The notes below the pieces were generated by a model. It made no database searches. It was not told the DNA's origin and worked only from the letters and a program-made list of their open reading frames with translations. DNA of 64,000 nucleotides from Bacillales bacterium UBA784 (GTDB lineage: Bacteria; Bacillota_I; Bacilli_A; RFN20; CAG-288): NCBI GenBank assembly GCA_002297045.1, contig DBJE01000010.1, positions 13,178 through 77,177 of the forward strand, read 5' to 3'. Below, one piece after another: positions 1-64,000 of the stretch (positions are counted from its first letter, which is position 1; every line of letters begins with the position of its first letter). The position numbers and the translations under genes were made by a program.

Positions 1-136
1 GATTACTTTGGAGGGAGGCAGGGGACTTCGTCCATGATTTTCAATTTACCTGAATCCTCTTGCAACATAATCTGCTAAAATAGTTCGCAGCAAGGTGTTG
101 CTTTCCTTGCCGCCGATGAAAAGGAGGATTTGCACA

Positions 137-1234
137 ATGAGGCAAAGACTAAGAGCAAGGCGTGAGCCGCTGAAGTATGTTCAGGGAAGAGATGCCCTTT
201 ATAAGTTCTTCGACGAGAGGCATTATAGGGGGAAGCGTTGGCTTTTTGTCTGCTCGAAGAGCGGATACAAAGCAGCCCACGACAAGCTTGAAAAGAGCTT
301 TGAGGGAAAAGAAGACTATCGCCGCTATGAGGTTTTCGGTGGAATCTCCTCGGTTTCCGAAATTAAAAAGAGGGAAGCCATCGTCAAGGAAGACAAAATT
401 GATACCGTCGTCGCCGTCGGCGGCGGAAGTGCTGTCGATACTGCAAAGGCTACGGCCTATTATAGGGGAAAGCACATTGTCATCGTTCCTACGGTTGCCG
501 CCACGGATGCTCCGTGCACCGGACTTTCCGTCATTTATAACGATGATGGATCCTTTAACCAGTATCTCTTTTATCCGACTAACCCGGATGCCGTTATTGT
601 CGACTGCAATATTATCGCTAATGCACCGGTGAAGTTCTTAATCGCCGGTATGGGCGATGCACTTGGCACTTATTTCGAAGGACGTGCTTCCATCCGTACG
701 GAATCCGCATCCCTTGAGGGAACCGGAATCACCCGTGCCGGCAGGGCACTTGCTAAGCTCTGCTATGAGACTCTCCGTGAATATGGTGCACAGGCTGTTG
801 AAGCATGTAAGGAACATGTCGTCACCCCTGCCTTAGAGAATATCTGCGAAGCCAATGTCTATCTTTCCGGCGTCGGTGCCGACAACGTCAACTGCGCTGC
901 CGCCCATTCCTTCTATAATGGTGTCACTTCCTTAGGCATCAAGCATGCCGACCATGGCTGCTGTGTTGCCTTCGGTACTCTTGTCCAGCTTATCCTTGAA
1001 GGAGCGACTAAGGAAGAGTTCAATGATGTCCAGGGCTTCTGCCGTGAAGTCGGGCTTCCGATTACTCTTGCCGAACTTGGTGTCACGACCGATGAGCAGA
1101 TCAAGACGATCAGCAAGAACGCCTGCGTCAAGGGAGAGACCATTCATAATCTTGCCGGAGACGTGCAGCCTGTCGAGCTCTTTGATGCCATCAAACATGC
1201 CGATGCTCTTGGCCGTCTTGTCTTAGGAAAGTAA
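137..1234 (+). CDS. gldA: glycerol dehydrogenase (group III metal-dependent alcohol dehydrogenase family)
   Basis: Lies in the frame of ORF 95..1234. AAGGAGG at 121-127 precedes ATG 137. Motifs GGGSAVDTAKA, TDAPCTGLSVIY, GDALGTYFE, HSFYNG and GETIHN are collinear with GldA. The start choice is inferred. Confidence 0.85.
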   Translation: MRQRLRARREPLKYVQGRDALYKFFDERHYRGKRWLFVCSKSGYKAAHDKLEKSFEGKEDYRRYEVFGGISSVSEIKKREAIVKEDKIDTVVAVGGGSAVDTAKATAYYRGKHIVIVPTVAATDAPCTGLSVIYNDDGSFNQYLFYPTNPDAVIVDCNIIANAPVKFLIAGMGDALGTYFEGRASIRTESASLEGTGITRAGRALAKLCYETLREYGAQAVEACKEHVVTPALENICEANVYLSGVGADNVNCAAAHSFYNGVTSLGIKHADHGCCVAFGTLVQLILEGATKEEFNDVQGFCREVGLPITLAELGVTTDEQIKTISKNACVKGETIHNLAGDVQPVELFDAIKHADALGRLVLGK

Positions 1235-1343
1235 GCAAACCTGTTTCCATTAGCCTCCGGAGAATTCCGGAGGCTATTTTTAATGTATCTATTTTCTTAT
1301 CGAAAAGGTAAAATAAGAACAAAAATCGGAGGGTGTTTTCATC

Positions 1344-1649
1344 ATGTTAAGCAAGGACCAGCGGGAGAGACTTTCCCTTCTCCATTCGATGGGAAACGGT
1401 GAGTTTAAAAGAAAAGAGGAAATTCAGGCCTTGGAAGATAACTTCTGGGATACTTCCATGGCTTACGAGTGGCTGAACAAGAAAAAGGAAGACCCTATGG
1501 CCTCCCTTGAGGACTTCCATAAGGCCTACGATTTAGCCCGTTCCAAGGCTGCCGTTTTGCCTACCGACCGCTATGACTTAGGCAGCAACAATGCTAAGCC
1601 GAACAGACGGGCACGGAGAGCCGAAAAAAAGCAAAAGAAGCAGAAGTAA
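1344..1649 (+). CDS. hypothetical small protein with Lys/Arg-rich C-terminal tail
   Basis: 101-aa ORF preceded by GGAGGG. No recognisable family. A terminator hairpin follows. Confidence 0.5.
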   Translation: MLSKDQRERLSLLHSMGNGEFKRKEEIQALEDNFWDTSMAYEWLNKKKEDPMASLEDFHKAYDLARSKAAVLPTDRYDLGSNNAKPNRRARRAEKKQKKQK

Positions 1650-1653
1650 AAGG

Positions 1654-1682
1654 AAAAGGGCTCCCCTGGCGGGAGTCCTTTT
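1654..1682. terminator. bidirectional rho-independent terminator between convergent genes
   Basis: Stem GGGCTCCC/GGGAGTCC (1658-1665 / 1671-1678) with a 5-nt loop. An A-run lies upstream and a T-run downstream. Confidence 0.6.
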
Positions 1683-1703
1683 CCGGCAGATTGATCTTAT
1701 CTT

Positions 1704-4124
1704 TTAGATTCCGTACTGGGAGATTGTGAACTTATAGTAGTCGATATTGACTCCGACTGTAGGAAAGTGGAAGGCGAAGAGATGGTCGCCCTTTTCTAGG
1801 TGCTGAGTTCCAATCTTTACTTCCTTCCAGTTGAACCAGTCGTTGCTTCCATCTTCCGCACGGCCGAGAGTAAGACTTAGATCGGCAAAGGAAAGCTCCG
1901 CGCCGTCCCTGTAGATTTTATAGTATTCAGAGACATTATAGGGTTCGTATTTGGAAAGAACCAAGGTGATATCGACGTTTGCTTTATCCTGCCTGTAGAA
2001 GGGGAATTCGATGAATCCGTTCTGGATGTGGCCAAGGGACTTCCCTCCGCTGCTGCGGGAATCGGATTCGACTCTTCCGGCGGCTCCGGCGGCATCAAAG
2101 TTCAGATTGAGGTAGGGAAGATCTTCCCCTTCATACATATATTCCCCGTCGCCATCGATGTTCCTCAGATCGTTATATCCGCTGACAGCGAAGGTAAAGC
2201 AGTCGGTATTCGGGAAGCAGTTCTCCTTTAAGGCCTTGATGGAAAGAATATGGTCCCCCGCTTCGAACTCTTTTTTGATGATGGATACGTTTTTCCAGTT
2301 CCAATACTGATTATTATCGGTATGGCCGAAGGAAGAGTAACCGGTCTTGATTTCCTCCCCATCCAATCGGATTTCCAGATTGTCATCTAAGGAGAAGGTA
2401 CCTTCATACTTTGCCCTGACAGCAGAAATATCGATGGTGCACTTACTCAGGTTGCTAAACAAAAGATTGAAAATTGTCCCTTTTGCAACATTGCCGATGG
2501 ATTTTCCACCGCTGGTGATACCCGCTGCATCACCAGTCGGCGACTCGACCTTATAGGACCCGCTGGCCACCTTGATTTCCTCTGCTTCCCTGACAAAGGT
2601 TCCGTTTGCCGTTATCTGAAGCCCCTTTTCGTCTGTCTTCCCATAATAGGAAGTCTCAAGGAGAAAGGCATCCAGATTGATCCCGGATCCGATGGCGGTA
2701 TAGGTAAAGGTATGGAAGCCTTTGGAGAGTTTCCTTTCGGTCAGAGGAACGTTTTTCCAGTTCCAATACTGGTTTCCCTCTGTTCCGCCGAAACTGTTGT
2801 AACCGTTGCTGTTAACGACCTGTCCGTCCATCCTGAACTGGATATTCGAGTCGACATCATAGGCACTTGGATCTGCCCTGCGTGCATAAGGCTTTACATA
2901 GGCATCATCCTTTAGGCAGAAGGAAAAACTGAAGACCGAACCGGCACCGATTCCTCCGATGGATTTTCCGTTGTAGGCGTCTGTCGCATCTTCAATCAGG
3001 CTTTCCTTTGTTTTTCCTGCTGCGGCAAGATCTTCGCGGACAACCCATTGGTCAAGATTTAGGTTTTCCACATCGACAATTGTCGTCCCATCCTGGATAA
3101 TCTGTACATATTTATCCGTATCATTGAAATCGGTAACTTCAAATAATAGGCAATCGAAATTAGGAATAGAGTTGATAACATCGATAGTAAAGGTATAGTC
3201 TCCCTGAGTAAGTAGCCTATCGCCAAGAACAATGCTCTGCCAAGGCCAGTAATCAGTCTGGGAACTGTGGCCCCCAAAGACCGCGCCGGTCTTAAGAACA
3301 TCCTGGTTCACGGAAAACTTAACATTGTTATCCAAATTGAAACCCTCTTCGTAGTTTGCCCTGATGCCGGTGATTTTCACCCGTGCACTGCCCTCCGCCT
3401 TGAAGGGGAAGGAGAGGGTTGTACCGGCAATAAGGCCGCGGATGCACTTTCCGCCGCTTGTCTTATCCTTTGCCTCGCCGGTAGGTTCCTCGATGATACC
3501 AAGGGAAGTTAAATCAGGACGGAGAGTCGCATGGGAAAAATCCAAGTCCTCCGCCTCGACTGTGTATGTCTTGTTTTCGCTGATCCGGAAGTTATAGCTA
3601 TCTACGACCGTAATCTCTTTTTCGGCCTTTTTCTCCGGATCAGCGTGGGAAGAGGCAACAATCTTTCCTTTTCCGACCTTCAGACCGGTAACTACGCCAT
3701 TTTCGACTTTCAAGACATCCTCATTCTCGCTTGTCCAGATAACAGCGGTATCCTCACTATTTTCCACTAAGGCAGTCAGTGTGATGCTCTTTCCGAGGAC
3801 AACCTGATCATCGCCGGAAAGAGTGACGATGATTTCCTTAACCTCGGGGGAGGTGGATTCACTTTCAGAGGGTGTGGGGGAAACCGAAGGCTCTTTTGAA
3901 GGGGTCTCACTCGGAGTGACAGTCGGCTTATCCTCCGTAGGTTTATTTTCGGTAGGCTTTGTATCAGACGGCTTTTCGGTTGTTCTCTCGCTTGGCTTGC
4001 TCTCACTCACGGATGGCATGCCGGTATCCGACGGGGTAATGGAAGAATCTTCCTTTCCGCACCCGGAGAGGGAAAGGAGCCTCATCAGAGAAAGAATTGA
4101 CAGCTTTCGGAATTTGTTTTTCAT
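1704..4124 (-). CDS. surface lipoprotein: P/T/S/E linker, one Big_2 Ig-like domain, four tandem CBM-like beta-sandwich modules
   Basis: Signal peptide ends in the lipobox LSLSGC. Big_2-like segment is VTLSGDDQVVLGKSITLTA...VTGLKVGKGKIVA. There are four ~150-aa repeats, each with xxEAEDxxx...TSGGKxI...LDxN...(Q/D)YW(N/P)WK. CBM family is not assigned. Confidence 0.8.
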   Translation of the reverse strand: MKNKFRKLSILSLMRLLSLSGCGKEDSSITPSDTGMPSVSESKPSERTTEKPSDTKPTENKPTEDKPTVTPSETPSKEPSVSPTPSESESTSPEVKEIIVTLSGDDQVVLGKSITLTALVENSEDTAVIWTSENEDVLKVENGVVTGLKVGKGKIVASSHADPEKKAEKEITVVDSYNFRISENKTYTVEAEDLDFSHATLRPDLTSLGIIEEPTGEAKDKTSGGKCIRGLIAGTTLSFPFKAEGSARVKITGIRANYEEGFNLDNNVKFSVNQDVLKTGAVFGGHSSQTDYWPWQSIVLGDRLLTQGDYTFTIDVINSIPNFDCLLFEVTDFNDTDKYVQIIQDGTTIVDVENLNLDQWVVREDLAAAGKTKESLIEDATDAYNGKSIGGIGAGSVFSFSFCLKDDAYVKPYARRADPSAYDVDSNIQFRMDGQVVNSNGYNSFGGTEGNQYWNWKNVPLTERKLSKGFHTFTYTAIGSGINLDAFLLETSYYGKTDEKGLQITANGTFVREAEEIKVASGSYKVESPTGDAAGITSGGKSIGNVAKGTIFNLLFSNLSKCTIDISAVRAKYEGTFSLDDNLEIRLDGEEIKTGYSSFGHTDNNQYWNWKNVSIIKKEFEAGDHILSIKALKENCFPNTDCFTFAVSGYNDLRNIDGDGEYMYEGEDLPYLNLNFDAAGAAGRVESDSRSSGGKSLGHIQNGFIEFPFYRQDKANVDITLVLSKYEPYNVSEYYKIYRDGAELSFADLSLTLGRAEDGSNDWFNWKEVKIGTQHLEKGDHLFAFHFPTVGVNIDYYKFTISQYGI

Positions 4125-4170
4125 TGTATCCTCCTGTTTCCAAACAGTTGTATAGCTATATTGAATGAGG

Positions 4171-4185
4171 ATGAAATCGCTTTCA
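4171..4185. promoter_or_regulatory. cre-like (CcpA-type) operator candidate in the divergent promoter region of the two CBM-lipoprotein genes
   Basis: ATGAAATCGCTTTCA matches WTGNAANCGNWNNCW at all constrained positions. Confidence 0.4.
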
Positions 4186-4418
4186 ATCTAAATTCCGTAA
4201 ACTTTTGTTTTGAAAGCAAAATCTAACTGCAGATGGTATCTGATGAACAGAATTAGACAAAACTGTTGATTCTGTCCGACAACAATGCTTAAACTAGGGA
4301 GGCTTTAAGATTTCGAAGCCAAAAAGCAAGATTATCGGAAAATGATTGTAAGCACTTTTATCCCTTGCAATAATGACAACGCTTTCATTCCAAAGGGAGT
4401 GAAAGAAAGGAGAAAAAT

Positions 4419-5117
4419 ATGAAAAATAAAAAAGCGAAGATCCTGTCTCTTCTTGCCTTCTTATCCGTGTTTGGAATGAGCGCATGCGGACAAACGGAAA
4501 CGTCAGGTTCCGGAAACGAAACAGCGAAGACATCGGAAAAAGAAGGCGGATTCAGCTTCCAACCGATCCGTCCGGCAAGCGAAGAACCTAGCGCGTCTCC
4601 TTCCGCCTCTGAGGAAGTCAGTCTGAATGTCGAGGTTCTTGCGACGGTTGACAAAGACGGAGAATATACGGTCGAAGCAGAAGACTGCGACACTAGCGGC
4701 TGCACTCTCCAGGAAGGATGCGGAGGATTCTATGAATCTCCATCCACCCCGACTAGCGGAGGGGAGTGCATTGCCTGCATTGCTGCCCCGAGCATCCTTG
4801 CCTTCAAGTTTGAGGCGAAACAGGACTGCGACATCGAATTCCATACCTTCTCGGCCAAATACGAAAATCCCTGGAGTCTGGATGATAATGTCTCTTACTA
4901 TCTTGACGAAGAGTGCGATACGCCTTTTGTCACGAATTATCAGGAGTTTGGCAGAGCCGACGGTAACGACTGGTACAACTGGAAGGATGTGACCATCGGT
5001 ACCAAACGGGTGACGAAAGGCGTCCATCAGTTCAATATTTCGGTAAAAGGTGCTTTCCCGAACACGGACTGCTTCAAGCTGATTGTTTCCAATTTCGGAA
5101 CAGAAGCCGCCGCCTAG
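4419..5117 (+). CDS. lipoprotein with a single CBM-like module (paralogous to the repeats of 1704..4124)
   Basis: Lipobox FGMSAC. Module EYTVEAEDCD...TSGGECI...LDDN...DWYNWKDVTIG...NTDCF has the same pattern as the modules of the neighbouring gene. RBS is GAAAGGAG. Confidence 0.8.
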   Translation: MKNKKAKILSLLAFLSVFGMSACGQTETSGSGNETAKTSEKEGGFSFQPIRPASEEPSASPSASEEVSLNVEVLATVDKDGEYTVEAEDCDTSGCTLQEGCGGFYESPSTPTSGGECIACIAAPSILAFKFEAKQDCDIEFHTFSAKYENPWSLDDNVSYYLDEECDTPFVTNYQEFGRADGNDWYNWKDVTIGTKRVTKGVHQFNISVKGAFPNTDCFKLIVSNFGTEAAA

Positions 5118-5190
5118 TTTCTTCCGGCATAGAATCCTGGACCAATCTTATGCACTATGACCTTTTTCGGAAAGAAAGGACAACTTTTGA

Positions 5191-8118
5191 ATGAAACGAA
5201 CTACCGCGATTATCAATATTTCTACTATCCTTATGCTGGCCGGCATCCTTGGGACTGCTAACGGCGTGGCAAGGAAGTATGCCGGAACGATTGACCTCTA
5301 TCTTTCCTCTTCTCAGACAGATTATGATTCAGAGGAAGCAAAGGAAGCCTTGACGAAAGGCAAAGCCTTGGCTCAGGAAATCGTCGAAGACGGAGCTGTT
5401 CTTCTCAAGAATACCAACAATGTTCTTCCCCTTACGAATCCTAAGGTGAATATCTTTGGCTGGGGCGGAAGTGATAACGGCTTCATGTACCAGGGAGGCG
5501 GAAGCTCAGAAGGCGGATACTCTGCCGATAAGATTACCTTCTATAATGCTTTCAAGCAGAATGGATTTACCATCAATCCGGAGCTGGAAAAGGCTTATAA
5601 TAGCCTTCCATATCATCGTGAAGGTGCTCCTGACCAGGATCAATTCTCAACCTATTACCGTCTTTATGAACCGGATGCAAGCTTCTATACAAAAGAAAGA
5701 ATGGAGCAGGCAAGAGAATTCTCTGATACTGCGATTATGGTTTTCTCCCGCCGTGCCACGGAAGGAGACGATCTTCCGAAAGTCCAGTATGGCGAGAACG
5801 GAGACCAGGTTTCCGATAGAAACTATCTTTCTCTTTCCGATAAGGAAGCTATCAGGGTCAAATATGTAACCGACTATTTTGATAAAGTTATCTGCATTTT
5901 CAACACCTCCGCTCCTAGGGAAATGGGATTCCTCGACTATGATGGAATCGACTCCGCCCTCTATGTCGGATATCCGGGCTATTATGGGACGAGCTCTATT
6001 GTCAAGGTCCTTGCCGGTGTCACGACTCCTAGTGGACATAGGGTTGACACGAGTGCCTATAGTCTCGACTCTGCTCCGAGCTATGTCAATACCGGAAACG
6101 AGGAGACGCATAACTATTCCGGCCGTGCAGGACGGTATACCGACTATGCCGAAGACATTTATATCGGTTATAAGTGGTACGAGACTGCCGACGAAGAAGG
6201 GCTTTATGACAATCTGGTCATGGATTCCTATGGCCATAAGAAACACGGCTATGATGCTATCGTCCAGTATCCGTTCGGTTTCGGCCTTAGCTATACGACT
6301 TTCTCTTGGACGCTAGACTCCATAACTAAGGATGGAAAGATCCTAAATGGAAACGAGACCCTATCCAAGGACGATACTCTAACCTTCAAGGTCTGGGTGG
6401 AGAATACCGGGAACTTTTCCGGACGCGATGTTGTTCAGCTTTATTTCAATCCGCCTTATACGAAAGGGGGAATTGAGAAAGCGTCACAGAACTTGATTGA
6501 CTTCCAGAAGACTAGCGTGCTTGAACCGTGAAAAGGCGAAGAACTGACCCTTACTGCCCGTGTTGCCGATTTGGCAAGCTACGACACCTACGACAAAAAC
6601 AACAACGGCTTTATGGGCTATGAAGTCGAAGAGGGAAAATATACTTTCTCTTTGCGTACCGATTCCCACACGGTCAAGGATGAAAAAGAGGCAAGCTTTT
6701 CGAAAACATTCAACGTTCCCTCCGGAGGTTTCCTTTACGATAAGGACCCCGATACCGGAAGCGAAGTGAAGAATCGTTTCACTACCTATACCAATGAGGT
6801 AAGTAAAGCTTCTTCCGCCATTGACGAACCGCAGGCCACTTATGCAATCAGCATTGAAGGAAACGACTCTAATCCGGACTATAACCAGGGAATCACTTAT
6901 CTTACCCGTGCTGATTTCGAGGGAACCTTCCCCAAGCATACGGAAACCCGTACTAGGAGCAAGGCTAGGTATGATAACTCCTTCAAGGTACATGCACCTT
7001 TCGTCAACGAAAATGATGTAAGGCCCGTCACCGGATCCAAATCGACTAATCTTACCCTTAACGATGTCAAGGGACTTCCCTATGACGATCCCAAATGGGA
7101 TCAGCTGATTCAGCAGCTGACTGTCGAAGAGCTCGGAAACCTTTCAGGGCATGGCGGATTCGGAACAATCGCCATTGATTCCATCGGCAAGCCGAAGACA
7201 ACCGATAGCGACGGCGGTACCGGTTTTACCTCCTCCATTGCCTCCGGAGATGGCGGCCATGCCACGAAGTACCCAGCGGCCAACACTCTAGCCCAGTCCT
7301 GGGACTGGAAAAAGGCCTATAAGTGGGGCAATGCCATCGGAGAAGAAGGTAAGGCACTGAATATTCAGGGCTGGTATGCCCCTGGCTGCAACGTCCATCG
7401 TTCTCCCTTAGGCGGACGTAACTTCGAGTATTTCTCCGAGGACGGAAGAAGGTGCGGAGTCTTTGTCGGATACACGGTCAAAGGATGCACCGAAAACGGT
7501 GTCTATGCCTACAGGAAGCACTTTGCCGGAAACGATTCCGATGCGGGACGTAATGGTCAGTATAAGTGGATGACTGAACAGTCGTTACGCGAAATCTGGG
7601 CCAAACCTGCTGAACTTGCGGTCAAAATCGGCAAAGCCAATGCCGCCATGGTTTCTGTCGACCGTATCGGTTCGGTCCGTGCTACCGGTTCCTATGCTTT
7701 GCTTACTTCCCTTCTCCGCGACGAATGGGGATTCCGGGGTTCGACGATTACCGACTATTACCAGGCTGGAAACGTCAACGACAGGGACGAAGGCATCCGT
7801 GCCGGAAACGATTTAGCCCTCCATCCATCCGGCTCCTATAAGCTTTTTGACGATATCTCTTCCGCTACATCGGTCATTGCCTTGCAGAAAGCAGCCCACA
7901 ATATTCTCTTTACCTACATTGATACCATCCACCGGACGGAGACGGCTACCGGTATTGATAGGAGCATTAATACCGGTAAACGTCAGAACACCAATGACGG
8001 TACCTGGTGGCGTCCTACCCTCTATTCCATCGATGCTGTTGTCGGAGTCGGACTTCTTGTCTGGGCGGGTATCTCCATATTCCTGACCTGGTTTAAGAAA
8101 CCGAAGGAACAGAACTAG
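5191..8118 (+). pseudogene. membrane-tethered GH3 glycosidase with reversed domain order, interrupted by one in-frame TGA (6529..6531)
   Basis: ORFs 5191..6531 and 6571..8118 share one frame and are separated only by the TGA. The N-terminal part carries VLLKNTNNVLPL and YPFGFGLSYTTF (GH3 alpha/beta sandwich plus Fn3-like). The C-terminal part carries HRSPLGGRNFEYFSEDG, KHFAGNDSD and GSTITDY (GH3 barrel). Hydrophobic helices sit at both termini. It is a full-length paralog of 50966..53998. Confidence 0.7.
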
Positions 8119-8128
8119 GAGACTCACG

Positions 8129-8644
8129 ATGAACGAACAGAAAAAAATCGGAATATTCGAATCTGCCGCTTTCCTCTCCGGTATCCTTTCCATTGCCATG
8201 CTTTTCCTTCCTGCCTTCTGGGAAAAAGGAAAGGATTCTATCCCTCTAAGGGAAAGGATCTTCGGTAATGACCGCCTCCCTTTCAACGGAATTCTTTTCT
8301 TTGCTTTCCTTCTCCTTTTTCTTGCCGTCTTATGCTCTCTAACTCTTTCTCTCTTCTCCTTCTTAAACCGTTTCTTCAATGAAAAGACAGTGACGGTCCT
8401 TGGTATCTCTTCTGGTGTATTCTTCCTTGCCTCCGCTATTCTTCTTGCCTTAGGCATCATTCTGACAGGACTGAATAAGGAAAACTCCGAACTTGGTCTT
8501 GTCCAAGGAAACTGGGGAATCGGAATCGGAAACATTCTTACTCCTTTGTTTGGGTTTGCCGCTTTCTGCCTCTCTTATCCTGCCGCTTTGATTATTCCTC
8601 ATCACCTCGATATCAAAGATAAGGAAAAGAAGGCCCAGGCCTAG
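8129..8644 (+). CDS. hypothetical polytopic membrane protein
   Basis: 171-aa ORF with about 4 hydrophobic segments. It starts 10 nt after the GH3 stop. No family recognised. Confidence 0.6.
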   Translation: MNEQKKIGIFESAAFLSGILSIAMLFLPAFWEKGKDSIPLRERIFGNDRLPFNGILFFAFLLLFLAVLCSLTLSLFSFLNRFFNEKTVTVLGISSGVFFLASAILLALGIILTGLNKENSELGLVQGNWGIGIGNILTPLFGFAAFCLSYPAALIIPHHLDIKDKEKKAQA

Positions 8645-8657
8645 CTTATTTCTTCTT

Positions 8658-8686
8658 CCTATGGGACAGAAAGCCTGTCCCATAGG
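8658..8686 (+). terminator. rho-independent terminator candidate
   Basis: 12-bp stem CCTATGGGACAG/CTGTCCCATAGG with a 5-nt loop. A T-run lies a few nt downstream. Confidence 0.6.
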
Positions 8687-8771
8687 AGAAGTTTTTCCGT
8701 TTTCCGACCTTAGTGGGTTTTAAGAGATTGATGACATTGGAGATAGAAAGGGAGCGACTATACACGTAGGG

Positions 8772-8799
8772 TGATTTTCCTCCTCTTTTCTGTTAAAAT
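8772..8799 (+). promoter_or_regulatory. candidate sigma-70 type promoter for the first LytTR/kinase pair
   Basis: TGATTT, then a 16-nt spacer whose last 3 nt are TGT (extended -10 TGn), then TAAAAT (8794-8799). It lies about 20 nt upstream of ATG 8819. Confidence 0.35.
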
Positions 8800-8818
8800 C
8801 GAGAAAGGAATGACTTCC

Positions 8819-9526
8819 ATGATTTATATAGGAATTGTCGAGGATGAGGCTTCCGATCGGGAAGTGCTTGAAAAATACTTTACCGACTTCCGGAAAGAAA
8901 TCGGAGAGGGAAGGAACCTCTCCTTCTTTTCGAGCGGAGAATCTTTCCTGAATTCCTTTTCCTATGGAAAATACGATCTGATTCTTATGGATATCGAGCT
9001 AGGAAACAGGAGCGGAAGGAAAACAAGCGAATATATCCGGAAAATCGATTCCGATGTCATCCTGGTCTTTAGGACGAATCTTGCCCAGTATGCCATTGAC
9101 GGATACAAGGTTAAGGCAAGCGACTATATTGTCAAACCGATTTCCTATTGGGACTTTAAGACCCGCAGGAAAAACATCGTTGATTCTATCCTCTCCAAGA
9201 ATAAGGAAAAGGTTCTGATTTCCGAAAACGATAAAAAGGTTGTTCTCTTCCTTAAGGATATCTATTACATCGAAGTGAAGAACCATCTGCTTGTTTATCA
9301 TACTAATAAAGGGGAGTTCCGGACCTATGGCTCGCTTAAGTCGGTCGTCAGCGAGAGGCCGAAAAACGGATTCGCTTTATGCAATTCATGTTTCTTGGTT
9401 AACTTAAGCTATGTCGAGAGCGTCGAAGGATATTCCTGCATTGTCCATGGCACAGACCTTCTGATTTCCCATCCTAAACGGAAGGGGTTCCTTGATGCAC
9501 TGAGCCGGTTTCTGGGGGCTTCATGA
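8819..9526 (+). CDS. LytTR-family response regulator (AgrA/LytT type), copy 1
   Basis: Receiver domain IGIVEDE...LILMDIELG followed by a C-terminal LytTR-like domain (IYYIEV...LVNLSYV). ATG 8819 was chosen over upstream in-frame starts because GAAAGGA lies at 8803-8809. The stop TGA overlaps the kinase start (ATGA). Confidence 0.85.
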   Translation: MIYIGIVEDEASDREVLEKYFTDFRKEIGEGRNLSFFSSGESFLNSFSYGKYDLILMDIELGNRSGRKTSEYIRKIDSDVILVFRTNLAQYAIDGYKVKASDYIVKPISYWDFKTRRKNIVDSILSKNKEKVLISENDKKVVLFLKDIYYIEVKNHLLVYHTNKGEFRTYGSLKSVVSERPKNGFALCNSCFLVNLSYVESVEGYSCIVHGTDLLISHPKRKGFLDALSRFLGAS

Positions 9527-10887
9527 ACTTCTATCCTATTTCCTCTCTCTTCTTTTACCGTGCGATTTTCATGGCCTGGCTTCTTTTCGGGGAGGCACTG
9601 TTTCTCTTCCGTCTGAAAAAGAAGTGGCATTTTCTTCTCCGGACATCTCTTTCCTATCTGATCTGCTTTGGTTTTGCCTTTGCCTTTCCTATTCCTACTG
9701 GGAATTCCTTCTACACCAGGTGTAGGTTCTTCTGCAGGTTCTTTTTGACCTACGGTCTTACCTTTTTCCGTTACCGCTGCGGCTGGCGGCATCTTCTTTT
9801 TTCCGCCATCTGCGGATATACGACCGAACACATCGCCTACGAGACCTATTTTGCCATTGCGAATTTTGCCGGAATCCTCGGCTATGGCAACCAGGGACTT
9901 TATTCCAACGATACGATTTCGATTTTTACCGGTCCCCTTGATGCACTGACCTATTTCTGTTCCTTTTTCATTGTTTTCTATCTCGTCTTTCTCTGCTTTG
10001 CCAACCGGATGAACAACAGGGAAAGCAGGGACCTGAACAATTCCTTTTCCGCACTGGCTATCTCTTCCCTCTTCCTTCTGATTGACATTGTCATCAACTC
10101 CCTTGTCTCTTATTACGGGACAATCCACTACGACACGATGTTTAGGGGGTTTATCGCCTTAGTCAACGCCCTTTGCTGCCTTGTTGCCCTTATGTTCGCC
10201 TTTCAGCTCTGCTATAAGGCATCTTTACAGAAGAACCTTGCCATCATCGAAGAGCTTCGCAAAGAGGAAAAGAACCAGTATGAGCTGACAAAGGAGACAA
10301 TTGATCTTATTAATATCAAATGCCACGACAGGAAACATCAGCTGAGAGGAATCGCCAAAAAGGAACAGATGTCCCCGAAGACCATCCAAGACAGGGAGAG
10401 CCTCATTCAGATTTACGATTCCTCCATCAAGACCGATAATCCGGTCTTGGATGTCATCCTGACCGAGAAGTCCCTTTTCTGCAACAAGCGGGAAATCAAG
10501 TTTTCCTGTATTGCCGATGGTTCACTGCTGAATTTCAGGAGCGAGGAAGACCTTTATTCCCTTTTCGGAAACATTATCGACAATGCCATCGAGGCGGTTA
10601 AGGATCTTCCTCTCGGACAACGGATTATCTCTCTGAAAATCGTTTCGCACGGAAACAGGGTGTCTATCAGCGAGAAGAACTCCTTTTCCGGAAAGATCCG
10701 CTATTCTAACGGCATGCCGATAACCAGTAAGAACGATTCCCGCTACCATGGTTTTGGTCTAAAAAGCATCAAGATGGTAGTTGAGAAATACAAAGGAACC
10801 TTCACAATCTCGGATAAGGACAATCTCTTTACTCTCTCCCTCCTGCTTTTCCCGGAGAAAGACAAAGTAAGAACAGGAGAAGGATAA
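9523..10887 (+). CDS. AgrC-like membrane sensor histidine kinase (GHKL ATPase domain), copy 1
   Basis: Polytopic N-terminal half. H-box is INIKCHD(AGG)KH. The GHKL region reads NIIDNAIEA...YHGFGLKSIK. Translationally coupled to the regulator. Confidence 0.85.
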   Translation: MNFYPISSLFFYRAIFMAWLLFGEALFLFRLKKKWHFLLRTSLSYLICFGFAFAFPIPTGNSFYTRCRFFCRFFLTYGLTFFRYRCGWRHLLFSAICGYTTEHIAYETYFAIANFAGILGYGNQGLYSNDTISIFTGPLDALTYFCSFFIVFYLVFLCFANRMNNRESRDLNNSFSALAISSLFLLIDIVINSLVSYYGTIHYDTMFRGFIALVNALCCLVALMFAFQLCYKASLQKNLAIIEELRKEEKNQYELTKETIDLINIKCHDRKHQLRGIAKKEQMSPKTIQDRESLIQIYDSSIKTDNPVLDVILTEKSLFCNKREIKFSCIADGSLLNFRSEEDLYSLFGNIIDNAIEAVKDLPLGQRIISLKIVSHGNRVSISEKNSFSGKIRYSNGMPITSKNDSRYHGFGLKSIKMVVEKYKGTFTISDKDNLFTLSLLLFPEKDKVRTGEG

Positions 10888-11055
10888 ATAGCAGGGCTCC
10901 TGACTCCCAGGGGCAGGATGATTTGAAAGCTGCATGCTGAGACAAAAACCGGAAATAGGGAAAAAAGCTTTTTTATAGTGGCTACTATCAGGAAAACAAT
11001 GATGGTGCCGTTACCTGATAGGAAACAAAAGAACAGACTGAAAAACAAAGCAAGG

Positions 11056-11083
11056 AAAAAGGCCGCGGTGAACGGCCTTTTTT
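11056..11083. terminator. bidirectional terminator between convergent genes
   Basis: AAAAAGGCCG cggtgaa CGGCCTTTTTT. Confidence 0.6.
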
Positions 11084-11099
11084 CTGCTCAGTCTTTTAG

Positions 11100-11687
11100 T
11101 CAGGCAGCAAGGTAGCTTCTGTTTTTGCTGGTTAGGTATCCGCCACCGAAGAGAAGAAGCAGGGAAGTTGTGTAGAGAAGGGTTTCAAAGAGCTTAGCAA
11201 GGGAGAATCCGTTATGGTTGACAAGGCTCCTGATCCTGACGACGAAGTAGGAGACGATGACAAAGGCGGCATAGACGAGATTGGAGAAGGAGAAGACGAT
11301 GCCAAGAAGCTTGCTGTGGACAAAGAGGAAGGTGAACCCGCAGGCGATGATGAGAAGATAGAAGAGTCTGGCAAGAGAAGTGATGATGCTGTTTGCCCTA
11401 TCGCTTCCGAAATTCAGGGAGTAGGAACCGACGACAATCAGAATCAGAAGCGAGGGGGCAATGGCACGGATCGTTCCCTGGCAGCCCTTGGCTCCGAAAA
11501 GAAAGAAGAAGTAGAAACCGATTAAGAGAAGCAGGATAAATATCTCGATGATGAACTTCCTAAGTGAATTGATGTCCTTTCCGATGGATGGGACTCCGCA
11601 GGAGAGAAGATAGTAGATAATGAGGGTGATTCCGGAGATAAGGAACCTGATGTGAGAGAGCGACCATTTTGTTTTCTGTGTACTCAT
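11100..11687 (-). CDS. hypothetical polytopic membrane protein
   Basis: 195-aa ORF, strongly hydrophobic throughout. No family recognised. Confidence 0.6.
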   Translation of the reverse strand: MSTQKTKWSLSHIRFLISGITLIIYYLLSCGVPSIGKDINSLRKFIIEIFILLLLIGFYFFFLFGAKGCQGTIRAIAPSLLILIVVGSYSLNFGSDRANSIITSLARLFYLLIIACGFTFLFVHSKLLGIVFSFSNLVYAAFVIVSYFVVRIRSLVNHNGFSLAKLFETLLYTTSLLLLFGGGYLTSKNRSYLAA

Positions 11688-11745
11688 GCGATAGAAATAC
11701 CTTTCTTTTCCATTTTAGCCGATTCTCTTTTTGTAAGGAAGCGGA

Positions 11746-12798
11746 TTATCCAAAGAAGGGAAGAGTCAAAGAGAGTTTAAGGAGGATGAAAAGAAACGGA
11801 ATGGAAACAATGCTAAGGAGCGTAGAAAGAAAGACGGAATCACTTGCCACATAGTCCTCTTTCTTGAATTCCACGCAGAAGACGGCCACCACGGCCCCGA
11901 CCGGGGCTGAGTTCCCGATCACCCTTGCAGCAAGGGAGATTTCATCGAAGTTGATGACATTCCCCATTTTTAAAAGCAGGGACAGGCCAAGGATGGCGCA
12001 GGGGAGAAAGAACCTATGGAGAAGGGAAATCACCCAGGCGGTCTTATTCTTCCTTGCCTGAAGGATATTGCATTCGCCAAGGGTAGCACCGATTAATAGC
12101 CTTGCGACAGGGTTTCCCCTTGCCTTACCGACTTCAAAAACCTTATAAAGGGCGGGAAGAGTCCTGTCAATGCGGACAAACCCATATTCTTTTTCTCCGA
12201 CTTTGACCTGGAACACATAGTTCTGGATAATCCAGAAGATAAGACCGATAATCCTACAGATCCTTACCGGATTAAGGAAGATCTTCTTCAAAGTCGGCAG
12301 GATACTTTTTTTCGTCCTCTTTTCCCCGGAGATGGCAATATAAGAATAAATATAGGTGGTGATACGGAAGGCAATCGACCTCCTACTGATCGGAATCAGG
12401 ACTCCGCTTTCTGCTCCGTAGACAGCCTCTAAAAGAGGCATGGAATAAAGGGATAGCTGGCCTACGCTCCTTAAGATCGAATAAATCATCCGTTTCTCTC
12501 TGCCTAGCCGGAAGAAAAGGAAAATGCCTAGGGTGATGAATAAGACATAGAAGAGAAGGTCAAAGACAAAAATGAGGACGTTCTGTTTAAAGCTTTCCAA
12601 AGAGAAATCACTCCTGAAGGCACAGAAAGCCCTGCAGGGAATGGCGATTTTCAACGCCACAGTATTCAGAACGGATTTTCCCTGGTCGGAAATGATACCC
12701 TTGATCCGAAGAAAGAAGCCAAGCAAGATGAAAACCAGGGAAGAGAGGATGGCACCAAGGAAACCTTGGTCGGTCAATACCTGTTTTACGATTTCCAT
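11746..12798 (-). CDS. AEC (auxin efflux carrier / malate permease-like) family transporter
   Basis: 350-aa polytopic protein. The N-terminus (ILSSLVFILLGFFL...GKSVLNTVALKIAIPC) and overall two-half layout are typical of AEC permeases. Confidence 0.7.
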   Translation of the reverse strand: MEIVKQVLTDQGFLGAILSSLVFILLGFFLRIKGIISDQGKSVLNTVALKIAIPCRAFCAFRSDFSLESFKQNVLIFVFDLLFYVLFITLGIFLFFRLGREKRMIYSILRSVGQLSLYSMPLLEAVYGAESGVLIPISRRSIAFRITTYIYSYIAISGEKRTKKSILPTLKKIFLNPVRICRIIGLIFWIIQNYVFQVKVGEKEYGFVRIDRTLPALYKVFEVGKARGNPVARLLIGATLGECNILQARKNKTAWVISLLHRFFLPCAILGLSLLLKMGNVINFDEISLAARVIGNSAPVGAVVAVFCVEFKKEDYVASDSVFLSTLLSIVSIPFLFILLKLSLTLPFFG

Positions 12799-12905
12799 AC
12801 GCCTAAATTTTAGTCAATCAGAAATATGAAATAGAGGGAAAGCGCTTATCAGACAGAAAGAAGAAAAAAGAAACCTTATAATAAAAAGGAAAACAGGACG
12901 GAGAA

Positions 12906-13454
12906 ATGAAAATGATAGGAAAAACCGGACAAGGACGTCCAAAAGATAGGGCGGGAAGAAGTAAGGAAGAGCAGAGTGTCTATGTCCTTCTTGATTCCCT
13001 AAAGATTCCCTATGACCGCCTAGACCATGAGCCTCTCTTCTCGATGGACGGATATGGAGAGATTGAAAAAGCCTTAGGATGTCCTGTATGCAAGAACCTT
13101 TTTCTTGCTAACCGGCAGCAGACTGTTTTCTACCTGCTTAGGATAAGCCCGCAGAAGAAGTTCAGGACTAAAGAACTATCCAGCCAGATTCATTCTTCCC
13201 GTCTTTCCTTTGGAAACGAAGAGGCCCTTAGGTCCTACCTTCATGCAAAGAAGGGGTTCTGCTCGATACTTGTTTTGAGGAACGATGAAGAAGGACATGT
13301 TTCGCTTCTGATTGACGTAGATCTTCTCAACCAGGAAAAAATAGGTGTCCACCCCTGTGCAAACACTTCCACCTTAGCCATCAGTTGGAAGGATCTCCTA
13401 GACAAATTCCTTCCTGCCATCCATCACGGCTACACAGCCGTCACTCTTTCCTAG
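12906..13454 (+). CDS. YbaK/ProX-type aminoacyl-tRNA editing domain protein
   Basis: Pattern LD..KIPY....HEP..S......E......CKNLFL......FYLL(AGG)ISP.KKF.TKEL is typical of free-standing prolyl-tRNA-synthetase-associated domain proteins. Confidence 0.7.
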   Translation: MKMIGKTGQGRPKDRAGRSKEEQSVYVLLDSLKIPYDRLDHEPLFSMDGYGEIEKALGCPVCKNLFLANRQQTVFYLLRISPQKKFRTKELSSQIHSSRLSFGNEEALRSYLHAKKGFCSILVLRNDEEGHVSLLIDVDLLNQEKIGVHPCANTSTLAISWKDLLDKFLPAIHHGYTAVTLS

Positions 13455-13480
13455 CCACTTAGGACAAAAAACAGGAAAAT

Positions 13481-13512
13481 AAAAAACGGCAGGTTCGGTT
13501 GCCTGCCGTTTT
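13481..13512. terminator. bidirectional terminator
   Basis: AAAAAACGGCAGG ttcggttg CCTGCCGTTTT. Confidence 0.65.
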
Positions 13513-13534
13513 CTGTTTACACAATAAGAGATGG

Positions 13535-16500
13535 TTAAGCCGTCTTTGTTAGGGTGACAGGGTCAGCATCAATGTAAGTGTAGGTGACTGTCCCATCCGC
13601 ATTGAATTTAAGAGTGACATCCCCTTCATCTAAGGAGGTGCCGATATAGGTTGTTCCGTCATAGGAAACCTGGGTTAACTCGTCGTCTTCAATGCTCAAA
13701 TTGTAATCCGTAAGCGTCACCGTCCCATCCGCAGTGATGATTAAGGTGACTAGTGAGTCAGCATCTTCGTATGTCCCGGCCCGTGATCCGATATCGCCTG
13801 CCGAAGGTTTGTCAATCACGGTAATCGTCACTTCATCGGAGGCAAAGGAGCCGTCTGTCGCTTCTGCCGTGATAGTGGCCTCTCCGGCTTTTACGGCGGT
13901 GATTGTTCCGTTTTGGTCAACGGTAGCAACCGTCTTATCGCTTGTCGACCATTTAAGTTTTGTGTTTGCGGCATCTGTGGGGGTGATTTTCGTATTGGCC
14001 TTAGCCGTTTCCCCGACGACGAGAGTCGTCTTATCCAGGGTAATCTTGATGCTATCAATCCTTACCGGTGTGACTTCAACGTCTAAGTCGGCGGTTAGAC
14101 CTGTCGATGAGGTCGCAGTGAGTTTAGTCTTTCCCGTCTTCAGGCACTTGATTGTCTTATTCCCCTTAGTCAAAGAAGACTCCTGCCCTAATGTGCCCTC
14201 GTCATTTTCTACTTGGACAATGGCTTGGTCTGCGGAAGATAACTTCCATGCCTCCTCGGCTGCATCGTTTCCTTCGTCATCGGAGAAGAATGCCTCGACC
14301 TTAGCTTCCTTTCCCGCATAGGTGTTGCCGTCTTCTGCGATTCCGATTTCTATCTTCGTTGCCTTGATATAGGTGTAAAGTTCGTCCGTCGCGGAATAAA
14401 GATTGGCCTGTTTTTTGTCTCCTTTGTCTCCGACAACATTGAGGACATATTCGGCCTGTCCGTCAAAGGAGAAGTTCTTCTTGATTTTCAGGAAGCCTGC
14501 TGTCTTGTTATCCGTAAAGACTCCGAAGACATCATAGTTCTCGCTCTTTCCGTTGTAGGGGAGGGTGACTGTGTTGTTTACCCCCTTATCCGATTTGAAA
14601 TCGATTTTTGCCTCGTCCTTTGTGATAGTGATAACCCTGTCTTCCTTATCCCACCACTGGCCGATGATGTCTGCACTGACCTTTTCGGCCTCTTTTATTT
14701 CAATCTGGACATGATTGGATTCAATCGGAGTCTCGGTAGCCCCATGCTTGGAAAGGGCATAGACTTCCACCTTCCCGGCTTTCAATGGGGTGAGAAGGCC
14801 TTTGTTGTCTATGCTCGCCTTTTCGGCATCGGAGACATGCCATTCGAGTTCTTTGTTTGTGGCCGTATTTGGTGTGATTACGGAAGAGAACTGAAGCGTC
14901 TTTCCGATTGATACGGAGGAAGCATTTCCATCCGCGGCAATGCTTACCCCTGTTACCGGTTCGGCATCGGCCTGATAATGCTTATGACAGTTTTCATCGG
15001 CAATGAAGGCGACTTTCTCCGTGGAGAATCCCCACTGCTTACCGATCCTGTTTCCGTAAATGTGAATTCGGACTTTGTAGGCGGGGGCAAAAGTCTTTTC
15101 CCTCAGCTTCAGGTTCTTGGTGGATACGTTATTCTTGACTTCCTCTGTGATGTCAAGCCCAGTCCAGGTTGTTCCATCATTTGACGTTTCGATGGTAACC
15201 TTCTCTATGGCACTTGTCTCGTTATTGCTGTACCTCTGGGCATAATAGAAGGAAATCCCGGAGACCTGTTGGTCCGAGAAATCAAAGGTTGCCACTCCGT
15301 CGCCTCTTGTGTCACTTTCTTCCTGCCTTGTGTTACTGCTTCCGTTACGCCTCCTTAGAACCTTTTTGCCTTTGTATATTCCTTGTCCGTCGAGGATGTC
15401 GCAGCCTTTATTTATGCTTACGCCAAAAGGAAGACTGTTACTGATGGAATTTACTGCACTGACATCCTGATTGACAAGACCATTGAAGGAGAGATTATAG
15501 ACGGCATCCTTCAGATTCTGGCTAGGAAGTCCGTTGACACGGATTGCAATCTTATTGGAGGTATGGGTATTTCCGCTTCCGTCCTTCCAGGAATAGTAGA
15601 CTTTCGTTTCTCCCTGGCTCTGGGCAAGAACAAGAAGATTGGTTGTCGTCGATTCAAAAGTGGCGACAGTCGGATCGTCGCTGACTTTCGTTAAAGTCGA
15701 ATACTCTTTAATCCAACGCTCTTCTTTGACTCCATCCGGTGCATCCCACGTCCTACTCCTTGTCCTAGGCAAGGACTTTTCGATATCAAGGATATAAGTG
15801 TCACCATCTTTCCTGGCACTATCGTCGCTGACTGTTAAGTCAATGCTCTTGATGTAAACATGGACCTGAGGACCATCATAACCTTTGTACTGCCAGTACT
15901 CTTTGACATTGTCTGCATTCGGGGCGGCAGGAAGCCTCTTGTCATCGAAAGTGGTTCCTCCGACATTCCTCACCTTAGTGATTGCGGAGTTTACGTCTGT
16001 GTCAACATTGCTGTCGGCAATGCCGAACTCTTTCAAAAGGTTATTGGAATCTAGCTTGAAATAGAAAGTATCCGCTGAAACGTCCCTGCACCAGGAGTAG
16101 CAATAATCCATGATATCTTCTAAGGCTGTTTCATCGACGATGTAATATTCGCCATCCCTTAAGATAATCTTGTCCTGATATAGTTTGAGCTTTTCGATGA
16201 CGCGGCGGAAATCAAGCCCGCCCTGTCCGCCTATACCGACATAGGCCCCGTCAGATCCTTGGTTAAGCCAAGAGGAGACTTCCTTACTGCCTTTAGAGGC
16301 TTCAAACCACTGATAGGACTTTCCGTTATAGTCGTGATAGTACTGGTAGATCTTATCCCCTGTTCCCCAGTCGGAGACAAGAATCTGGTAATTGTTGTAA
16401 TAGAAAAGGGAATCCGTAGTGCTTCCGACTTCTTCTGAGACGGCGCTGACGGAAAGAGAGGAATTGGAATAGTCGGCATTCAATGCGGTTTTAATGGCAT

Positions 16501-16729
16501 CAGTCTTTGGCGGCTCTGAAGTAGAAGCAGAGGGTTTATCTGAATTGCTTCCGGGCTTTTCCGAAGCACTCTCCTGTGGCTTTTCACTAGGTCTGTTGCT
16601 GATTTCAGGCAAGGTGCTATTGTTTTCCGACGGCTCAATGGTTGCTGAAGAGTCCCCTTTATGGCAGGCACTCCTAGCTAAAACTGAGATTAAGGAGAAA
16701 AGGGTAAACGTCAACTTGGTTTTCTTCAT
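13535..16729 (-). CDS. large surface lipoprotein with Big_2 Ig-like domains and a discoidin/CBM-like segment
   Basis: 1064 aa. Lipobox is LA(AGG)SAC. At least two Big_2-type units are present (VTGVSIAADG...LKAGKVEVYA and IDSIKITLDK...VKAGEATITAEA). S/P/E-rich linker. No catalytic motif recognised. Confidence 0.8.
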   Translation of the reverse strand: MKKTKLTFTLFSLISVLARSACHKGDSSATIEPSENNSTLPEISNRPSEKPQESASEKPGSNSDKPSASTSEPPKTDAIKTALNADYSNSSLSVSAVSEEVGSTTDSLFYYNNYQILVSDWGTGDKIYQYYHDYNGKSYQWFEASKGSKEVSSWLNQGSDGAYVGIGGQGGLDFRRVIEKLKLYQDKIILRDGEYYIVDETALEDIMDYCYSWCRDVSADTFYFKLDSNNLLKEFGIADSNVDTDVNSAITKVRNVGGTTFDDKRLPAAPNADNVKEYWQYKGYDGPQVHVYIKSIDLTVSDDSARKDGDTYILDIEKSLPRTRSRTWDAPDGVKEERWIKEYSTLTKVSDDPTVATFESTTTNLLVLAQSQGETKVYYSWKDGSGNTHTSNKIAIRVNGLPSQNLKDAVYNLSFNGLVNQDVSAVNSISNSLPFGVSINKGCDILDGQGIYKGKKVLRRRNGSSNTRQEESDTRGDGVATFDFSDQQVSGISFYYAQRYSNNETSAIEKVTIETSNDGTTWTGLDITEEVKNNVSTKNLKLREKTFAPAYKVRIHIYGNRIGKQWGFSTEKVAFIADENCHKHYQADAEPVTGVSIAADGNASSVSIGKTLQFSSVITPNTATNKELEWHVSDAEKASIDNKGLLTPLKAGKVEVYALSKHGATETPIESNHVQIEIKEAEKVSADIIGQWWDKEDRVITITKDEAKIDFKSDKGVNNTVTLPYNGKSENYDVFGVFTDNKTAGFLKIKKNFSFDGQAEYVLNVVGDKGDKKQANLYSATDELYTYIKATKIEIGIAEDGNTYAGKEAKVEAFFSDDEGNDAAEEAWKLSSADQAIVQVENDEGTLGQESSLTKGNKTIKCLKTGKTKLTATSSTGLTADLDVEVTPVRIDSIKITLDKTTLVVGETAKANTKITPTDAANTKLKWSTSDKTVATVDQNGTITAVKAGEATITAEATDGSFASDEVTITVIDKPSAGDIGSRAGTYEDADSLVTLIITADGTVTLTDYNLSIEDDELTQVSYDGTTYIGTSLDEGDVTLKFNADGTVTYTYIDADPVTLTKTA

Positions 16730-16735
16730 CTGTTT

Positions 16736-17632
16736 TTATTTCCTTTCTTTTTCGTTTCCGGATGTCGTACTGCTTATGTCGTAGACAGCGATAAGGAAGA
16801 CGTCCCTATCACCTTCAAAGCCCATTTCAACAGCTTCCTCTTCTGTCCTATAGAGATAAGTCAGGCCAATATTTCCTTTATCCGCATACCTTGTTCCGTA
16901 ATTGTCAGTGACGGTATATCCGTTTTGCTTTAAAAGGGCGGAATAGGAGTCCAGGATGCCTTCCTTTGGACGATAGCAGGCGATATAGAGCCTATCGATT
17001 CCATAGGATGTCTGTCTTTCGGCAGTGTAATAGTCGGCTTCTGCCGCAGGAATATCCGATCCAATGAAATTCTTGATTTCCTGTTCAGGGAAGGAAGTCC
17101 TCTTATCCTGGTAAAGATAAGCAACAATTCTTAATCCGCTTCCCTCGCTTAAAGCAAAGGGGTCAAAGAGGACGAAAAGGATTTGATTAGGAGAGACCCG
17201 CCTGTATGCGCCTTGCGTCGTATTTTCACTAGATGAGGCGGAAAAAGAGAACCCTCTCCGATTCAGGCTTGCCTTATAGGCCTTACTTAGGCTTTCCCCG
17301 TCAGTGGAAGAAAAGCAGTAAATGGCAGTGGCTGTTATTCCATAGTTATCCCTTTCTACATTGCTTCCCTGATAGCTTTCCGCAGGACAGACGGGAATCA
17401 AAGTCCGATAGTCGCCGACGCTTTCCATAAGAAGAGCGTCGATGTCTCTATTGAATTGATAATCCTTTTCTTCTACGGATTGAGAATTAGGATAAGAGGA
17501 GGAAATGGAGGGCTCTAAAGTGGTTGACGAAGACTTAACGGAACCCTCTGAGCCGGAATTCTTCGTTGCCTGGCATCCAGTGGAAAGAAGAAAAAGCGCA
17601 GAAAGGAAAGAAAGCCAGATTGGTTTTGACAT
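16736..17632 (-). CDS. hypothetical lipoprotein
   Basis: 298 aa with lipobox LLSTGC. Its stop lies 6 nt upstream of the start of 13535..16729, so the two are likely co-transcribed. Confidence 0.7.
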   Translation of the reverse strand: MSKPIWLSFLSALFLLSTGCQATKNSGSEGSVKSSSTTLEPSISSSYPNSQSVEEKDYQFNRDIDALLMESVGDYRTLIPVCPAESYQGSNVERDNYGITATAIYCFSSTDGESLSKAYKASLNRRGFSFSASSSENTTQGAYRRVSPNQILFVLFDPFALSEGSGLRIVAYLYQDKRTSFPEQEIKNFIGSDIPAAEADYYTAERQTSYGIDRLYIACYRPKEGILDSYSALLKQNGYTVTDNYGTRYADKGNIGLTYLYRTEEEAVEMGFEGDRDVFLIAVYDISSTTSGNEKERK

Positions 17633-18109
17633 GAAAATCTCCTTTCAAATAGTTTGTATACTTAATTATATCCTGAAAGCGGAAACGAAAATAGGAAAAA
17701 ATTAGCCTATCCTAACCAGAAAAGCAATTTATGTCTAGCTAAATACATATAGAAAAAATGTGTCCGGTTTTCATGTTAAACCAAAGAGCAAAGACGGGCT
17801 CTTTCTGGGAAGTTAAGGATTTCTTTTCCTATTGTTTAACTTCCCCAGGGATAGGAGAAAAAAGAAGGCAGTGTTTTCTTCCCTAGAATAGTTTTTTCTG
17901 TTTTTTGAACCAGTGGAATGGTGAAACCCTTTTTAAATCTTTACAATTAAATTTCCATAATAAATTTTAAAAAAATATTTATATGGAAAAATATCAAGTT
18001 CAAAATGACAATGTAATTTATTAGAAAAAGTCCGTAAAAAAGGATATTTACAGGTTTTTTTATCACGAATAATAGCGTGAAAAACATTGAATAATAATTT
18101 TCCGAATTG

Positions 18110-18137
18110 TTGACAACAAAAAAAGAAAGTGATACCT
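18110..18137 (+). promoter_or_regulatory. candidate promoter of the sugar ABC operon
   Basis: TTGACA (18110-18115), then a 16-nt spacer ending in TGA (extended -10 TGn), then TACCTT (18132-18137). An AT-rich UP-like region lies upstream. Confidence 0.4.
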
Positions 18138-18150
18138 TGTAAGCGGTTTA
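18136..18150. promoter_or_regulatory. cre-like operator candidate overlapping the -10/+1 region
   Basis: TTGTAAGCGGTTTAA matches WTGNAANCGNWNNCW with one mismatch. Confidence 0.35.
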
Positions 18151-18288
18151 AAAGAGAAGGGGCACAAAACACGCTCTCCTCTTAAGAAACCCTTTACAGG
18201 TTAATTCCTATAAAGAAGTCGGTTGAAATTCGTCTCTGAGTTCAACAGACGAAAAAGGCGAAGAAATTTTTCACAAGGAGGAACAAAG

Positions 18289-19692
18289 ATGAAAAAGTTT
18301 CTAAAGTTAGCTTGCGTGGCGTTAAGGGCTGCCGGAAGGGCTGGATGTCAGAAGGGAGGAGCCAGTGCAAGTACGGATACTGGTAAAGGTAATGATTCTG
18401 GAACCGGGGGGACAACATCTAATAATGTCTCTGTTAAGATTCTGAACTTCAAACCTGAACTTGCTGAAAAGTGGGGGAACATTCAGGCAGCTGTCAAGAA
18501 GGATCTAGGGTTTGACCTTGTCGTCGAGACTGCTGCTTCGGGACAATATGAAAGCACCCTTCGCACGCTTGTCTCTACTGACGGTGCTCCGGATATTTTC
18601 CAAATCAGTGGTCCTGTCGGGTATTCCAACTGGTCTGACTATATTGCTGACCTGGATGGCTCTGATGTTTACAATGCCCTTTCCGACCAATCTCTTGCCT
18701 GCAAGATTGACGGGAAAGTTAAGGCTATCCCGGTTACCGAGGAAGGATATGGTATCATTTATAACAAGAGCATTACCGATGCTTATTTTGCCTTAACCAA
18801 TAAGGCGTCAACAGGTGTCAGCAAGAGGGAAGACATCAAATCCTATAATCAGCTTAAGGCTGTTGTCGAAGATAGGCAGGCCCATAAGAGCGAGCTTGGC
18901 ATTGACGGGGTCTTTGCCCCTTCGGGAATGGATAGCTCCACTTCCTGGCGTATCACTGGGCACGCCTTCAATAGGGCTCTTGTCGGCGAGCTTGGCTCTT
19001 CCGCCACTTCCACTCCGGATGAATTACAGTTCTCCAGCAATCAGAACTATCGTAACCTTATTGATTTATATGTTAAGAATTCCACTAGGACTGGAAACCA
19101 GATGGTTGCTTCTAACTGGGAAGCGGAAGGAAATGCCTTTGCCAAGAAGAAGGTCGCTATGGTCCAGAACGGACAGTGGGCAACCGCAGATTTAACTGCA
19201 GGCGGAAAAGTCGCCGGGACCGATCTCCGTAGGTTACCTCTTTATTGCGGAATTAACAATGACAACATTAAGGAAAGCAGTCAGGGACTCTGCATTGGAA
19301 CAGAAGCCTATTGGTGCGTAAATAAGAAATCTTCTGCTGCCAAGCAGGAGAATGCCCTTAAGTTCCTTAACTATCTCTTCAATGGCAATGGTAAGAAATA
19401 TGTTGTCCAGGATCTTGCCTTCAATGCTCCGTTCAAAGGATTCAACTCCGATGAATTTGCCCCCTCTGATCCGCTTGTCAAGGAAGTCGTCTCCTGGATG
19501 AATAAAGACGGAATTAATTCTGTTGCCTGGGACTTCCCGCTTGTTCCGAGCACTGACACCCAGCGTGCCGACCTTGTCAACTCCCTCACGGCCTATTACA
19601 ACGATAACTTCTCTGATGCAAAGTGGGCTGAACTTGTCACCAACACCAAGAACAAATGGAAACAGCTTGCCGAAGAGGCAAAGCAGGACTAG
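18289..19692 (+). CDS. sugar ABC transporter substrate-binding lipoprotein (family 1 solute-binding protein)
   Basis: AAGGAGG then ATG 18289. Signal peptide MKKFLKLACVAL(AGG)AAG(AGG)AGC has a lipobox Cys. Length and layout are typical of CUT1 binding proteins. First gene of a binding protein-permease-permease-ATPase operon. Confidence 0.85.
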   Translation: MKKFLKLACVALRAAGRAGCQKGGASASTDTGKGNDSGTGGTTSNNVSVKILNFKPELAEKWGNIQAAVKKDLGFDLVVETAASGQYESTLRTLVSTDGAPDIFQISGPVGYSNWSDYIADLDGSDVYNALSDQSLACKIDGKVKAIPVTEEGYGIIYNKSITDAYFALTNKASTGVSKREDIKSYNQLKAVVEDRQAHKSELGIDGVFAPSGMDSSTSWRITGHAFNRALVGELGSSATSTPDELQFSSNQNYRNLIDLYVKNSTRTGNQMVASNWEAEGNAFAKKKVAMVQNGQWATADLTAGGKVAGTDLRRLPLYCGINNDNIKESSQGLCIGTEAYWCVNKKSSAAKQENALKFLNYLFNGNGKKYVVQDLAFNAPFKGFNSDEFAPSDPLVKEVVSWMNKDGINSVAWDFPLVPSTDTQRADLVNSLTAYYNDNFSDAKWAELVTNTKNKWKQLAEEAKQD

Positions 19693-19722
19693 ACATCGGT
19701 TTTTCTGCTAAAATAAGACAGA

Positions 19723-19755
19723 ACAAAGCTACTAGATTCGCTCTAGTAGCTTTGT
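19723..19755 (+). promoter_or_regulatory. intercistronic stem-loop after the binding-protein gene
   Basis: 13-bp perfect stem ACAAAGCTACTAG/CTAGTAGCTTTGT with a 7-nt loop and no strong T-run. This suits a partial terminator or mRNA-stabilising hairpin that raises binding-protein stoichiometry. Confidence 0.5.
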
Positions 19756-19779
19756 CCGTTTAGAAAGGAATAGCCTTTT

Positions 19780-20625
19780 ATGCAAAAATATTACAAAAAG
19801 TATGCGGCTGTCTTCCTTCTGCCTCTCCTTGCCTGTTTCACGATTGCCTTCCTGATTCCCTTTTTCATGGGAATTTTCTTCTCCTTTACAAGATACAAGG
19901 CTGTGGATAACTGGCAGTGGACCGGTATCGTCAACTATCAGAGAGCGTTTTCCACGAAGTATGGCGTGCCGACTTTCTGGACGGCACTAGGGCGGACGAC
20001 TCTCTTTGCGGCAATCAGCATCATCACCATTAATTTCAACGCTTTTATTCTTGCCCTTTTGCTGACCAAAGGACTCAAAGGCTCGAACACGTACCGTTCC
20101 ATCTTCTTTAGGCCGAACCTTATCGGCGGCATCATTCTCGGCTATATCTGGAAAGTAAGGCTGAATGGTGTTCTTTATTGGTTTGATAAGAACCTAGGCT
20201 CCAATCCATGGTTTCCCTTCTTTGGACTAGTCATTCTTAGGAACTGGCAACAGGTCGGCTATAGGATGATTATCTATATTGCCGCCTTAATGAATGTCCC
20301 TACCGATTTGAACGAATCTGCCTCCATCGACGGAGCAAGCAAGTTCCAGACAACTAGGCGGGTGACTATTCCTAGGATTATTCCTTCCTTTACAATCTGC
20401 TCTTTCTTAACCCTCTCCAATTCCTATAAGCTCTATGATCAGAACCTTGCCTTATCTGGATTAAACGATAAGACAAACCTTTTAGCGGCGGATATCATCA
20501 ATACCGTTATCTCCAAAGGAAACCTTGGGCCTCAGCAGGCAAAGGCTGTCGTCTTCTTCCTGATTGTTGCCGCTATTTCCGGTATTCAGGTCAGGGCGAC
20601 AAGAAGAAAGGAGGTTGAAGCTTAA
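19780..20625 (+). CDS. sugar ABC transporter permease (MalF/UgpA type)
   Basis: Six hydrophobic segments. EAA-loop-like ESASIDGASKFQTTRRVTIP. Confidence 0.85.
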   Translation: MQKYYKKYAAVFLLPLLACFTIAFLIPFFMGIFFSFTRYKAVDNWQWTGIVNYQRAFSTKYGVPTFWTALGRTTLFAAISIITINFNAFILALLLTKGLKGSNTYRSIFFRPNLIGGIILGYIWKVRLNGVLYWFDKNLGSNPWFPFFGLVILRNWQQVGYRMIIYIAALMNVPTDLNESASIDGASKFQTTRRVTIPRIIPSFTICSFLTLSNSYKLYDQNLALSGLNDKTNLLAADIINTVISKGNLGPQQAKAVVFFLIVAAISGIQVRATRRKEVEA

Positions 20626-20626
20626 T

Positions 20627-21757
20627 ATGAATGAACCCGGCAAAAAGAAAACAAAGCAGCCTCTTACTTTTTCCTTCCACTATCAGGATGCGGTAAAGGT
20701 CAACAGATCTATCGGTTATGACGCAGAGGATTCCCTTGCTGTTCTCTATGATGACTGCATTGCCAGGAAGAAAGGCAATAAGGCCGTTTTAGAGAAATAT
20801 GGCTTTAAAGGAAATCCTAAGGATGTCGGAAAATATCTCCTTTTTGAACTGAAACAGGAAGAAAGGAAGAATCCGAAGTTCCTTCCTGAATCCGTATTAA
20901 AGAACAAGAATAAGCATCGTCAGGAGGTAATCTCTAACACTCTTATCTATATCTTCCTGACCATTGTCGCCGCCATTGTCTTTATTCCTATCCTTAGGGT
21001 GGCCATCAACTCATTTAAGGCAAACGGCGAAATCGCAACGAATCCTTTGAAGCTACCTACCGCCGAAACATTTGTCGGAATCGATAACTTTAAGAGTGGA
21101 TTCGAGAAAAGTAAGTTCAGGTCGTCCTTTGGCTACTCTCTTTTCATCACGGTCTTCTCAACTCTCTTCATTCTTCTCTTCTGCTCGATGACTGCCTGGT
21201 TCATCACCCGGGTGAAGACATGGTGGACGAAGCTGATTTACTATGTCATTCTCTTCTCCCAGGTCGTTCCTTTCCAGCTTGTCATGCTTCCGATGAACCA
21301 GATTGCCAGCACATGGAAGCTGAATAATCTTTTTGGCATCATCATCATCTATGTCGGCTTTGGCGCGGGTCTATCCGTCTTTAGGTATTCCGGCTTTGTC
21401 AAGAGCGTGCCTGTGGAAGTAGAGGAGGCGGCCAGGATTGATGGCTGCAATCCGATTCAGACCTTCTTTACGATTGTCTTCCCGATTCTTAAGCCGACCA
21501 CCATCACCATTGCCATCTTAAATGTCAGGTGGATCTGGAACGACTATCTTCTTCCGAACATGGTTCTTGGCACCACGATAGGAAAGACGACTATTCCTGT
21601 CGCCATCCAGATGGTTGCCAATGGCTCCTATGGTGCAACCGACTACGGCAGGATGAGGGCCAGGATTGTTCTGACTAGGATCCCTATCATCGTCTTCTAC
21701 CTCTTCGGACAGAAGTACATAATCAAAGGCGTCACCGCCGGTGCGGTGAAAGGCTAA
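20627..21757 (+). CDS. sugar ABC transporter permease (MalG/UgpE type) with ~110-aa N-terminal cytoplasmic extension
   Basis: AAAGGAGG at 20608-20615 then ATG 20627. EAA loop is EEAARIDGCNPIQTFFTIVFP. The permease core starts near residue 115. Confidence 0.85.
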   Translation: MNEPGKKKTKQPLTFSFHYQDAVKVNRSIGYDAEDSLAVLYDDCIARKKGNKAVLEKYGFKGNPKDVGKYLLFELKQEERKNPKFLPESVLKNKNKHRQEVISNTLIYIFLTIVAAIVFIPILRVAINSFKANGEIATNPLKLPTAETFVGIDNFKSGFEKSKFRSSFGYSLFITVFSTLFILLFCSMTAWFITRVKTWWTKLIYYVILFSQVVPFQLVMLPMNQIASTWKLNNLFGIIIIYVGFGAGLSVFRYSGFVKSVPVEVEEAARIDGCNPIQTFFTIVFPILKPTTITIAILNVRWIWNDYLLPNMVLGTTIGKTTIPVAIQMVANGSYGATDYGRMRARIVLTRIPIIVFYLFGQKYIIKGVTAGAVKG

Positions 21758-21777
21758 ATCGAAAGGAGAAGTCTTTT

Positions 21778-23049
21778 ATGGCCAGTATTGAATTTGAAAA
21801 CGTTGTCAAAGTCTATCCCGGTGCCAAAAAGCCGGTCATCCCTAATCTGAATCTGAAAATCAAAGATAAGGAATTCATTATCCTTGTCGGTCCTTCCGGA
21901 TGCGGAAAGTCCACAACCTTGCGAAGGATAGCCGGACTTGAGGATATCACCGCCGGAACGCTCCGTATCGACGGAAAGAAAGTCAACGATGTCCCTGCCC
22001 GTGACCGGGATATCGCCATGGTCTTCCAAAGCTATGCCCTTTATCCGAACAGGACTGTCTACAAGAATATCGCCTTCCCGCTTAAGGTGAGAAAGCTAAC
22101 CGAGCGGGAGATTGCCTCCCGCAGGGAACTTGCCACGGCCATTGTCCGTAGGAAGAACAGGGACAAGGAACATGAGGAAAAGTTCCTGAATGCGGTAAGA
22201 ACGACAAAGCGGTACACGAAGGAAGAAATCGACTGGAAGGTCCATACTGTCGCCAAGATTCTTGATTTGGAGCCTTACCTTGACCGTAAACCGGCCAACC
22301 TCTCAGGCGGTCAGCGCCAGCGTGTCGCCCTTGGCCGTGCCATGGTCCGCTCCCCGAAGGTCTTCCTCCTCGATGAGCCTCTCTCTAACCTTGATGCTAA
22401 GCTCCGTACGGAAAGGCGTTCCCAGATTTCCCTTCTCCATAAGCAACTGGATACGACCTTTGTCTATGTCACCCACGACCAGACCGAGGCAAGGACGATT
22501 GCCGACCGGATTGTCGTCCTTGATAAAGGAGTCGTTCAGCAGTTTGATACTCCGCGGAATCTCTTTGAGCGTCCCTGCAACAAGTTCGTCGCCGGCTTTA
22601 TCGGTTCTCCGGAAAGGAACTTCCTTCCTGTGGATGTCTTTATGGAAGGGGATAAGTGCTTCCTTACCTTAAATGGCCATAAGCTGGATGTTACTTCTTC
22701 TCTTAACAAGGAGCATCAGCTCGATAAGCTAAATGGAAAGAAGACGGAACTTGGTATCCGTCCGGAATCCATTGGACTTGTCACTTCTTCAAATATTGAT
22801 TCCCTTGATCCTAACTTCATCTATAAGGTCCATGTCAAGATTGCCGAATACCTAGGTTCGGAACTCTATCTCTACTTTGACTTTGCGGGTAAAGCCGCCA
22901 TCGCCCGTATTCCCTCGAAGTACTTCGTCAAGACCGGGGATGATGTGAAAATCTATATCGATCCCAAAAAGAGCTACGTCTTTGATCCCAACACGACCAA
23001 TACCCTCTCCTTCCCTGAACCGAGTGAAGAGGTCCGTCTAGACGTCTAA
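21778..23049 (+). CDS. sugar ABC transporter ATP-binding protein (MalK/MsmK/UgpC type) with an internal insertion
   Basis: Walker A GPSGCGKST, signature LSGGQRQRVALGRA, Walker B VFLLDEPLSNLD and a C-terminal TOBE-like domain. About 35-45 extra residues sit between the Q-loop region and the signature motif. Confidence 0.9.
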   Translation: MASIEFENVVKVYPGAKKPVIPNLNLKIKDKEFIILVGPSGCGKSTTLRRIAGLEDITAGTLRIDGKKVNDVPARDRDIAMVFQSYALYPNRTVYKNIAFPLKVRKLTEREIASRRELATAIVRRKNRDKEHEEKFLNAVRTTKRYTKEEIDWKVHTVAKILDLEPYLDRKPANLSGGQRQRVALGRAMVRSPKVFLLDEPLSNLDAKLRTERRSQISLLHKQLDTTFVYVTHDQTEARTIADRIVVLDKGVVQQFDTPRNLFERPCNKFVAGFIGSPERNFLPVDVFMEGDKCFLTLNGHKLDVTSSLNKEHQLDKLNGKKTELGIRPESIGLVTSSNIDSLDPNFIYKVHVKIAEYLGSELYLYFDFAGKAAIARIPSKYFVKTGDDVKIYIDPKKSYVFDPNTTNTLSFPEPSEEVRLDV

Positions 23050-23075
23050 CAATTTCCGATAAGGAGGCCTAAGGC

Positions 23076-23870
23076 ATGAAAAACGGGACTGAAAAAGGGA
23101 AAAAGAAAACATTCTTCCATCGCTCCCTTTCCCGGAAGGATTCTCCTTTTTCCAACTATATCAACCTCCTTATCGGTTATGCCGATACAAGGCTTCTTTA
23201 TAATCTTTTCTTCTTAGCCATGTCTCTTTCCATCATTCTCATCGGTCCTTCCTTTGTCGCAAGGAACGAGTGCTTCAATCAGTTCCTCTCGGGAAAGACA
23301 GAGAAAAGATACCGTCTTTTCTTTCGGAAGGTGAAAGAGAATTTCTCTCTTTCCAACGTTCTCTTTGGTCTGTTTCTTGCTTCTGGCGAAGCCGCGCTTG
23401 GCTATTTATTTGTCTTCTGCAGGATCAATTTCAAGGCGGCAGACTATCTGCTTGCCGTCTGGATAGCCGCCGTCTTCCTTCAGAGGTATCTTGCCACCGT
23501 CTTTGCCTATTATGCCCTAAGGAAGGTAAGAAGGAATCTTGATAGTAAGACCATAATCAAAAATTCACTCATTCTTGCTTTAGGAAGCATCAAGAGCGAC
23601 AGGATCGCCGGATTCTCCTTTATCGTCCTTATTCTCGTCCCCGTCTTCTTCTTTGAGTACTGCTTCCCCCTATTCTTCCTGATTGAGTTCTCCTGGGTTA
23701 CTCTGTCTAGGAGGATGGCTATCTATTCCACCGTCGACAAGTATGTCATCTATAATCCTGAGGAAATAGAAAAGGAAGAGAATCCAAAGGAGCCGAAGGC
23801 AAATCTCCGGTTAGACCTCATCAACAAAAAACCTGAGGACATCCTCAAGGAAGAAAAGAAGGAAAAGTAA
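23076..23870 (+). CDS. hypothetical membrane protein (possibly DUF624/YesL-like, as often found in sugar ABC operons)
   Basis: 264 aa with about 5 hydrophobic segments and a K/E-rich tail. The family call is tentative and rests on context only. Confidence 0.5.
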   Translation: MKNGTEKGKKKTFFHRSLSRKDSPFSNYINLLIGYADTRLLYNLFFLAMSLSIILIGPSFVARNECFNQFLSGKTEKRYRLFFRKVKENFSLSNVLFGLFLASGEAALGYLFVFCRINFKAADYLLAVWIAAVFLQRYLATVFAYYALRKVRRNLDSKTIIKNSLILALGSIKSDRIAGFSFIVLILVPVFFFEYCFPLFFLIEFSWVTLSRRMAIYSTVDKYVIYNPEEIEKEENPKEPKANLRLDLINKKPEDILKEEKKEK

Positions 23871-23880
23871 TCGACAGACA

Positions 23881-23909
23881 AGGTTTCTTTAAAAAAGGAA
23901 ACCTTTTTT
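23881..23909 (+). terminator. rho-independent terminator candidate
   Basis: AGGTTTCT ttaaaaaa GGAAACCT followed by TTTTT. Confidence 0.55.
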
Positions 23910-23943
23910 GTTAAAGTTCTTACCAAAAAGGAGGTTAAAATCC

Positions 23944-24564
23944 ATGAAGGTTATAAGGTTAAACGGCTCTATCCATGCACAGGGAAATACAAGGATAGCT
24001 CTAAAGGAGAGGGAAAAGGAACTCTCTTCCTTAGGGATTGAGAGTGAAATCTTTCAGATCGGGACAAAGCCTGTCCGTGACTGCCTCGGCTGCGGGCAGT
24101 GCAAGGAAGAAGGCTGTATCTTTAATGATGACGTCTGCAATGAGTTTATCCAAAAGGCAAAACATTCAGACGGCTTTGTCTTTGCCTCTCCGGTTTATTA
24201 TGCCCATCCTAGCGGACGGATTCTTTCTCTTCTTGACCGTGCGTTCTATTCCTGTGGGAAGGCCTTTGCCTTTAAGCCCTGTGCAAGCATAGCCGTGGCA
24301 AGACGGGGTGGGACTTCCACCACCTTTGATGTTCTGAATAAGTATGCAACGATAGCCAATAGGTTTGTTGTCGGCTCCACCTATTGGAATAACGTATTCG
24401 GCTGCAGGCAGGGAGAGGCAAAAGAAGACAGGGAAGGCCTGCAGACAAGGAGAAACCTTGCCAAGAATAGGGCCTATCTTCTTTTCTGCCTGAAGGCCGG
24501 AGAAAAAGAAGGGGTAGAGAAGCCATCCCTGGAAAGAGAAAACCGTCTGAACTTTATTCATTAG
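23944..24564 (+). CDS. flavodoxin-like fold NAD(P)H-dependent FMN reductase / iron-sulfur flavoprotein family
   Basis: GGAGG then ATG 23944. Motifs MKVI(AGG)LNGS...GNT, CxGCxxC (CLGCGQC) and FASPVYY are typical of this family. Confidence 0.75.
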   Translation: MKVIRLNGSIHAQGNTRIALKEREKELSSLGIESEIFQIGTKPVRDCLGCGQCKEEGCIFNDDVCNEFIQKAKHSDGFVFASPVYYAHPSGRILSLLDRAFYSCGKAFAFKPCASIAVARRGGTSTTFDVLNKYATIANRFVVGSTYWNNVFGCRQGEAKEDREGLQTRRNLAKNRAYLLFCLKAGEKEGVEKPSLERENRLNFIH

Positions 24565-24586
24565 GTAAGGAAGCTTGAATCAAAAG

Positions 24587-24615
24587 AAAATCCGCGCCAT
24601 GAGGCGCGGATTTTT
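24587..24615. terminator. bidirectional rho-independent terminator
   Basis: AAAATCCGCGCC atga GGCGCGGATTTTT, with an 8-bp GC-rich stem. Confidence 0.75.
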
Positions 24616-24620
24616 CCTTC

Positions 24621-24848
24621 CTAGTTTGCGGCGAGGAGAAGGTGGTTGAAGAGCAGACACCAGATGAAGTCGACCCAGCCGCCGATGCAGGGAATGCAGA
24701 CGCCGAAGATGAATCCGAGGATGTGGTTAAGATTCGGCTTCTCGATAAGCGCACTGACACGGACGATGATCTCGACTACCCAGTTGACGCCAGGGATTAA
24801 AAGAAGAAGTAACTGGATAAGACGAGGAAGACTATTGAACCATCTCAT
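24621..24848 (-). CDS. small hypothetical membrane protein
   Basis: 75 aa with two hydrophobic segments. Bounded by the terminator on one side. No family recognised. Confidence 0.5.
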   Translation of the reverse strand: MRWFNSLPRLIQLLLLLIPGVNWVVEIIVRVSALIEKPNLNHILGFIFGVCIPCIGGWVDFIWCLLFNHLLLAAN

Positions 24849-26299
24849 TGTATTGGTCCCCTTTCTCTCTGCATTATACAGGATAGAAAAAGGATGGTCA
24901 AAGGAAAATGAAAGCAGGATTATTTCGCTTAAGCATTTCTATGACATAAAGGAATACGGGAGAAAGAACTGGCACACAAGACCAGCTGTGCTTCTCACAA
25001 AGTGGTTTATCTGATTTCGGTTAATGGACTTTGGAATAAATATGTCGGACAAAGCGGTAACGGGTAATCAAAGATCATTCCTCCATTTATTTGCGAGTAA
25101 GAAATGAGCAGGGATGGCTTTCTAGGTTGGTCTGACTTCTGTTTGATTTGCTTTTGAATTCTGAAAGCTCGTGCTTGTAATGGAAAGGCTGATCGTTGGA
25201 AAGAGTGTCTTTCTGCGCACAGAGGCGGGTGACGGGATTTGGGAGCTGATAGACGGCACGTCCTAAAAGCTAGCTCCTCTTTCAGCGTGTTTAGAAATGT
25301 ATTTTTCCTGCGCCTTCCTCTTTGACAATAGGGCAATCTTGTGACACATTGATTAGTCATGCTGCCTTAGCAGCGTGTCTCAACAACAGGTAGATAATCT
25401 TCCGCTTCAAGGAATAGGTTTAGAGGTAGCAGAATCTCTTCTGTTCTGCCAGGGAACGTCTTGTTGCAGCCTTGTATCTCCATATTGCTGATAGCTACTC
25501 TGGCTTCCTTCCTTTCCAGAAGCCAGTAGATGGCAGGAGCAAAAAAAGTTTCTCGGCCTCGTCAGGATGCCGAAGACAATTTTGGGAAAATATATCGGGA
25601 TAGTCCTTCAGCGAACAGTGAGTTTCCGGTGTGAGGAGCAGGGAAGTTGTTGCCCGATTATCCTGAGGCTGGCCTCGGAACTCTATTGATAACATGAAAA
25701 ATATGTCAAACCCAACGGAAAGCGATACTATTATTCATCCTTTTTCTTTTCCTTGAGTGTTTCGACTTTCTTCTTTCCTGTGGCAAGATGATGTCACTGA
25801 GAAAAAAGGATATTATGGGGAAAGCAAAAAAGATTGTAATAAAACGGAGACTGGTTATTTCCTATCTGTGTTCAATGTAAGCAGGAAAAACAAATGGATA
25901 ATGTGTCAAGATTTTTCAGCACAAAAAAAGAACAGACTGTAATAGTAACATAGTGTAATCCAAATGCTGATTTTGCCAGACTTTTTTTAAAAAATCCTTT
26001 AATGAGGAAAAAATCAGAAAGACTGACAGCAAATAGGATGATGCTTTCCAAGGTAAGTTTTTCTTCCGGGGATTTTTCTATCTTTTGAACAGAAATGGAA
26101 CAAGAAAGAACAAAAAAGATAAAAGATGTATTTAATAAAAGAAGTTGGCAACTTAATCTAAAGACTTATATCCTAATTTATATTAGATATAGAAAACAAT
26201 CTTATAATATAGAAAAATAAAGATCAATTTTTTCCGTTTTCATTTTGGATAGAAAAAAATCTACTATGGTTGTAAAAAACAATAATCTTTTCTTTTTAA

Positions 26300-26314
26300 A
26301 TGTAAGCGCTTGAC
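26300..26314. promoter_or_regulatory. cre-like half-conserved box upstream of the GH2 gene
   Basis: ATGTAAGCGCTTGAC has a perfect left half-site (TGTAAGCG) and a degenerate right half. Confidence 0.3.
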
Positions 26315-26381
26315 CGGACTTCTTCGGAAAGATATTATTTTTCATGGCTGGCCCAAAGTCGCGAACATAAAGGAACTGAAA

Positions 26382-29357
26382 ATGCGTAAGAAAAATATAT
26401 GGTTTTTACTAACCCTTTCTCTCTCTTTATCTTTAGGATTGTCGGACTTATTGAAGCGAAAAACATCGAATTGCGAACCAAATATCAGTGATAAAGAAGA
26501 TGGAGGAGCTCTGCTTGCCCAGAAGAGCAGTGTGGTCCAGTCTGGAGAACGGGAAATTGATTTCAACTACAATTGGTCATTCCAAAAGGGGAATCTACTC
26601 TCTGACAGACCTTATGAGAACTATTATGACGACTCGGCCTGGGAAAGCGTTAATCTTCCCTATGACTGGTCTATCTATGAAGACTATGATCCACAGGTTT
26701 CTTCGGAAATCGGTCATCTTGCTGGCGGATACGGATGGTACCGCAAAGAATTCACCGTTCCTGATGCCCTGAAAGGAAAGAAAATCACCATACACTTTGA
26801 TGGTGTATATAGGGATTCCACTGTTTATGTAAATGGTAAAAAAGTCGGGAACTATCCAAATGGTTATGTGCCCTTCTCCTATGACATTACCGACTATCTG
26901 AAATTCGGCGATAACGAAGTCAATGTCATTGCCGTAGAGGTCATCAATCTTTCCGACTATAACGGAAGCACAGCTCGCTGGTATTCTGGTTCCGGCATCT
27001 ACCGTGATGTCACTCTTCTTGTTCAGGATGCCCTCCACATCGATGAATTCGGCACTACCATCAATCTTCCCGACCTCAAGAAGAGCTATACGGAAAATCC
27101 AAAGGACTTCTCTGCAACGACTTCCGTCCTTATCCCTATCTCTAATGCCAGTAGCGAAGAAAAGACCTTCACTGTCCGGACCACGCTTCTCGACTATAAG
27201 ACCAAGGAGAAGGTCGGCGACTATTCTCTTTCTTCCCAAGAATACTCTCTTAAGCCTGGTGAAAAGAAGAAAATCGTCAATGATCTTGCGGTCAAAAATC
27301 CTAAGAGGTGGTCCACGGAGCATCCCAATCTCTACTACATCCAGAGCGAGCTTTTAGAAGGCGATAAAGTCATCGAGACCCGCCTAGACCGCTTTGGCTA
27401 TCGGTTCTTTGACTGGTTTAGCTATAAGGATGCCACGGAACGTGGAGCGAAAGGAGAGGGCTTCTTCCTTAACGGTGAGTTTGTCAACCTTAAAGGTGTC
27501 TGCAGGCATCACGACCAGGGCGCTCTTGGCGCCGTGGCGAATCCTACGGCCATCTACCGCCAAAGGCAGACAAGGAAGGATAGGGGGGTCAATTCCATCC
27601 GTATTACTCACAACGTTGCCGATTCCTCTCTTCTGCAGGCATGCGATGAAAGGGGATTTCTTGCCATCGAAGAGTTCTTCGATTCCTGGTATTCGGCCAA
27701 GGCGGCCAACGATTTCTGGCGGTTCTTCGAAAAACAGGCAACACATCCTGATGCAAAGGAGGGACAGACCTGGGCAGAATTCGATGTCCGTTCTGTCATC
27801 AAGAGGCATCGCAATTACCCATCTATTGTCAGGTGGTCCGTCGGAAACGAAATCTGGGACACCCATAATTTCAATGTCGGTTCTGCCGAACAGGCAAAGG
27901 GACTCAAGACCAGGAAAAACTTAGTTTCCTACTGCCATGAGTCGGATGTCGATGCCGAAGATGATAGCCGGTCTTCCGGACAGAGAAGATTTGTCACCAT
28001 CGGACAGAATCAGTGGAAGGAAAGTGCAAGGCCGCTTCTTGCCGAACTCGATGCGGTCGGATACAACTATTGGTACAACCTCAACTTCGGAAGCAAGTAC
28101 GATGTTTCGGACTGGCGGTTCTATGGCTCGGAGACTTCTTCCGCAGTCAAATCGCGCGGATACTATCGCAAAGGCGGAGCCGAAAACTCCCAGCAGCTTA
28201 GGATGGAGGGAGTCGGAGACCAGTGCTCGAGCTTTGATAATTCCTCTGTCCCCTGGGGCGGAACGGCTTCCTATTATCTTAAGAGAATCCAGGAAAATAA
28301 GAGCGTCATCAACCAAGAAAGCACAAATTTCGGCGCAACACAGCTTTTCATGGCCGGCGAATATGTCTGGACCGGTTTTGATTATCGGGGAGAGCCTACT
28401 CCGTGGAACCAGCTCCAGGGACGTAATCCGCACTCTTCCTTCTTTGGCATCGTCGATACTGCCGGTTTTGCAAAAGATGATTACTACCTCTATCAGTCTC
28501 AGTGGATTGACGGAGAGAGTGATCCAAGGGTCCATATCGTCGGACACTATAACTGGGAAGACCCGGTTCTTCGTGCTCAAAGGCAGAATGAGGACGGATC
28601 GATTCCGATTAAGGTCTATTCCAATGCCGATGCCGTAGAGCTTTTCCTGCAAAAGCCCGGCGAAGAGGCGACCTCCTTAGGGCGGAAAGAGTTTGTCGAA
28701 TACACCAAGACCAACCACAGCCTGATAAGCACGTATCAGCGGAGCAAGGATAGTCCGAACAAACTCTATCTGGAATGGAATAACCTACCTCAATATGCCT
28801 ATCAGGCAGGGACGAAGATAATTGCCAAAGCCTATAAGAAGGAAGCAAACGGAAGCTTCACCGAAATCCAGAGGGATGTCGATAAGAGGGAGCGGAATCA
28901 TCGGCAGAACGAAATCGTCACTTCTTCTACGCCTTATAAGGTCGTCCTCACTCCGGAAAAGAAGGAGAGGACTGCCGACGGGTACGATCTCATCTACATT
29001 GATGCCGAAATCCAGGATAAGGATGGTAATTTCTGCCCTAATGCGGACAACCTGATCAACTTTGCCTATATCGGAGATGCCAAGGTCGCCCAAATCGAAG
29101 GAGTTGACAATGGCAATGCCGATTCCTGGGAACGGGCAAAGGATTATAACGGTTCCTGGCGCCGTCAGGCTTTTAACGGACGTGCACTTCTTATCGTCAA
29201 AGCCAAAAAGGATGCCGGAAGGTTCTCTATTCAGGCCACATCGACAGGCCTTATGGCTGATGTGACAACCCTCTTTGCCAAGGCCGGAGAGTCTCTTCCG
29301 ACCGACAAAGAGCAGGTCGTCTACTACTATGCTCCGCAGAAGGAAAAAAACATATAA
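26382..29357 (+). CDS. secreted/anchored GH2 glycoside hydrolase (beta-galactosidase-like, DUF4982-containing subgroup)
   Basis: ATG 26382 with an N-terminal hydrophobic segment. Sugar-binding domain GYGWYRKEF...HFDGVYRDSTVYVNG, barrel CRHHDQGALG, acid/base (AGG)WSVGNE, nucleophile region AGEYVWTGFDYRGEP. Confidence 0.85.
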   Translation: MRKKNIWFLLTLSLSLSLGLSDLLKRKTSNCEPNISDKEDGGALLAQKSSVVQSGEREIDFNYNWSFQKGNLLSDRPYENYYDDSAWESVNLPYDWSIYEDYDPQVSSEIGHLAGGYGWYRKEFTVPDALKGKKITIHFDGVYRDSTVYVNGKKVGNYPNGYVPFSYDITDYLKFGDNEVNVIAVEVINLSDYNGSTARWYSGSGIYRDVTLLVQDALHIDEFGTTINLPDLKKSYTENPKDFSATTSVLIPISNASSEEKTFTVRTTLLDYKTKEKVGDYSLSSQEYSLKPGEKKKIVNDLAVKNPKRWSTEHPNLYYIQSELLEGDKVIETRLDRFGYRFFDWFSYKDATERGAKGEGFFLNGEFVNLKGVCRHHDQGALGAVANPTAIYRQRQTRKDRGVNSIRITHNVADSSLLQACDERGFLAIEEFFDSWYSAKAANDFWRFFEKQATHPDAKEGQTWAEFDVRSVIKRHRNYPSIVRWSVGNEIWDTHNFNVGSAEQAKGLKTRKNLVSYCHESDVDAEDDSRSSGQRRFVTIGQNQWKESARPLLAELDAVGYNYWYNLNFGSKYDVSDWRFYGSETSSAVKSRGYYRKGGAENSQQLRMEGVGDQCSSFDNSSVPWGGTASYYLKRIQENKSVINQESTNFGATQLFMAGEYVWTGFDYRGEPTPWNQLQGRNPHSSFFGIVDTAGFAKDDYYLYQSQWIDGESDPRVHIVGHYNWEDPVLRAQRQNEDGSIPIKVYSNADAVELFLQKPGEEATSLGRKEFVEYTKTNHSLISTYQRSKDSPNKLYLEWNNLPQYAYQAGTKIIAKAYKKEANGSFTEIQRDVDKRERNHRQNEIVTSSTPYKVVLTPEKKERTADGYDLIYIDAEIQDKDGNFCPNADNLINFAYIGDAKVAQIEGVDNGNADSWERAKDYNGSWRRQAFNGRALLIVKAKKDAGRFSIQATSTGLMADVTTLFAKAGESLPTDKEQVVYYYAPQKEKNI

Positions 29358-29369
29358 GGAAAACAAAGA

Positions 29370-32300
29370 ATGAAGAACACAAGAAAACATAAGATTCTGA
29401 CTCTTGGCTGCCTTTCTCTTCTTGCCTTCAGGGGAACAAGGAGCGGAAACAGCAAGTCATCTGTTCCCGTCAGGATGAGGAAGAACGTGGCGAAAAGGGC
29501 AAATCAGGCTACCTTCTCTGCTTTGGCTCCTTTGGCGCCTGTCACCCTCGTTGCAACCGAGGACCCTTCCTCCCTTGTCTCTAAGCTTCCTTCTACCGTG
29601 AAGGGTTACTACAGTGACGGAACGGATAAGGATTTCCCAGTCACTTGGAATACACCTACAAAGGAGCAGACAAGTAAGGCCGGTACTTTCCTTCTTGAAG
29701 GAAACGTCAGGGTAGATACTACAAGTGTCAAAACCAGTATTTCGATTACCATTAAGACCGTCTATTCTGTCGGCCTTCCTGTTCAGAAGGTTCCTGTCGG
29801 ATCGACCCTGAATAGGCCAAAGCAGGCGGCGGTCGTCTATTCCGACGGTTCCTATGAATTAAGGGATGCTGTATGGGATAAGACGACTCTTCCTAAGACG
29901 GATAAGAAAGGCGAGTTCACCGTTAAGGGCTCCGTCACTTCCTTAGCCAAGGAATTCGAGGCCAAGGTCTCAGTCGTCGGACTGGAGTCTGCTCCGAAAA
30001 AGAGCATCAGCCAGGAAGCCACGGCAAGCATAGATTTTGTCAATTCCTGGGATGACAAAGGCATTCTCAATGACGGAAAATGGGATGGAAAAGGCCTTTC
30101 AAACTGGGAGACGCGTGAAGATACGAATAAAGATGGATACTATCACGCCAGTCTCACCTTTTCTGAGGCGAAAACGGATATTGTCAGTGTGACCGTTTAT
30201 TACTGGACAGGTGAGAGTAATTGCAACGTTCCTAAGAATCAGATAATCGAAATCGACACAGACGGAAAAGGGAACTTTACTGAGCCGGAATATGATGTCC
30301 AGGTCGGAACCAAGAGTGCCAATGACGTCACTCCCTATACCTATGTGTTTAAAACTCCTGTTTCCGCAAAAGCCGTCCGGCTAGGATGGAACAATTCCGA
30401 CGGAAGCGGAAACCAGAACGGAACATGGAGCAATATTTCCGAAATTGCCGTCAATGTCCTAAGCGGTGAAGTGACGAAATCGGAAGAAAATACTCTAAGC
30501 AGGATAAAAGTCAACGGCGTCAGAGTCGCTAACTATGATGCCTACCAGAATTCACATACGGTTTCCGTTCCTTATGCCACAAAGGAAATCAAGGTCGAAT
30601 ACGAAAAGGCCGATGAGGCGGAATATGTCCAAAGGATTGAGGGGGAAGCCGGAAAGACCTCATGGAAGATCGTTGTCTTTGATGAAGGCAGGACCCGTGC
30701 TCCGAGAACCTATGAAATCTTTGTCAATAAGGATAGCCCGCTTCTTAAGAGCGTTTCCCTGTCTCTTGCCGGCAACGTAGATAGCCTGAAAGAGGGAGAA
30801 CATGTCGATCTGGAAGTGAAAGGGACTGATGAGATCGGCGGCGATGTCACTTCTTCAAGGGCGAATGTCTCCTACCAGCTTTCAAATCTGACCGGCCAGG
30901 CCGAAATCAAGGGAAAGACGCTCTATGGTATCACTTCTGGCTATGTTGAGATTACAGCAACGATGGATTATAACGGAACTATTGTTTCTTCCGAGAAAAA
31001 GAAAGTTGCCATCAATCCAAGCGATATAAAGCGTATCCCTGTATCGGTTGAAAAGACTTCCGCTTCCTTCCACACCGGGGAGACACCTTCTCTTCCGTCC
31101 ACAGTAAATGTGACAAGGGATGACAGGTCTGTACGCGAATATCCGGTGACCTGGAATGTGATTCCTGAGAGCAGGAGGCAGAAGACAGGAAAATTCCAGA
31201 TTCAGGGCATGGTCACGGGAACAACCCTTAGGGCAACCTGCGATGTCTCTGTCATCGGCAGCGGACGGGTCACCTATGGTTCGAAGCTTTCCGCCAAGGT
31301 CGGCAGTGTTCCCTCTCTTCCTAGCAAGTTACCCTATAGTCAGGATGCCTTAGGCAATCTTGTCTATGCTCCGGTCAGCTTTGATTCCACCCGTTTTGTC
31401 AATGAGTTTTCCGCCTTAAAGGCAGGAGAGTATGCCACTGCCTGGTATCAATTCAGCAATGAGGGATGGAACACGATTGAATATTATGCCGAAGAAGGTG
31501 GCAAAGACAGCACCGATTATGCCGATCGACAGAACGGATACAGGATTCCGGCTTCCTTTGCCTCGGCTTCCGGAGAGGGGACCGACAGGGCTTTCTCCGA
31601 CGGAAAGAGTGTGGCGTGGAAATCCACTGACGATGACCCCAATCCCTATATCGGGTTTGTGTTCGGAAATACAGGAAACACCGAGAAAAAAGAAGTCAAT
31701 AAGGCAGTCCTAAGCTTTGTAACCGGGGAATATTCTCTTCCCTCCTCGGTAAAGGTGCAGTATTATAGCGGTGAACTGACGGCTAGCGATCTGGATACCA
31801 CGGCCTTTGACAAAGTGGAAAAGTCAACTTCCGAAAAGCTGAAACTTTCCGATTCGTTGTGGAAGGATGTCTCTAGCCAGCAGGGAAGCATTGCCGATAA
31901 GACTACCCTGACCTTCGATTCCGTCTCCACCTATGCCATCCGCTTCCTTTTGACGAAGGATGCGGGAAAGAACGTCTCGGTCAACGACCTTGCCATCAGG
32001 GGAAGCCTCTTCGAGGAACAGACGACTGCCCCTAAGCTTTCTAAGCTGAATGTCAGAATCGGAGAGAAAGAGACAAATATCTACGAGGAGGGAAAGGATG
32101 AATATAAGGTCCAGTATGACGGAAAGAGCCAAATCTCCTTTACCCCTGTCTTTGCCGATGGCGAATACGGATCCTACACGGTCTTAGGAGACACGGGAGA
32201 CCATGTTGTCCGTATCACCCTGATATCCGCTGACGGAAAGGAAACCAAGACCATCATGGTCACCCTCGATAGGCCGGAGAGCGAATATAAGACAATTGCC

Positions 32301-32735
32301 TCAATCGAGCAGCCTTCGTCAAGGGAAGTGACAAAGGCCAAGGATGGCACTGAACTTAACCTGCCATCCAAGGTGAAAGTAAACTACCTGGATGGGACAG
32401 ACGAGGAACTTGGTGTGACATTCGATACCTCTCTCTACGGCGGAAAGAAGGGACGGTATACCTTCCAAGGCACGATTGACCGTCCGCTTAATGTTACCAA
32501 TCCTCTCAGTCTAACTGTTTCCATCCAAGTCGACGTGAAGGAAGACTATCCAAAGGAAGTCATCACCAAGACGGAGACCAAGACGGAAACCATCACCAAG
32601 ACAGAAACAGTGACGAAGACCGAGAAAGTCTACAACCATGCTGCCGTTATCACACTTTCAGTCTTTCTTGGCATCTTTGTCCTTGCTACGAGGGGCTTAG
32701 GTGTGCTCTTCTTCCTGAAGAAGAAGGCGAAATAG
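29370..32735 (+). CDS. large cell-surface protein with Big_4-like and discoidin/CBM-like domains and a C-terminal TM anchor
   Basis: 1121 aa with a signal peptide. The pattern LPSTV.....DG.....PVTW recurs three times (Big_4-like). KTET repeats precede a terminal hydrophobic helix plus KKKAK. Starts 12 nt after GH2, so likely co-transcribed. Confidence 0.8.
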   Translation: MKNTRKHKILTLGCLSLLAFRGTRSGNSKSSVPVRMRKNVAKRANQATFSALAPLAPVTLVATEDPSSLVSKLPSTVKGYYSDGTDKDFPVTWNTPTKEQTSKAGTFLLEGNVRVDTTSVKTSISITIKTVYSVGLPVQKVPVGSTLNRPKQAAVVYSDGSYELRDAVWDKTTLPKTDKKGEFTVKGSVTSLAKEFEAKVSVVGLESAPKKSISQEATASIDFVNSWDDKGILNDGKWDGKGLSNWETREDTNKDGYYHASLTFSEAKTDIVSVTVYYWTGESNCNVPKNQIIEIDTDGKGNFTEPEYDVQVGTKSANDVTPYTYVFKTPVSAKAVRLGWNNSDGSGNQNGTWSNISEIAVNVLSGEVTKSEENTLSRIKVNGVRVANYDAYQNSHTVSVPYATKEIKVEYEKADEAEYVQRIEGEAGKTSWKIVVFDEGRTRAPRTYEIFVNKDSPLLKSVSLSLAGNVDSLKEGEHVDLEVKGTDEIGGDVTSSRANVSYQLSNLTGQAEIKGKTLYGITSGYVEITATMDYNGTIVSSEKKKVAINPSDIKRIPVSVEKTSASFHTGETPSLPSTVNVTRDDRSVREYPVTWNVIPESRRQKTGKFQIQGMVTGTTLRATCDVSVIGSGRVTYGSKLSAKVGSVPSLPSKLPYSQDALGNLVYAPVSFDSTRFVNEFSALKAGEYATAWYQFSNEGWNTIEYYAEEGGKDSTDYADRQNGYRIPASFASASGEGTDRAFSDGKSVAWKSTDDDPNPYIGFVFGNTGNTEKKEVNKAVLSFVTGEYSLPSSVKVQYYSGELTASDLDTTAFDKVEKSTSEKLKLSDSLWKDVSSQQGSIADKTTLTFDSVSTYAIRFLLTKDAGKNVSVNDLAIRGSLFEEQTTAPKLSKLNVRIGEKETNIYEEGKDEYKVQYDGKSQISFTPVFADGEYGSYTVLGDTGDHVVRITLISADGKETKTIMVTLDRPESEYKTIASIEQPSSREVTKAKDGTELNLPSKVKVNYLDGTDEELGVTFDTSLYGGKKGRYTFQGTIDRPLNVTNPLSLTVSIQVDVKEDYPKEVITKTETKTETITKTETVTKTEKVYNHAAVITLSVFLGIFVLATRGLGVLFFLKKKAK

Positions 32736-32760
32736 AAGAAATAAGAATCGACAAAGGAAA

Positions 32761-32790
32761 AGACCGTCCTGGCTACAGGGCGGTCTTTCT
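32761..32790 (+). terminator. rho-independent terminator candidate
   Basis: AGACCGTCCT ggctac AGGGCGGTCT followed by a short T-rich tract (TTCT). Confidence 0.6.
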
Positions 32791-32820
32791 GATGAAAAGA
32801 AGAAATCGGCTTTTGGAGAA

Positions 32821-33774
32821 TTACTCTTTCCGTAAAAGGGAAAGAACAGTTTCCTTTAATCCTTGATCAAAGGGGATTTCCGGACTGAAATGAAGATCTT
32901 GCCTTATTTTCTCTGTGTCTAAGGCATAGCGCAAGTCATGGCCTTTTCTGTCCTTTGTAAACGTAATTTTCGAAGGTGAGTGCGGAAAGAATGAGAGAAT
33001 CTTTCTCACGATGGAGAGGTTATCTAGTTCGTTATGCCCTCCAATATTATAGACTTCCCCGTCTTTTCCGTTTCTTATTATCCTGTCTATTGCTCTTCCA
33101 TGGTCAAAGACATGGATCCAGTCCCGAATGTTCTTTCCGTTGCCGTATAAAGGAATATCTTCCCCTTTTTGCGCCTTTTCAACGGCCAGTGGAATCAGTT
33201 TTTCGGGATACTGGTTTGGACCATAGTTATTCGAAGAACGGGAGATTGTGACGGGAAGAGAATAGGTGCGGTGGTAAGCTAAGACGATGAGGTCTGCCGA
33301 TGCCTTAGAAGCGGCATATGGGGAGGAGGGATAAAGAGGACTCTTCTCCGTAAACTTCTCTTTTGAGTCTAGTGGAAGGTCTCCGTAGACTTCGTCGGTG
33401 GAAATCTGGTGGAACCGTCTGACTCCATAGGCAAGGGAGGCGTCAAGGAGAGTAGCGGTCCCTAAGACATTTGTCTGAAAAAACAGGCTTGGATTTTCAA
33501 TTGACCGGTCGACATGGGTTTCTGCGGCAAAATTGACGACATAATCGAAACGTTCTCTTTCAAAGAGTGGGAAGACAAGGCCTCTGTCCGTGATGTCTCC
33601 TTTGACAAAGGAAAAGTTCGGTTTCTGTCTTACGGAAGAAAGATTGTTCCTGTTTCCGGCGTAGGTTAAGGAATCAAGGCAGACAAAATAATCGTCCGGA
33701 TAGTTTTCGACCATCCTAGAGAGAAAGTTCGATCCGATGAATCCGGCACCGCCGGTAACAAGAAAACGGGACAT
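32821..33774 (-). CDS. rfbB: dTDP-glucose 4,6-dehydratase
   Basis: VTGGAGFIGSNF, NFAAETHVDRSI, STDEVYG, PSSPYAASKA and SNNYGPNQYPEKLIP are collinear with RmlB/RfbB. Confidence 0.9.
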   Translation of the reverse strand: MSRFLVTGGAGFIGSNFLSRMVENYPDDYFVCLDSLTYAGNRNNLSSVRQKPNFSFVKGDITDRGLVFPLFERERFDYVVNFAAETHVDRSIENPSLFFQTNVLGTATLLDASLAYGVRRFHQISTDEVYGDLPLDSKEKFTEKSPLYPSSPYAASKASADLIVLAYHRTYSLPVTISRSSNNYGPNQYPEKLIPLAVEKAQKGEDIPLYGNGKNIRDWIHVFDHGRAIDRIIRNGKDGEVYNIGGHNELDNLSIVRKILSFFPHSPSKITFTKDRKGHDLRYALDTEKIRQDLHFSPEIPFDQGLKETVLSLLRKE

Positions 33775-33928
33775 GATGGATACTTCTTTATTTTAAGGGA
33801 TTCCATGAAAAAAGGGAAACTGAAGAAAATTCAAGGGATTGCTTTGCCTTCTCTCCGCTTTTATTCTTCCTGCTTTCCTATTCAAAATGGCAGTTTTACC
33901 CATATTCCGAAACGATATTCCCCTTAGG

Positions 33929-33993
33929 GAACCGACGTTTTGAATAAAAGAAAACCGACAAAATGAATAAATTAGATCCGATGTTTTGAATAA
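33929..33993. repeat. 65-bp direct repeat, left copy (three 16-bp iterons at 23-bp spacing)
   Basis: Identical to 35416..35480 except for one base. Internal units CCGACGTTTTGAATAA (33932), CCGACAAAATGAATAA (33955) and CCGATGTTTTGAATAA (33978). Confidence 0.9.
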
Positions 33994-34091
33994 AATTTAT
34001 TTGCCGACGGAAGATAGAGATTCTTTCTTTGTGACGATTGAATTCACTTGAAGTTTGAAAGAATCAGGTTTTCTCCCTCGCCAAGGAAACT

Positions 34092-35393
34092 CTAGTCCTT
34101 TAAGCAGGTTATCGGAATGATATAGATTCCTTCTGGCGAACGATAACAGGGGCCATGGGTTGTGATAATGGCCGAAAACAGGGGCCCTGAAAATCCGTTT
34201 TCCTTCCTTTGTGAGGTAAAACGGGTAAGGGAAGAGATTCCTTTCTTAATATTCTCCGGCGAGTAAATCTTGACTTCGATGGCTGCATAATCCCCATTTG
34301 GGATTTGTGCGAGACAGTCCACTTCTAGCCCATTGCTGTCTCGATAATGCCTGATTCTTCCCTGGATGCTTTCCCTGTAGATGGATAAATCCCGGACCGC
34401 AAAGTCTTCAAAATAAAAGCCGAAAGAATTCAGGTCGTTTAATAAGTCTTTTGGCCCAATTCCTATCGCGGCTAAGGCGATGGATGTGTCAAAGAAATGA
34501 ATGGTGGGAGCAACACGGACGGCAACAGACGAACGAAGGTTCTTATTCCTTGCCTCCCTATCGTAAATGAGAAAGAGCTTTTTTAGCAGGAAGTAATAAT
34601 TGTTGAATGTTTCATCATCTAAGGTCTTTCTCTCCCCGGAAGAAAGGATATCTTTGATCCTTTTTGAGTGTTTTGCCTGTGTTGATATATTTCTGCTGGC
34701 TTCCTTTAAAATCAGGCGAAGCAGATCAATATCTTTTTTTTCAAGAAACTTTGCAAAATCATCGCTTTCCCCTTCAAGGGAGAAGAGTGTGTGGAAGTAG
34801 TTTGCTGTTGCCGCTATAGCATATTCTTTTTTTGCCTTGCAGGAAATTGGCCACCCGCCCCGACACATGAGAAAAGCTATATCGGGAAGAGAAAACCGAT
34901 TATCTTCAGGATAGAGAGAGGTAATCGGCTTATTCGGTTCATTAAACAGAGAAGAAAGCGAGACGATTCCATTTGATTCTCCCGACTCATAAAGGGAAAA
35001 CGGCTTCAAGCGAAGAAATGAGACCCGTCCGGCCCCATTATGCTGAATTTTCGAGGGATCAAGAGGAGTTGTGCTTCCGGTAAGAATATATTTACCAAAT
35101 TCATAGTCTTCATCGAGGTCGTTCCGAATAAGATTAAAGATTTCCGGTACCTTTTGCCATTCGTCAATCAGATGAGGAGTCTTCCCTTTTAAAGCACTTA
35201 AGGGGTCAGCCTTTGCTAAGTCTATTGCCCTGTTCGTCTTGAGCAGCACTTCCGAACGGGAAACCTGCCGGCAGAGCGTCGTCTTGCCGCATGCTTTCGG
35301 CCCTGTAACGATTACGCAGCCCGATGAATTGAGCCTGTGTTTTAGCGAATGCTCAGCCACACGTGGGATATAGTTTTTCGTTTTCCTATTCAT
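34092..35393 (-). CDS. AAA+ ATPase of the AAA_14 + DUF4143 type
   Basis: Walker A GPKACGKTT, an LIDEWQ-type Walker B region and a C-terminal DUF4143-like region. Solitary gene bracketed by the 65-bp repeats. Confidence 0.75.
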   Translation of the reverse strand: MNRKTKNYIPRVAEHSLKHRLNSSGCVIVTGPKACGKTTLCRQVSRSEVLLKTNRAIDLAKADPLSALKGKTPHLIDEWQKVPEIFNLIRNDLDEDYEFGKYILTGSTTPLDPSKIQHNGAGRVSFLRLKPFSLYESGESNGIVSLSSLFNEPNKPITSLYPEDNRFSLPDIAFLMCRGGWPISCKAKKEYAIAATANYFHTLFSLEGESDDFAKFLEKKDIDLLRLILKEASRNISTQAKHSKRIKDILSSGERKTLDDETFNNYYFLLKKLFLIYDREARNKNLRSSVAVRVAPTIHFFDTSIALAAIGIGPKDLLNDLNSFGFYFEDFAVRDLSIYRESIQGRIRHYRDSNGLEVDCLAQIPNGDYAAIEVKIYSPENIKKGISSLTRFTSQRKENGFSGPLFSAIITTHGPCYRSPEGIYIIPITCLKD

Positions 35394-35402
35394 TTTTCTT
35401 TT

Positions 35403-35431
35403 ATTATAACTTATTGAACCGACGTTTTGAA
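35403..35431 (-). promoter_or_regulatory. candidate promoter giving a leaderless or near-leaderless ATPase mRNA
   Basis: On the minus strand: TTCAAA (inside an iteron), 17-nt spacer, TATAAT (35408..35403), then ATG only 9 nt downstream. No Shine-Dalgarno sequence. Confidence 0.4.
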
Positions 35432-35480
35432 TAAAAGAAAACCGACAAAATGAATAAATTAGATCCGACGTTTTGAATAA
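35416..35480. repeat. 65-bp direct repeat, right copy
   Basis: See 33929..33993. Weaker similarity continues about 20 nt further on the right side of both copies (GCCG..ACGGAA). Confidence 0.9.
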
Positions 35481-35504
35481 TTTAGCCGGATGACGGAATG
35501 CAAC

Positions 35505-35532
35505 AGAAAAGGAGGCCTTAAGTAGCCTCCTT
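35505..35532 (-). terminator. terminator of alsD
   Basis: On the minus strand: AAGGAGGC tacttaag GCCTCCTT, then a T-rich stretch. Confidence 0.55.
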
Positions 35533-35548
35533 AGGATTGAAAACCAAA

Positions 35549-36265
35549 CTACTTCTGGCTTGAGCCTTCTACGGCCTTAGTCTTCTCTTTGAGGTCTTCG
35601 CTTAGATCCCATTTGGAGAAGCCTTCGGTATGGGGAAGATAGACATCCCATCCGTTAAGTTCGTTCAGCTTGAACTTGATATCCTTTCCGCTAAGCTTCA
35701 GGATATGTCCGCCTTTCGTCAGATCCTTGCTGAGGAAGTGGATATGCCAGCCCGGCAAGTTCCTTCCGTCGACATATTTCGGACAATAGACTCCGATGAC
35801 ATAGCCATCGACATTTTGATATTCCCTCTCTCTTTGGTCGCAGGCAACCTTATAGAGAGGTTCATAAGGCTCCTTCTGCTTGAAGCAGGAACGGACACGG
35901 ACAGTAAAGGTTCCTTCCCTCTTGATCCTATAGAAGAAATTATGGGACCCTAAGAAGGATTCCCTTTTCTCCTTGAACTCATCGATGGAGTCAAAGGAGA
36001 GAGTGTTTTCCTTTGCCTTATCGTTGAAGTGACAGACAGTCGAGAAAGGAAGCTTATCTTCCTCTTTCCTTTCATAGACCTTGCCATCCGCTCTTCCGTC
36101 ATAGGCCTTACCGTTAAAGATGATGGCCTCTCCGTCAAGTCCGTCATAGGTACCGATTCCGGTATCGCCCTTTTTTAATAGGTCCTTGACGGAGACTGAT
36201 CCATGATAGTCTCCCCTCCTTAGACTGTTTAACGTACCGACCTGGAATAACTTTTCTTCTTTCAT
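35549..36265 (-). CDS. alsD: alpha-acetolactate decarboxylase
   Basis: LFQVGTLNSL(AGG)(AGG)GDY...GDTGIGTYDGLDGEAIIFNGKAY and GWHIHFLS are collinear with AlsD/BudA. Confidence 0.85.
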   Translation of the reverse strand: MKEEKLFQVGTLNSLRRGDYHGSVSVKDLLKKGDTGIGTYDGLDGEAIIFNGKAYDGRADGKVYERKEEDKLPFSTVCHFNDKAKENTLSFDSIDEFKEKRESFLGSHNFFYRIKREGTFTVRVRSCFKQKEPYEPLYKVACDQREREYQNVDGYVIGVYCPKYVDGRNLPGWHIHFLSKDLTKGGHILKLSGKDIKFKLNELNGWDVYLPHTEGFSKWDLSEDLKEKTKAVEGSSQK

Positions 36266-36271
36266 TTTTTA

Positions 36272-37516
36272 TTACCTCTTATTCTGTCCCTGATTATTTT
36301 TCACATCTTCCTTATGGGACTTAAGAGAGAAGATGTGCGGATAGATAATATGGTTATGGTGATGAGTGCGATAGTTTCCTTTTTCATCGTAGACGGCGGA
36401 AAGAAGCTCAGGATGGGAGAGGGAGAAGATGCGCTTTGGATCTTCCCTCTTTATCCCTTGGTGGCGTTTGAAGTAGAGATTCCTTTCCCATTTTGTGAAG
36501 AAAGGAGAAAGGATATTCGTCACAAAGAGAACGATGGCAAGAATCAGGACGGAATTTGATACCATGGTCTGACTGAATACCACACCTTTAAACGTATAGG
36601 AAGCGAACATCGCTGGGATGGAAAGAGCAACACCGGCTAGAGCGGTCGATGCCATGGAGGCATAGCCAGGACGTTTAAGGATAACATGATCGACAAGAGA
36701 AGGAATGATCCTGGTAAAGCACCAATAGATAAGAATAAGGACAATGGCCGCAATCCAGACCTTTCCACTGGTGAAGGCCTGCACCAGATTGATGGTCGAA
36801 CCGAATTCGAATCCAAGGAAGGGAAGGATGATGGCATTTCCACCCTTGAATACCTTACGGATGTCTTCATCAAGGTTTCCTAAAATGAATCCGAGGATGA
36901 AAGGAAGAAGCAGGGCGACAATCTGCCTTACCTTAGAAGTGATGGAAGCAGCTTCTTCTGATGTGCCAAGGCTGGAGATGACGATAAATGGAAGAAGAGG
37001 CCTAGAAATGACGCACCTAATTGGGAAGGCGGCACGGTCTGCGTTATCGGCATAAGGGTGGATGATGCCCCTATAAAGGGCAGCATTTGCCGAGGTGATG
37101 CAGACACAGAAGGTGACTGGATCAATCCCTAAAAAGCCATTTGGGCAGAAGAGGAAGACAAGTACGGAGGCTAGATAGGCAGGGACAAGTCTTGCCAGAA
37201 TAATCCAGATTCCCCGTTTAAAGACGTCTCCGAAATCGCTCGGCTTTATCCTTGTTCCTGTGCAGAAGAGCCTAAGTCCAATCAACAGGTTCTGTCCGGT
37301 CTTGCCGAAGAGATCCTTCCTTGGGTTACCTAGATATTCCCATAAGGTCTCTCCTTCTCCCGCATTTCCGGTGCCAAGTCCACAGGCAATGCAGATGGAG
37401 CTGATGATGGCGGAGATGACAAGCGGAACGAACCTCGTTCCGGCAGGAATCTTGTTGAGGAATTTCCAGATTCCTATGCCATGGAACTTCTTTTTTTCAT
37501 TGCTTGTGTTTTCCAT
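36272..37516 (-). CDS. kdgT: 2-keto-3-deoxygluconate permease family transporter with C-terminal extension
   Basis: KIPAGT(AGG)FVPLV near the N-terminus, and LLPFILGFILGNLDEDIRKVFKGGNAIILPFLGFEFGSTINL matching the KdgT core (ILGNLD...GG...PF...LG..INL). Confidence 0.75.
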   Translation of the reverse strand: MENTSNEKKKFHGIGIWKFLNKIPAGTRFVPLVISAIISSICIACGLGTGNAGEGETLWEYLGNPRKDLFGKTGQNLLIGLRLFCTGTRIKPSDFGDVFKRGIWIILARLVPAYLASVLVFLFCPNGFLGIDPVTFCVCITSANAALYRGIIHPYADNADRAAFPIRCVISRPLLPFIVISSLGTSEEAASITSKVRQIVALLLPFILGFILGNLDEDIRKVFKGGNAIILPFLGFEFGSTINLVQAFTSGKVWIAAIVLILIYWCFTRIIPSLVDHVILKRPGYASMASTALAGVALSIPAMFASYTFKGVVFSQTMVSNSVLILAIVLFVTNILSPFFTKWERNLYFKRHQGIKREDPKRIFSLSHPELLSAVYDEKGNYRTHHHNHIIYPHIFSLKSHKEDVKNNQGQNKR

Positions 37517-37629
37517 ATTTATGGCTGCTCCTTATTTGGACAATGTCATTCTAGTGAGGTCCTTCCTTGAATTAAATGTTCCGGAAGAATAAAATGGCTG
37601 TGTATATTGTTCTGAAAGAATAAATAGAA

Positions 37630-38781
37630 ATGGATATTTACCAGGAGAGGCTGGAGATAGAGGAGAATTCTTCCGACAGGGATTCCCTGTTAAAAGGGTA
37701 CTTCGAGCTTGTTCCCTGTCCAAGGAGGCTTCTTAACGAAAACGGGAACGTCCTTTCCCGTTTCTTTCTGAATGGTGGGGAGAAGGATAGGAAATGGCTT
37801 GACGAGAGGAAACTTAGGGCGAAGGCGTTTCTTCAGGCGGAGAAAAAAGATTTTCTGATTCAAGGGAAGAGAGGCAAACGGCGCCTTTTCTATCCTCTCC
37901 GGGACAAGGATAGATGTCTAGGTGTCCTTATTCTTTTTGAATACTCGGTTCCTTTTTCCCAAATCAGTCCGGAAGTCCTTTTTCATCTTTCCCGTGCACT
38001 AAGGAAAAGGAGGAAGTCCTCTTCCCGATTTTCCGATTCTTCCTACCTGTCTTTGCTAGAATCTCTGCTTAACGGTTCGATTCCTACTCAGGAAGAAAGG
38101 GAAGGCAGGCTTGCGGAAGAGGGAATCGATTCTTCTTCCCTTAGACAGTACCTGAGGATTTCCCTTTCTTCCTTTAATGGACATAGGCTTGCACTGTTTC
38201 TGGCAAAACTGAAAGCCATCTCTCCCACCTTACGTTATTTCTTCCATGAAGGTTTCCTTCTGCTTTTTTCTTCTTCCTTCGAAGATAGGTACAAAGAGAT
38301 TTACACGCTTCTTACTTCCTTCTCTCTTACGGGAAGGATATCCCTTTCTCTGTCAAATCTTTTTTCGTTTCCTTCTTCCTTTAAGAAGAACAGGAAACTC
38401 TATTCCTATTTAAAAAGGAAAGAAAAGAAGATTTCCCTGTTCTTAGAAAAAGACTATGCCTTTCTTCATCCTATCCTCGATAGGACAAACGGAGAAAGGA
38501 GGCAGTACAGGGATGAAAAAGTCAAAGATAGGTGGAACTATGACAGAAAAAATAAGACAGAGTTCTGTCTTACCCTTTTCACCTATCTTAAAGAAAAAGG
38601 AAGCCTTAGGAAGACAAGCAAAACCCTAAATTATCACAAAAACACGATCCATTACCGGCTTAATAAGATAAAGGAACTGTTTAATCTAAACTACGATGAT
38701 TCTGAAAAGAAAAGGAACTTCCTTTTCTCTCTTTGCCTAGTCGACTACAGGGATACGATGGGAAAAAGAAAGCAAGACTAG
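37630..38781 (+). CDS. PucR/CdaR-family transcriptional regulator
   Basis: C-terminal HTH LRKTSKTLNYHKNTIHYRLNKIKELF is typical of PucR_C. Divergent from kdgT. Confidence 0.7.
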   Translation: MDIYQERLEIEENSSDRDSLLKGYFELVPCPRRLLNENGNVLSRFFLNGGEKDRKWLDERKLRAKAFLQAEKKDFLIQGKRGKRRLFYPLRDKDRCLGVLILFEYSVPFSQISPEVLFHLSRALRKRRKSSSRFSDSSYLSLLESLLNGSIPTQEEREGRLAEEGIDSSSLRQYLRISLSSFNGHRLALFLAKLKAISPTLRYFFHEGFLLLFSSSFEDRYKEIYTLLTSFSLTGRISLSLSNLFSFPSSFKKNRKLYSYLKRKEKKISLFLEKDYAFLHPILDRTNGERRQYRDEKVKDRWNYDRKNKTEFCLTLFTYLKEKGSLRKTSKTLNYHKNTIHYRLNKIKELFNLNYDDSEKKRNFLFSLCLVDYRDTMGKRKQD

Positions 38782-38919
38782 TTTGAAGATATGGAAAGGC
38801 CCTTTGTTTTTAAGACATGGGGAACAAACAGAAAAGGAGTAGGAAGATAATCCAATCATCCTTTCCCACTATCGAAAAAAAGATGGGTGTATAATAAATT
38901 CCTTAGGAGGAAATAAGCA

Positions 38920-40650
38920 ATGGTGGAAACCATCGACATTGTCCTATTCGTCCTTTCTTTCCTTGCAGGCTTTTCTCCTCTTGCCATAGACAGAATACGA
39001 AACCGTAAGGTGAAGAACAGGGAATATTGGAAAACACACCAGTATCTCGCCTTTAGCTGTCTGTTTCTTGCCATTGGTTCCTTTGTCCGCCTCTGCCTGC
39101 TTGACTCACTCCCCGGAGGACTAAACCAGGATGAGGCAAGTGCAGGGTATGACGCCTTTAGTATCAGGAACTATGGAATAGACCGGAACGGCAGGAAGTT
39201 TCCTGTCCATCTGATTGCCTGGGGAAGCGGGCAGAACGTGGCCTATTCTTATCTAGCTAGGCCGTTCCTTAAACTACTCGGAAATACCACAATCGCCTTA
39301 CGTCTTCCTATGGCAGTTATGGGTTGCCTGTCACTTTATGTTCTTTACTTTACACTTCGGACATTTATGAATGATGCTTCTTCCTGCTTTATACTTATCT
39401 TTCTTGCCATCAATCCGTGGCATATCAGGAAAAGCCGGTGGGCACTAGAGTCGAACCTCTTTCCGGAGCTCGTCCTTCTTGCCTTACTTCTTCTTGTTCT
39501 TAGCCTACGCAGGAAGAACTATTTCTGCTTCTATTTCTCCGCCATTCTGCTCTCCTTTTCTGCCTATAGCTATGGAACTTCCTATTTCTTCCTCTTCTTC
39601 TTTGTTCTCGGCTTCCTCCTTTATCTCCTCAGGAAAAGAATCTTCCCTTGGTACCATAGCGTTCTTTATCTCTCTCTTGTCGCCATCCTCTGCCTTCCGA
39701 TAAGGCTCTTTCTTTATGTGAACGTTTTTGATAAAGAGACCATTCATCTTCTCTGGTTCGATATTCCTAAACTGAAGGTAAGCCGGTTCTCTTCCGTCAC
39801 TTCCCTTTTTTCCGGGAATTTCCTGATGAACTGGAAGAATAATTTCGGAGAAGGAAGGAAACTTCTTATTACCCAGAACGATTCTCTTCCCTGGAATTCC
39901 ATTCCTCTGTATGGCACCCTTTATTTCCTTACCCTTCCTTTTGCCCTGATCGGTTTATTCCATAGAACCAAGAAGAGTTTAAAGGATATTCTTCTTTTTG
40001 GCCTTAGGGACAAGGAAAAGGCACGAGACTTCTATTTTTATCTCTTAAGACTTGCTCTTTTTGTCTCTTTACTCAGGATGGGCATCCTAAGCAACAACAT
40101 CAACCGGATCAATATCATCTGGCCTCTTTTGATTCTCCTCGGTGCACAGGGAATCCTTGACGTCCTTTCCTACTTTAAGGATAAACAGCCTGTCAAGTAT
40201 ACTCTTTCTTCCCTTGTCACCCTTTATTATCTTGGCTCTTTTGTCTCCTTCTCATTGACTTATTCCCTTTCCTACTGCAAGAAGAACATCTCTCCGATCT
40301 TCCATGAGTCTTTCCGTGAAGCTTTGCTCTTCTCGGAAAAGATCAAGCATGAGACAACCTATGTCTCCCCTAAGGCAAACTACACCCTTGTCCTTTACTA
40401 CACCAAGTATAAGACAAAGGATTATGTCGACACTGTCATAAGGAAGAATCCAGGCTCTGCCTTTGAAAACCCCTATTCCTTCAAAGGCTATGTCTTCTCT
40501 CTTCCTTCCACGCTGGAAAAAGGAAACACCTATATCGTCTACAATGATGAGAATCCTTATTCAAAAGAAGAGAGGAAACCCTATAAAATAACCCCGTTCC
40601 TTTACTATTCCGTCATTGACACGACAGAACAAATCGAATGTGTCCAATAA
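38920..40650 (+). CDS. GT39/ArnT-like integral membrane glycosyltransferase
   Basis: About 12 hydrophobic segments. The first loop LPGGLNQDEASAGYDAFSI is typical of the PMT_2/ArnT family. Confidence 0.65.
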   Translation: MVETIDIVLFVLSFLAGFSPLAIDRIRNRKVKNREYWKTHQYLAFSCLFLAIGSFVRLCLLDSLPGGLNQDEASAGYDAFSIRNYGIDRNGRKFPVHLIAWGSGQNVAYSYLARPFLKLLGNTTIALRLPMAVMGCLSLYVLYFTLRTFMNDASSCFILIFLAINPWHIRKSRWALESNLFPELVLLALLLLVLSLRRKNYFCFYFSAILLSFSAYSYGTSYFFLFFFVLGFLLYLLRKRIFPWYHSVLYLSLVAILCLPIRLFLYVNVFDKETIHLLWFDIPKLKVSRFSSVTSLFSGNFLMNWKNNFGEGRKLLITQNDSLPWNSIPLYGTLYFLTLPFALIGLFHRTKKSLKDILLFGLRDKEKARDFYFYLLRLALFVSLLRMGILSNNINRINIIWPLLILLGAQGILDVLSYFKDKQPVKYTLSSLVTLYYLGSFVSFSLTYSLSYCKKNISPIFHESFREALLFSEKIKHETTYVSPKANYTLVLYYTKYKTKDYVDTVIRKNPGSAFENPYSFKGYVFSLPSTLEKGNTYIVYNDENPYSKEERKPYKITPFLYYSVIDTTEQIECVQ

Positions 40651-40733
40651 GTAACCGCTTTCACCCCAGCTCAAAAAGGGAACTGTAAATTTTTCGTAGA
40701 AAAGCCTGTCCCGTTTCTTTACTATTTTGACAA

Positions 40734-42692
40734 ATGGAATGGAAGCGGGAAAGAATTAACGGAAGAGGAAGAAGGAAGGCCGGATTAAAGAAGAGGGGAA
40801 TCTTCTTCCTCTTTTCTCTTGTCTTCGTCCTGCTTAGGATCGGCTTCTCCCTGAGATGGAGGAGGAATAACTGGGAGAATCTGACTTTCTTTGAACTGAT
40901 TACCCAGCTGAAGTCCCTTTCCGGTGTGTCAAAGGAGAGCATCCTCAACTTTGCCGTTGAGGTTCTTCTTCCTTCTCTTATCATCTTTTTTATCCTTCTT
41001 ACTCTTTCCCTTCTGCTTTATACCTACAGGAGAAACAAGGAAATAAAAAGAAAGAAGGCTATCCTTCTTACCCCTCTCTGCTTTTCCCTTGTCTGTTCCT
41101 TCTGCTTATCTTTTCCGGAAAGCATAAAGGCCTATCAATACCTAGGAATCAGTGACTACCTCCATAATGCCTCTAAACCGTCGGAATTTATCGACGACAA
41201 CTATGTATCCCCAAACGAAACGACTCTGACCTTTCCGGAAAAGAAAAAGAACCTCATCATCCTCTTTAGGGAATCCAGGGAAAGGACCTATTCCGATAAG
41301 GAACATGGCGGATATGAACAGGAGAACTATATTCCACAGCTGACGGATTTAGCTAGGGAGAGGGAATGCTTTTCTGATTCCCTCACCCTTAACGGTGCCA
41401 CTCCTCTTACCTATACGACCTGGACAAGGGCGGCACTTTTCTCCTATACCTGTGGGCTTCCTTTTAAGACATCCCTTGGTCAGAATAACAGGGATACCCA
41501 GGAAACCTTCTTCCCGCATGTCGTCTCCTTAGGTGACATCCTAAATACGCAGGGTTATGACCAGACCTTCCTTTGCGGAAGCGATGCCTCCTTTGCCGGA
41601 AGAAAACTGTACTTCCAGAGCCATGGGAATTATGCCATCCATGATTTCTACACCTATCAGGAAAAGTACGGAGTAGGGGTGGAAAACCAGTGGGGCTTTA
41701 GGGACTATCATCTCTTTGATTATGCCAAAGAGGAAATCAAGGAGAAGGGAAGACAGTACGATGAGAAAGGAATCCCCTTCAACTATGACTTTCTGACCGT
41801 AGACACTCATTTCTATGTCGGCGGAAATGGTAAGCAACAGGATGGGTTCCTCTGCGAAAAGTGCCAGGATAATTTCCCTGGCAACCAATATGCCAACGTC
41901 ATAGCCTGCTCTAGCAGACAGGCCAGTGATTTTGTCTCCTGGTTCTACGGCAAGGACGGGAATGAGGATGTCTCCTTAAACACGAGAGAAAACACGACTC
42001 TCGTCCTTCTTGGAGACCATGAGACTAGGTCTGGCTATTTCTGTAAGCAGGCGGACAAAGACGGCTATGACCGGAAGACCTATGTCTGCTTCATCAACAG
42101 CCAGAAGACGCGGAAAAACAAGACGAAAAGAATCTATTCCCACTTTGACATCTTCCCTACTTTGCTTTCCAGTATCGGAGTGGACATTGAAGGGGATAAG
42201 CTCTCGCTAGGGGTAGACTTATTCAGCGACAGAAAGACCTATCTAGAAGAAAACGACAAAGACTATATCAATCAGCAGTTACAGGGGAAGAGCAAGGTCA
42301 TCGACTCTTTGTTGGAAGTCAATCCCTACGAGTATAGTTACCTTAAGCGTAGGGGAAGGCTTCCTAGTGCCTCTTCTTCCTATGAAGAAAAAGAAGAGGA
42401 GATTCTTTTCCTTCTCTCCGGTCTGAAGAAGAACGGACTGGACGAAGAACTCATCCACCCGAAAAGGAGTCTCACGATAAAGGGAGAGGAAAAAGAATAC
42501 CTAAGGGAAGAAAAGGGGAAAGACTATATTCTTGCCTTGAACAAAGAGGAACTCAGGGACAAAGAAGGAAAACTATCCTTTACCTGCTCCTTCACCAGGG
42601 AAGGAAAGACAAGCGGAAATATTTATTCCTTATCGACATTGGAAGTCAAAAGCGAAGAAGAGAAGACCTCTTCGGATACACAGACTAAATAG
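40734..42692 (+). CDS. LTA synthase / phosphoglycerol transferase (sulfatase-fold, LtaS/MdoB-like) membrane protein
   Basis: N-terminal TM segments followed by an extracellular sulfatase-like domain: NLIILF(AGG)ES, YTTWT(AGG)AALFSYTCGLP, LLGDHETR. The start codon is uncertain. Confidence 0.7.
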   Translation: MEWKRERINGRGRRKAGLKKRGIFFLFSLVFVLLRIGFSLRWRRNNWENLTFFELITQLKSLSGVSKESILNFAVEVLLPSLIIFFILLTLSLLLYTYRRNKEIKRKKAILLTPLCFSLVCSFCLSFPESIKAYQYLGISDYLHNASKPSEFIDDNYVSPNETTLTFPEKKKNLIILFRESRERTYSDKEHGGYEQENYIPQLTDLARERECFSDSLTLNGATPLTYTTWTRAALFSYTCGLPFKTSLGQNNRDTQETFFPHVVSLGDILNTQGYDQTFLCGSDASFAGRKLYFQSHGNYAIHDFYTYQEKYGVGVENQWGFRDYHLFDYAKEEIKEKGRQYDEKGIPFNYDFLTVDTHFYVGGNGKQQDGFLCEKCQDNFPGNQYANVIACSSRQASDFVSWFYGKDGNEDVSLNTRENTTLVLLGDHETRSGYFCKQADKDGYDRKTYVCFINSQKTRKNKTKRIYSHFDIFPTLLSSIGVDIEGDKLSLGVDLFSDRKTYLEENDKDYINQQLQGKSKVIDSLLEVNPYEYSYLKRRGRLPSASSSYEEKEEEILFLLSGLKKNGLDEELIHPKRSLTIKGEEKEYLREEKGKDYILALNKEELRDKEGKLSFTCSFTREGKTSGNIYSLSTLEVKSEEEKTSSDTQTK

Positions 42693-43236
42693 ATCCGTCG
42701 TCTAGGACAAAAGTCATTAGCTGGCAGTTATCCACCTTGAAGGTAAAGAACTCCTCGTTGCTCCTGTCGTGGAAATAGGAATAGACGATCCGGGAGATGC
42801 CTTGGTGGCCGACGACAAGGATGTTTTTTCCTTTTTCCTTTTCCTTCCTTTCATCGAAGAAGGAATAGATCCGGCAGGCTGCCTGGAAATAGTTCTCCCC
42901 GTGAGGATAGTGGTAGGCGACTCTGGCCGAATTCTCCTTGAGGAAAGGATCAAAGCGGCTCTTCCCGTCGATGTCGCCATAGTTGATTTCCAATAGTCTT
43001 GGATCCTTGACAATTTCTATCTTCCGTCCCTGAAGGGCAATCTCTGCCGTCTCATAGGCACGGCATAAGGGGGAGGAATAGGCTTTGTCTAGATGAACTA
43101 AGGCAAGGGACTTCTTAAGTCCTTCCGCCTGCTCTCTTCCCTCTATGGAAAGAGGAATGTCAAAGCGTCCCTGCGTCTTATTCTCCTTGTTCCACTCGGT
43201 GAGTCCGTGTCTTGTGTAATAAACCGTTGTCATCAT
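42685..43236 (-). CDS. histidine phosphatase (phosphoglycerate mutase-like) family protein
   Basis: YTRHGLTEWN catalytic RHG motif, followed by VVGHQG. Its 3' end overlaps the convergent gene by 8 nt. Confidence 0.8.
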   Translation of the reverse strand: MMTTVYYTRHGLTEWNKENKTQGRFDIPLSIEGREQAEGLKKSLALVHLDKAYSSPLCRAYETAEIALQGRKIEIVKDPRLLEINYGDIDGKSRFDPFLKENSARVAYHYPHGENYFQAACRIYSFFDERKEKEKGKNILVVGHQGISRIVYSYFHDRSNEEFFTFKVDNCQLMTFVLDDGSI

Positions 43237-43280
43237 GCTTTAAGTATACCCTAGGGAAAGCACTTTTCTGCCACGTGTTA

Positions 43281-43395
43281 TCCTTTGGTAAGCGTTACCT
43301 AGAGACAATCTACGACACGAAAGCATCAATCTGTGCCGATAATCACCAAAAACAAAGAAAGAGTATTATCCTTTCTGTAAACGCTTACCAAAGGA
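43281..43395 (+). promoter_or_regulatory. long-range inverted repeat able to sequester the RBS of the GPH transporter gene
   Basis: 43281-43298 (TCCTTTGGTAAGCGTTAC) is complementary to 43377-43395 (GTAAACGCTTACCAAAGGA) with one bulge. The 3' arm contains the AAAGGAG Shine-Dalgarno sequence. The arms are about 78 nt apart. Confidence 0.4.
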
Positions 43396-43406
43396 GAACC
43401 TTTTCT

Positions 43407-45377
43407 ATGGAAAAGACTAAAGAGAAGAAATCCGTGTTTACCACCCCCCTATTCTCATCCAAAATCAAGAAAAGCGCCGTATCCCTGTTCCCGGAAGCGG
43501 GACTTGGCTATCTGATCGGCCCTCTTCTTGCCTTAATCAGCAATGGCGTAGTCAACAGGTGGCTTATCCAGTACTGGGACAAGGTATTAAGGCTCAAGGA
43601 GTGGAATCCTCTCTTTGAGACCCTGATGCCGATTGTCTCCTCTATCGTCATCGTCATCGGAAACCTGCTTGTAGGAAAATTAAGGGAACGCAAGCCCACT
43701 CTTGCCGGAAAGGCACGTCCTTTCATTCTCTTAGGAAGGCCGCTTATCGCCCTTGCCCTCCTTGTCCTCTTCTTAGTCCCCCTTCCTGCCGGGGCCGGAG
43801 GAACCACATCGAATCTTAGGGCATCGATTGTCATCGCCGTAGGCTATAACCTTTATTACGCCTTGGCCTGGCCGATTTACTACACCTCCCATTCTGCTTT
43901 GGTTAATCTTTCCACCCGCGACGGAGGGAAGCGCGGACTTCTCTCTACCTGCATCATGGCTGCCCAGCTTGGGGCATCTGGCGTCTCGGGAAGGGCTGGA
44001 GGTCTTCTTGTCGACTTAATCGGCCTTCTTCCCAAGTATTCCGTTAGCGGCGTCAAAGAGACCTTCACTTCCCTTAATGATGCCACGACCTATGCGAAAG
44101 CCAATGGAATTGCCACGGAGGAGATTAAAGAACTTATCTCCCCTTCCCAGGCAAACAGCAAGTGGACCATTTTAAGGATCATCAGGATTGTCTGCCTTGT
44201 CCTTGGCTGTCTTCTTGAGTATTACTTCACCCGTGAACGCATTACCGAAGAGAACATCAAGAATGCGACCAATAAGGAAGGCGATACGAGGGAAGTAAAG
44301 AGCGCGACAAGGAAAGAACAGAGGAAGATCTGTGTCAAGGATAAATACTGGTGGCTTATTATCGTCTTCTTCTTCCTTTATCAGTTCGGCGGACAGAGGA
44401 AGAATAACGACAGGTCCTTCTATTCCCAGGCCATGACCTCCGGAACGACTCTTTCGTCCATAATTAACACTGTCGGTGCCATCCCTACAGCCTTAGGAAG
44501 GCTTGTTGTCTGGCCTCTTGCCAATAAGTTCGGCAAGGCTAAGACGATTGTCGGCGGCTCCCTTCTCGCCTTCTTAGGCTCTCTTCTTGCCTTTGCCTGT
44601 TTGATGCCTTCCTTCTCCTCCACCGCCGCCGTCTCCACTATCTCCGTCACCTCTTTCTGCGTCAAGGCCTTAGGTACCGCTCCGGCCAGGTACATCTCCT
44701 TAGCCCTTCTTGCCAACGTCCTCGACCATCAGGAAGCCCTCTATGGAAAGAGAACGGATGGTTTCACTAGGGCCGTATATGGTTCCATCATGGTGGCTAT
44801 GTCCGGTGTCTGCAATGGCATCATTGCCGGTCTTAATGCCGTAACCCCAAGGGAGAACCAGAAGCTTGTCCATACGATCCTAGGCTTCCTTGTCGAAGGC
44901 GTCTGTTATCTTGCAAGGGCCCTTAGGTTCTTGGCAAGGACTGTCGAAAAGTTCACGAAGCTTGACAATGAGACCATCGAAGAACATCAGAAGGACCTCT
45001 GCCTGAAGGAAGGCAAGGAGTGGATTACTCCCAAAGACCGGGCCAAGAGGGAAGACGAAGAGGTTGCAAGACAGCTCGAGGAAGCCCGTGTCCACCAGCT
45101 TAAAGCGGACTGCGAGAAGAAGCATCTGGACTTTGACAAGGAAAACGGGAAGTATCTCGCTAAGAAGGAAAAGCAGGAAAGGGAAGCAAAGGAAAAGAAG
45201 GAAGCCGCCGAGAAGAAGAAGGAACAGGCAAAGGAGGCTAAGGAAGCCAAGTTTGCCGCCCTTCCTAAGGAAAAACAGGAAAAGATCCTTGCCAAGCAGG
45301 CGGTGGAAGAAAAGAAGCTTCGGGACGAATATAACCTTCTTCTCCTTAAGGCAAAGGAAAGCGGCTTAGCTGTTTAG
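43407..45377 (+). CDS. GPH-family (glycoside-pentoside-hexuronide) cation symporter with 143-aa Lys/Glu-rich C-terminal tail
   Basis: AAAGGAG then ATG 43407. GPH signature region GKL(AGG)ERKPTLAGKARPFILLG. About 12 hydrophobic segments. The tail spans 44946..45374. Confidence 0.7.
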   Translation: MEKTKEKKSVFTTPLFSSKIKKSAVSLFPEAGLGYLIGPLLALISNGVVNRWLIQYWDKVLRLKEWNPLFETLMPIVSSIVIVIGNLLVGKLRERKPTLAGKARPFILLGRPLIALALLVLFLVPLPAGAGGTTSNLRASIVIAVGYNLYYALAWPIYYTSHSALVNLSTRDGGKRGLLSTCIMAAQLGASGVSGRAGGLLVDLIGLLPKYSVSGVKETFTSLNDATTYAKANGIATEEIKELISPSQANSKWTILRIIRIVCLVLGCLLEYYFTRERITEENIKNATNKEGDTREVKSATRKEQRKICVKDKYWWLIIVFFFLYQFGGQRKNNDRSFYSQAMTSGTTLSSIINTVGAIPTALGRLVVWPLANKFGKAKTIVGGSLLAFLGSLLAFACLMPSFSSTAAVSTISVTSFCVKALGTAPARYISLALLANVLDHQEALYGKRTDGFTRAVYGSIMVAMSGVCNGIIAGLNAVTPRENQKLVHTILGFLVEGVCYLARALRFLARTVEKFTKLDNETIEEHQKDLCLKEGKEWITPKDRAKREDEEVARQLEEARVHQLKADCEKKHLDFDKENGKYLAKKEKQEREAKEKKEAAEKKKEQAKEAKEAKFAALPKEKQEKILAKQAVEEKKLRDEYNLLLLKAKESGLAV

Positions 45378-45387
45378 GAGGAACAGA

Positions 45388-47844
45388 ATGAAATATCAGG
45401 ACATCATTTCAAAAAGGACGCTGGAGCAGAAGGCTTCGCTTCTCTCCGGAAAGAACTTCTGGGAGACTGAGGATATTCCCGAACTTGGGATTGAAAGTAT
45501 TTTCCTCTCCGACGGCCCGAACGGACTTCGGAAACAGGCTAAGGCGGCAGACCATCTTGGATTAAACCCTTCCATCCCCGCCGTCTGCAGGCCGACAAGT
45601 GCGACAAGGGCCAATTCCTGGGATCCTGAGTTAGTCAAGACGGCCGCAAAGACCATCGGCGAGGAAGCCGCGGTCAGCGACGTCTCGGTTCTCTTAGGTC
45701 CTGGCATCAACAGGAAACGCAACCCCCGCTGCGGACGGAATTTCGAGTACTTCTCCGAGGATCCCTATCTTGCCGGAAAACTTGCCGTCGGGTACATCAC
45801 CGGCGTACAGGAAAACGGAATCGGCTGCTGCCTTAAGCATTTTGCCTGCAACAACCAGGAAATCCGCCGCATCACCTCAAACTCCGTCCTGGACGAACGG
45901 ACAAGGCGGGAAATCTACCTGACTGCCTTTGAAAGGGCGGTCAAGGAGGCTAAGCCTCTTTCCGTCAGGTCTTCCTATAACAAAATCAACGGGACCTATG
46001 CCAACGAGAATGTCCACCTCCTTGTCGACATTCTCCGCAAGGACTGGGGATTTAAAGGAATCGTCGTGTCCGACTGGGGCGGAGACAACGACCGCATCGA
46101 GGCAGTCAAGGCCCAGTCCGAACTGGAAAGGCCGACGACCGATGGGGAAACAAACCGGGAAGTCGTCAAGGCCGTCAAGGAAGGAAGAATCAAGGAAGAG
46201 GACGTCGACCTTCTTGTCGACCGTCTCCTCGATGTCATCTTTACCACGAAGAAGAATTTAGAAGGGGCTCCGAAGGATTTCGATAAGCAGGAGCACCACC
46301 TTATTGCCCAGCATGTCGCGGAAGAGTCCCTTGTCCTTCTTAAGAACAAGGATGCCTTGCTTCCGCTTAAGCCGAACACCAAGGTTGCCATTATCGGAGA
46401 TTTTGCCGAAAACAGGCGTTTCCAGGGTGCCGGAAGTTCCGTTGTCAATCCTCTGAAGGTCGATCAGATCAATGAGGTCTTAAAAGAGTATCCGCTGAAT
46501 GTCGTCGGATATGAAAAAGGCTTCAAACGGTATGGAAAGAAAAGCCAGGGCAGGATTGATAAGGCCCTTAAGCTTGCCGACAAGGCCGATGTCATCCTTC
46601 TCTTCGCCGGCCTTGACGAAGTAAGCGAGGCCGAAGGCATCGACCGTGCCAACATCCGTCTTCCCCTTAACCAGCGGGAACTGATTTCCGCCCTGTACCA
46701 TACCGGAAAGAAAATCGTCCTTGTCCTTGAATGCGGCGCTCCGATCGAAATGCCTTTTGCCGACCGGGTCGATGCGATTCTTCACGCCTATCTTGCCGGC
46801 GAAGCCGGGGCTAGAGCGATTCTCAATGTATTGACCGGAAAGGTCAATCCGTCCGGAAAGCTCGCGGAATCCTATCCTTATGGATATGCCGACTGTCCTT
46901 CTGCCGACCATTTTGGAAAGAACGATAAGAACATCGAGTACCGGGAGAGCCTCTTTATCGGCTACCGCTACTATAACGGCTTCTGCCGTTCCGGGGCAAG
47001 ATTCCCCTTCGGCTTTGGCTTAAGCTACACGACTTTCAGATACGATAACCTGAACGTGTCGGACAAAGGGGTTTCCTTTACCGTTACGAATACCGGAGAC
47101 GTCGAGGGAAAGGAAATCGCCCAAAGGTACATCGGAAGGAAGGATTCCAAGATCTTCCGTGCCCCCTATGAACTAAAAGGCTTTGCCAAGGTCTTCCTTA
47201 AGGCTAAGGAGACGAAGGAAGTCTTTATTCCCTTCGATGAGTTCTCTTTCCGCTTCTTCTCCGTCAAGGACAATAAGTTTGAAGTGGAAGAGGGCAACTA
47301 TCAGATTTATGTCGGACCAAGCAGTGTCGACTTCCCTTTGAAGGGAGAAATCCATAAGGAAGGCGTCGATGCTTCTTCTCTCTATGACAAAGAAAAGCTT
47401 CCCCACTATTTCTCCGGGGATGTCCGTCAGATCCCGGATGAGGAATTTGAAGCCCTTCTTGGCCACCCTATCCCTAAGGATGATACTTCCTATATCAAGA
47501 AGCATCGGATTAAGGTCGACTATAATTCCTCTATCAGCGATCTCCATTATGCCAAAGGCTGGACCGGACGCCGTTTTGCCGGTGCCATCCGCTTTGCCAT
47601 CAAGTTCCTTAAGGCTATCGGAAAGCGTACGACGGCGAATACCCTGATTAGGGGTGTATACTATAATCCGGTCCGTGCTCTTTCCCGGATGACGGGAGGA
47701 GCCATGAGTATGGCCCAGCTTGACGGCCTGATTAGGATGTTCAACGGACACTTCTTCAAGGGTCTTCATCATCTCAATAAGAGGGGAAGACTTAAAAAGA
47801 AGAGGAAGAAAGAACAGGAGAAGAGGAAAAAACAGAAGGCTTGA
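45388..47844 (+). CDS. cytoplasmic GH3 beta-glucosidase/beta-xylosidase-like enzyme, canonical domain order
   Basis: No signal peptide. Motifs LSDGPNGLRKQ, GRNFEYFSEDP, KHFACNNQE, VVSDWGG, then LLKNKDALLPL, FPFGFGLSYTTF and an Fn3-like domain. Ends in a basic tail. Confidence 0.9.
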   Translation: MKYQDIISKRTLEQKASLLSGKNFWETEDIPELGIESIFLSDGPNGLRKQAKAADHLGLNPSIPAVCRPTSATRANSWDPELVKTAAKTIGEEAAVSDVSVLLGPGINRKRNPRCGRNFEYFSEDPYLAGKLAVGYITGVQENGIGCCLKHFACNNQEIRRITSNSVLDERTRREIYLTAFERAVKEAKPLSVRSSYNKINGTYANENVHLLVDILRKDWGFKGIVVSDWGGDNDRIEAVKAQSELERPTTDGETNREVVKAVKEGRIKEEDVDLLVDRLLDVIFTTKKNLEGAPKDFDKQEHHLIAQHVAEESLVLLKNKDALLPLKPNTKVAIIGDFAENRRFQGAGSSVVNPLKVDQINEVLKEYPLNVVGYEKGFKRYGKKSQGRIDKALKLADKADVILLFAGLDEVSEAEGIDRANIRLPLNQRELISALYHTGKKIVLVLECGAPIEMPFADRVDAILHAYLAGEAGARAILNVLTGKVNPSGKLAESYPYGYADCPSADHFGKNDKNIEYRESLFIGYRYYNGFCRSGARFPFGFGLSYTTFRYDNLNVSDKGVSFTVTNTGDVEGKEIAQRYIGRKDSKIFRAPYELKGFAKVFLKAKETKEVFIPFDEFSFRFFSVKDNKFEVEEGNYQIYVGPSSVDFPLKGEIHKEGVDASSLYDKEKLPHYFSGDVRQIPDEEFEALLGHPIPKDDTSYIKKHRIKVDYNSSISDLHYAKGWTGRRFAGAIRFAIKFLKAIGKRTTANTLIRGVYYNPVRALSRMTGGAMSMAQLDGLIRMFNGHFFKGLHHLNKRGRLKKKRKKEQEKRKKQKA

Positions 47845-47846
47845 TT

Positions 47847-48869
47847 ATGAAGGAAAAACTGATTTCGTTCTGTGTTCCTTCCTATAATTCCGAATCCTAT
47901 CTTCATCGTGCCTTGGATTCCCTCGTTCCTGGCGGGGAGAAAGTCGAAATCCTGGTGATTGACGATGGATCAAAGGATCGGACGCTTAAGATTGCCAGGG
48001 AATACCAGGAGAAGTATCCGGGCATTGTGAAAGCCGTCCATCAGGAGAATAAAGGGCACGGCGGGGCAATCAACACCGCCCTTTCCCTTGCCTCTGGGAG
48101 ATACTTTAAGGTTGTCGATTCCGACGACTTTGTGGAAAAGGACGGACTTTCCGCCTTGCTGAAGGCTAGGGAGGACCATAGGGACCTTGATAGGATCCTA
48201 AGGCCTTATACCTACCGTCACGGCGAGGAGAGGAAAAAGGAAAAGACGATCCGCTATGGCTTCTTCGTCAAGAAGGACACGGTTGTTTCGATAGGGGAAA
48301 TCAAACGCTTTGATGCAGCGAGAAACCTGACCCTTCATTCCGTCGTCTACTCCACTTCCCTCCTCCGGGATAAGGCAAAGCTTGTTCTTCCCGAACACTG
48401 CTTCTATGAGGATAACTATAGGATTTATGCCCCTCTTCCTTTCATCAAGAAGCTGAGGTATATCGATGTTCCTTTCTACCAGTATCTTCTTGGCCGGGAA
48501 GGACAGTCCAGGCAGACAAACAATCTCATTAAGCGGAACAAGGATCTTAGGCACGTTGCCTTCCTTAGTTTCCAGAGCGTCTCTCTTCCTAAGAGGAAGA
48601 AGACGGAAAGACAGCTTTATAAACTCAGGAAGCACCAGTTGATCAGGATGGTCACCGCCCCTCTTCTTTATACTTCGAGGAAGGATAAGGCAGCCTGCAA
48701 GACGGAAAAGGGCGAATTCCTCCGTCGAAGGAAGGACGATGACCTAAAGCAGTATAAAAGGCTTGTCCGCCATCCTTTTGTCTTCTTCCCTTCGAGAAAC
48801 AACGCCTTTGGAAGAATCAGTGCCCGTTTTAGGCTTTTCGTCATCCGGAAGTTCGGAGCCATCAACTGA
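47847..48869 (+). CDS. GT2 family glycosyltransferase
   Basis: ISFCVPSYNSESYL, VIDDGSKD and VVDSDD (DxD) motifs. ATG 47847 lies just after the GH3 stop. Confidence 0.8.
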   Translation: MKEKLISFCVPSYNSESYLHRALDSLVPGGEKVEILVIDDGSKDRTLKIAREYQEKYPGIVKAVHQENKGHGGAINTALSLASGRYFKVVDSDDFVEKDGLSALLKAREDHRDLDRILRPYTYRHGEERKKEKTIRYGFFVKKDTVVSIGEIKRFDAARNLTLHSVVYSTSLLRDKAKLVLPEHCFYEDNYRIYAPLPFIKKLRYIDVPFYQYLLGREGQSRQTNNLIKRNKDLRHVAFLSFQSVSLPKRKKTERQLYKLRKHQLIRMVTAPLLYTSRKDKAACKTEKGEFLRRRKDDDLKQYKRLVRHPFVFFPSRNNAFGRISARFRLFVIRKFGAIN

Positions 48870-48876
48870 AAGAAAG

Positions 48877-48915
48877 AAACCGCCTCTGCCGTGGTAGAAT
48901 AAGAGGCGGTTTTTC
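48877..48915 (+). terminator. terminator-like hairpin ending 7 nt before the next start codon
   Basis: AAACCGCCTCT, 14-nt loop, AGAGGCGGTTT, then a T-run. ATG 48923 follows with no SD and no room for a promoter. Confidence 0.55.
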
Positions 48916-48922
48916 TTTTCGC

Positions 48923-49645
48923 ATGAATACACCAGTCAAAGTTTCCGTCATCGAAGACGACGGAAAATATCATCAGATTATCCACGGATACCTTCAAGAG
49001 TACGGAAAAAAGAAGGGTATTGAGTTTCATGTCCAGGATTATTCCGATGGACTGGCCTTTCTTGAAGAATACAAGGGAGACGCGGATGTTTTGTTCATGG
49101 ACATCGAAAGGCCGCAGAGGGACGGACTTGAAGTCTGTAGAAAACTGCGCAAGATTGATCCCTATGTCCCGATTATCATCGTTTCCCATTCTGCCCAGTA
49201 TGCGGTCAAGGGCTATGAGGTCAATGCCCTTGGCTATGTGGTCAAGCCGATTGTCCGGTTTGATTTCTTCTTCCTTCTTGACAAGGTGAGGGAAAGAAGG
49301 AAGGACAAGGAACAGCACTACCTTGTCCTCTCAAATAAAAGCACGGTCAAGAAGATTTCCCTTGACGACATTCTTTATCTGGAGGTCTCTTCCCATACCA
49401 TCAAGGTGAGAAGGAAGAAGGAAACCATCGAATTCCGGGGGAAAATCAAGGACTATGAGGACAGACTCTGCCGTTATTCCTTTTTCCGGTGCAATAATTC
49501 CTTCTTGGTCAACCTGAAATACTGCGATAAAGTCTCTGTCGGGGACAGCACTATCGACAGGGGTGGAACGATTATCTCCATCTCCCGTCCAAAGAAGAAA
49601 CAATTCCTTGAGACATTGGCAGATTATTTAAAGGACGAAATATAG
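48923..49645 (+). CDS. LytTR-family response regulator, copy 2
   Basis: Receiver VSVIEDD...LFMDIE(AGG)PQ(AGG)DGLE followed by a LytTR-like C-terminal domain (ILYLEV...LVNLKY). Confidence 0.85.
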   Translation: MNTPVKVSVIEDDGKYHQIIHGYLQEYGKKKGIEFHVQDYSDGLAFLEEYKGDADVLFMDIERPQRDGLEVCRKLRKIDPYVPIIIVSHSAQYAVKGYEVNALGYVVKPIVRFDFFFLLDKVRERRKDKEQHYLVLSNKSTVKKISLDDILYLEVSSHTIKVRRKKETIEFRGKIKDYEDRLCRYSFFRCNNSFLVNLKYCDKVSVGDSTIDRGGTIISISRPKKKQFLETLADYLKDEI

Positions 49646-49646
49646 G

Positions 49647-50969
49647 ATGTACGATAACTATCTTTTTGGAGATGCCGTTATCTATTATCTCTATCGTTTC
49701 GTTGTTCCTTTGATGATTGCCGAACTGATCACTTTTCTTTCGGCGAAGAAAAAGACGTATTGGATTGTCCGTTTTGCGGGGTATGAAGTCCTGTTTCTGA
49801 CTCTCTCGGGAATCCTGATTTACTATGACGTCGATCTGCGCTTTGGCTGGTTCCGGACTATTTTCCTTCTTCTTTTCCTTCTTTCCCTCCTTCCGCTTGT
49901 TTTGACCTTTGGCAGGAAAATCAAGCATGTCCTCTTTCTTGCCTCCTCTGCCTATACCGTGCAGAACTTTGCCGATAACCTTTGGAAGCTAGCAAGGGAA
50001 ATCATCCCATCGTCGGATAAAAAGGCCATTGAGCTTCTTCTTTATTTTCTTCTTTTCGGAGCAAGCTTTACTGTCTATTACTTCGTCTTTGTCAAACTGA
50101 TGAAAAAGAACAGTGTGGCAAAGTTAAGCAACAACTCCGTCCTCTTTATCTCTCTTGCCTCTATCCTGGTCATCAACATCCTCTCTAGGTATGCCCAGAG
50201 CGTGGAAGACCCTGCCGGCGTGATTGCCACTAAGCTCTATGCCAGGATTGCCTGCTTTTTCATCCTTGCCATCCAGTACAACATTTTCCATTCCACTAAG
50301 CTGAGCGGAGAAAAGGAGAGGCTTGAGCAGGCCCTGAAGTTCCAGAACGATAAGTTTGCCTCCAGTAAGGAGACAAGGGAACTTATCAACATCAAATGCC
50401 ATGACCTAAAGCATGCGCTCGAGTCGTTGAATTCCTCTAACCTCTCTTTGGAGCAGAAGGAGACTCTTCTTGGACTTTCTAATGCCATCGATGTCTATGA
50501 CTCCAGAATCAAGACCGGTAATCCGGTCATCGACAGGGTGCTTTCGGAAAAGTCCCTGATCTGCCATAAGGAGAAGATCCGACTCAATGCCATTATCGAC
50601 GGATCCCTGTTTTCCTTCAGGGATAATGTGGATGTCTATTCTCTTTTCGAGAATGTCCTTGACAATGCCATCAAGGCAGTGAGAAAGGAAGATGAGGAAA
50701 AAAAGTCCATCTTCCTCCATGCCGTGGAAAAGAACAACGTCATTTCCCTGAAAGAAGAGAACTATGTAGGCGAGGAAATCCTCTTCAAGGACGGACTTCC
50801 TCTTTCCAAGGGCAACCCTTCCTACCACGGATACGGAACAAAGTCGATTGCCTATATCGTCGGAAAGTATAAGGGAAGCTGTCAGTTTTTCTGCAAAGAC
50901 CATAGGTTCACCTTCTTCGCCTGCTTTTTCAAGGCGGGAGGAACGAAAGGAAAAGGAGAAAAAGAGTGA
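49647..50969 (+). CDS. AgrC-like membrane sensor histidine kinase (GHKL), copy 2
   Basis: Paralog of 9523..10887. Motifs INIKCHDLKH, NVLDNAIKA, YHGYGTKSI. Its stop overlaps the GH3 GTG start (GTGA). Confidence 0.85.
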   Translation: MYDNYLFGDAVIYYLYRFVVPLMIAELITFLSAKKKTYWIVRFAGYEVLFLTLSGILIYYDVDLRFGWFRTIFLLLFLLSLLPLVLTFGRKIKHVLFLASSAYTVQNFADNLWKLAREIIPSSDKKAIELLLYFLLFGASFTVYYFVFVKLMKKNSVAKLSNNSVLFISLASILVINILSRYAQSVEDPAGVIATKLYARIACFFILAIQYNIFHSTKLSGEKERLEQALKFQNDKFASSKETRELINIKCHDLKHALESLNSSNLSLEQKETLLGLSNAIDVYDSRIKTGNPVIDRVLSEKSLICHKEKIRLNAIIDGSLFSFRDNVDVYSLFENVLDNAIKAVRKEDEEKKSIFLHAVEKNNVISLKEENYVGEEILFKDGLPLSKGNPSYHGYGTKSIAYIVGKYKGSCQFFCKDHRFTFFACFFKAGGTKGKGEKE

Positions 50970-53900
50970 AGAAAGACCGCCTATTCTCTCTTTGCGGCCC
51001 ACTTGGCGCCCTGACTCTTTCCCTCGCCTTGCTTATCCCGATTTTCACTTCTCTTTTCTCTCCGACCTTGAATACCTATTTCGGGAAAGGGGAACTAGTC
51101 AAGAAAAATAACCTGAGTGAAGGAAGGGATACTTCCTATTATCAGAAAAAAAGCAAGGAGGAGGCTCTCTCTTTGGCCCTTGAAACCAATGAGGAGATTG
51201 CCAAGGAAGGCATTGTCCTTTTAAAGAACGGGAACGGCTGTCTTCCTCTTTCCAAGGACGACATCCTTTCTCCTTTCGGCTATGCCTATTCCCATCCTTC
51301 CTCTTTGGGAGGGTCAAGCAACTGGAGCGGAAGAGAGGAAGAAAAGGACTCCCTTTCCCTTGCCTTAAAGGAGAGCTTTTCCGTAAACGGAAAAATCGAA
51401 GGGATCACAAAAGACGAAAAGAACGTCCTTTCACTGAAAAGTGCAAGGGGAAGCTCTAAAGTAAATCAGGCGAAGGAAGCCGGAGGCACTTCCTTGATTT
51501 ATACCATCAAGGCGGATTCCTACTTGGGGAGGGAGAAGGAGAGGAAAAATACCATTGGGCTCAGGGTCATCTCCAGAGACGGAGGAGAGAACAGCGACTT
51601 TAAAAGGGACGGGTATGAAAGCGGGGAACGACACGCCCTCTCTTTGACAAGGGAGGAGAAAAAAACCTTACAGATAAGGAAGCAGAACTGCCGAAAGAGC
51701 ATCCTTCTTTATACGGGGGTGAATCCGATTGAGTTTAGCGATGACGTGACCTCCTTACTGGATGCGATTCTTTATCTCCCTTCTCCGGGAAGCGGAGGTT
51801 ACCGGATTGTCGATGATGTTCTTCTTGGCCATATCAATCCCTCGGGAAAGACTGTCGATACTTTCGTTAAGGACTTCCTTTCGATTCCCTCAAGCGTGAA
51901 CTTCGGCCTCTCCGGGACAAAACCCTATGATGGTGCAGGAAGGTATTTTGATAATGTCACCCAGAGGGACAATCAAAGCAAGGTTTCCTTTGTCAGCTAT
52001 AAAGAAGGAATCTATGTCGGCTACCGGTATTACGAGACCGCCGACAGGGAGAAGAAAATCGATTATGATTCCCTTGTTGCCTATCCGTTTGGCTATGGGC
52101 TTAGTTATACCTCTTTTGACCAGGAGCTGATTTCCTATAAGGAGGAAAACGGCTCGATTCAAAGGAAGGTAAAGGTGACAAACAAGGGAGAAAGGGCAGG
52201 AAAGGATGCCGTAGAGATTTATTATGGGGCACCCTATAGTGGATTCGACAGGGAAAACGGGATTGAGAAGGCAGGGAAGAACCTGATTGCATTCTCTAAG
52301 ACCAGCCTATTAAAGCCAGGAGAGAGCGAAGTTCTCTCTCTTTCCTTCGCCCTTGAGGATAGGGCTTCCTATTTTTCTTCCCACCAGAACAGCGATTCCA
52401 CCTTTGGATGCTATTTCCTCGAAGAAGGGGATTACACCATCTATCTAGGAAAGAACTCCCATGAATCGTATGATCAGTTTGTTTATCACGTTTCCGATTC
52501 CGTGTTTTATGATAACACCAATCCAAGACAGAGTGAGAAAGATGCCCAATCCCGCCTTGACCAGTATGGAAATTCGGTAAAAGAGAAAAAGGTCGACAAA
52601 GCCTATGTTGCCGCAACCAATCGTTTTTCTCTTTCCACGGAGTATAGGAAAGAAAACCATCTTCTTCTTTCCCGTAAGGACTTCTCCTCCACCTATCCTT
52701 CCTTTCCAAAAGGAAAGGAGTACCATCTTGACGAAAAGTACAAATCCGTCTTTGACTCCTATAAGAACTTCTCCTCTTCCCATCCTCTTCTCGGCGACGA
52801 AGAAGGCTCCCTTGTCTATGACTCTTCCCCGCTCGGCAAGGCAAGGGATTCCTCTCTGACTCTCTCCTCTATGCGAGGGGAAAGCTATGACTCGGAAAAA
52901 TGGGATGCCCTTCTTTCTAAGATTTCCTTTACTCAAAAGGAAGAAGAACAGCTTGGCGCCCTTTTTGGCTACGGGGCCTATCAAAGCGGAGCCGTTGACA
53001 CCATTGGAAAGTTCTCCACGGAAGAAAGGGACGGGCCGAACGGATATTCCACTTTCGGGCAAAAGAAAAACGAGGCGTTTTCTGTCTACGCAAGTGAGAC
53101 TCTTACCGCCTGCACTTTCAATTCCGCTCTTGCCTACAAGAGAGGAAAGGCTAGGGGAGTGGAAGGAAGGGCACATGATGTCCAGGGACTCTACGCCCCT
53201 GGAAGGAACATCCATCGCTCGCCTTTCGGAGGAAGAAACGGGGAATATGTCAGCGAGGATCCTCTTAGGTGCGGCATAATCGGAGCAAAAATCGTCTCCG
53301 GGGCGGCCGACTATGGCGTGTATACCTATAGGAAGCACTTTGCCCTAAACGAACAGGAAAGCGGAAGAGGGGACAGGAGGATGGTTTTTTCTGACGAACA
53401 GACGATCCGGGAAATCTATCTGAAGCCTTTCGAAATCTGCCTGAAGAAGGCAAGAAGGTCTCTTTCCTATCTAGAGGGAGACGCCAGGAAGGAAACGAAG
53501 ATAAGGAGAGCCGCCAGGGGGATAAGGACGTCCTTCAACGGAATAGGACCGGTGAGGAACTGCAGGAATTACGCCCTGAACACAAACGTCCTCCGAGAGG
53601 AGTGGGGATTTAACGGGGCGGTCATCTCGGACTATGGAGTAAAAGGAAACAGGGATGCCATGATGCGAAGCGGAAACGACGTCTATAGGACTGCCTTCTC
53701 CGGCTTCAAAAGCCGTTCCCTGAAGAATCTCTATCCTCTCTCTGCTTCCCTTAGCGGGAAACATGTGGTCTTAAAATCGCTCAAGAATGTCTGCTACAGG
53801 ATAGTCAACTCCGGAGCCTTTGACGGACTTAGGAAAGGAGAGGTAGCCTACCGGAAAAAGGCCGCATGGGAAATCTATCTGAATGATGTCTTAGTCATTT

Positions 53901-53998
53901 CCCTGTATGTCATTACGTTTGCTCTCTTTGGGATGGGAATCGGACACCAAGTCATTCTCTGGCGAAGAAAAAAGCAGGGAAGTCCCCCTGCCGTTTAG
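50966..53998 (+). CDS. membrane-tethered GH3 glycosidase with reversed domain order (intact paralog of 5191..8118)
   Basis: GTG start after AAGGAG. N-terminal hydrophobic anchor. Then VLLKNGNGCLPL, YPFGYGLSYTSF and LLKPGESEVLSLSF (Fn3-like), followed by HRSPFGGRNGEYVSEDP, RKHFALNEQE and GAVISDYG (barrel). C-terminal TM helix plus a basic tail. Confidence 0.85.
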   Translation: MKKDRLFSLCGPLGALTLSLALLIPIFTSLFSPTLNTYFGKGELVKKNNLSEGRDTSYYQKKSKEEALSLALETNEEIAKEGIVLLKNGNGCLPLSKDDILSPFGYAYSHPSSLGGSSNWSGREEEKDSLSLALKESFSVNGKIEGITKDEKNVLSLKSARGSSKVNQAKEAGGTSLIYTIKADSYLGREKERKNTIGLRVISRDGGENSDFKRDGYESGERHALSLTREEKKTLQIRKQNCRKSILLYTGVNPIEFSDDVTSLLDAILYLPSPGSGGYRIVDDVLLGHINPSGKTVDTFVKDFLSIPSSVNFGLSGTKPYDGAGRYFDNVTQRDNQSKVSFVSYKEGIYVGYRYYETADREKKIDYDSLVAYPFGYGLSYTSFDQELISYKEENGSIQRKVKVTNKGERAGKDAVEIYYGAPYSGFDRENGIEKAGKNLIAFSKTSLLKPGESEVLSLSFALEDRASYFSSHQNSDSTFGCYFLEEGDYTIYLGKNSHESYDQFVYHVSDSVFYDNTNPRQSEKDAQSRLDQYGNSVKEKKVDKAYVAATNRFSLSTEYRKENHLLLSRKDFSSTYPSFPKGKEYHLDEKYKSVFDSYKNFSSSHPLLGDEEGSLVYDSSPLGKARDSSLTLSSMRGESYDSEKWDALLSKISFTQKEEEQLGALFGYGAYQSGAVDTIGKFSTEERDGPNGYSTFGQKKNEAFSVYASETLTACTFNSALAYKRGKARGVEGRAHDVQGLYAPGRNIHRSPFGGRNGEYVSEDPLRCGIIGAKIVSGAADYGVYTYRKHFALNEQESGRGDRRMVFSDEQTIREIYLKPFEICLKKARRSLSYLEGDARKETKIRRAARGIRTSFNGIGPVRNCRNYALNTNVLREEWGFNGAVISDYGVKGNRDAMMRSGNDVYRTAFSGFKSRSLKNLYPLSASLSGKHVVLKSLKNVCYRIVNSGAFDGLRKGEVAYRKKAAWEIYLNDVLVISLYVITFALFGMGIGHQVILWRRKKQGSPPAV

Positions 53999-54579
53999 AA
54001 TCTTTTTTCGTCGTACGATACGATGCTATCATCGCCAAGTTCAACGAAATAATGACGCTCTAGGCTTTTTTCTGTCCTATCCTGGCGGATGACGTATCCG
54101 TTTCCGGAATATTCGATTCTCTTTCCGTAAAGATAATCCAAGACATAGTAGCCGCCTTTTTTAATGCATCGGTAGGCCTCTTCCTGGTCGGCTTCTTTCG
54201 AAAACTCAGTTTCCGCATCGATTGTTTTGGTAGAAGAATTGTAATAATAGTTCTCCTCTTTTCTGACCGAACCGACTTTGCGGGAATACGTGTAGACTAG
54301 TTTTGTCTCTGAATCCTTGTCCGGATAGACGATAATATCGGCTTTTTTCTTTTCGTCATCGGTTGGATTGTAATAAGGATACTCGCAGAAGTCTGTATAG
54401 ATGTATACGCCGTTGTAGTTGTAATACTCATAGACAAAAGAGGAGGAAGAAGAGTAGGACTCATGGAATATGGCCTTTCCACCGCTTAAGACAGTGATGG
54501 AATAACAGTCGATCCCCTTACTATTTCCACAAGAGGAAAGGAGAGAAAAAAGGCAGAGCAGAATATTTTTCTTTTTCAT
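53995..54579 (-). CDS. hypothetical lipoprotein
   Basis: The internal ATG at 54579 gives MKKKNILLCLFSLLSSC (lipobox). Its stop codon overlaps the GH3 stop codon on the other strand. Confidence 0.65.
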   Translation of the reverse strand: MKKKNILLCLFSLLSSCGNSKGIDCYSITVLSGGKAIFHESYSSSSSFVYEYYNYNGVYIYTDFCEYPYYNPTDDEKKKADIIVYPDKDSETKLVYTYSRKVGSVRKEENYYYNSSTKTIDAETEFSKEADQEEAYRCIKKGGYYVLDYLYGKRIEYSGNGYVIRQDRTEKSLERHYFVELGDDSIVSYDEKRF

Positions 54580-54690
54580 AATAATGCACCTTTTACAAAG
54601 ATAATATACCACAAGATAAAGAATATGGAATAACTTCTTTCTTTTCAAAGCCGGACAGGAAAGATATAGTATTATCTAGGAGCCGACATC

Positions 54691-55341
54691 ATGAAAAACG
54701 GGTATCTATCGGATCTGACTCTCATCCATCCCCCAAGGGAAGGACTTACTGTCTCGACCCTGCTTCTTAAGGGGCAGAAAAGTGCAGTCACTTTCTTCTC
54801 CCTTGGACAAGGAACGGATATCTCTTCAGAGTCCTATCCCTCAGCCACGGTTTATCTTTGCCTGGCCGGGGACTTGATTCTGAAAAAAGGGGAGAAAGAG
54901 GTCACTCTTTCTCCTTATGATTTGTATCTTAACCCAAATGATGTTCTTCTTGGTCAGAGAAGTAAGAAAGGATGCGGATATGTCGAAATCCGCACCGGAG
55001 AGGAAAGCAAAGACATGAATTGTACGATTAAGCCAGGAGAAGTTTTCCGCCTTCAGGAAAGGATTGATTATCAGCCAGAGAGTATTGTCAATCGTGACCT
55101 AAGGTCAAACGGGAAGAGGAAGTTTGTGCTTATGGCACTAGATAAGGGGCAGGAGCTATCTAGTCATCGTGCCCCAGGCGAGGCGATTGTCTTTCTTCTG
55201 GAAGGTGAGGCTAGGATCACCTATGAAGGAAAAGACTATCTTGTCAAGCAAGGCGAAGAGTTCCATTTTGCCAAAGGCGGACTCCATGCCTTAAAGGCAC
55301 TAACCCCCTTTAAAATGGCTCTCCTTCTCGCTCTGGAATAA
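54691..55341 (+). CDS. cupin (bicupin-like) domain protein
   Basis: Two cupin-like halves. The C-terminal half is LSSHRAPGEAIVFLLEGEARITYEGKDYLVKQGEEFHF. Confidence 0.7.
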   Translation: MKNGYLSDLTLIHPPREGLTVSTLLLKGQKSAVTFFSLGQGTDISSESYPSATVYLCLAGDLILKKGEKEVTLSPYDLYLNPNDVLLGQRSKKGCGYVEIRTGEESKDMNCTIKPGEVFRLQERIDYQPESIVNRDLRSNGKRKFVLMALDKGQELSSHRAPGEAIVFLLEGEARITYEGKDYLVKQGEEFHFAKGGLHALKALTPFKMALLLALE

Positions 55342-55815
55342 GAAGAAGTCTGAATTCTGCCGAGTATCCGAAAAAGCCTTATTGATTCTCTGCCTTCGAT
55401 GAGAAGACGGCCAAAGAAATCCGGGAGAAGACATGGATTAGGGATTTTCCTACTGGTTTTACCATTAAAGTGGATCTTTCTGTCATTTTTTAGATTCAGG
55501 ACAGACCTCTTTTTCTCCGTCGTTTCGTCTCTTCTGGGTCTTTGACCTTCTCCTGCGGTTGATGTAATCCTCCCTGGTCTTGAAGACCTTGTATCCCTTG
55601 AGGAAGGAGATGAGCTTTCTCTTCACCATGGGCAGAAAATTTAAGTCAGAAGACTCAGTCAAAGACGCCTGTTTACACACCAGATTTGTGCTTTTCTTAA
55701 GATTTCTCTTGTGATTGAAGAAGCAAAACTATAATTGTAAGGATAAAAATTACATTTGAAGAATTATCGATAAACACGGCAGAAAACGGGAAATTTCTGG
55801 TAAAGTCACTTTTGC

Positions 55816-55829
55816 TGTAAGCGTTTTTT
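55816..55829. promoter_or_regulatory. weak cre-like box upstream of the phn-like operon
   Basis: TGTAAGCGTTTTTT has a perfect left half-site and a degenerate right half. Confidence 0.2.
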
Positions 55830-56039
55830 TCCCTGTAATTGGCATATGATGATTAAAATGAACGAGGAAAGAGATCGGATCCGGTTATGAAGATTCTGTT
55901 CCTCGCCTCAGCGATTAAGTAAGAACTATCCTCTTACTTATCGTCCGAGACCGGGTACGGAAACGGCATCTAACTGCGTGATTTCTTCCATAGTTCAGTT
56001 GCTGACTGTTTTTCATACAAAGGAGGAATTAAATTCAGT

Positions 56040-57233
56040 ATGAAAAAGACTCTGACTTCTGTTGCTGCGCTTGCCTTATTATCCTTAAGCCTTACCGGCT
56101 GTGGAAACAAAGGCAAAAAGATTCACCTTCAGTTAGTCCCGTCCAATGATCCTGCCACTCTTCTGACCCGTGCTAAGGCTTTAGCCCCGATCCTTGACAA
56201 GTATGCCCCTGGCTATTCCTTCAGCATCGATGTCGGTTCCACTTATGCTGCCACTACCACTGCTCTTGGTGCCGGTCAGATTGATGGCGGTTTCCTTACC
56301 GCTTCCGGTTATGCCCAGAGGACAATTGAGCAGCCTGGTGCCGTTTCCCTCCTTCTCTCTGCCGGACGTGCCGGTTATAAGATCCAGGCTGATGATTTTC
56401 CGGGATTAGATGAGGCTTCCCGTGAAAAGCAGCGTAAGCACAGGAACGGTGCCGAAGGATATGTTTATCGTGGTGAGCAGTCTACGACCTTAGTCAACTA
56501 CTATTGCTCTGTTGTCTTCACACTTAAAGATTCTGAGCGTACAGCCCTTAATAAACCCGCTCTTGATAAAGACGGCGATGGAGAAGTCTCCTTAGATGAA
56601 AGGCATGAGGGAAATGCTGTCTGGGGAACCATGGCTGCCACTTCTTCTTCCGGCTTCATTTATCCTACCAAGTACTTATATGACAATGGATATACTAAAG
56701 GCTTTTTCGATAAAACTGCCTACGATCAGCTTTCCGATGCTGACAAGAAGTTAGCAAGGATTAATGCGACACAGAAGTCCTATCCTGAAATGGTTGATAA
56801 TCTCAGGAACGGTGTCATCGATGTTGCTGTCGGATTCTTCGATATCCGTTACGGATCTGCCTATGTTCAGACCGATAGCAAGTATCATAATGATGAATCC
56901 GTCTTTACTAAGACTTATACGGCTGCTGTCCTTGACCCGATCAGGAATGATACTGTCTGCGCTTATGGCAAACTCGACGACGATAAGAAAGAAGCTATTA
57001 AGACCGCTCTTAAGGGTGCCGTCAAAGACGGAAGCATCCATGATAACGGAATCAAAAAAGGCGAAAAAGGCGCTACCGATACCGATTATGATCTCGATAA
57101 TGATGGCAAGGCATCTGGCGCTTACCTGCTCTATCAGATTTACTCTCATACAAATTACAGGGATGGCAAGGATTCTGATTACGATGCTGCCCGTGAAAGG
57201 TATCGTTGGACAGCTGAACACGCTAGCAAATAG
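56040..57233 (+). CDS. PhnD-type (phosphonate/phosphite-like) ABC substrate-binding lipoprotein with EF-hand-like insert
   Basis: AAAGGAGG then ATG. Lipobox LSLTGC. The start LQLVPSNDP...GQIDGGFLTASGY is typical of the Phosphonate-bd family. The DKDGDGEVSLDE loop lies at 56565-56600. Confidence 0.75.
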   Translation: MKKTLTSVAALALLSLSLTGCGNKGKKIHLQLVPSNDPATLLTRAKALAPILDKYAPGYSFSIDVGSTYAATTTALGAGQIDGGFLTASGYAQRTIEQPGAVSLLLSAGRAGYKIQADDFPGLDEASREKQRKHRNGAEGYVYRGEQSTTLVNYYCSVVFTLKDSERTALNKPALDKDGDGEVSLDERHEGNAVWGTMAATSSSGFIYPTKYLYDNGYTKGFFDKTAYDQLSDADKKLARINATQKSYPEMVDNLRNGVIDVAVGFFDIRYGSAYVQTDSKYHNDESVFTKTYTAAVLDPIRNDTVCAYGKLDDDKKEAIKTALKGAVKDGSIHDNGIKKGEKGATDTDYDLDNDGKASGAYLLYQIYSHTNYRDGKDSDYDAARERYRWTAEHASK

Positions 57234-57324
57234 TTTCTGAAGTTTGGAATTCAGCAAGCCTAGTCCTCTATTGGGGCTAGGCTTGTCGTTTATTAAAATA
57301 GGTGAAATAGTAAGGAGACTGCCT

Positions 57325-58116
57325 ATGCTTGAAATGAAACATGTCGACAAAGTCTATCCGAATGGTTTCCAGGCCCTGAAAGATGTGAATCTTACAGTAA
57401 AAGACGGGGAATTCATTTCGATAATTGGCTTATCCGGAGCCGGAAAATCTACTTTGATCCGTTGCATCAATAAAAGGCATGATATTCAAAACGGAGAGGT
57501 TCTGATTGATGGCGTGGATATCAGCAAACTGAAAGGAAAGAAGCTTCGTGAGCAAAGACGGAATATTGGAAGGATTTTCCAGTCCTTCAATCTTGTTCGT
57601 CGTAGCTCCGTATATAAGAATGTTCTCTCCGGGCGTGTTGGCTATCATAATACCTTCGAAACCAGGTTCGGAATCTATTCCAAACGGGAAAAGCTTCTTG
57701 CTTTACAGAATATCGATAAGTTCGGTATTCTTGATAAAGCCTATGTCCGTGCAGATCAGCTCTCCGGCGGTCAGCAGCAGCGTGTCGCCTTAGCAAGAGC
57801 CCTTACTCAGGAACCTAAGATTCTTCTTGCCGATGAGCCGGTTGCTTCTCTTGATCCCGCCACTACGATTGCGGTCAGGAACGACTTTGTCCGTATTAAT
57901 AAGAGGGGTATCACCATCATTGCCAATAGGCATCATGTCGACTTGGCTAAAAAATATTCTACCCGTATCATCGGCGTCCGTGCCGGTCAGATTGTCTTCG
58001 ATGGAAAGCCCGAAGAAGTGACGGATGAGGCATGCTTCAAAATCTATGGGCGTCATTTAAACCATAATGAGAATCTCAGCACTAAGCTTGACGAGATCCC
58101 GGAAGTACATGCATAG
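57325..58116 (+). CDS. phnC: PhnC-type ABC transporter ATP-binding protein
   Basis: TAAGGAGA then ATG 57325. Motifs [17 protein letters not shown](AGG)[23 protein letters not shown] and [12 protein letters not shown]. Substrate unknown. Confidence 0.8.
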
Positions 58117-58130
58117 GTAAGGTGATTTTT

Positions 58131-59153
58131 ATGGCAGAGAATAAAGAAAAGGCCCAAAAGTTCGATTTCCGCTCTTATTGGAAAAGGAAGGGCGCTGATC
58201 GAAAAAAATACCGTAAGAAATGGTTTAAAGCGACGGAACTTGGAAAAATGCTTGACCACGCCTTCTATAAGGAGGTTAGTGTAGATCTTTCTCCTGAGCA
58301 GGACGGAAGCCTTGTTAAGACCATTCGTAAGCCAAGAATCACGAAAAGGATTCTTATCCTTGTCATTCTTGCACTTGTTATCGCTCTTAGCTTCCTCCCA
58401 TTTAATTATGAGAAGGATGTCCGCATCAACTGGACGGCATTCGGAGACAATTTCAAGAGTCTGTTTACTCCGAATCCCCTTCGTACAAAGAACTGGGCAG
58501 GTTGGTGGAAATTCGGATGGGAAAGCTTTGCTGTCGGTATTCGGACTCCTCTGATCAACTCTCTTCCGTTTTTGCAGATTTTCTGCATCAATTTCAGGGC
58601 GACAGTCCTAGGAGCTGTCATTGCTATTCCGATTTACTATCTCTGCGCCAATAATGTTAATCATAATCGTATCATTCGTACGATTGTCAAGGTATTCAAC
58701 GATATTCTTCGCTGTATTCCTATGTTTGTCATTTGTGTCATCTTTGCTAGGGTTATGGGAATCGGGACAGTTCTTCCCGCTGTCCTGTCCATTGGGCTTT
58801 TCTCTCTCGGTATCAGGTACCAGATGAGGTACGAATATCTTGAGACCCTCAACAGGCGTCCTTTTGAATCGATACGTTCTTGTGGCGGAACGAATCTACA
58901 GTCGGTCTTCCTTGGTCTGCATCCGGAAGTCAAGCCGATGTTCTTCGCCTATTCCATCTATACTTTGGAAATCAATATCCGTGCCTCTGTTGTCCTTGGC
59001 TATGTCGGAATCAGTTCTACCTATAGGAATGCTTTGGAAATCTTCATTGAAAACGCCTGGTATGATTATGTCGGGGCAAGGATTCTTCCTCTCTTCTTTG
59101 TTGTTGCCGTTCTTCAGATTGTTTCGAATACCTTGGTGAGAAAACTACGATGA
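58131..59153 (+). CDS. phnE: PhnE-type ABC transporter permease 1
   Basis: Polytopic protein positioned after phnC. Its stop overlaps the next start (ATGA). It has a long N-terminal cytoplasmic region. Confidence 0.75.
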   Translation: MAENKEKAQKFDFRSYWKRKGADRKKYRKKWFKATELGKMLDHAFYKEVSVDLSPEQDGSLVKTIRKPRITKRILILVILALVIALSFLPFNYEKDVRINWTAFGDNFKSLFTPNPLRTKNWAGWWKFGWESFAVGIRTPLINSLPFLQIFCINFRATVLGAVIAIPIYYLCANNVNHNRIIRTIVKVFNDILRCIPMFVICVIFARVMGIGTVLPAVLSIGLFSLGIRYQMRYEYLETLNRRPFESIRSCGGTNLQSVFLGLHPEVKPMFFAYSIYTLEINIRASVVLGYVGISSTYRNALEIFIENAWYDYVGARILPLFFVVAVLQIVSNTLVRKLR

Positions 59154-60064
59154 AACAGAAAAAGAATCAAATCAATCGGAAACCTAGCTTATTTAAGAAA
59201 TGTCTGTACTTCTTCACTTCTGATAAAAAAGGCAGGACCCATTATAAAGATCCCATCTCTGCCTATCAGGCACGTCCAAGAAGGTGGATAGTCAATCTTG
59301 TTTCCTTTGTTATTTTTGTCATCGTCCTCATTTTCAGGGGAAACTATATCGGAATCAAGAATGCGTTTGATAGTCCGATTAATGGTGAACTTGTTGCCCA
59401 GCGGTGCCATGATTTCTTCTTATTCGACTGGGACTACTTCGTCGGAAAAGGACTCTACAATTTCAACGAAGGGGTTATTTATGGTTGTTTTGTTACTCTG
59501 GGAATCACCATTATCGGAACCAGTGTAGGATTCCTCCTCTCTATCCCCTTCGGTTTCTTTGCTTCCCATGTTCTTTTCAAAAAATGGGCCCTCATCTCTG
59601 AATTTATCCTTATCCTTATCCGTACTTTCCCGGAACTTCTTCTGGCTTTGTTCTTTGTTGCCTTATCCGGACAGACATGGCTTACCGCTATCCTTTGCCT
59701 TAGCATTCATTCCATCGGAAGGATCGGCAAGCTCTATGCGGATCAGCTTGATGAAGCCGACCTTGACGGATTAGAGGCCTTAGATGCCCAGGGTGCCGGT
59801 CCGGTTCAACGTGTGTTGTGCGGCGTCGTTCCGGAAGTTATTCCTAGCTTTCTCTCGGTGGGACTTTATCGTTTGGATATCAATCTTCGTACTGCTACAA
59901 CACTAGGTCTTGTCCTTTCCTCCGATGCCGGAATCGGTTTCTCGATTCTTCTTGATTTAAGTAAGAACTCTTATTCCCATCTTGGTGCTGATACGTTCGG
60001 TATTGTTATCAGGATTATCTTGGTCGATTTCTTCTCTTCTTGGCTAAGAAAGAAAATCGTCTGA
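59150..60064 (+). CDS. phnE: PhnE-type ABC transporter permease 2
   Basis: Polytopic. The ALDAQGAGPVQRV... EAA-like loop is typical of PhnE. Confidence 0.75.
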   Translation: MKQKKNQINRKPSLFKKCLYFFTSDKKGRTHYKDPISAYQARPRRWIVNLVSFVIFVIVLIFRGNYIGIKNAFDSPINGELVAQRCHDFFLFDWDYFVGKGLYNFNEGVIYGCFVTLGITIIGTSVGFLLSIPFGFFASHVLFKKWALISEFILILIRTFPELLLALFFVALSGQTWLTAILCLSIHSIGRIGKLYADQLDEADLDGLEALDAQGAGPVQRVLCGVVPEVIPSFLSVGLYRLDINLRTATTLGLVLSSDAGIGFSILLDLSKNSYSHLGADTFGIVIRIILVDFFSSWLRKKIV

Positions 60065-60083
60065 TTCCTTCACCTAATCAAAA

Positions 60084-60116
60084 CTCCTCTGGCCTTCGTG
60101 GCCGGAGGAGTTTTTT
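60084..60116 (+). terminator. rho-independent terminator of the phn-like operon
   Basis: CTCCTCTGGCC ttcgt GGCCGGAGGAG followed by TTTTTT. Confidence 0.75.
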
Positions 60117-60159
60117 CTTCTTAACGGACGGGAGACTAGGCGTAGTCTTCTGCGGAGAA

Positions 60160-60818
60160 CGGCAACAGGAAAAGTGGGCCACTATCGAATTTGCCCATCT
60201 TCATCCTCTAAGGGAAAGGGCTGTATGTTCCGGCTTTTTTCTAAACGGAACGAAGACGTTCGTGCCATTTCTTTCCCTAGGAAAAGTGACAGATATATCC
60301 CCGGAGTTCCATCCGGGAGGCCTAGTCTATCTTTACTTAGAGGAGGAACTGATTCTGAATAACGGGAAAAAAGAGTCCACTCCTTCACCCTTTTGATTCT
60401 TGCCTTATCCCTAAGGAAGTTTTTCTCTGCCGGAGAAGCAATAAAGGCAGCGGATATGCCGAAATCCATGTCCGAAAGGAAATCGAAGAAGTGAAAAGCT
60501 CGGTTAAGGCCGAAGAAGTCTTTTACCACACGAAGATGAACAATATTCAGAAAGAAGGCATTGCCAACCGGAATCTAAGGCCAAATGATAAGAGGAAGTC
60601 TGTCCGGATGGCGTTAGACAAGGGACAGGAACCTTCTCCTTATCGCGTTCCTGACAATGCACTCGTTTTTCTTCTGGAAGCCGTGGCAGTCCTCACCGAT
60701 GAAGGAAAAGACTATGGTATAAAAGTAAGGGAAGAGTTCCGCTTTGAAACAAATGGTTCTTCGTGCCTTAAAGGCGCCAACCCCCTTTAAAATGGCCCTC
60801 CTCCTTTCCCTGGAATAG
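60160..60818 (+). pseudogene. decayed copy of the cupin gene 54691..55341
   Basis: Fragments in two frames (ORFs 60040..60396 and 60491..60790) align along the intact cupin: FLSLGKVTDIS vs FFSLGQGTDIS, and RMALDKGQEPSPYRVP vs LMALDKGQELSSHRAP. There is a stop at 60394-60396 and a frameshift before KMALLLSLE. The 3' ends are similar at the nucleotide level. Confidence 0.7.
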
Positions 60819-61048
60819 AAAAAAGGCTTCCTGCCTTGTCTCATGACTAATGACAGGAAACCTTTCCGTGATTGGATGTGCGCAGGATATGAACAGTTAG
60901 GTTGCGGTTTTGAACGCATTTGGCTGCTTCCACGTCGGCAGGAAAGAAAGCCGGGATTTCTCAGAGATATGACTTCTCCTTGTGCCCAGGAAAAGAAACG
61001 GAGCCTAGAAGTTGTATCCGTGCTCTCAATGCTGAGCAGGCCTAAGGC

Positions 61049-62818
61049 CTATTTGGCGTTAATGGCAATAGCAACAGTATTAGAGGAATATCCGATTTCA
61101 AGCTCCATGATTTTATTTTCTTTATTGACTTGAATCGTTTTTGTATAGATATCACCTTGGAAGTGTGTTCCTGAATTGCCTTTATCTAAGGCAAAACCAT
61201 TCTTTTCCAGTTTCGATTCCAAAGCCTTCACCTGGTTTAGGCCGGTCCCTGACAAAATCCGGTATTCGATGGCATAGTAGCGTTCTTTGCCCTCGTTCCC
61301 CTCTTCGTCTACCCCGTCTGAATAGTAAAGACCGGCAACCGATTCCTTTCCCCCAAGGATAGGAATCAAATCAAGGTTTTCCTTGCTGCCAAGAAGGGCG
61401 ATGACATTTTTGAGGATTTCACTATATCCGCTGACCAGATCGGATGTCTTTAATCCGTCCGTCGTTTCCTTTACGACGATGTCTGATCCGATATCCTCAT
61501 CGTCTAGGAAGGTATAAACGATCTCTTCGGTTTTCTGTGGATAGGTGAAATTGATGTTGAAGGTGACATTGCTTGAAGAGAGCTTGATCTTCCTCTCTCC
61601 GACAATCCTACCCTCTCCCGACCTATTGTAAATCTTGGTCGTGGAAAACATCGCCTTTTTGTTGTAAACGTAGGTGTTTAATTGATTCTCGTCCTTTTCA
61701 AAGAAGACACTCGACCTTTTAAAGGAAGGAAGAAGGGCGGTGACGGAGGCTTTTACCTTATCATGGTAGGCATAATATTCGTTGTTTAATCTGACCGCCT
61801 GTTGAATATAGCCACCGTCTTTGTACTGATAGAGGAACTCATTACTGATGCCTTGAGAAGACGAAGAAAGCAAAAGGCTCTTTCCATCTGTCTTTCCGGA
61901 GACCATGCTCTCCACTTCTAAGGCACTTTGGTCGGCATTCGGAGCAGAGATGGTGTCTACAAAGCTGTATTGGTTTGTTCTTAGTTTCTCTAAAGCCGCC
62001 TCTAGTTCAGGTTTTTCTGCATCGGTTGAGACGTTCACTTCTTTGTCGAAGGAAAAACCGTCTCCGGGGATGACATCCCCGGTAATGTTCCTTTCTGTCT
62101 GGCTAAATCCACCGTAAGGATTGAACAGGAGGGAGAAGGTGAAGGAATCTGTTTCTTCATCAAAGATGAAAGAGAACTCTTTTATGGTCCGTCCTGGGTT
62201 CTTCGGGTAGAACTGTTCGGCAAGCTTTGGAAGGAGGTTGCTGTTCTTGACCGAAGATGTATCTAAGACAAAGGCGTTATCTCCGGAAAAGAGAAAGTCG
62301 TCAATAGTCAGGGAAGAGAAAAGATTGATATAGCTCGAATCTTTCCATTTGACTGTGGCTTCGTCCTCTCCGATAGGAGCCGGAGAATAATCAACACGAT
62401 TGTCTATACCAAGGATCGGTTCACTGACATAAGGCGTCTCTGCGCTAGGATCATAGGTGTAATAGTAGGAAATATAGACTGTACTTCTATCTGCCTCTGC
62501 GTTCTGTTTGCTCTCATAACGGACGAATTCATATCCATCATCCTTGACGAAGACGTCCAGGCAGTAGTTACTATATCCCTCGTCCGTGTAATAGAAGTTC
62601 TTTCCCTTGAACGAATATCCCTTTTTCCTTTGTACAAGGAAGTCTTCAAAATGTTCTTCGGCAGTCTTTGGGGGAATGACAGTGGTGGGGGACTGGCTGT
62701 CTGGAATTGAATTCCCACTATTTTGCTTTTCGCCTGTGCCTGTTTTATTTCCCGAGCAGGAAGCAAGAAGCGAGAGAGGGAGAAAAAAGAGAATGATACG
62801 CTTACCTTTCATATCCAT
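61049..62818 (-). CDS. hypothetical lipoprotein
   Basis: 589 aa with lipobox LLASCSGN. No recognisable catalytic motif. Confidence 0.7.
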   Translation of the reverse strand: MDMKGKRIILFFLPLSLLASCSGNKTGTGEKQNSGNSIPDSQSPTTVIPPKTAEEHFEDFLVQRKKGYSFKGKNFYYTDEGYSNYCLDVFVKDDGYEFVRYESKQNAEADRSTVYISYYYTYDPSAETPYVSEPILGIDNRVDYSPAPIGEDEATVKWKDSSYINLFSSLTIDDFLFSGDNAFVLDTSSVKNSNLLPKLAEQFYPKNPGRTIKEFSFIFDEETDSFTFSLLFNPYGGFSQTERNITGDVIPGDGFSFDKEVNVSTDAEKPELEAALEKLRTNQYSFVDTISAPNADQSALEVESMVSGKTDGKSLLLSSSSQGISNEFLYQYKDGGYIQQAVRLNNEYYAYHDKVKASVTALLPSFKRSSVFFEKDENQLNTYVYNKKAMFSTTKIYNRSGEGRIVGERKIKLSSSNVTFNINFTYPQKTEEIVYTFLDDEDIGSDIVVKETTDGLKTSDLVSGYSEILKNVIALLGSKENLDLIPILGGKESVAGLYYSDGVDEEGNEGKERYYAIEYRILSGTGLNQVKALESKLEKNGFALDKGNSGTHFQGDIYTKTIQVNKENKIMELEIGYSSNTVAIAINAK

Positions 62819-62832
62819 ACCTCCGGACGAGA

Positions 62833-64000
62833 CTATTTGGTATCGGTTGTCTCAACAACCTTGATGGTGATGTCGGAAGAAATCGTATAATTATAACTAG
62901 TGAGGCCCTCATTCTTGATTTCCACACCCTTGTCATTGAATACTTGAAGTTGGAAATCGTGTCCTTCCGGAGCTGTGATACGGATCTGAAGGATGATTTT
63001 TCCTGTGCTATCAGGAATTAAGGCGCCGTCTAAACTATTGAGGACGCTACCGTAATTGACAACATAATAAAGCTTATATCCTTCCGGAGCTATCACAGTT
63101 GCCTTATAGCTTTCACTAGTTGATGGATTACTTTCGGCGGCGAGGCGAATCTTGGTCAGGCCTTCGACGACGGGAATCGAGTAACTGAAGTAACCTTTCA
63201 CTACTTCCGTTTCTTCCCCATTAATAGTCTGATAGACATGGAGAGTCTTATCGCTTACTGTGCTCTTTAAAGAAGCATAAAAGGAAATGCTTTCCCCGAT
63301 AAGGAATTGGGCGCACGTCTTCGTGTCTGAAATCTCAGCATGGCTTTGACTTCCGGTCCCGGAAACAGATGTCCTAGTCGATGAATCATAGCCTTCCAGA
63401 GTGACTGTCGCCTTGGCGGCTTCCTTAAAAACGGCTTTGATTGACAAAGAGGCGACATCCGGCATGACAAAGGTTCCGCTCTTTCCGTTCCTGACCGTCT
63501 TGATTTCTTCTCCGGTCGCCATATTGATTATCTTTTCGAAGGAATAATAGATTGATTCTGGTTCGACAGAGAAAGAGACGGTTTCTCCCTTTCGGTAAGT
63601 GCTGCGGACAAGGCTGAGTGTTCCATGCTCGGCGATTTCGTTTGTGATGACAATGCCATCTGCCGTAACAAGTTCGACCGAGCAGTCCCCTTCTTTCGGC
63701 CTTCGCCTTTCAAGATAGAGGACCCCAGTGCTGTCATTTTCGGCATAGACATAGCTTCCCTTGTTCCCGTCTTGGTCAATAGTCCGCGCACTTGTCACGA
63801 CTTTTCCATCGACAGTGACAGGATAGAGAAGAAAGACGGCATTTGCCCCACAGTATTCGCTTTCTTCTTTTGTGGTTTTGTTGACTATCTTGCAGGATTT
63901 GATGTCTTGGTTTGGCAAAAGGGTAATCTTACCGTTTTCCTTGCAGGGGAAGGTGATTGTAATATCCGAATCGGCCACAGTAAGCTTAAAGTAGGTTTCG
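62833..64000 (-). CDS. hypothetical beta-rich secreted/surface protein, 5' end outside the window
   Basis: The reading frame stays open to the window edge. Its stop lies 14 nt upstream of the lipoprotein start, so the two are likely co-transcribed. Confidence 0.55.
   Translation of the reverse strand, partial: ETYFKLTVADSDITITFPCKENGKITLLPNQDIKSCKIVNKTTKEESEYCGANAVFLLYPVTVDGKVVTSARTIDQDGNKGSYVYAENDSTGVLYLERRRPKEGDCSVELVTADGIVITNEIAEHGTLSLVRSTYRKGETVSFSVEPESIYYSFEKIINMATGEEIKTVRNGKSGTFVMPDVASLSIKAVFKEAAKATVTLEGYDSSTRTSVSGTGSQSHAEISDTKTCAQFLIGESISFYASLKSTVSDKTLHVYQTINGEETEVVKGYFSYSIPVVEGLTKIRLAAESNPSTSESYKATVIAPEGYKLYYVVNYGSVLNSLDGALIPDSTGKIILQIRITAPEGHDFQLQVFNDKGVEIKNEGLTSYNYTISSDITIKVVETTDTK

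Follow-up and report, generated by a model that had tools for sequence, protein, structure and literature searches.

AGG as the probable main methionine codon in a 64-kb chromosomal stretch of Candidatus Enterosoma, an uncultivated gut lineage of the Bacilli

Introduction

The reading of AGG as methionine, with which sense-codon reassignment was first described in bacteria, was reported for eight genomes including GCA_002439645.1 (Shulgina and Eddy, eLife 2021; PMC8629427). This assembly is Bacillales bacterium UBA6423, placed in s__UBA7642 sp002297045 and given as AGG = Met in the Figure 3 source data of that study, and it carries 235.2 AGG and 60.2 AUG per 10,000 codons at a GC content of 0.462, within a reassigned clade whose published range is 209-235 for AGG and 59-69 for AUG (PMC8629427). 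The same genome was itself analysed in a NAR 2026 paper (PMC13092985), and the KACI preprint (10.64898/2026.04.02.715157) adds further independent literature. Outside this clade, an AGG to Met change in some green-algal mitochondria is cited in PMC8629427 from Noutahi et al. 2019. Among bacteria, CGG/CGA are reassigned to Trp or Gln in Anaerococcus, Peptacetobacter, another RFN20 clade and Absconditabacteria (PMC8629427), and false inferences of AGA/AGG to Lys have been described as an artefact of high-GC genomes (PMC8629427; 10.64898/2026.04.02.715157).

Here we analysed a 64,000-nucleotide stretch of DNA (the window) in which a first-pass annotation, made from the sequence alone, had read AGG as methionine. 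Judging from sequence evidence, we put at about 95% the probability that the window comes from the chromosome of Candidatus Enterosoma (GTDB UBA7642) sp002297045, an uncultivated member of the gut Bacilli, and that AGG encodes Met in it. The MalK-type ATPase and the alpha-acetolactate decarboxylase (AlsD) of the window match proteins of GCA_002439645.1 at 100% identity (contigs DJPB01000148.1 and DJPB01000005.1), a protein identity that places the genome of the window in the three-species reassigned UBA7642 clade. The first-pass annotation had pointed to a computational codon-reassignment screen on uncultivated Bacilli and suggested that this contig would fit the lineage; the screen is the 2021 study, and the fit holds since the identical proteins come from one of its AGG = Met genomes. 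The recoding of this species is thus already known: it was reported in 2021 and has been re-confirmed twice in 2026, so nothing here is scientifically new.

Results

Codon usage and composition

In 47 non-overlapping long ORFs with 19,286 internal codons, we counted 454 in-frame AGG and 128 internal ATG codons (23.5 and 6.6 per 1000, respectively), so that AGG makes up 78% of AGG plus ATG, a ratio of 3.5 to 1, and AGG occurs in 45 of the 47 ORFs. Expressed per 10,000 codons these values are 235 and 66, which matches the published clade signature of a dominant AGG that outnumbers AUG. The remaining arginine codons are led by CGT (168), followed by AGA (145), CGG (118), CGC (82) and CGA (31), and the GC content of the window is 0.44-0.51. 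Translated with code 11, the ORFs would have 0.66% Met and 5.17% Arg; reading AGG as Met brings these values to 3.02% and 2.82%, in agreement with standard-code orthologues. All 18 AGG sites cited in the first-pass annotation are in-frame codons of their long ORFs, with matching local peptide contexts. The features discussed below are collected in Table 1.

Table 1. Features of the window, with Pfam scores obtained when AGG is translated as each of three residues
Feature	Coordinates	Strand	AGG codons and remarks	Pfam score (bits)
Whole window	1..64000	.	Protein-coding DNA; AGG is the main Met codon (basis: codon counts)	
MalK-type ABC ATPase	21778..23049	+	8 AGG	
GH2 glycosidase	26310..29357	+	18 AGG, 16 of 18 on well-occupied profile columns	
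GH2 residue 499, AGG codon	27804..27806	+	Homologues most often have Arg here; profile P(R) = 0.29	
AlsD (alpha-acetolactate decarboxylase)	35549..36265	-	8 AGG, 0 internal ATG	Arg 222.8, Met 240.6, Leu 235.6
KdgT-family permease	36272..37516	-	12 AGG	Arg 234.6, Met 244.0, Leu 235.2
MFS_2 sugar transporter	43212..45377	+	23 AGG	Arg 111.8, Met 125.1, Leu 125.4
GH3 beta-glucosidase	45388..47844	+	17 AGG	Glyco_hydro_3: Arg 102.5, Met 124.9
LytTR-type response regulator	48923..49645	+	AGG at both Met positions of receiver motif D-I-E-M-P-Q-M-D-G (49109-49111, 49118-49120)	Response_reg: Arg 57.6, Met 68.3, Leu 63.9

The residue encoded by AGG

A Codetta-style alignment of codons to profile columns, which the first-pass annotation had proposed as a check, was run on four families of the window (AlsD, GH3, MalK and GH2) and assigned 60 of the 61 sense codons their standard residue. 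Over 49 columns, AGG scored +92.9 bits for Met, +20.8 for Leu and -40.5 for Arg, and Met was the call in each family taken singly: the AGG columns favored Met over Arg in MalK (+18.1 against -3.4 bits) and GH3 (+32.1 against -15.5), and in GH2, where the profile comprised 150 representatives each of at most 49% identity, the scores were +24.1 for Met, +1.0 for Leu and -10.7 for Arg. In MalK, the AGG residues 50, 92, 213, 239 and 280 (5 of 8) fall on columns with Met as the top residue, and in AlsD, Arg occurs at the AGG columns in none of 89 non-identical homologues, the nearest of which (79% identity) read MMMMMMFM across the eight positions. The codons CGT, CGC, CGG, CGA and AGA were all called as Arg, AGA by a margin of only 1 bit over Lys on 12 columns.

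Comparison with the nearest standard-code orthologues gave the same picture. Opposite 33 AGG sites we found M at 24, L at 4, one each of F, S, K, V and E, and no R, and for GH3 the orthologue (81% identity) has M at 12 and R at none of the 17 AGG columns. Met stands opposite AGG at 24/33 sites and opposite CGN/AGA at 0/63 (Fisher p = 1.5e-15), and Arg at 0/33 and 54/63, respectively (Fisher p = 7.7e-18). Read in the other direction, sites with M in the orthologue carry AGG 24 times and ATG 7 times in the window, and the 68 sites with R carry no AGG. Columns with at least 90% Met in homologues use AGG in 10 of 13 cases, and where Arg reaches at least 90% the codon is CGN or AGA in 33 of 33 cases and AGG in none. 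The conserved arginines that had been singled out in LSGGQRQRVALGRA, GRNFEY and HVDRSI are encoded by CGC, CGT or CGG at every position.

We also re-scored ten proteins, with 19 Pfam domain hits, after translating AGG as Arg, Met or Leu, and the summed scores were 1777.5, 1895.8 and 1857.9 bits, a margin of 118 bits for Met over Arg, with Met ahead of Arg in 15 domains and behind it in 3. Profile columns, orthologues, Pfam scores and composition thus all bear out the reading of AGG as Met and not Arg. The further suggestion that AGG prefers hydrophobic surroundings held in part: the mean hydropathy of neighboring residues is indistinguishable from that around other Arg codons (p = 0.22), but very hydrophobic contexts are about twice as common around AGG (11.4% vs 5.1%, p = 3e-4).

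In public databases, entries at least 89% identical to proteins of the window show R at every AGG column and less than 1.1% Met, and those at most 81% identical show mostly M and never R. Arginine in place of methionine in code-11 translations, as anticipated in the first-pass annotation, is therefore what the closest public entries contain.

The tRNA with anticodon CCU

A tRNA(CCU) had been named in the first-pass annotation as a further point to check. We found no tRNA genes within the 64-kb window; however, one identical 77-nt tRNA(CCU) bearing U20 is present at ten loci of the clade, in three GTDB species representatives (UBA4682, UMGS1247 and HGM10888) and seven metagenome contigs, with AGG-rich flanks at all ten. 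None of these loci lies on a contig demonstrably from the species of the window itself, for which one contig (L111) is a likely candidate; the features for the window's own genome are taken from the literature (PMC8629427, PMC13092985), which reports only a Met-type tRNA(CCU) in 9 clade genomes (PMC13092985).

At the clade loci the acceptor end of this tRNA is G1-C72, G2:C71, C3:G70 and A73, and U20 replaces the arginine element A20, which is present in the tRNA-Arg(CCG) 13 nt downstream. The arginine identity elements C35 and U36 are retained, and A35, the strongest determinant for methionyl-tRNA synthetase (MetRS), is absent. Among 98 CCU tRNAs, retrieved genome-wide, that share the acceptor end, A20 is missing only from three clade genes (one sequence) and one malformed prediction, and the same G2:C71, C3:G70, A73 end occurs in 94 ordinary A20-bearing tRNA-Arg(CCU) genes from other phyla. 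Because these ordinary tRNAs share the acceptor end, the loss of A20 is the distinctive change, and the tRNA features alone are no proof of Met charging. The published account places weight on 'Met identity' elements in the acceptor stem, and our survey suggests that these elements are not distinctive.

Discussion

We propose that AGG in this clade is read by a dedicated tRNA(CCU), whose gene would lie outside the window, with a normal tRNA-Arg(CCG) following 13 nt downstream of it. With the change of A20 to U20 this tRNA would have lost its main identity element for arginyl-tRNA synthetase, while its acceptor end (G1-C72, G2-C71, C3-G70, A73) appears compatible with MetRS, and from these two features together we infer that MetRS charges it with Met rather than Arg. 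Arg would remain the meaning of AGA and CGN, and after the switch AGG may have replaced ATG synonymously, spreading to 78% of internal Met codons. Our data show directly which residue the codon corresponds to, which organism the window comes from, and that the tRNA with its sequence features exists in sister genomes and metagenomes. Proteomic or biochemical confirmation of Met at AGG was not found in the searchable literature. A doubtful but possible extension is that the decisive event was a single D-loop change, A20 to U20, in a tRNA-Arg(CCU) with an acceptor end that MetRS could already accept; a caveat is that the outgroup tRNA is reported to have G73 (PMC8629427), so that more than one change may separate the two. 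If the extension were true, many bacteria would need only a single mutation for AGG to be mischarged, and in the clade AGG may still be decoded with measurable ambiguity between Met and Arg.

An alternative reading is that AGG is decoded mostly as Met by tRNA(CCU) and partly as Arg through wobble of the arginine tRNA(UCU), leaving proteins as statistical mixtures at AGG sites. The possibility was raised in 2021 since U34 of tRNA(UCU) can read AGG (PMC8629427), AGA is rarer than in outgroup genomes, which fits selection for lower tRNA(UCU) demand, and GH2 residue 499 favors Arg, the sole column among the 49 tested to do so. We nevertheless regard mixed decoding as improbable, and exclusive decoding of AGG as Met as the probable case, given that AGG occupies 10 of the 13 columns in which Met reaches at least 90% but not one of the 33 in which Arg does, and that a high rate of Arg at invariant, buried Met positions would carry a cost. 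The level of misreading at AGG is beyond what sequence data measure. That AGG stands for Leu, Ile or some other hydrophobic residue instead of Met is a far weaker candidate still. Leu does come second in the column test and is the top residue at many AGG columns, and it equals or slightly beats Met for MFS_2, Fn3-like and Glyco_hydro_2 domains (the MFS_2 protein tells hydrophobic from Arg, not Met from Leu), but Met is 72 bits ahead of Leu over the profile columns and leads in four of four families, by 38 bits and 13 domains to 4 in Pfam, and by 24 to 4 of 33 sites in the nearest orthologues, and a proteome in which AGG is not Met would have only 0.66% Met.

The standard code combined with an artefact (compositional drift from Met to Arg, a false call of the Codetta type as known for AGA/AGG to Lys at high GC, errors in reads or assembly, or editing of AGG to AUG in the RNA) has in its favor that Codetta and KACI both make false AGR-to-Lys calls in some genomes, which renders inferences on Arg codons generally suspect. 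We consider it effectively refuted. Arg for Met is a radical exchange, yet AGG sits on invariant Met sites of at least 10 unrelated families; at 0.44-0.51 the window is lower in GC than the Lys-artefact genomes (median 0.68); identical sequences recur in 14-22 independently assembled contigs (NCBI, ENA, Logan); database entries change abruptly from all R at 89% identity to mostly M at 81%, and none is intermediate; and the clade has a dedicated tRNA(CCU) lacking A20. We know of no bacterial system for G-to-U RNA editing.

With AGG as Met, code-11 annotation of the window is wrong at about 2.4% of residues, as 454 Arg calls in 64 kb should be Met. Such mistranslated proteins are already in public protein databases, where they lower homology scores and distort alignments, and a custom translation table is needed for gene callers, structure predictors and metaproteomic search databases that deal with this clade.

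Among known systems, the false AGR-to-Lys calls resemble our case as an apparent reassignment of AGR Arg codons inferred from profile columns. They involve a conservative Arg/Lys exchange, high GC and normal tRNA-Arg identity, whereas the window shows a radical Arg-to-Met exchange at a GC of about 0.46, with invariant Met columns affected and a clade tRNA without A20. The CGG/CGA cases are likewise sense reassignments of bacterial Arg codons with a cognate tRNA of altered identity, but there the reassigned codons are rare, suggesting an early stage (PMC8629427), while AGG here has climbed back to 23.5 per 1000 codons, 3.5 to 1 over ATG, and is unusual in now being the majority codon of its new amino acid. 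The green-algal mitochondria, to go by their citation in PMC8629427, share both codon and amino acid, in organellar genomes with tiny gene sets; by comparison, the window belongs to a free-living bacterial genome where AGG dominates among Met codons proteome-wide. The closest system is the published UBA7642/Candidatus Enterosoma clade (family CAG-288, order RFN20, Bacilli; PMC8629427), which is the same organism with the same codon and amino acid, the same usage (AGG about 235 and AUG about 60-66 per 10,000, CGU as top Arg codon), the same tRNA(CCU) features and the same tRNA(CCU)-tRNA(CCG) gene order. From that account we find no substantive difference, and our sole addition is that the acceptor end of the tRNA is common among ordinary A20-bearing tRNA-Arg(CCU).

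AGG aligns with methionine in homologous proteins

The first-pass annotation had proposed that AGG encodes Met rather than Arg across the window, naming 18 AGG positions, all of which we found in frame within long ORFs and with the flanking peptides reported. For a Codetta-style inference, profile HMMs were built from homologues, leaving out those with at least 85% identity (a rule blind to AGG columns), and for each codon the log-odds of the 20 amino acids were summed over its aligned columns. With three families the standard residue was returned for 59 of 61 codons; AGG (33 columns) was assigned to Met, and the non-standard result for CCA came from a single column and is noise. Adding GH2 as a fourth family (150 representatives, at most 49% identity) gave the standard residue for 60 of 61 codons, and the 49 AGG columns now scored +92.9 bits for Met, +20.8 for Leu, lower for Ile and Val, and −40.5 for Arg. 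Met was also the result for AGG in each of the four families taken singly. The sole exception among the 49 columns is GH2 residue 499, where Arg is the commonest residue (profile P(R) = 0.29); nine codons further downstream is the AGG that occupies the invariant Met position of the MWSxGNE motif.

Individual homologue columns show the same pattern. None of 89 non-identical AlsD homologues has Arg at any of eight AGG columns, and the closest of them (79% identity) read MMMMMMFM there. For AlsD, GH3 and MalK the columns change abruptly with identity: database entries at 89% or above carry R at all AGG columns and less than 1.1% Met, whereas entries at 81% or below have mostly M and never R. The former are members of the window's own clade, Candidatus Enterosoma, translated with code 11, which reads AGG as Arg. 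Such entries, kin of AlsD, GH3 and MalK, occur in NCBI, ENA, Logan and JGI (our homologue proteins P0001, P0091 and P0211-P0218). They will lower homology scores and contaminate alignments. As a warning to annotators, the recoding is of practical use.

We also cross-tabulated window codons against the nearest standard-code orthologues (P0002, P0092 and P0219; 79-81% identity). Where the orthologue has Met, the window has AGG at 24 sites, ATG at 7 and another codon at 2; where it has Arg (n = 68), the window has CGN or AGA at 54 and AGG at none. Read the other way, the residue opposite a window AGG is M in 24 cases, L in 4, F, S, K, V and E in one each, and R in none. The 33 columns in which Arg makes up at least 90% of the residues of all homologues use CGN or AGA exclusively, and the 13 with at least 90% Met use AGG ten times and ATG three times. 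By Fisher test AGG differs from the other Arg codons both in facing Met (p = 1.5e−15) and in facing Arg (p = 7.7e−18), whereas it is indistinguishable from ATG (p = 0.65). The conserved arginines that the first-pass annotation had set against the AGG positions are indeed encoded by CGC, CGT or CGG.

Ten proteins with 130 AGG codons were re-translated with AGG as Arg (baseline), Met or Leu and their Pfam scores compared. Over 19 domain hits the summed scores were 1777.5 bits for Arg, 1895.8 for Met and 1857.9 for Leu. Met thus gains 118 bits over Arg (15 domains higher, 3 marginally lower and 1 unchanged) and 38 bits over Leu (13 higher, 4 lower), and since Met outscores Leu, hydrophobicity alone does not account for the gain.

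Codon usage and sequence context

In 47 non-overlapping long ORFs, chosen greedily and spanning 58 kb and 19,286 internal codons, AGG occurs 454 times vs 128 internal ATG, and the Arg codons AGA, CGT, CGC, CGA and CGG occur 145, 168, 82, 31 and 118 times, respectively. Under the standard code these ORFs would encode a proteome of 0.66% Met and 5.17% Arg; with AGG as Met the values become 3.02% and 2.82%. In the nearest standard-code orthologues Met amounts to 2.1-3.4%. GC along the window is 0.44-0.51.

The first-pass annotation had further noted AGG in hydrophobic contexts. In a homologue-free test of all window AGG codons this held for the very hydrophobic fraction (11.4% for AGG vs 5.1% for the other Arg codons, p = 3e−4) but not for the mean hydropathy (AGG vs the other Arg codons, p = 0.22), which over the ±7 neighbouring residues is −0.245 for AGG, −0.359 for CGN/AGA and −0.028 for ATG. 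Met is a context-ambivalent residue in the Lys/Glu-rich proteins of this window, and the test is too weak to carry the argument. Of the 42 differences that a within-clade comparison showed in MalK at 90% identity, one was an apparent M/R substitution, an ATG/AGG interchange; this is consistent with recoding and uninformative.

The clade tRNA(CCU)

The 64-kb window holds no tRNA gene, and an Rfam scan of it at gathering thresholds returned no family. We therefore scanned one genome per GTDB species for a CCU anticodon loop with T-loop, G70, C71 and A73, followed after 31-61 nt by a CCG anticodon loop. Three of the 104 pattern matches come from the clade (UBA4682, UMGS1247 and the Bacilli MAG HGM10888), and in each ARAGORN places tRNA(CCU) and tRNA(CCG) 13 nt apart. 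Metagenomes were then searched with the exact tRNA-Arg(CCG) of the clade for CCU tRNAs of any kind lying upstream, which yielded seven further loci (L111-L117), all seven with a Met-type tRNA(CCU); no Arg-type outgroup tRNA(CCU) appeared at the syntenic position among these matches, and outgroup tRNA(CCG) genes presumably do not match the clade's sequence.

All ten loci share an identical 77-nt tRNA(CCU), GGCCGGGTAGCTCAGCATGGTAGAGCAACCGTCTCCTAAGCGGTTTGTCACGAGTTCGATTCTCGTCTCGGCCACCA, in AGG-rich flanks (221-302 per 10,000 codons). Its acceptor end reads G1-C72, G2-C71, C3-G70 and A73, it has a 5-bp anticodon stem with the loop CUCCUAA, and its D-loop, AGCAUGGUA, places U at position 20. The clade thus has one conserved tRNA(CCU) without A20. 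The tRNA-Arg(CCG) 13 nt downstream serves as an internal control and has A20, U2-A71 and G3-C70. Within the 60 nt that precede the tRNA(CCU) gene, a promoter-like stretch, TTTTTGTTT...GGTGTATAAT, is conserved at all ten loci (L031, L079, L108 and L111-L117), with an extended −10 of the TGnTATAAT type directly upstream of the tRNA pair. The opposite strand carries a tRNA-Leu(CAG) about 2 kb from the pair.

Among the genome-wide pattern matches (L007-L110), 94 of 98 CCU tRNAs with the same acceptor end (G2:C71, C3:G70, A73), mostly from Bacteroidota, keep A20 and are presumably ordinary Arg tRNAs; one malformed prediction aside, U20 is confined to the three clade genes. It follows that the "Met elements" of the acceptor stem are not distinctive and that the loss of A20 is, a nuance beyond the published account. 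The clade tRNA also retains the Arg elements C35 and U36 and has no A35, which is the main determinant for MetRS, so that by itself the tRNA evidence is suggestive but falls short of conclusive. The Met assignment rests on the codon-column evidence.

In mechanistic terms, MetRS rather than ArgRS would charge this tRNA, reading of AGG by tRNA(UCU) would be negligible, and AGG would have risen after the switch through synonymous replacement of ATG. Some residual Met/Arg ambiguity at AGG is compatible with the sequence data. Sequencing artefact, a false inference of the Arg/Lys type and RNA editing were rejected as explanations of the AGG pattern.

Gene content of the window

By Pfam annotation this is a carbohydrate-utilisation region of an ordinary kind from a gut Firmicute; codon usage, not gene content, is unusual. 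Nine small or unannotated ORFs had no Pfam match.

Features of the window and tRNA(CCU) genes at retrieved clade loci
Feature	Sequence	Coordinates	Strand
GH3 C-terminal-domain ORF	window	5191-6531	
GH3 N-terminal-domain ORF	window	6571-8118	
LytTR response regulator and GHKL (HATPase_c_5) sensor kinase	window	8771-10887	
Sugar ABC transporter: solute-binding protein, two permeases	window		
Sugar ABC transporter: MalK-type ATPase	window	21778-23049	+
Stretch between FMN reductase and GH2 genes	window	24565-26309	
GH2 glycosidase	window	26310-29357	+
GH2 residue 499 (AGG)	window	27804-27806	+
AAA_14/DUF4143 ATPase	window	34092-35393	-
Acetolactate decarboxylase (AlsD)	window	35549-36265	-
GH3 glycosidase (one of several)	window	45388-47844	+
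Second, paralogous LytTR/GHKL pair	window	48923-50969	
1010-aa GH3 protein	window	50966-53998	
Big_2/Big_4 surface proteins	window		
KdgT permease	window		
NAD-dependent epimerase/dehydratase	window		
GT2 glycosyltransferase	window		
MFS_2 transporter	window		
Phosphonate-type ABC transporter	window		
tRNA(CCU)	locus L031	2947-3023	
tRNA(CCU)	locus L079	5720-5796	
tRNA(CCU)	locus L108	1658-1734	
tRNA(CCU)-tRNA(CCG) pair	locus L111, ERZ808262 NODE_2 (GC 0.44)		

Each LytTR/GHKL pair adjoins GH3 glycosidase genes, a placement that suggests peptide- or sugar-responsive control of glycosidase loci. GH3 domain order is permuted at two places: in one, a C-terminal-domain ORF is followed 40 nt on by a separate N-terminal-domain ORF, an arrangement that may reflect either a two-subunit form or gene disruption, and in the other a single protein carries the C-domain (residues 83-353) before the N-domain (residues 715-897). 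The MalK-type ATPase has an insertion of about 46 residues in its ABC_tran domain (residues ~105-160; 180 residues cover 134 profile positions). Relatives 421-448 aa long have it too, and the usual ~365-aa forms lack it; the three AGG codons that it contains fall on uninformative columns. The AAA_14/DUF4143 gene, between AlsD and the epimerase, is found in most contigs of the species and absent from Logan SRR29834422, where the epimerase directly follows AlsD, a strain-level insertion/deletion. The ~1.7 kb upstream of GH2 matches nothing in Pfam or Rfam and holds only short overlapping ORFs whose codon usage is atypical, with relatively many AGA and ATG codons; in other assemblies a single 75-aa gene is called there.

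Species identity and the published recoding

The AGG-to-Met reassignment in uncultivated Bacilli that the first-pass annotation mentioned as proposed is indeed published, by Shulgina and Eddy (eLife 2021; PMC8629427). In this clade AGG is reported to dominate among Met codons and CGU to be favoured among Arg codons, and the tRNA(CCU), with A73, G2:C71 and C3:G70 and without A20, adjoins tRNA-Arg(CCG) (PMC8629427). Two 2026 studies found the recoding again under the current genus name Candidatus Enterosoma (PMC13092985; 10.64898/2026.04.02.715157), the NAR paper including GCA_002439645.1 itself, whose only tRNA(CCU) carries Met identity elements and an anticodon stem of 5 bp (PMC13092985). Our literature search found no experimental validation of AGG as Met.

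The window's MalK and AlsD are identical to proteins on DJPB01000148.1 and DJPB01000005.1 of that same assembly, and many metagenome contigs in ENA and Logan encode identical proteins as well. GCA_002439645.1, which is Bacillales bacterium UBA6423 (GTDB s__UBA7642 sp002297045), appears in the source data for Figure 3 of the 2021 paper (PMC8629427), so that the organism belongs to the published clade. AGG corresponds to Met in the window proteins, and both the observation and its interpretation are upheld. The published entry gives a Codetta assignment of AGG to Met, AGG at 235.2 and AUG at 60.2 per 10,000 codons and GC of 0.462 (PMC8629427); the window has 235 and 66 per 10,000 codons and GC of ~0.46. 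It is the known case itself in an already known species, rather than a new member or a variant.
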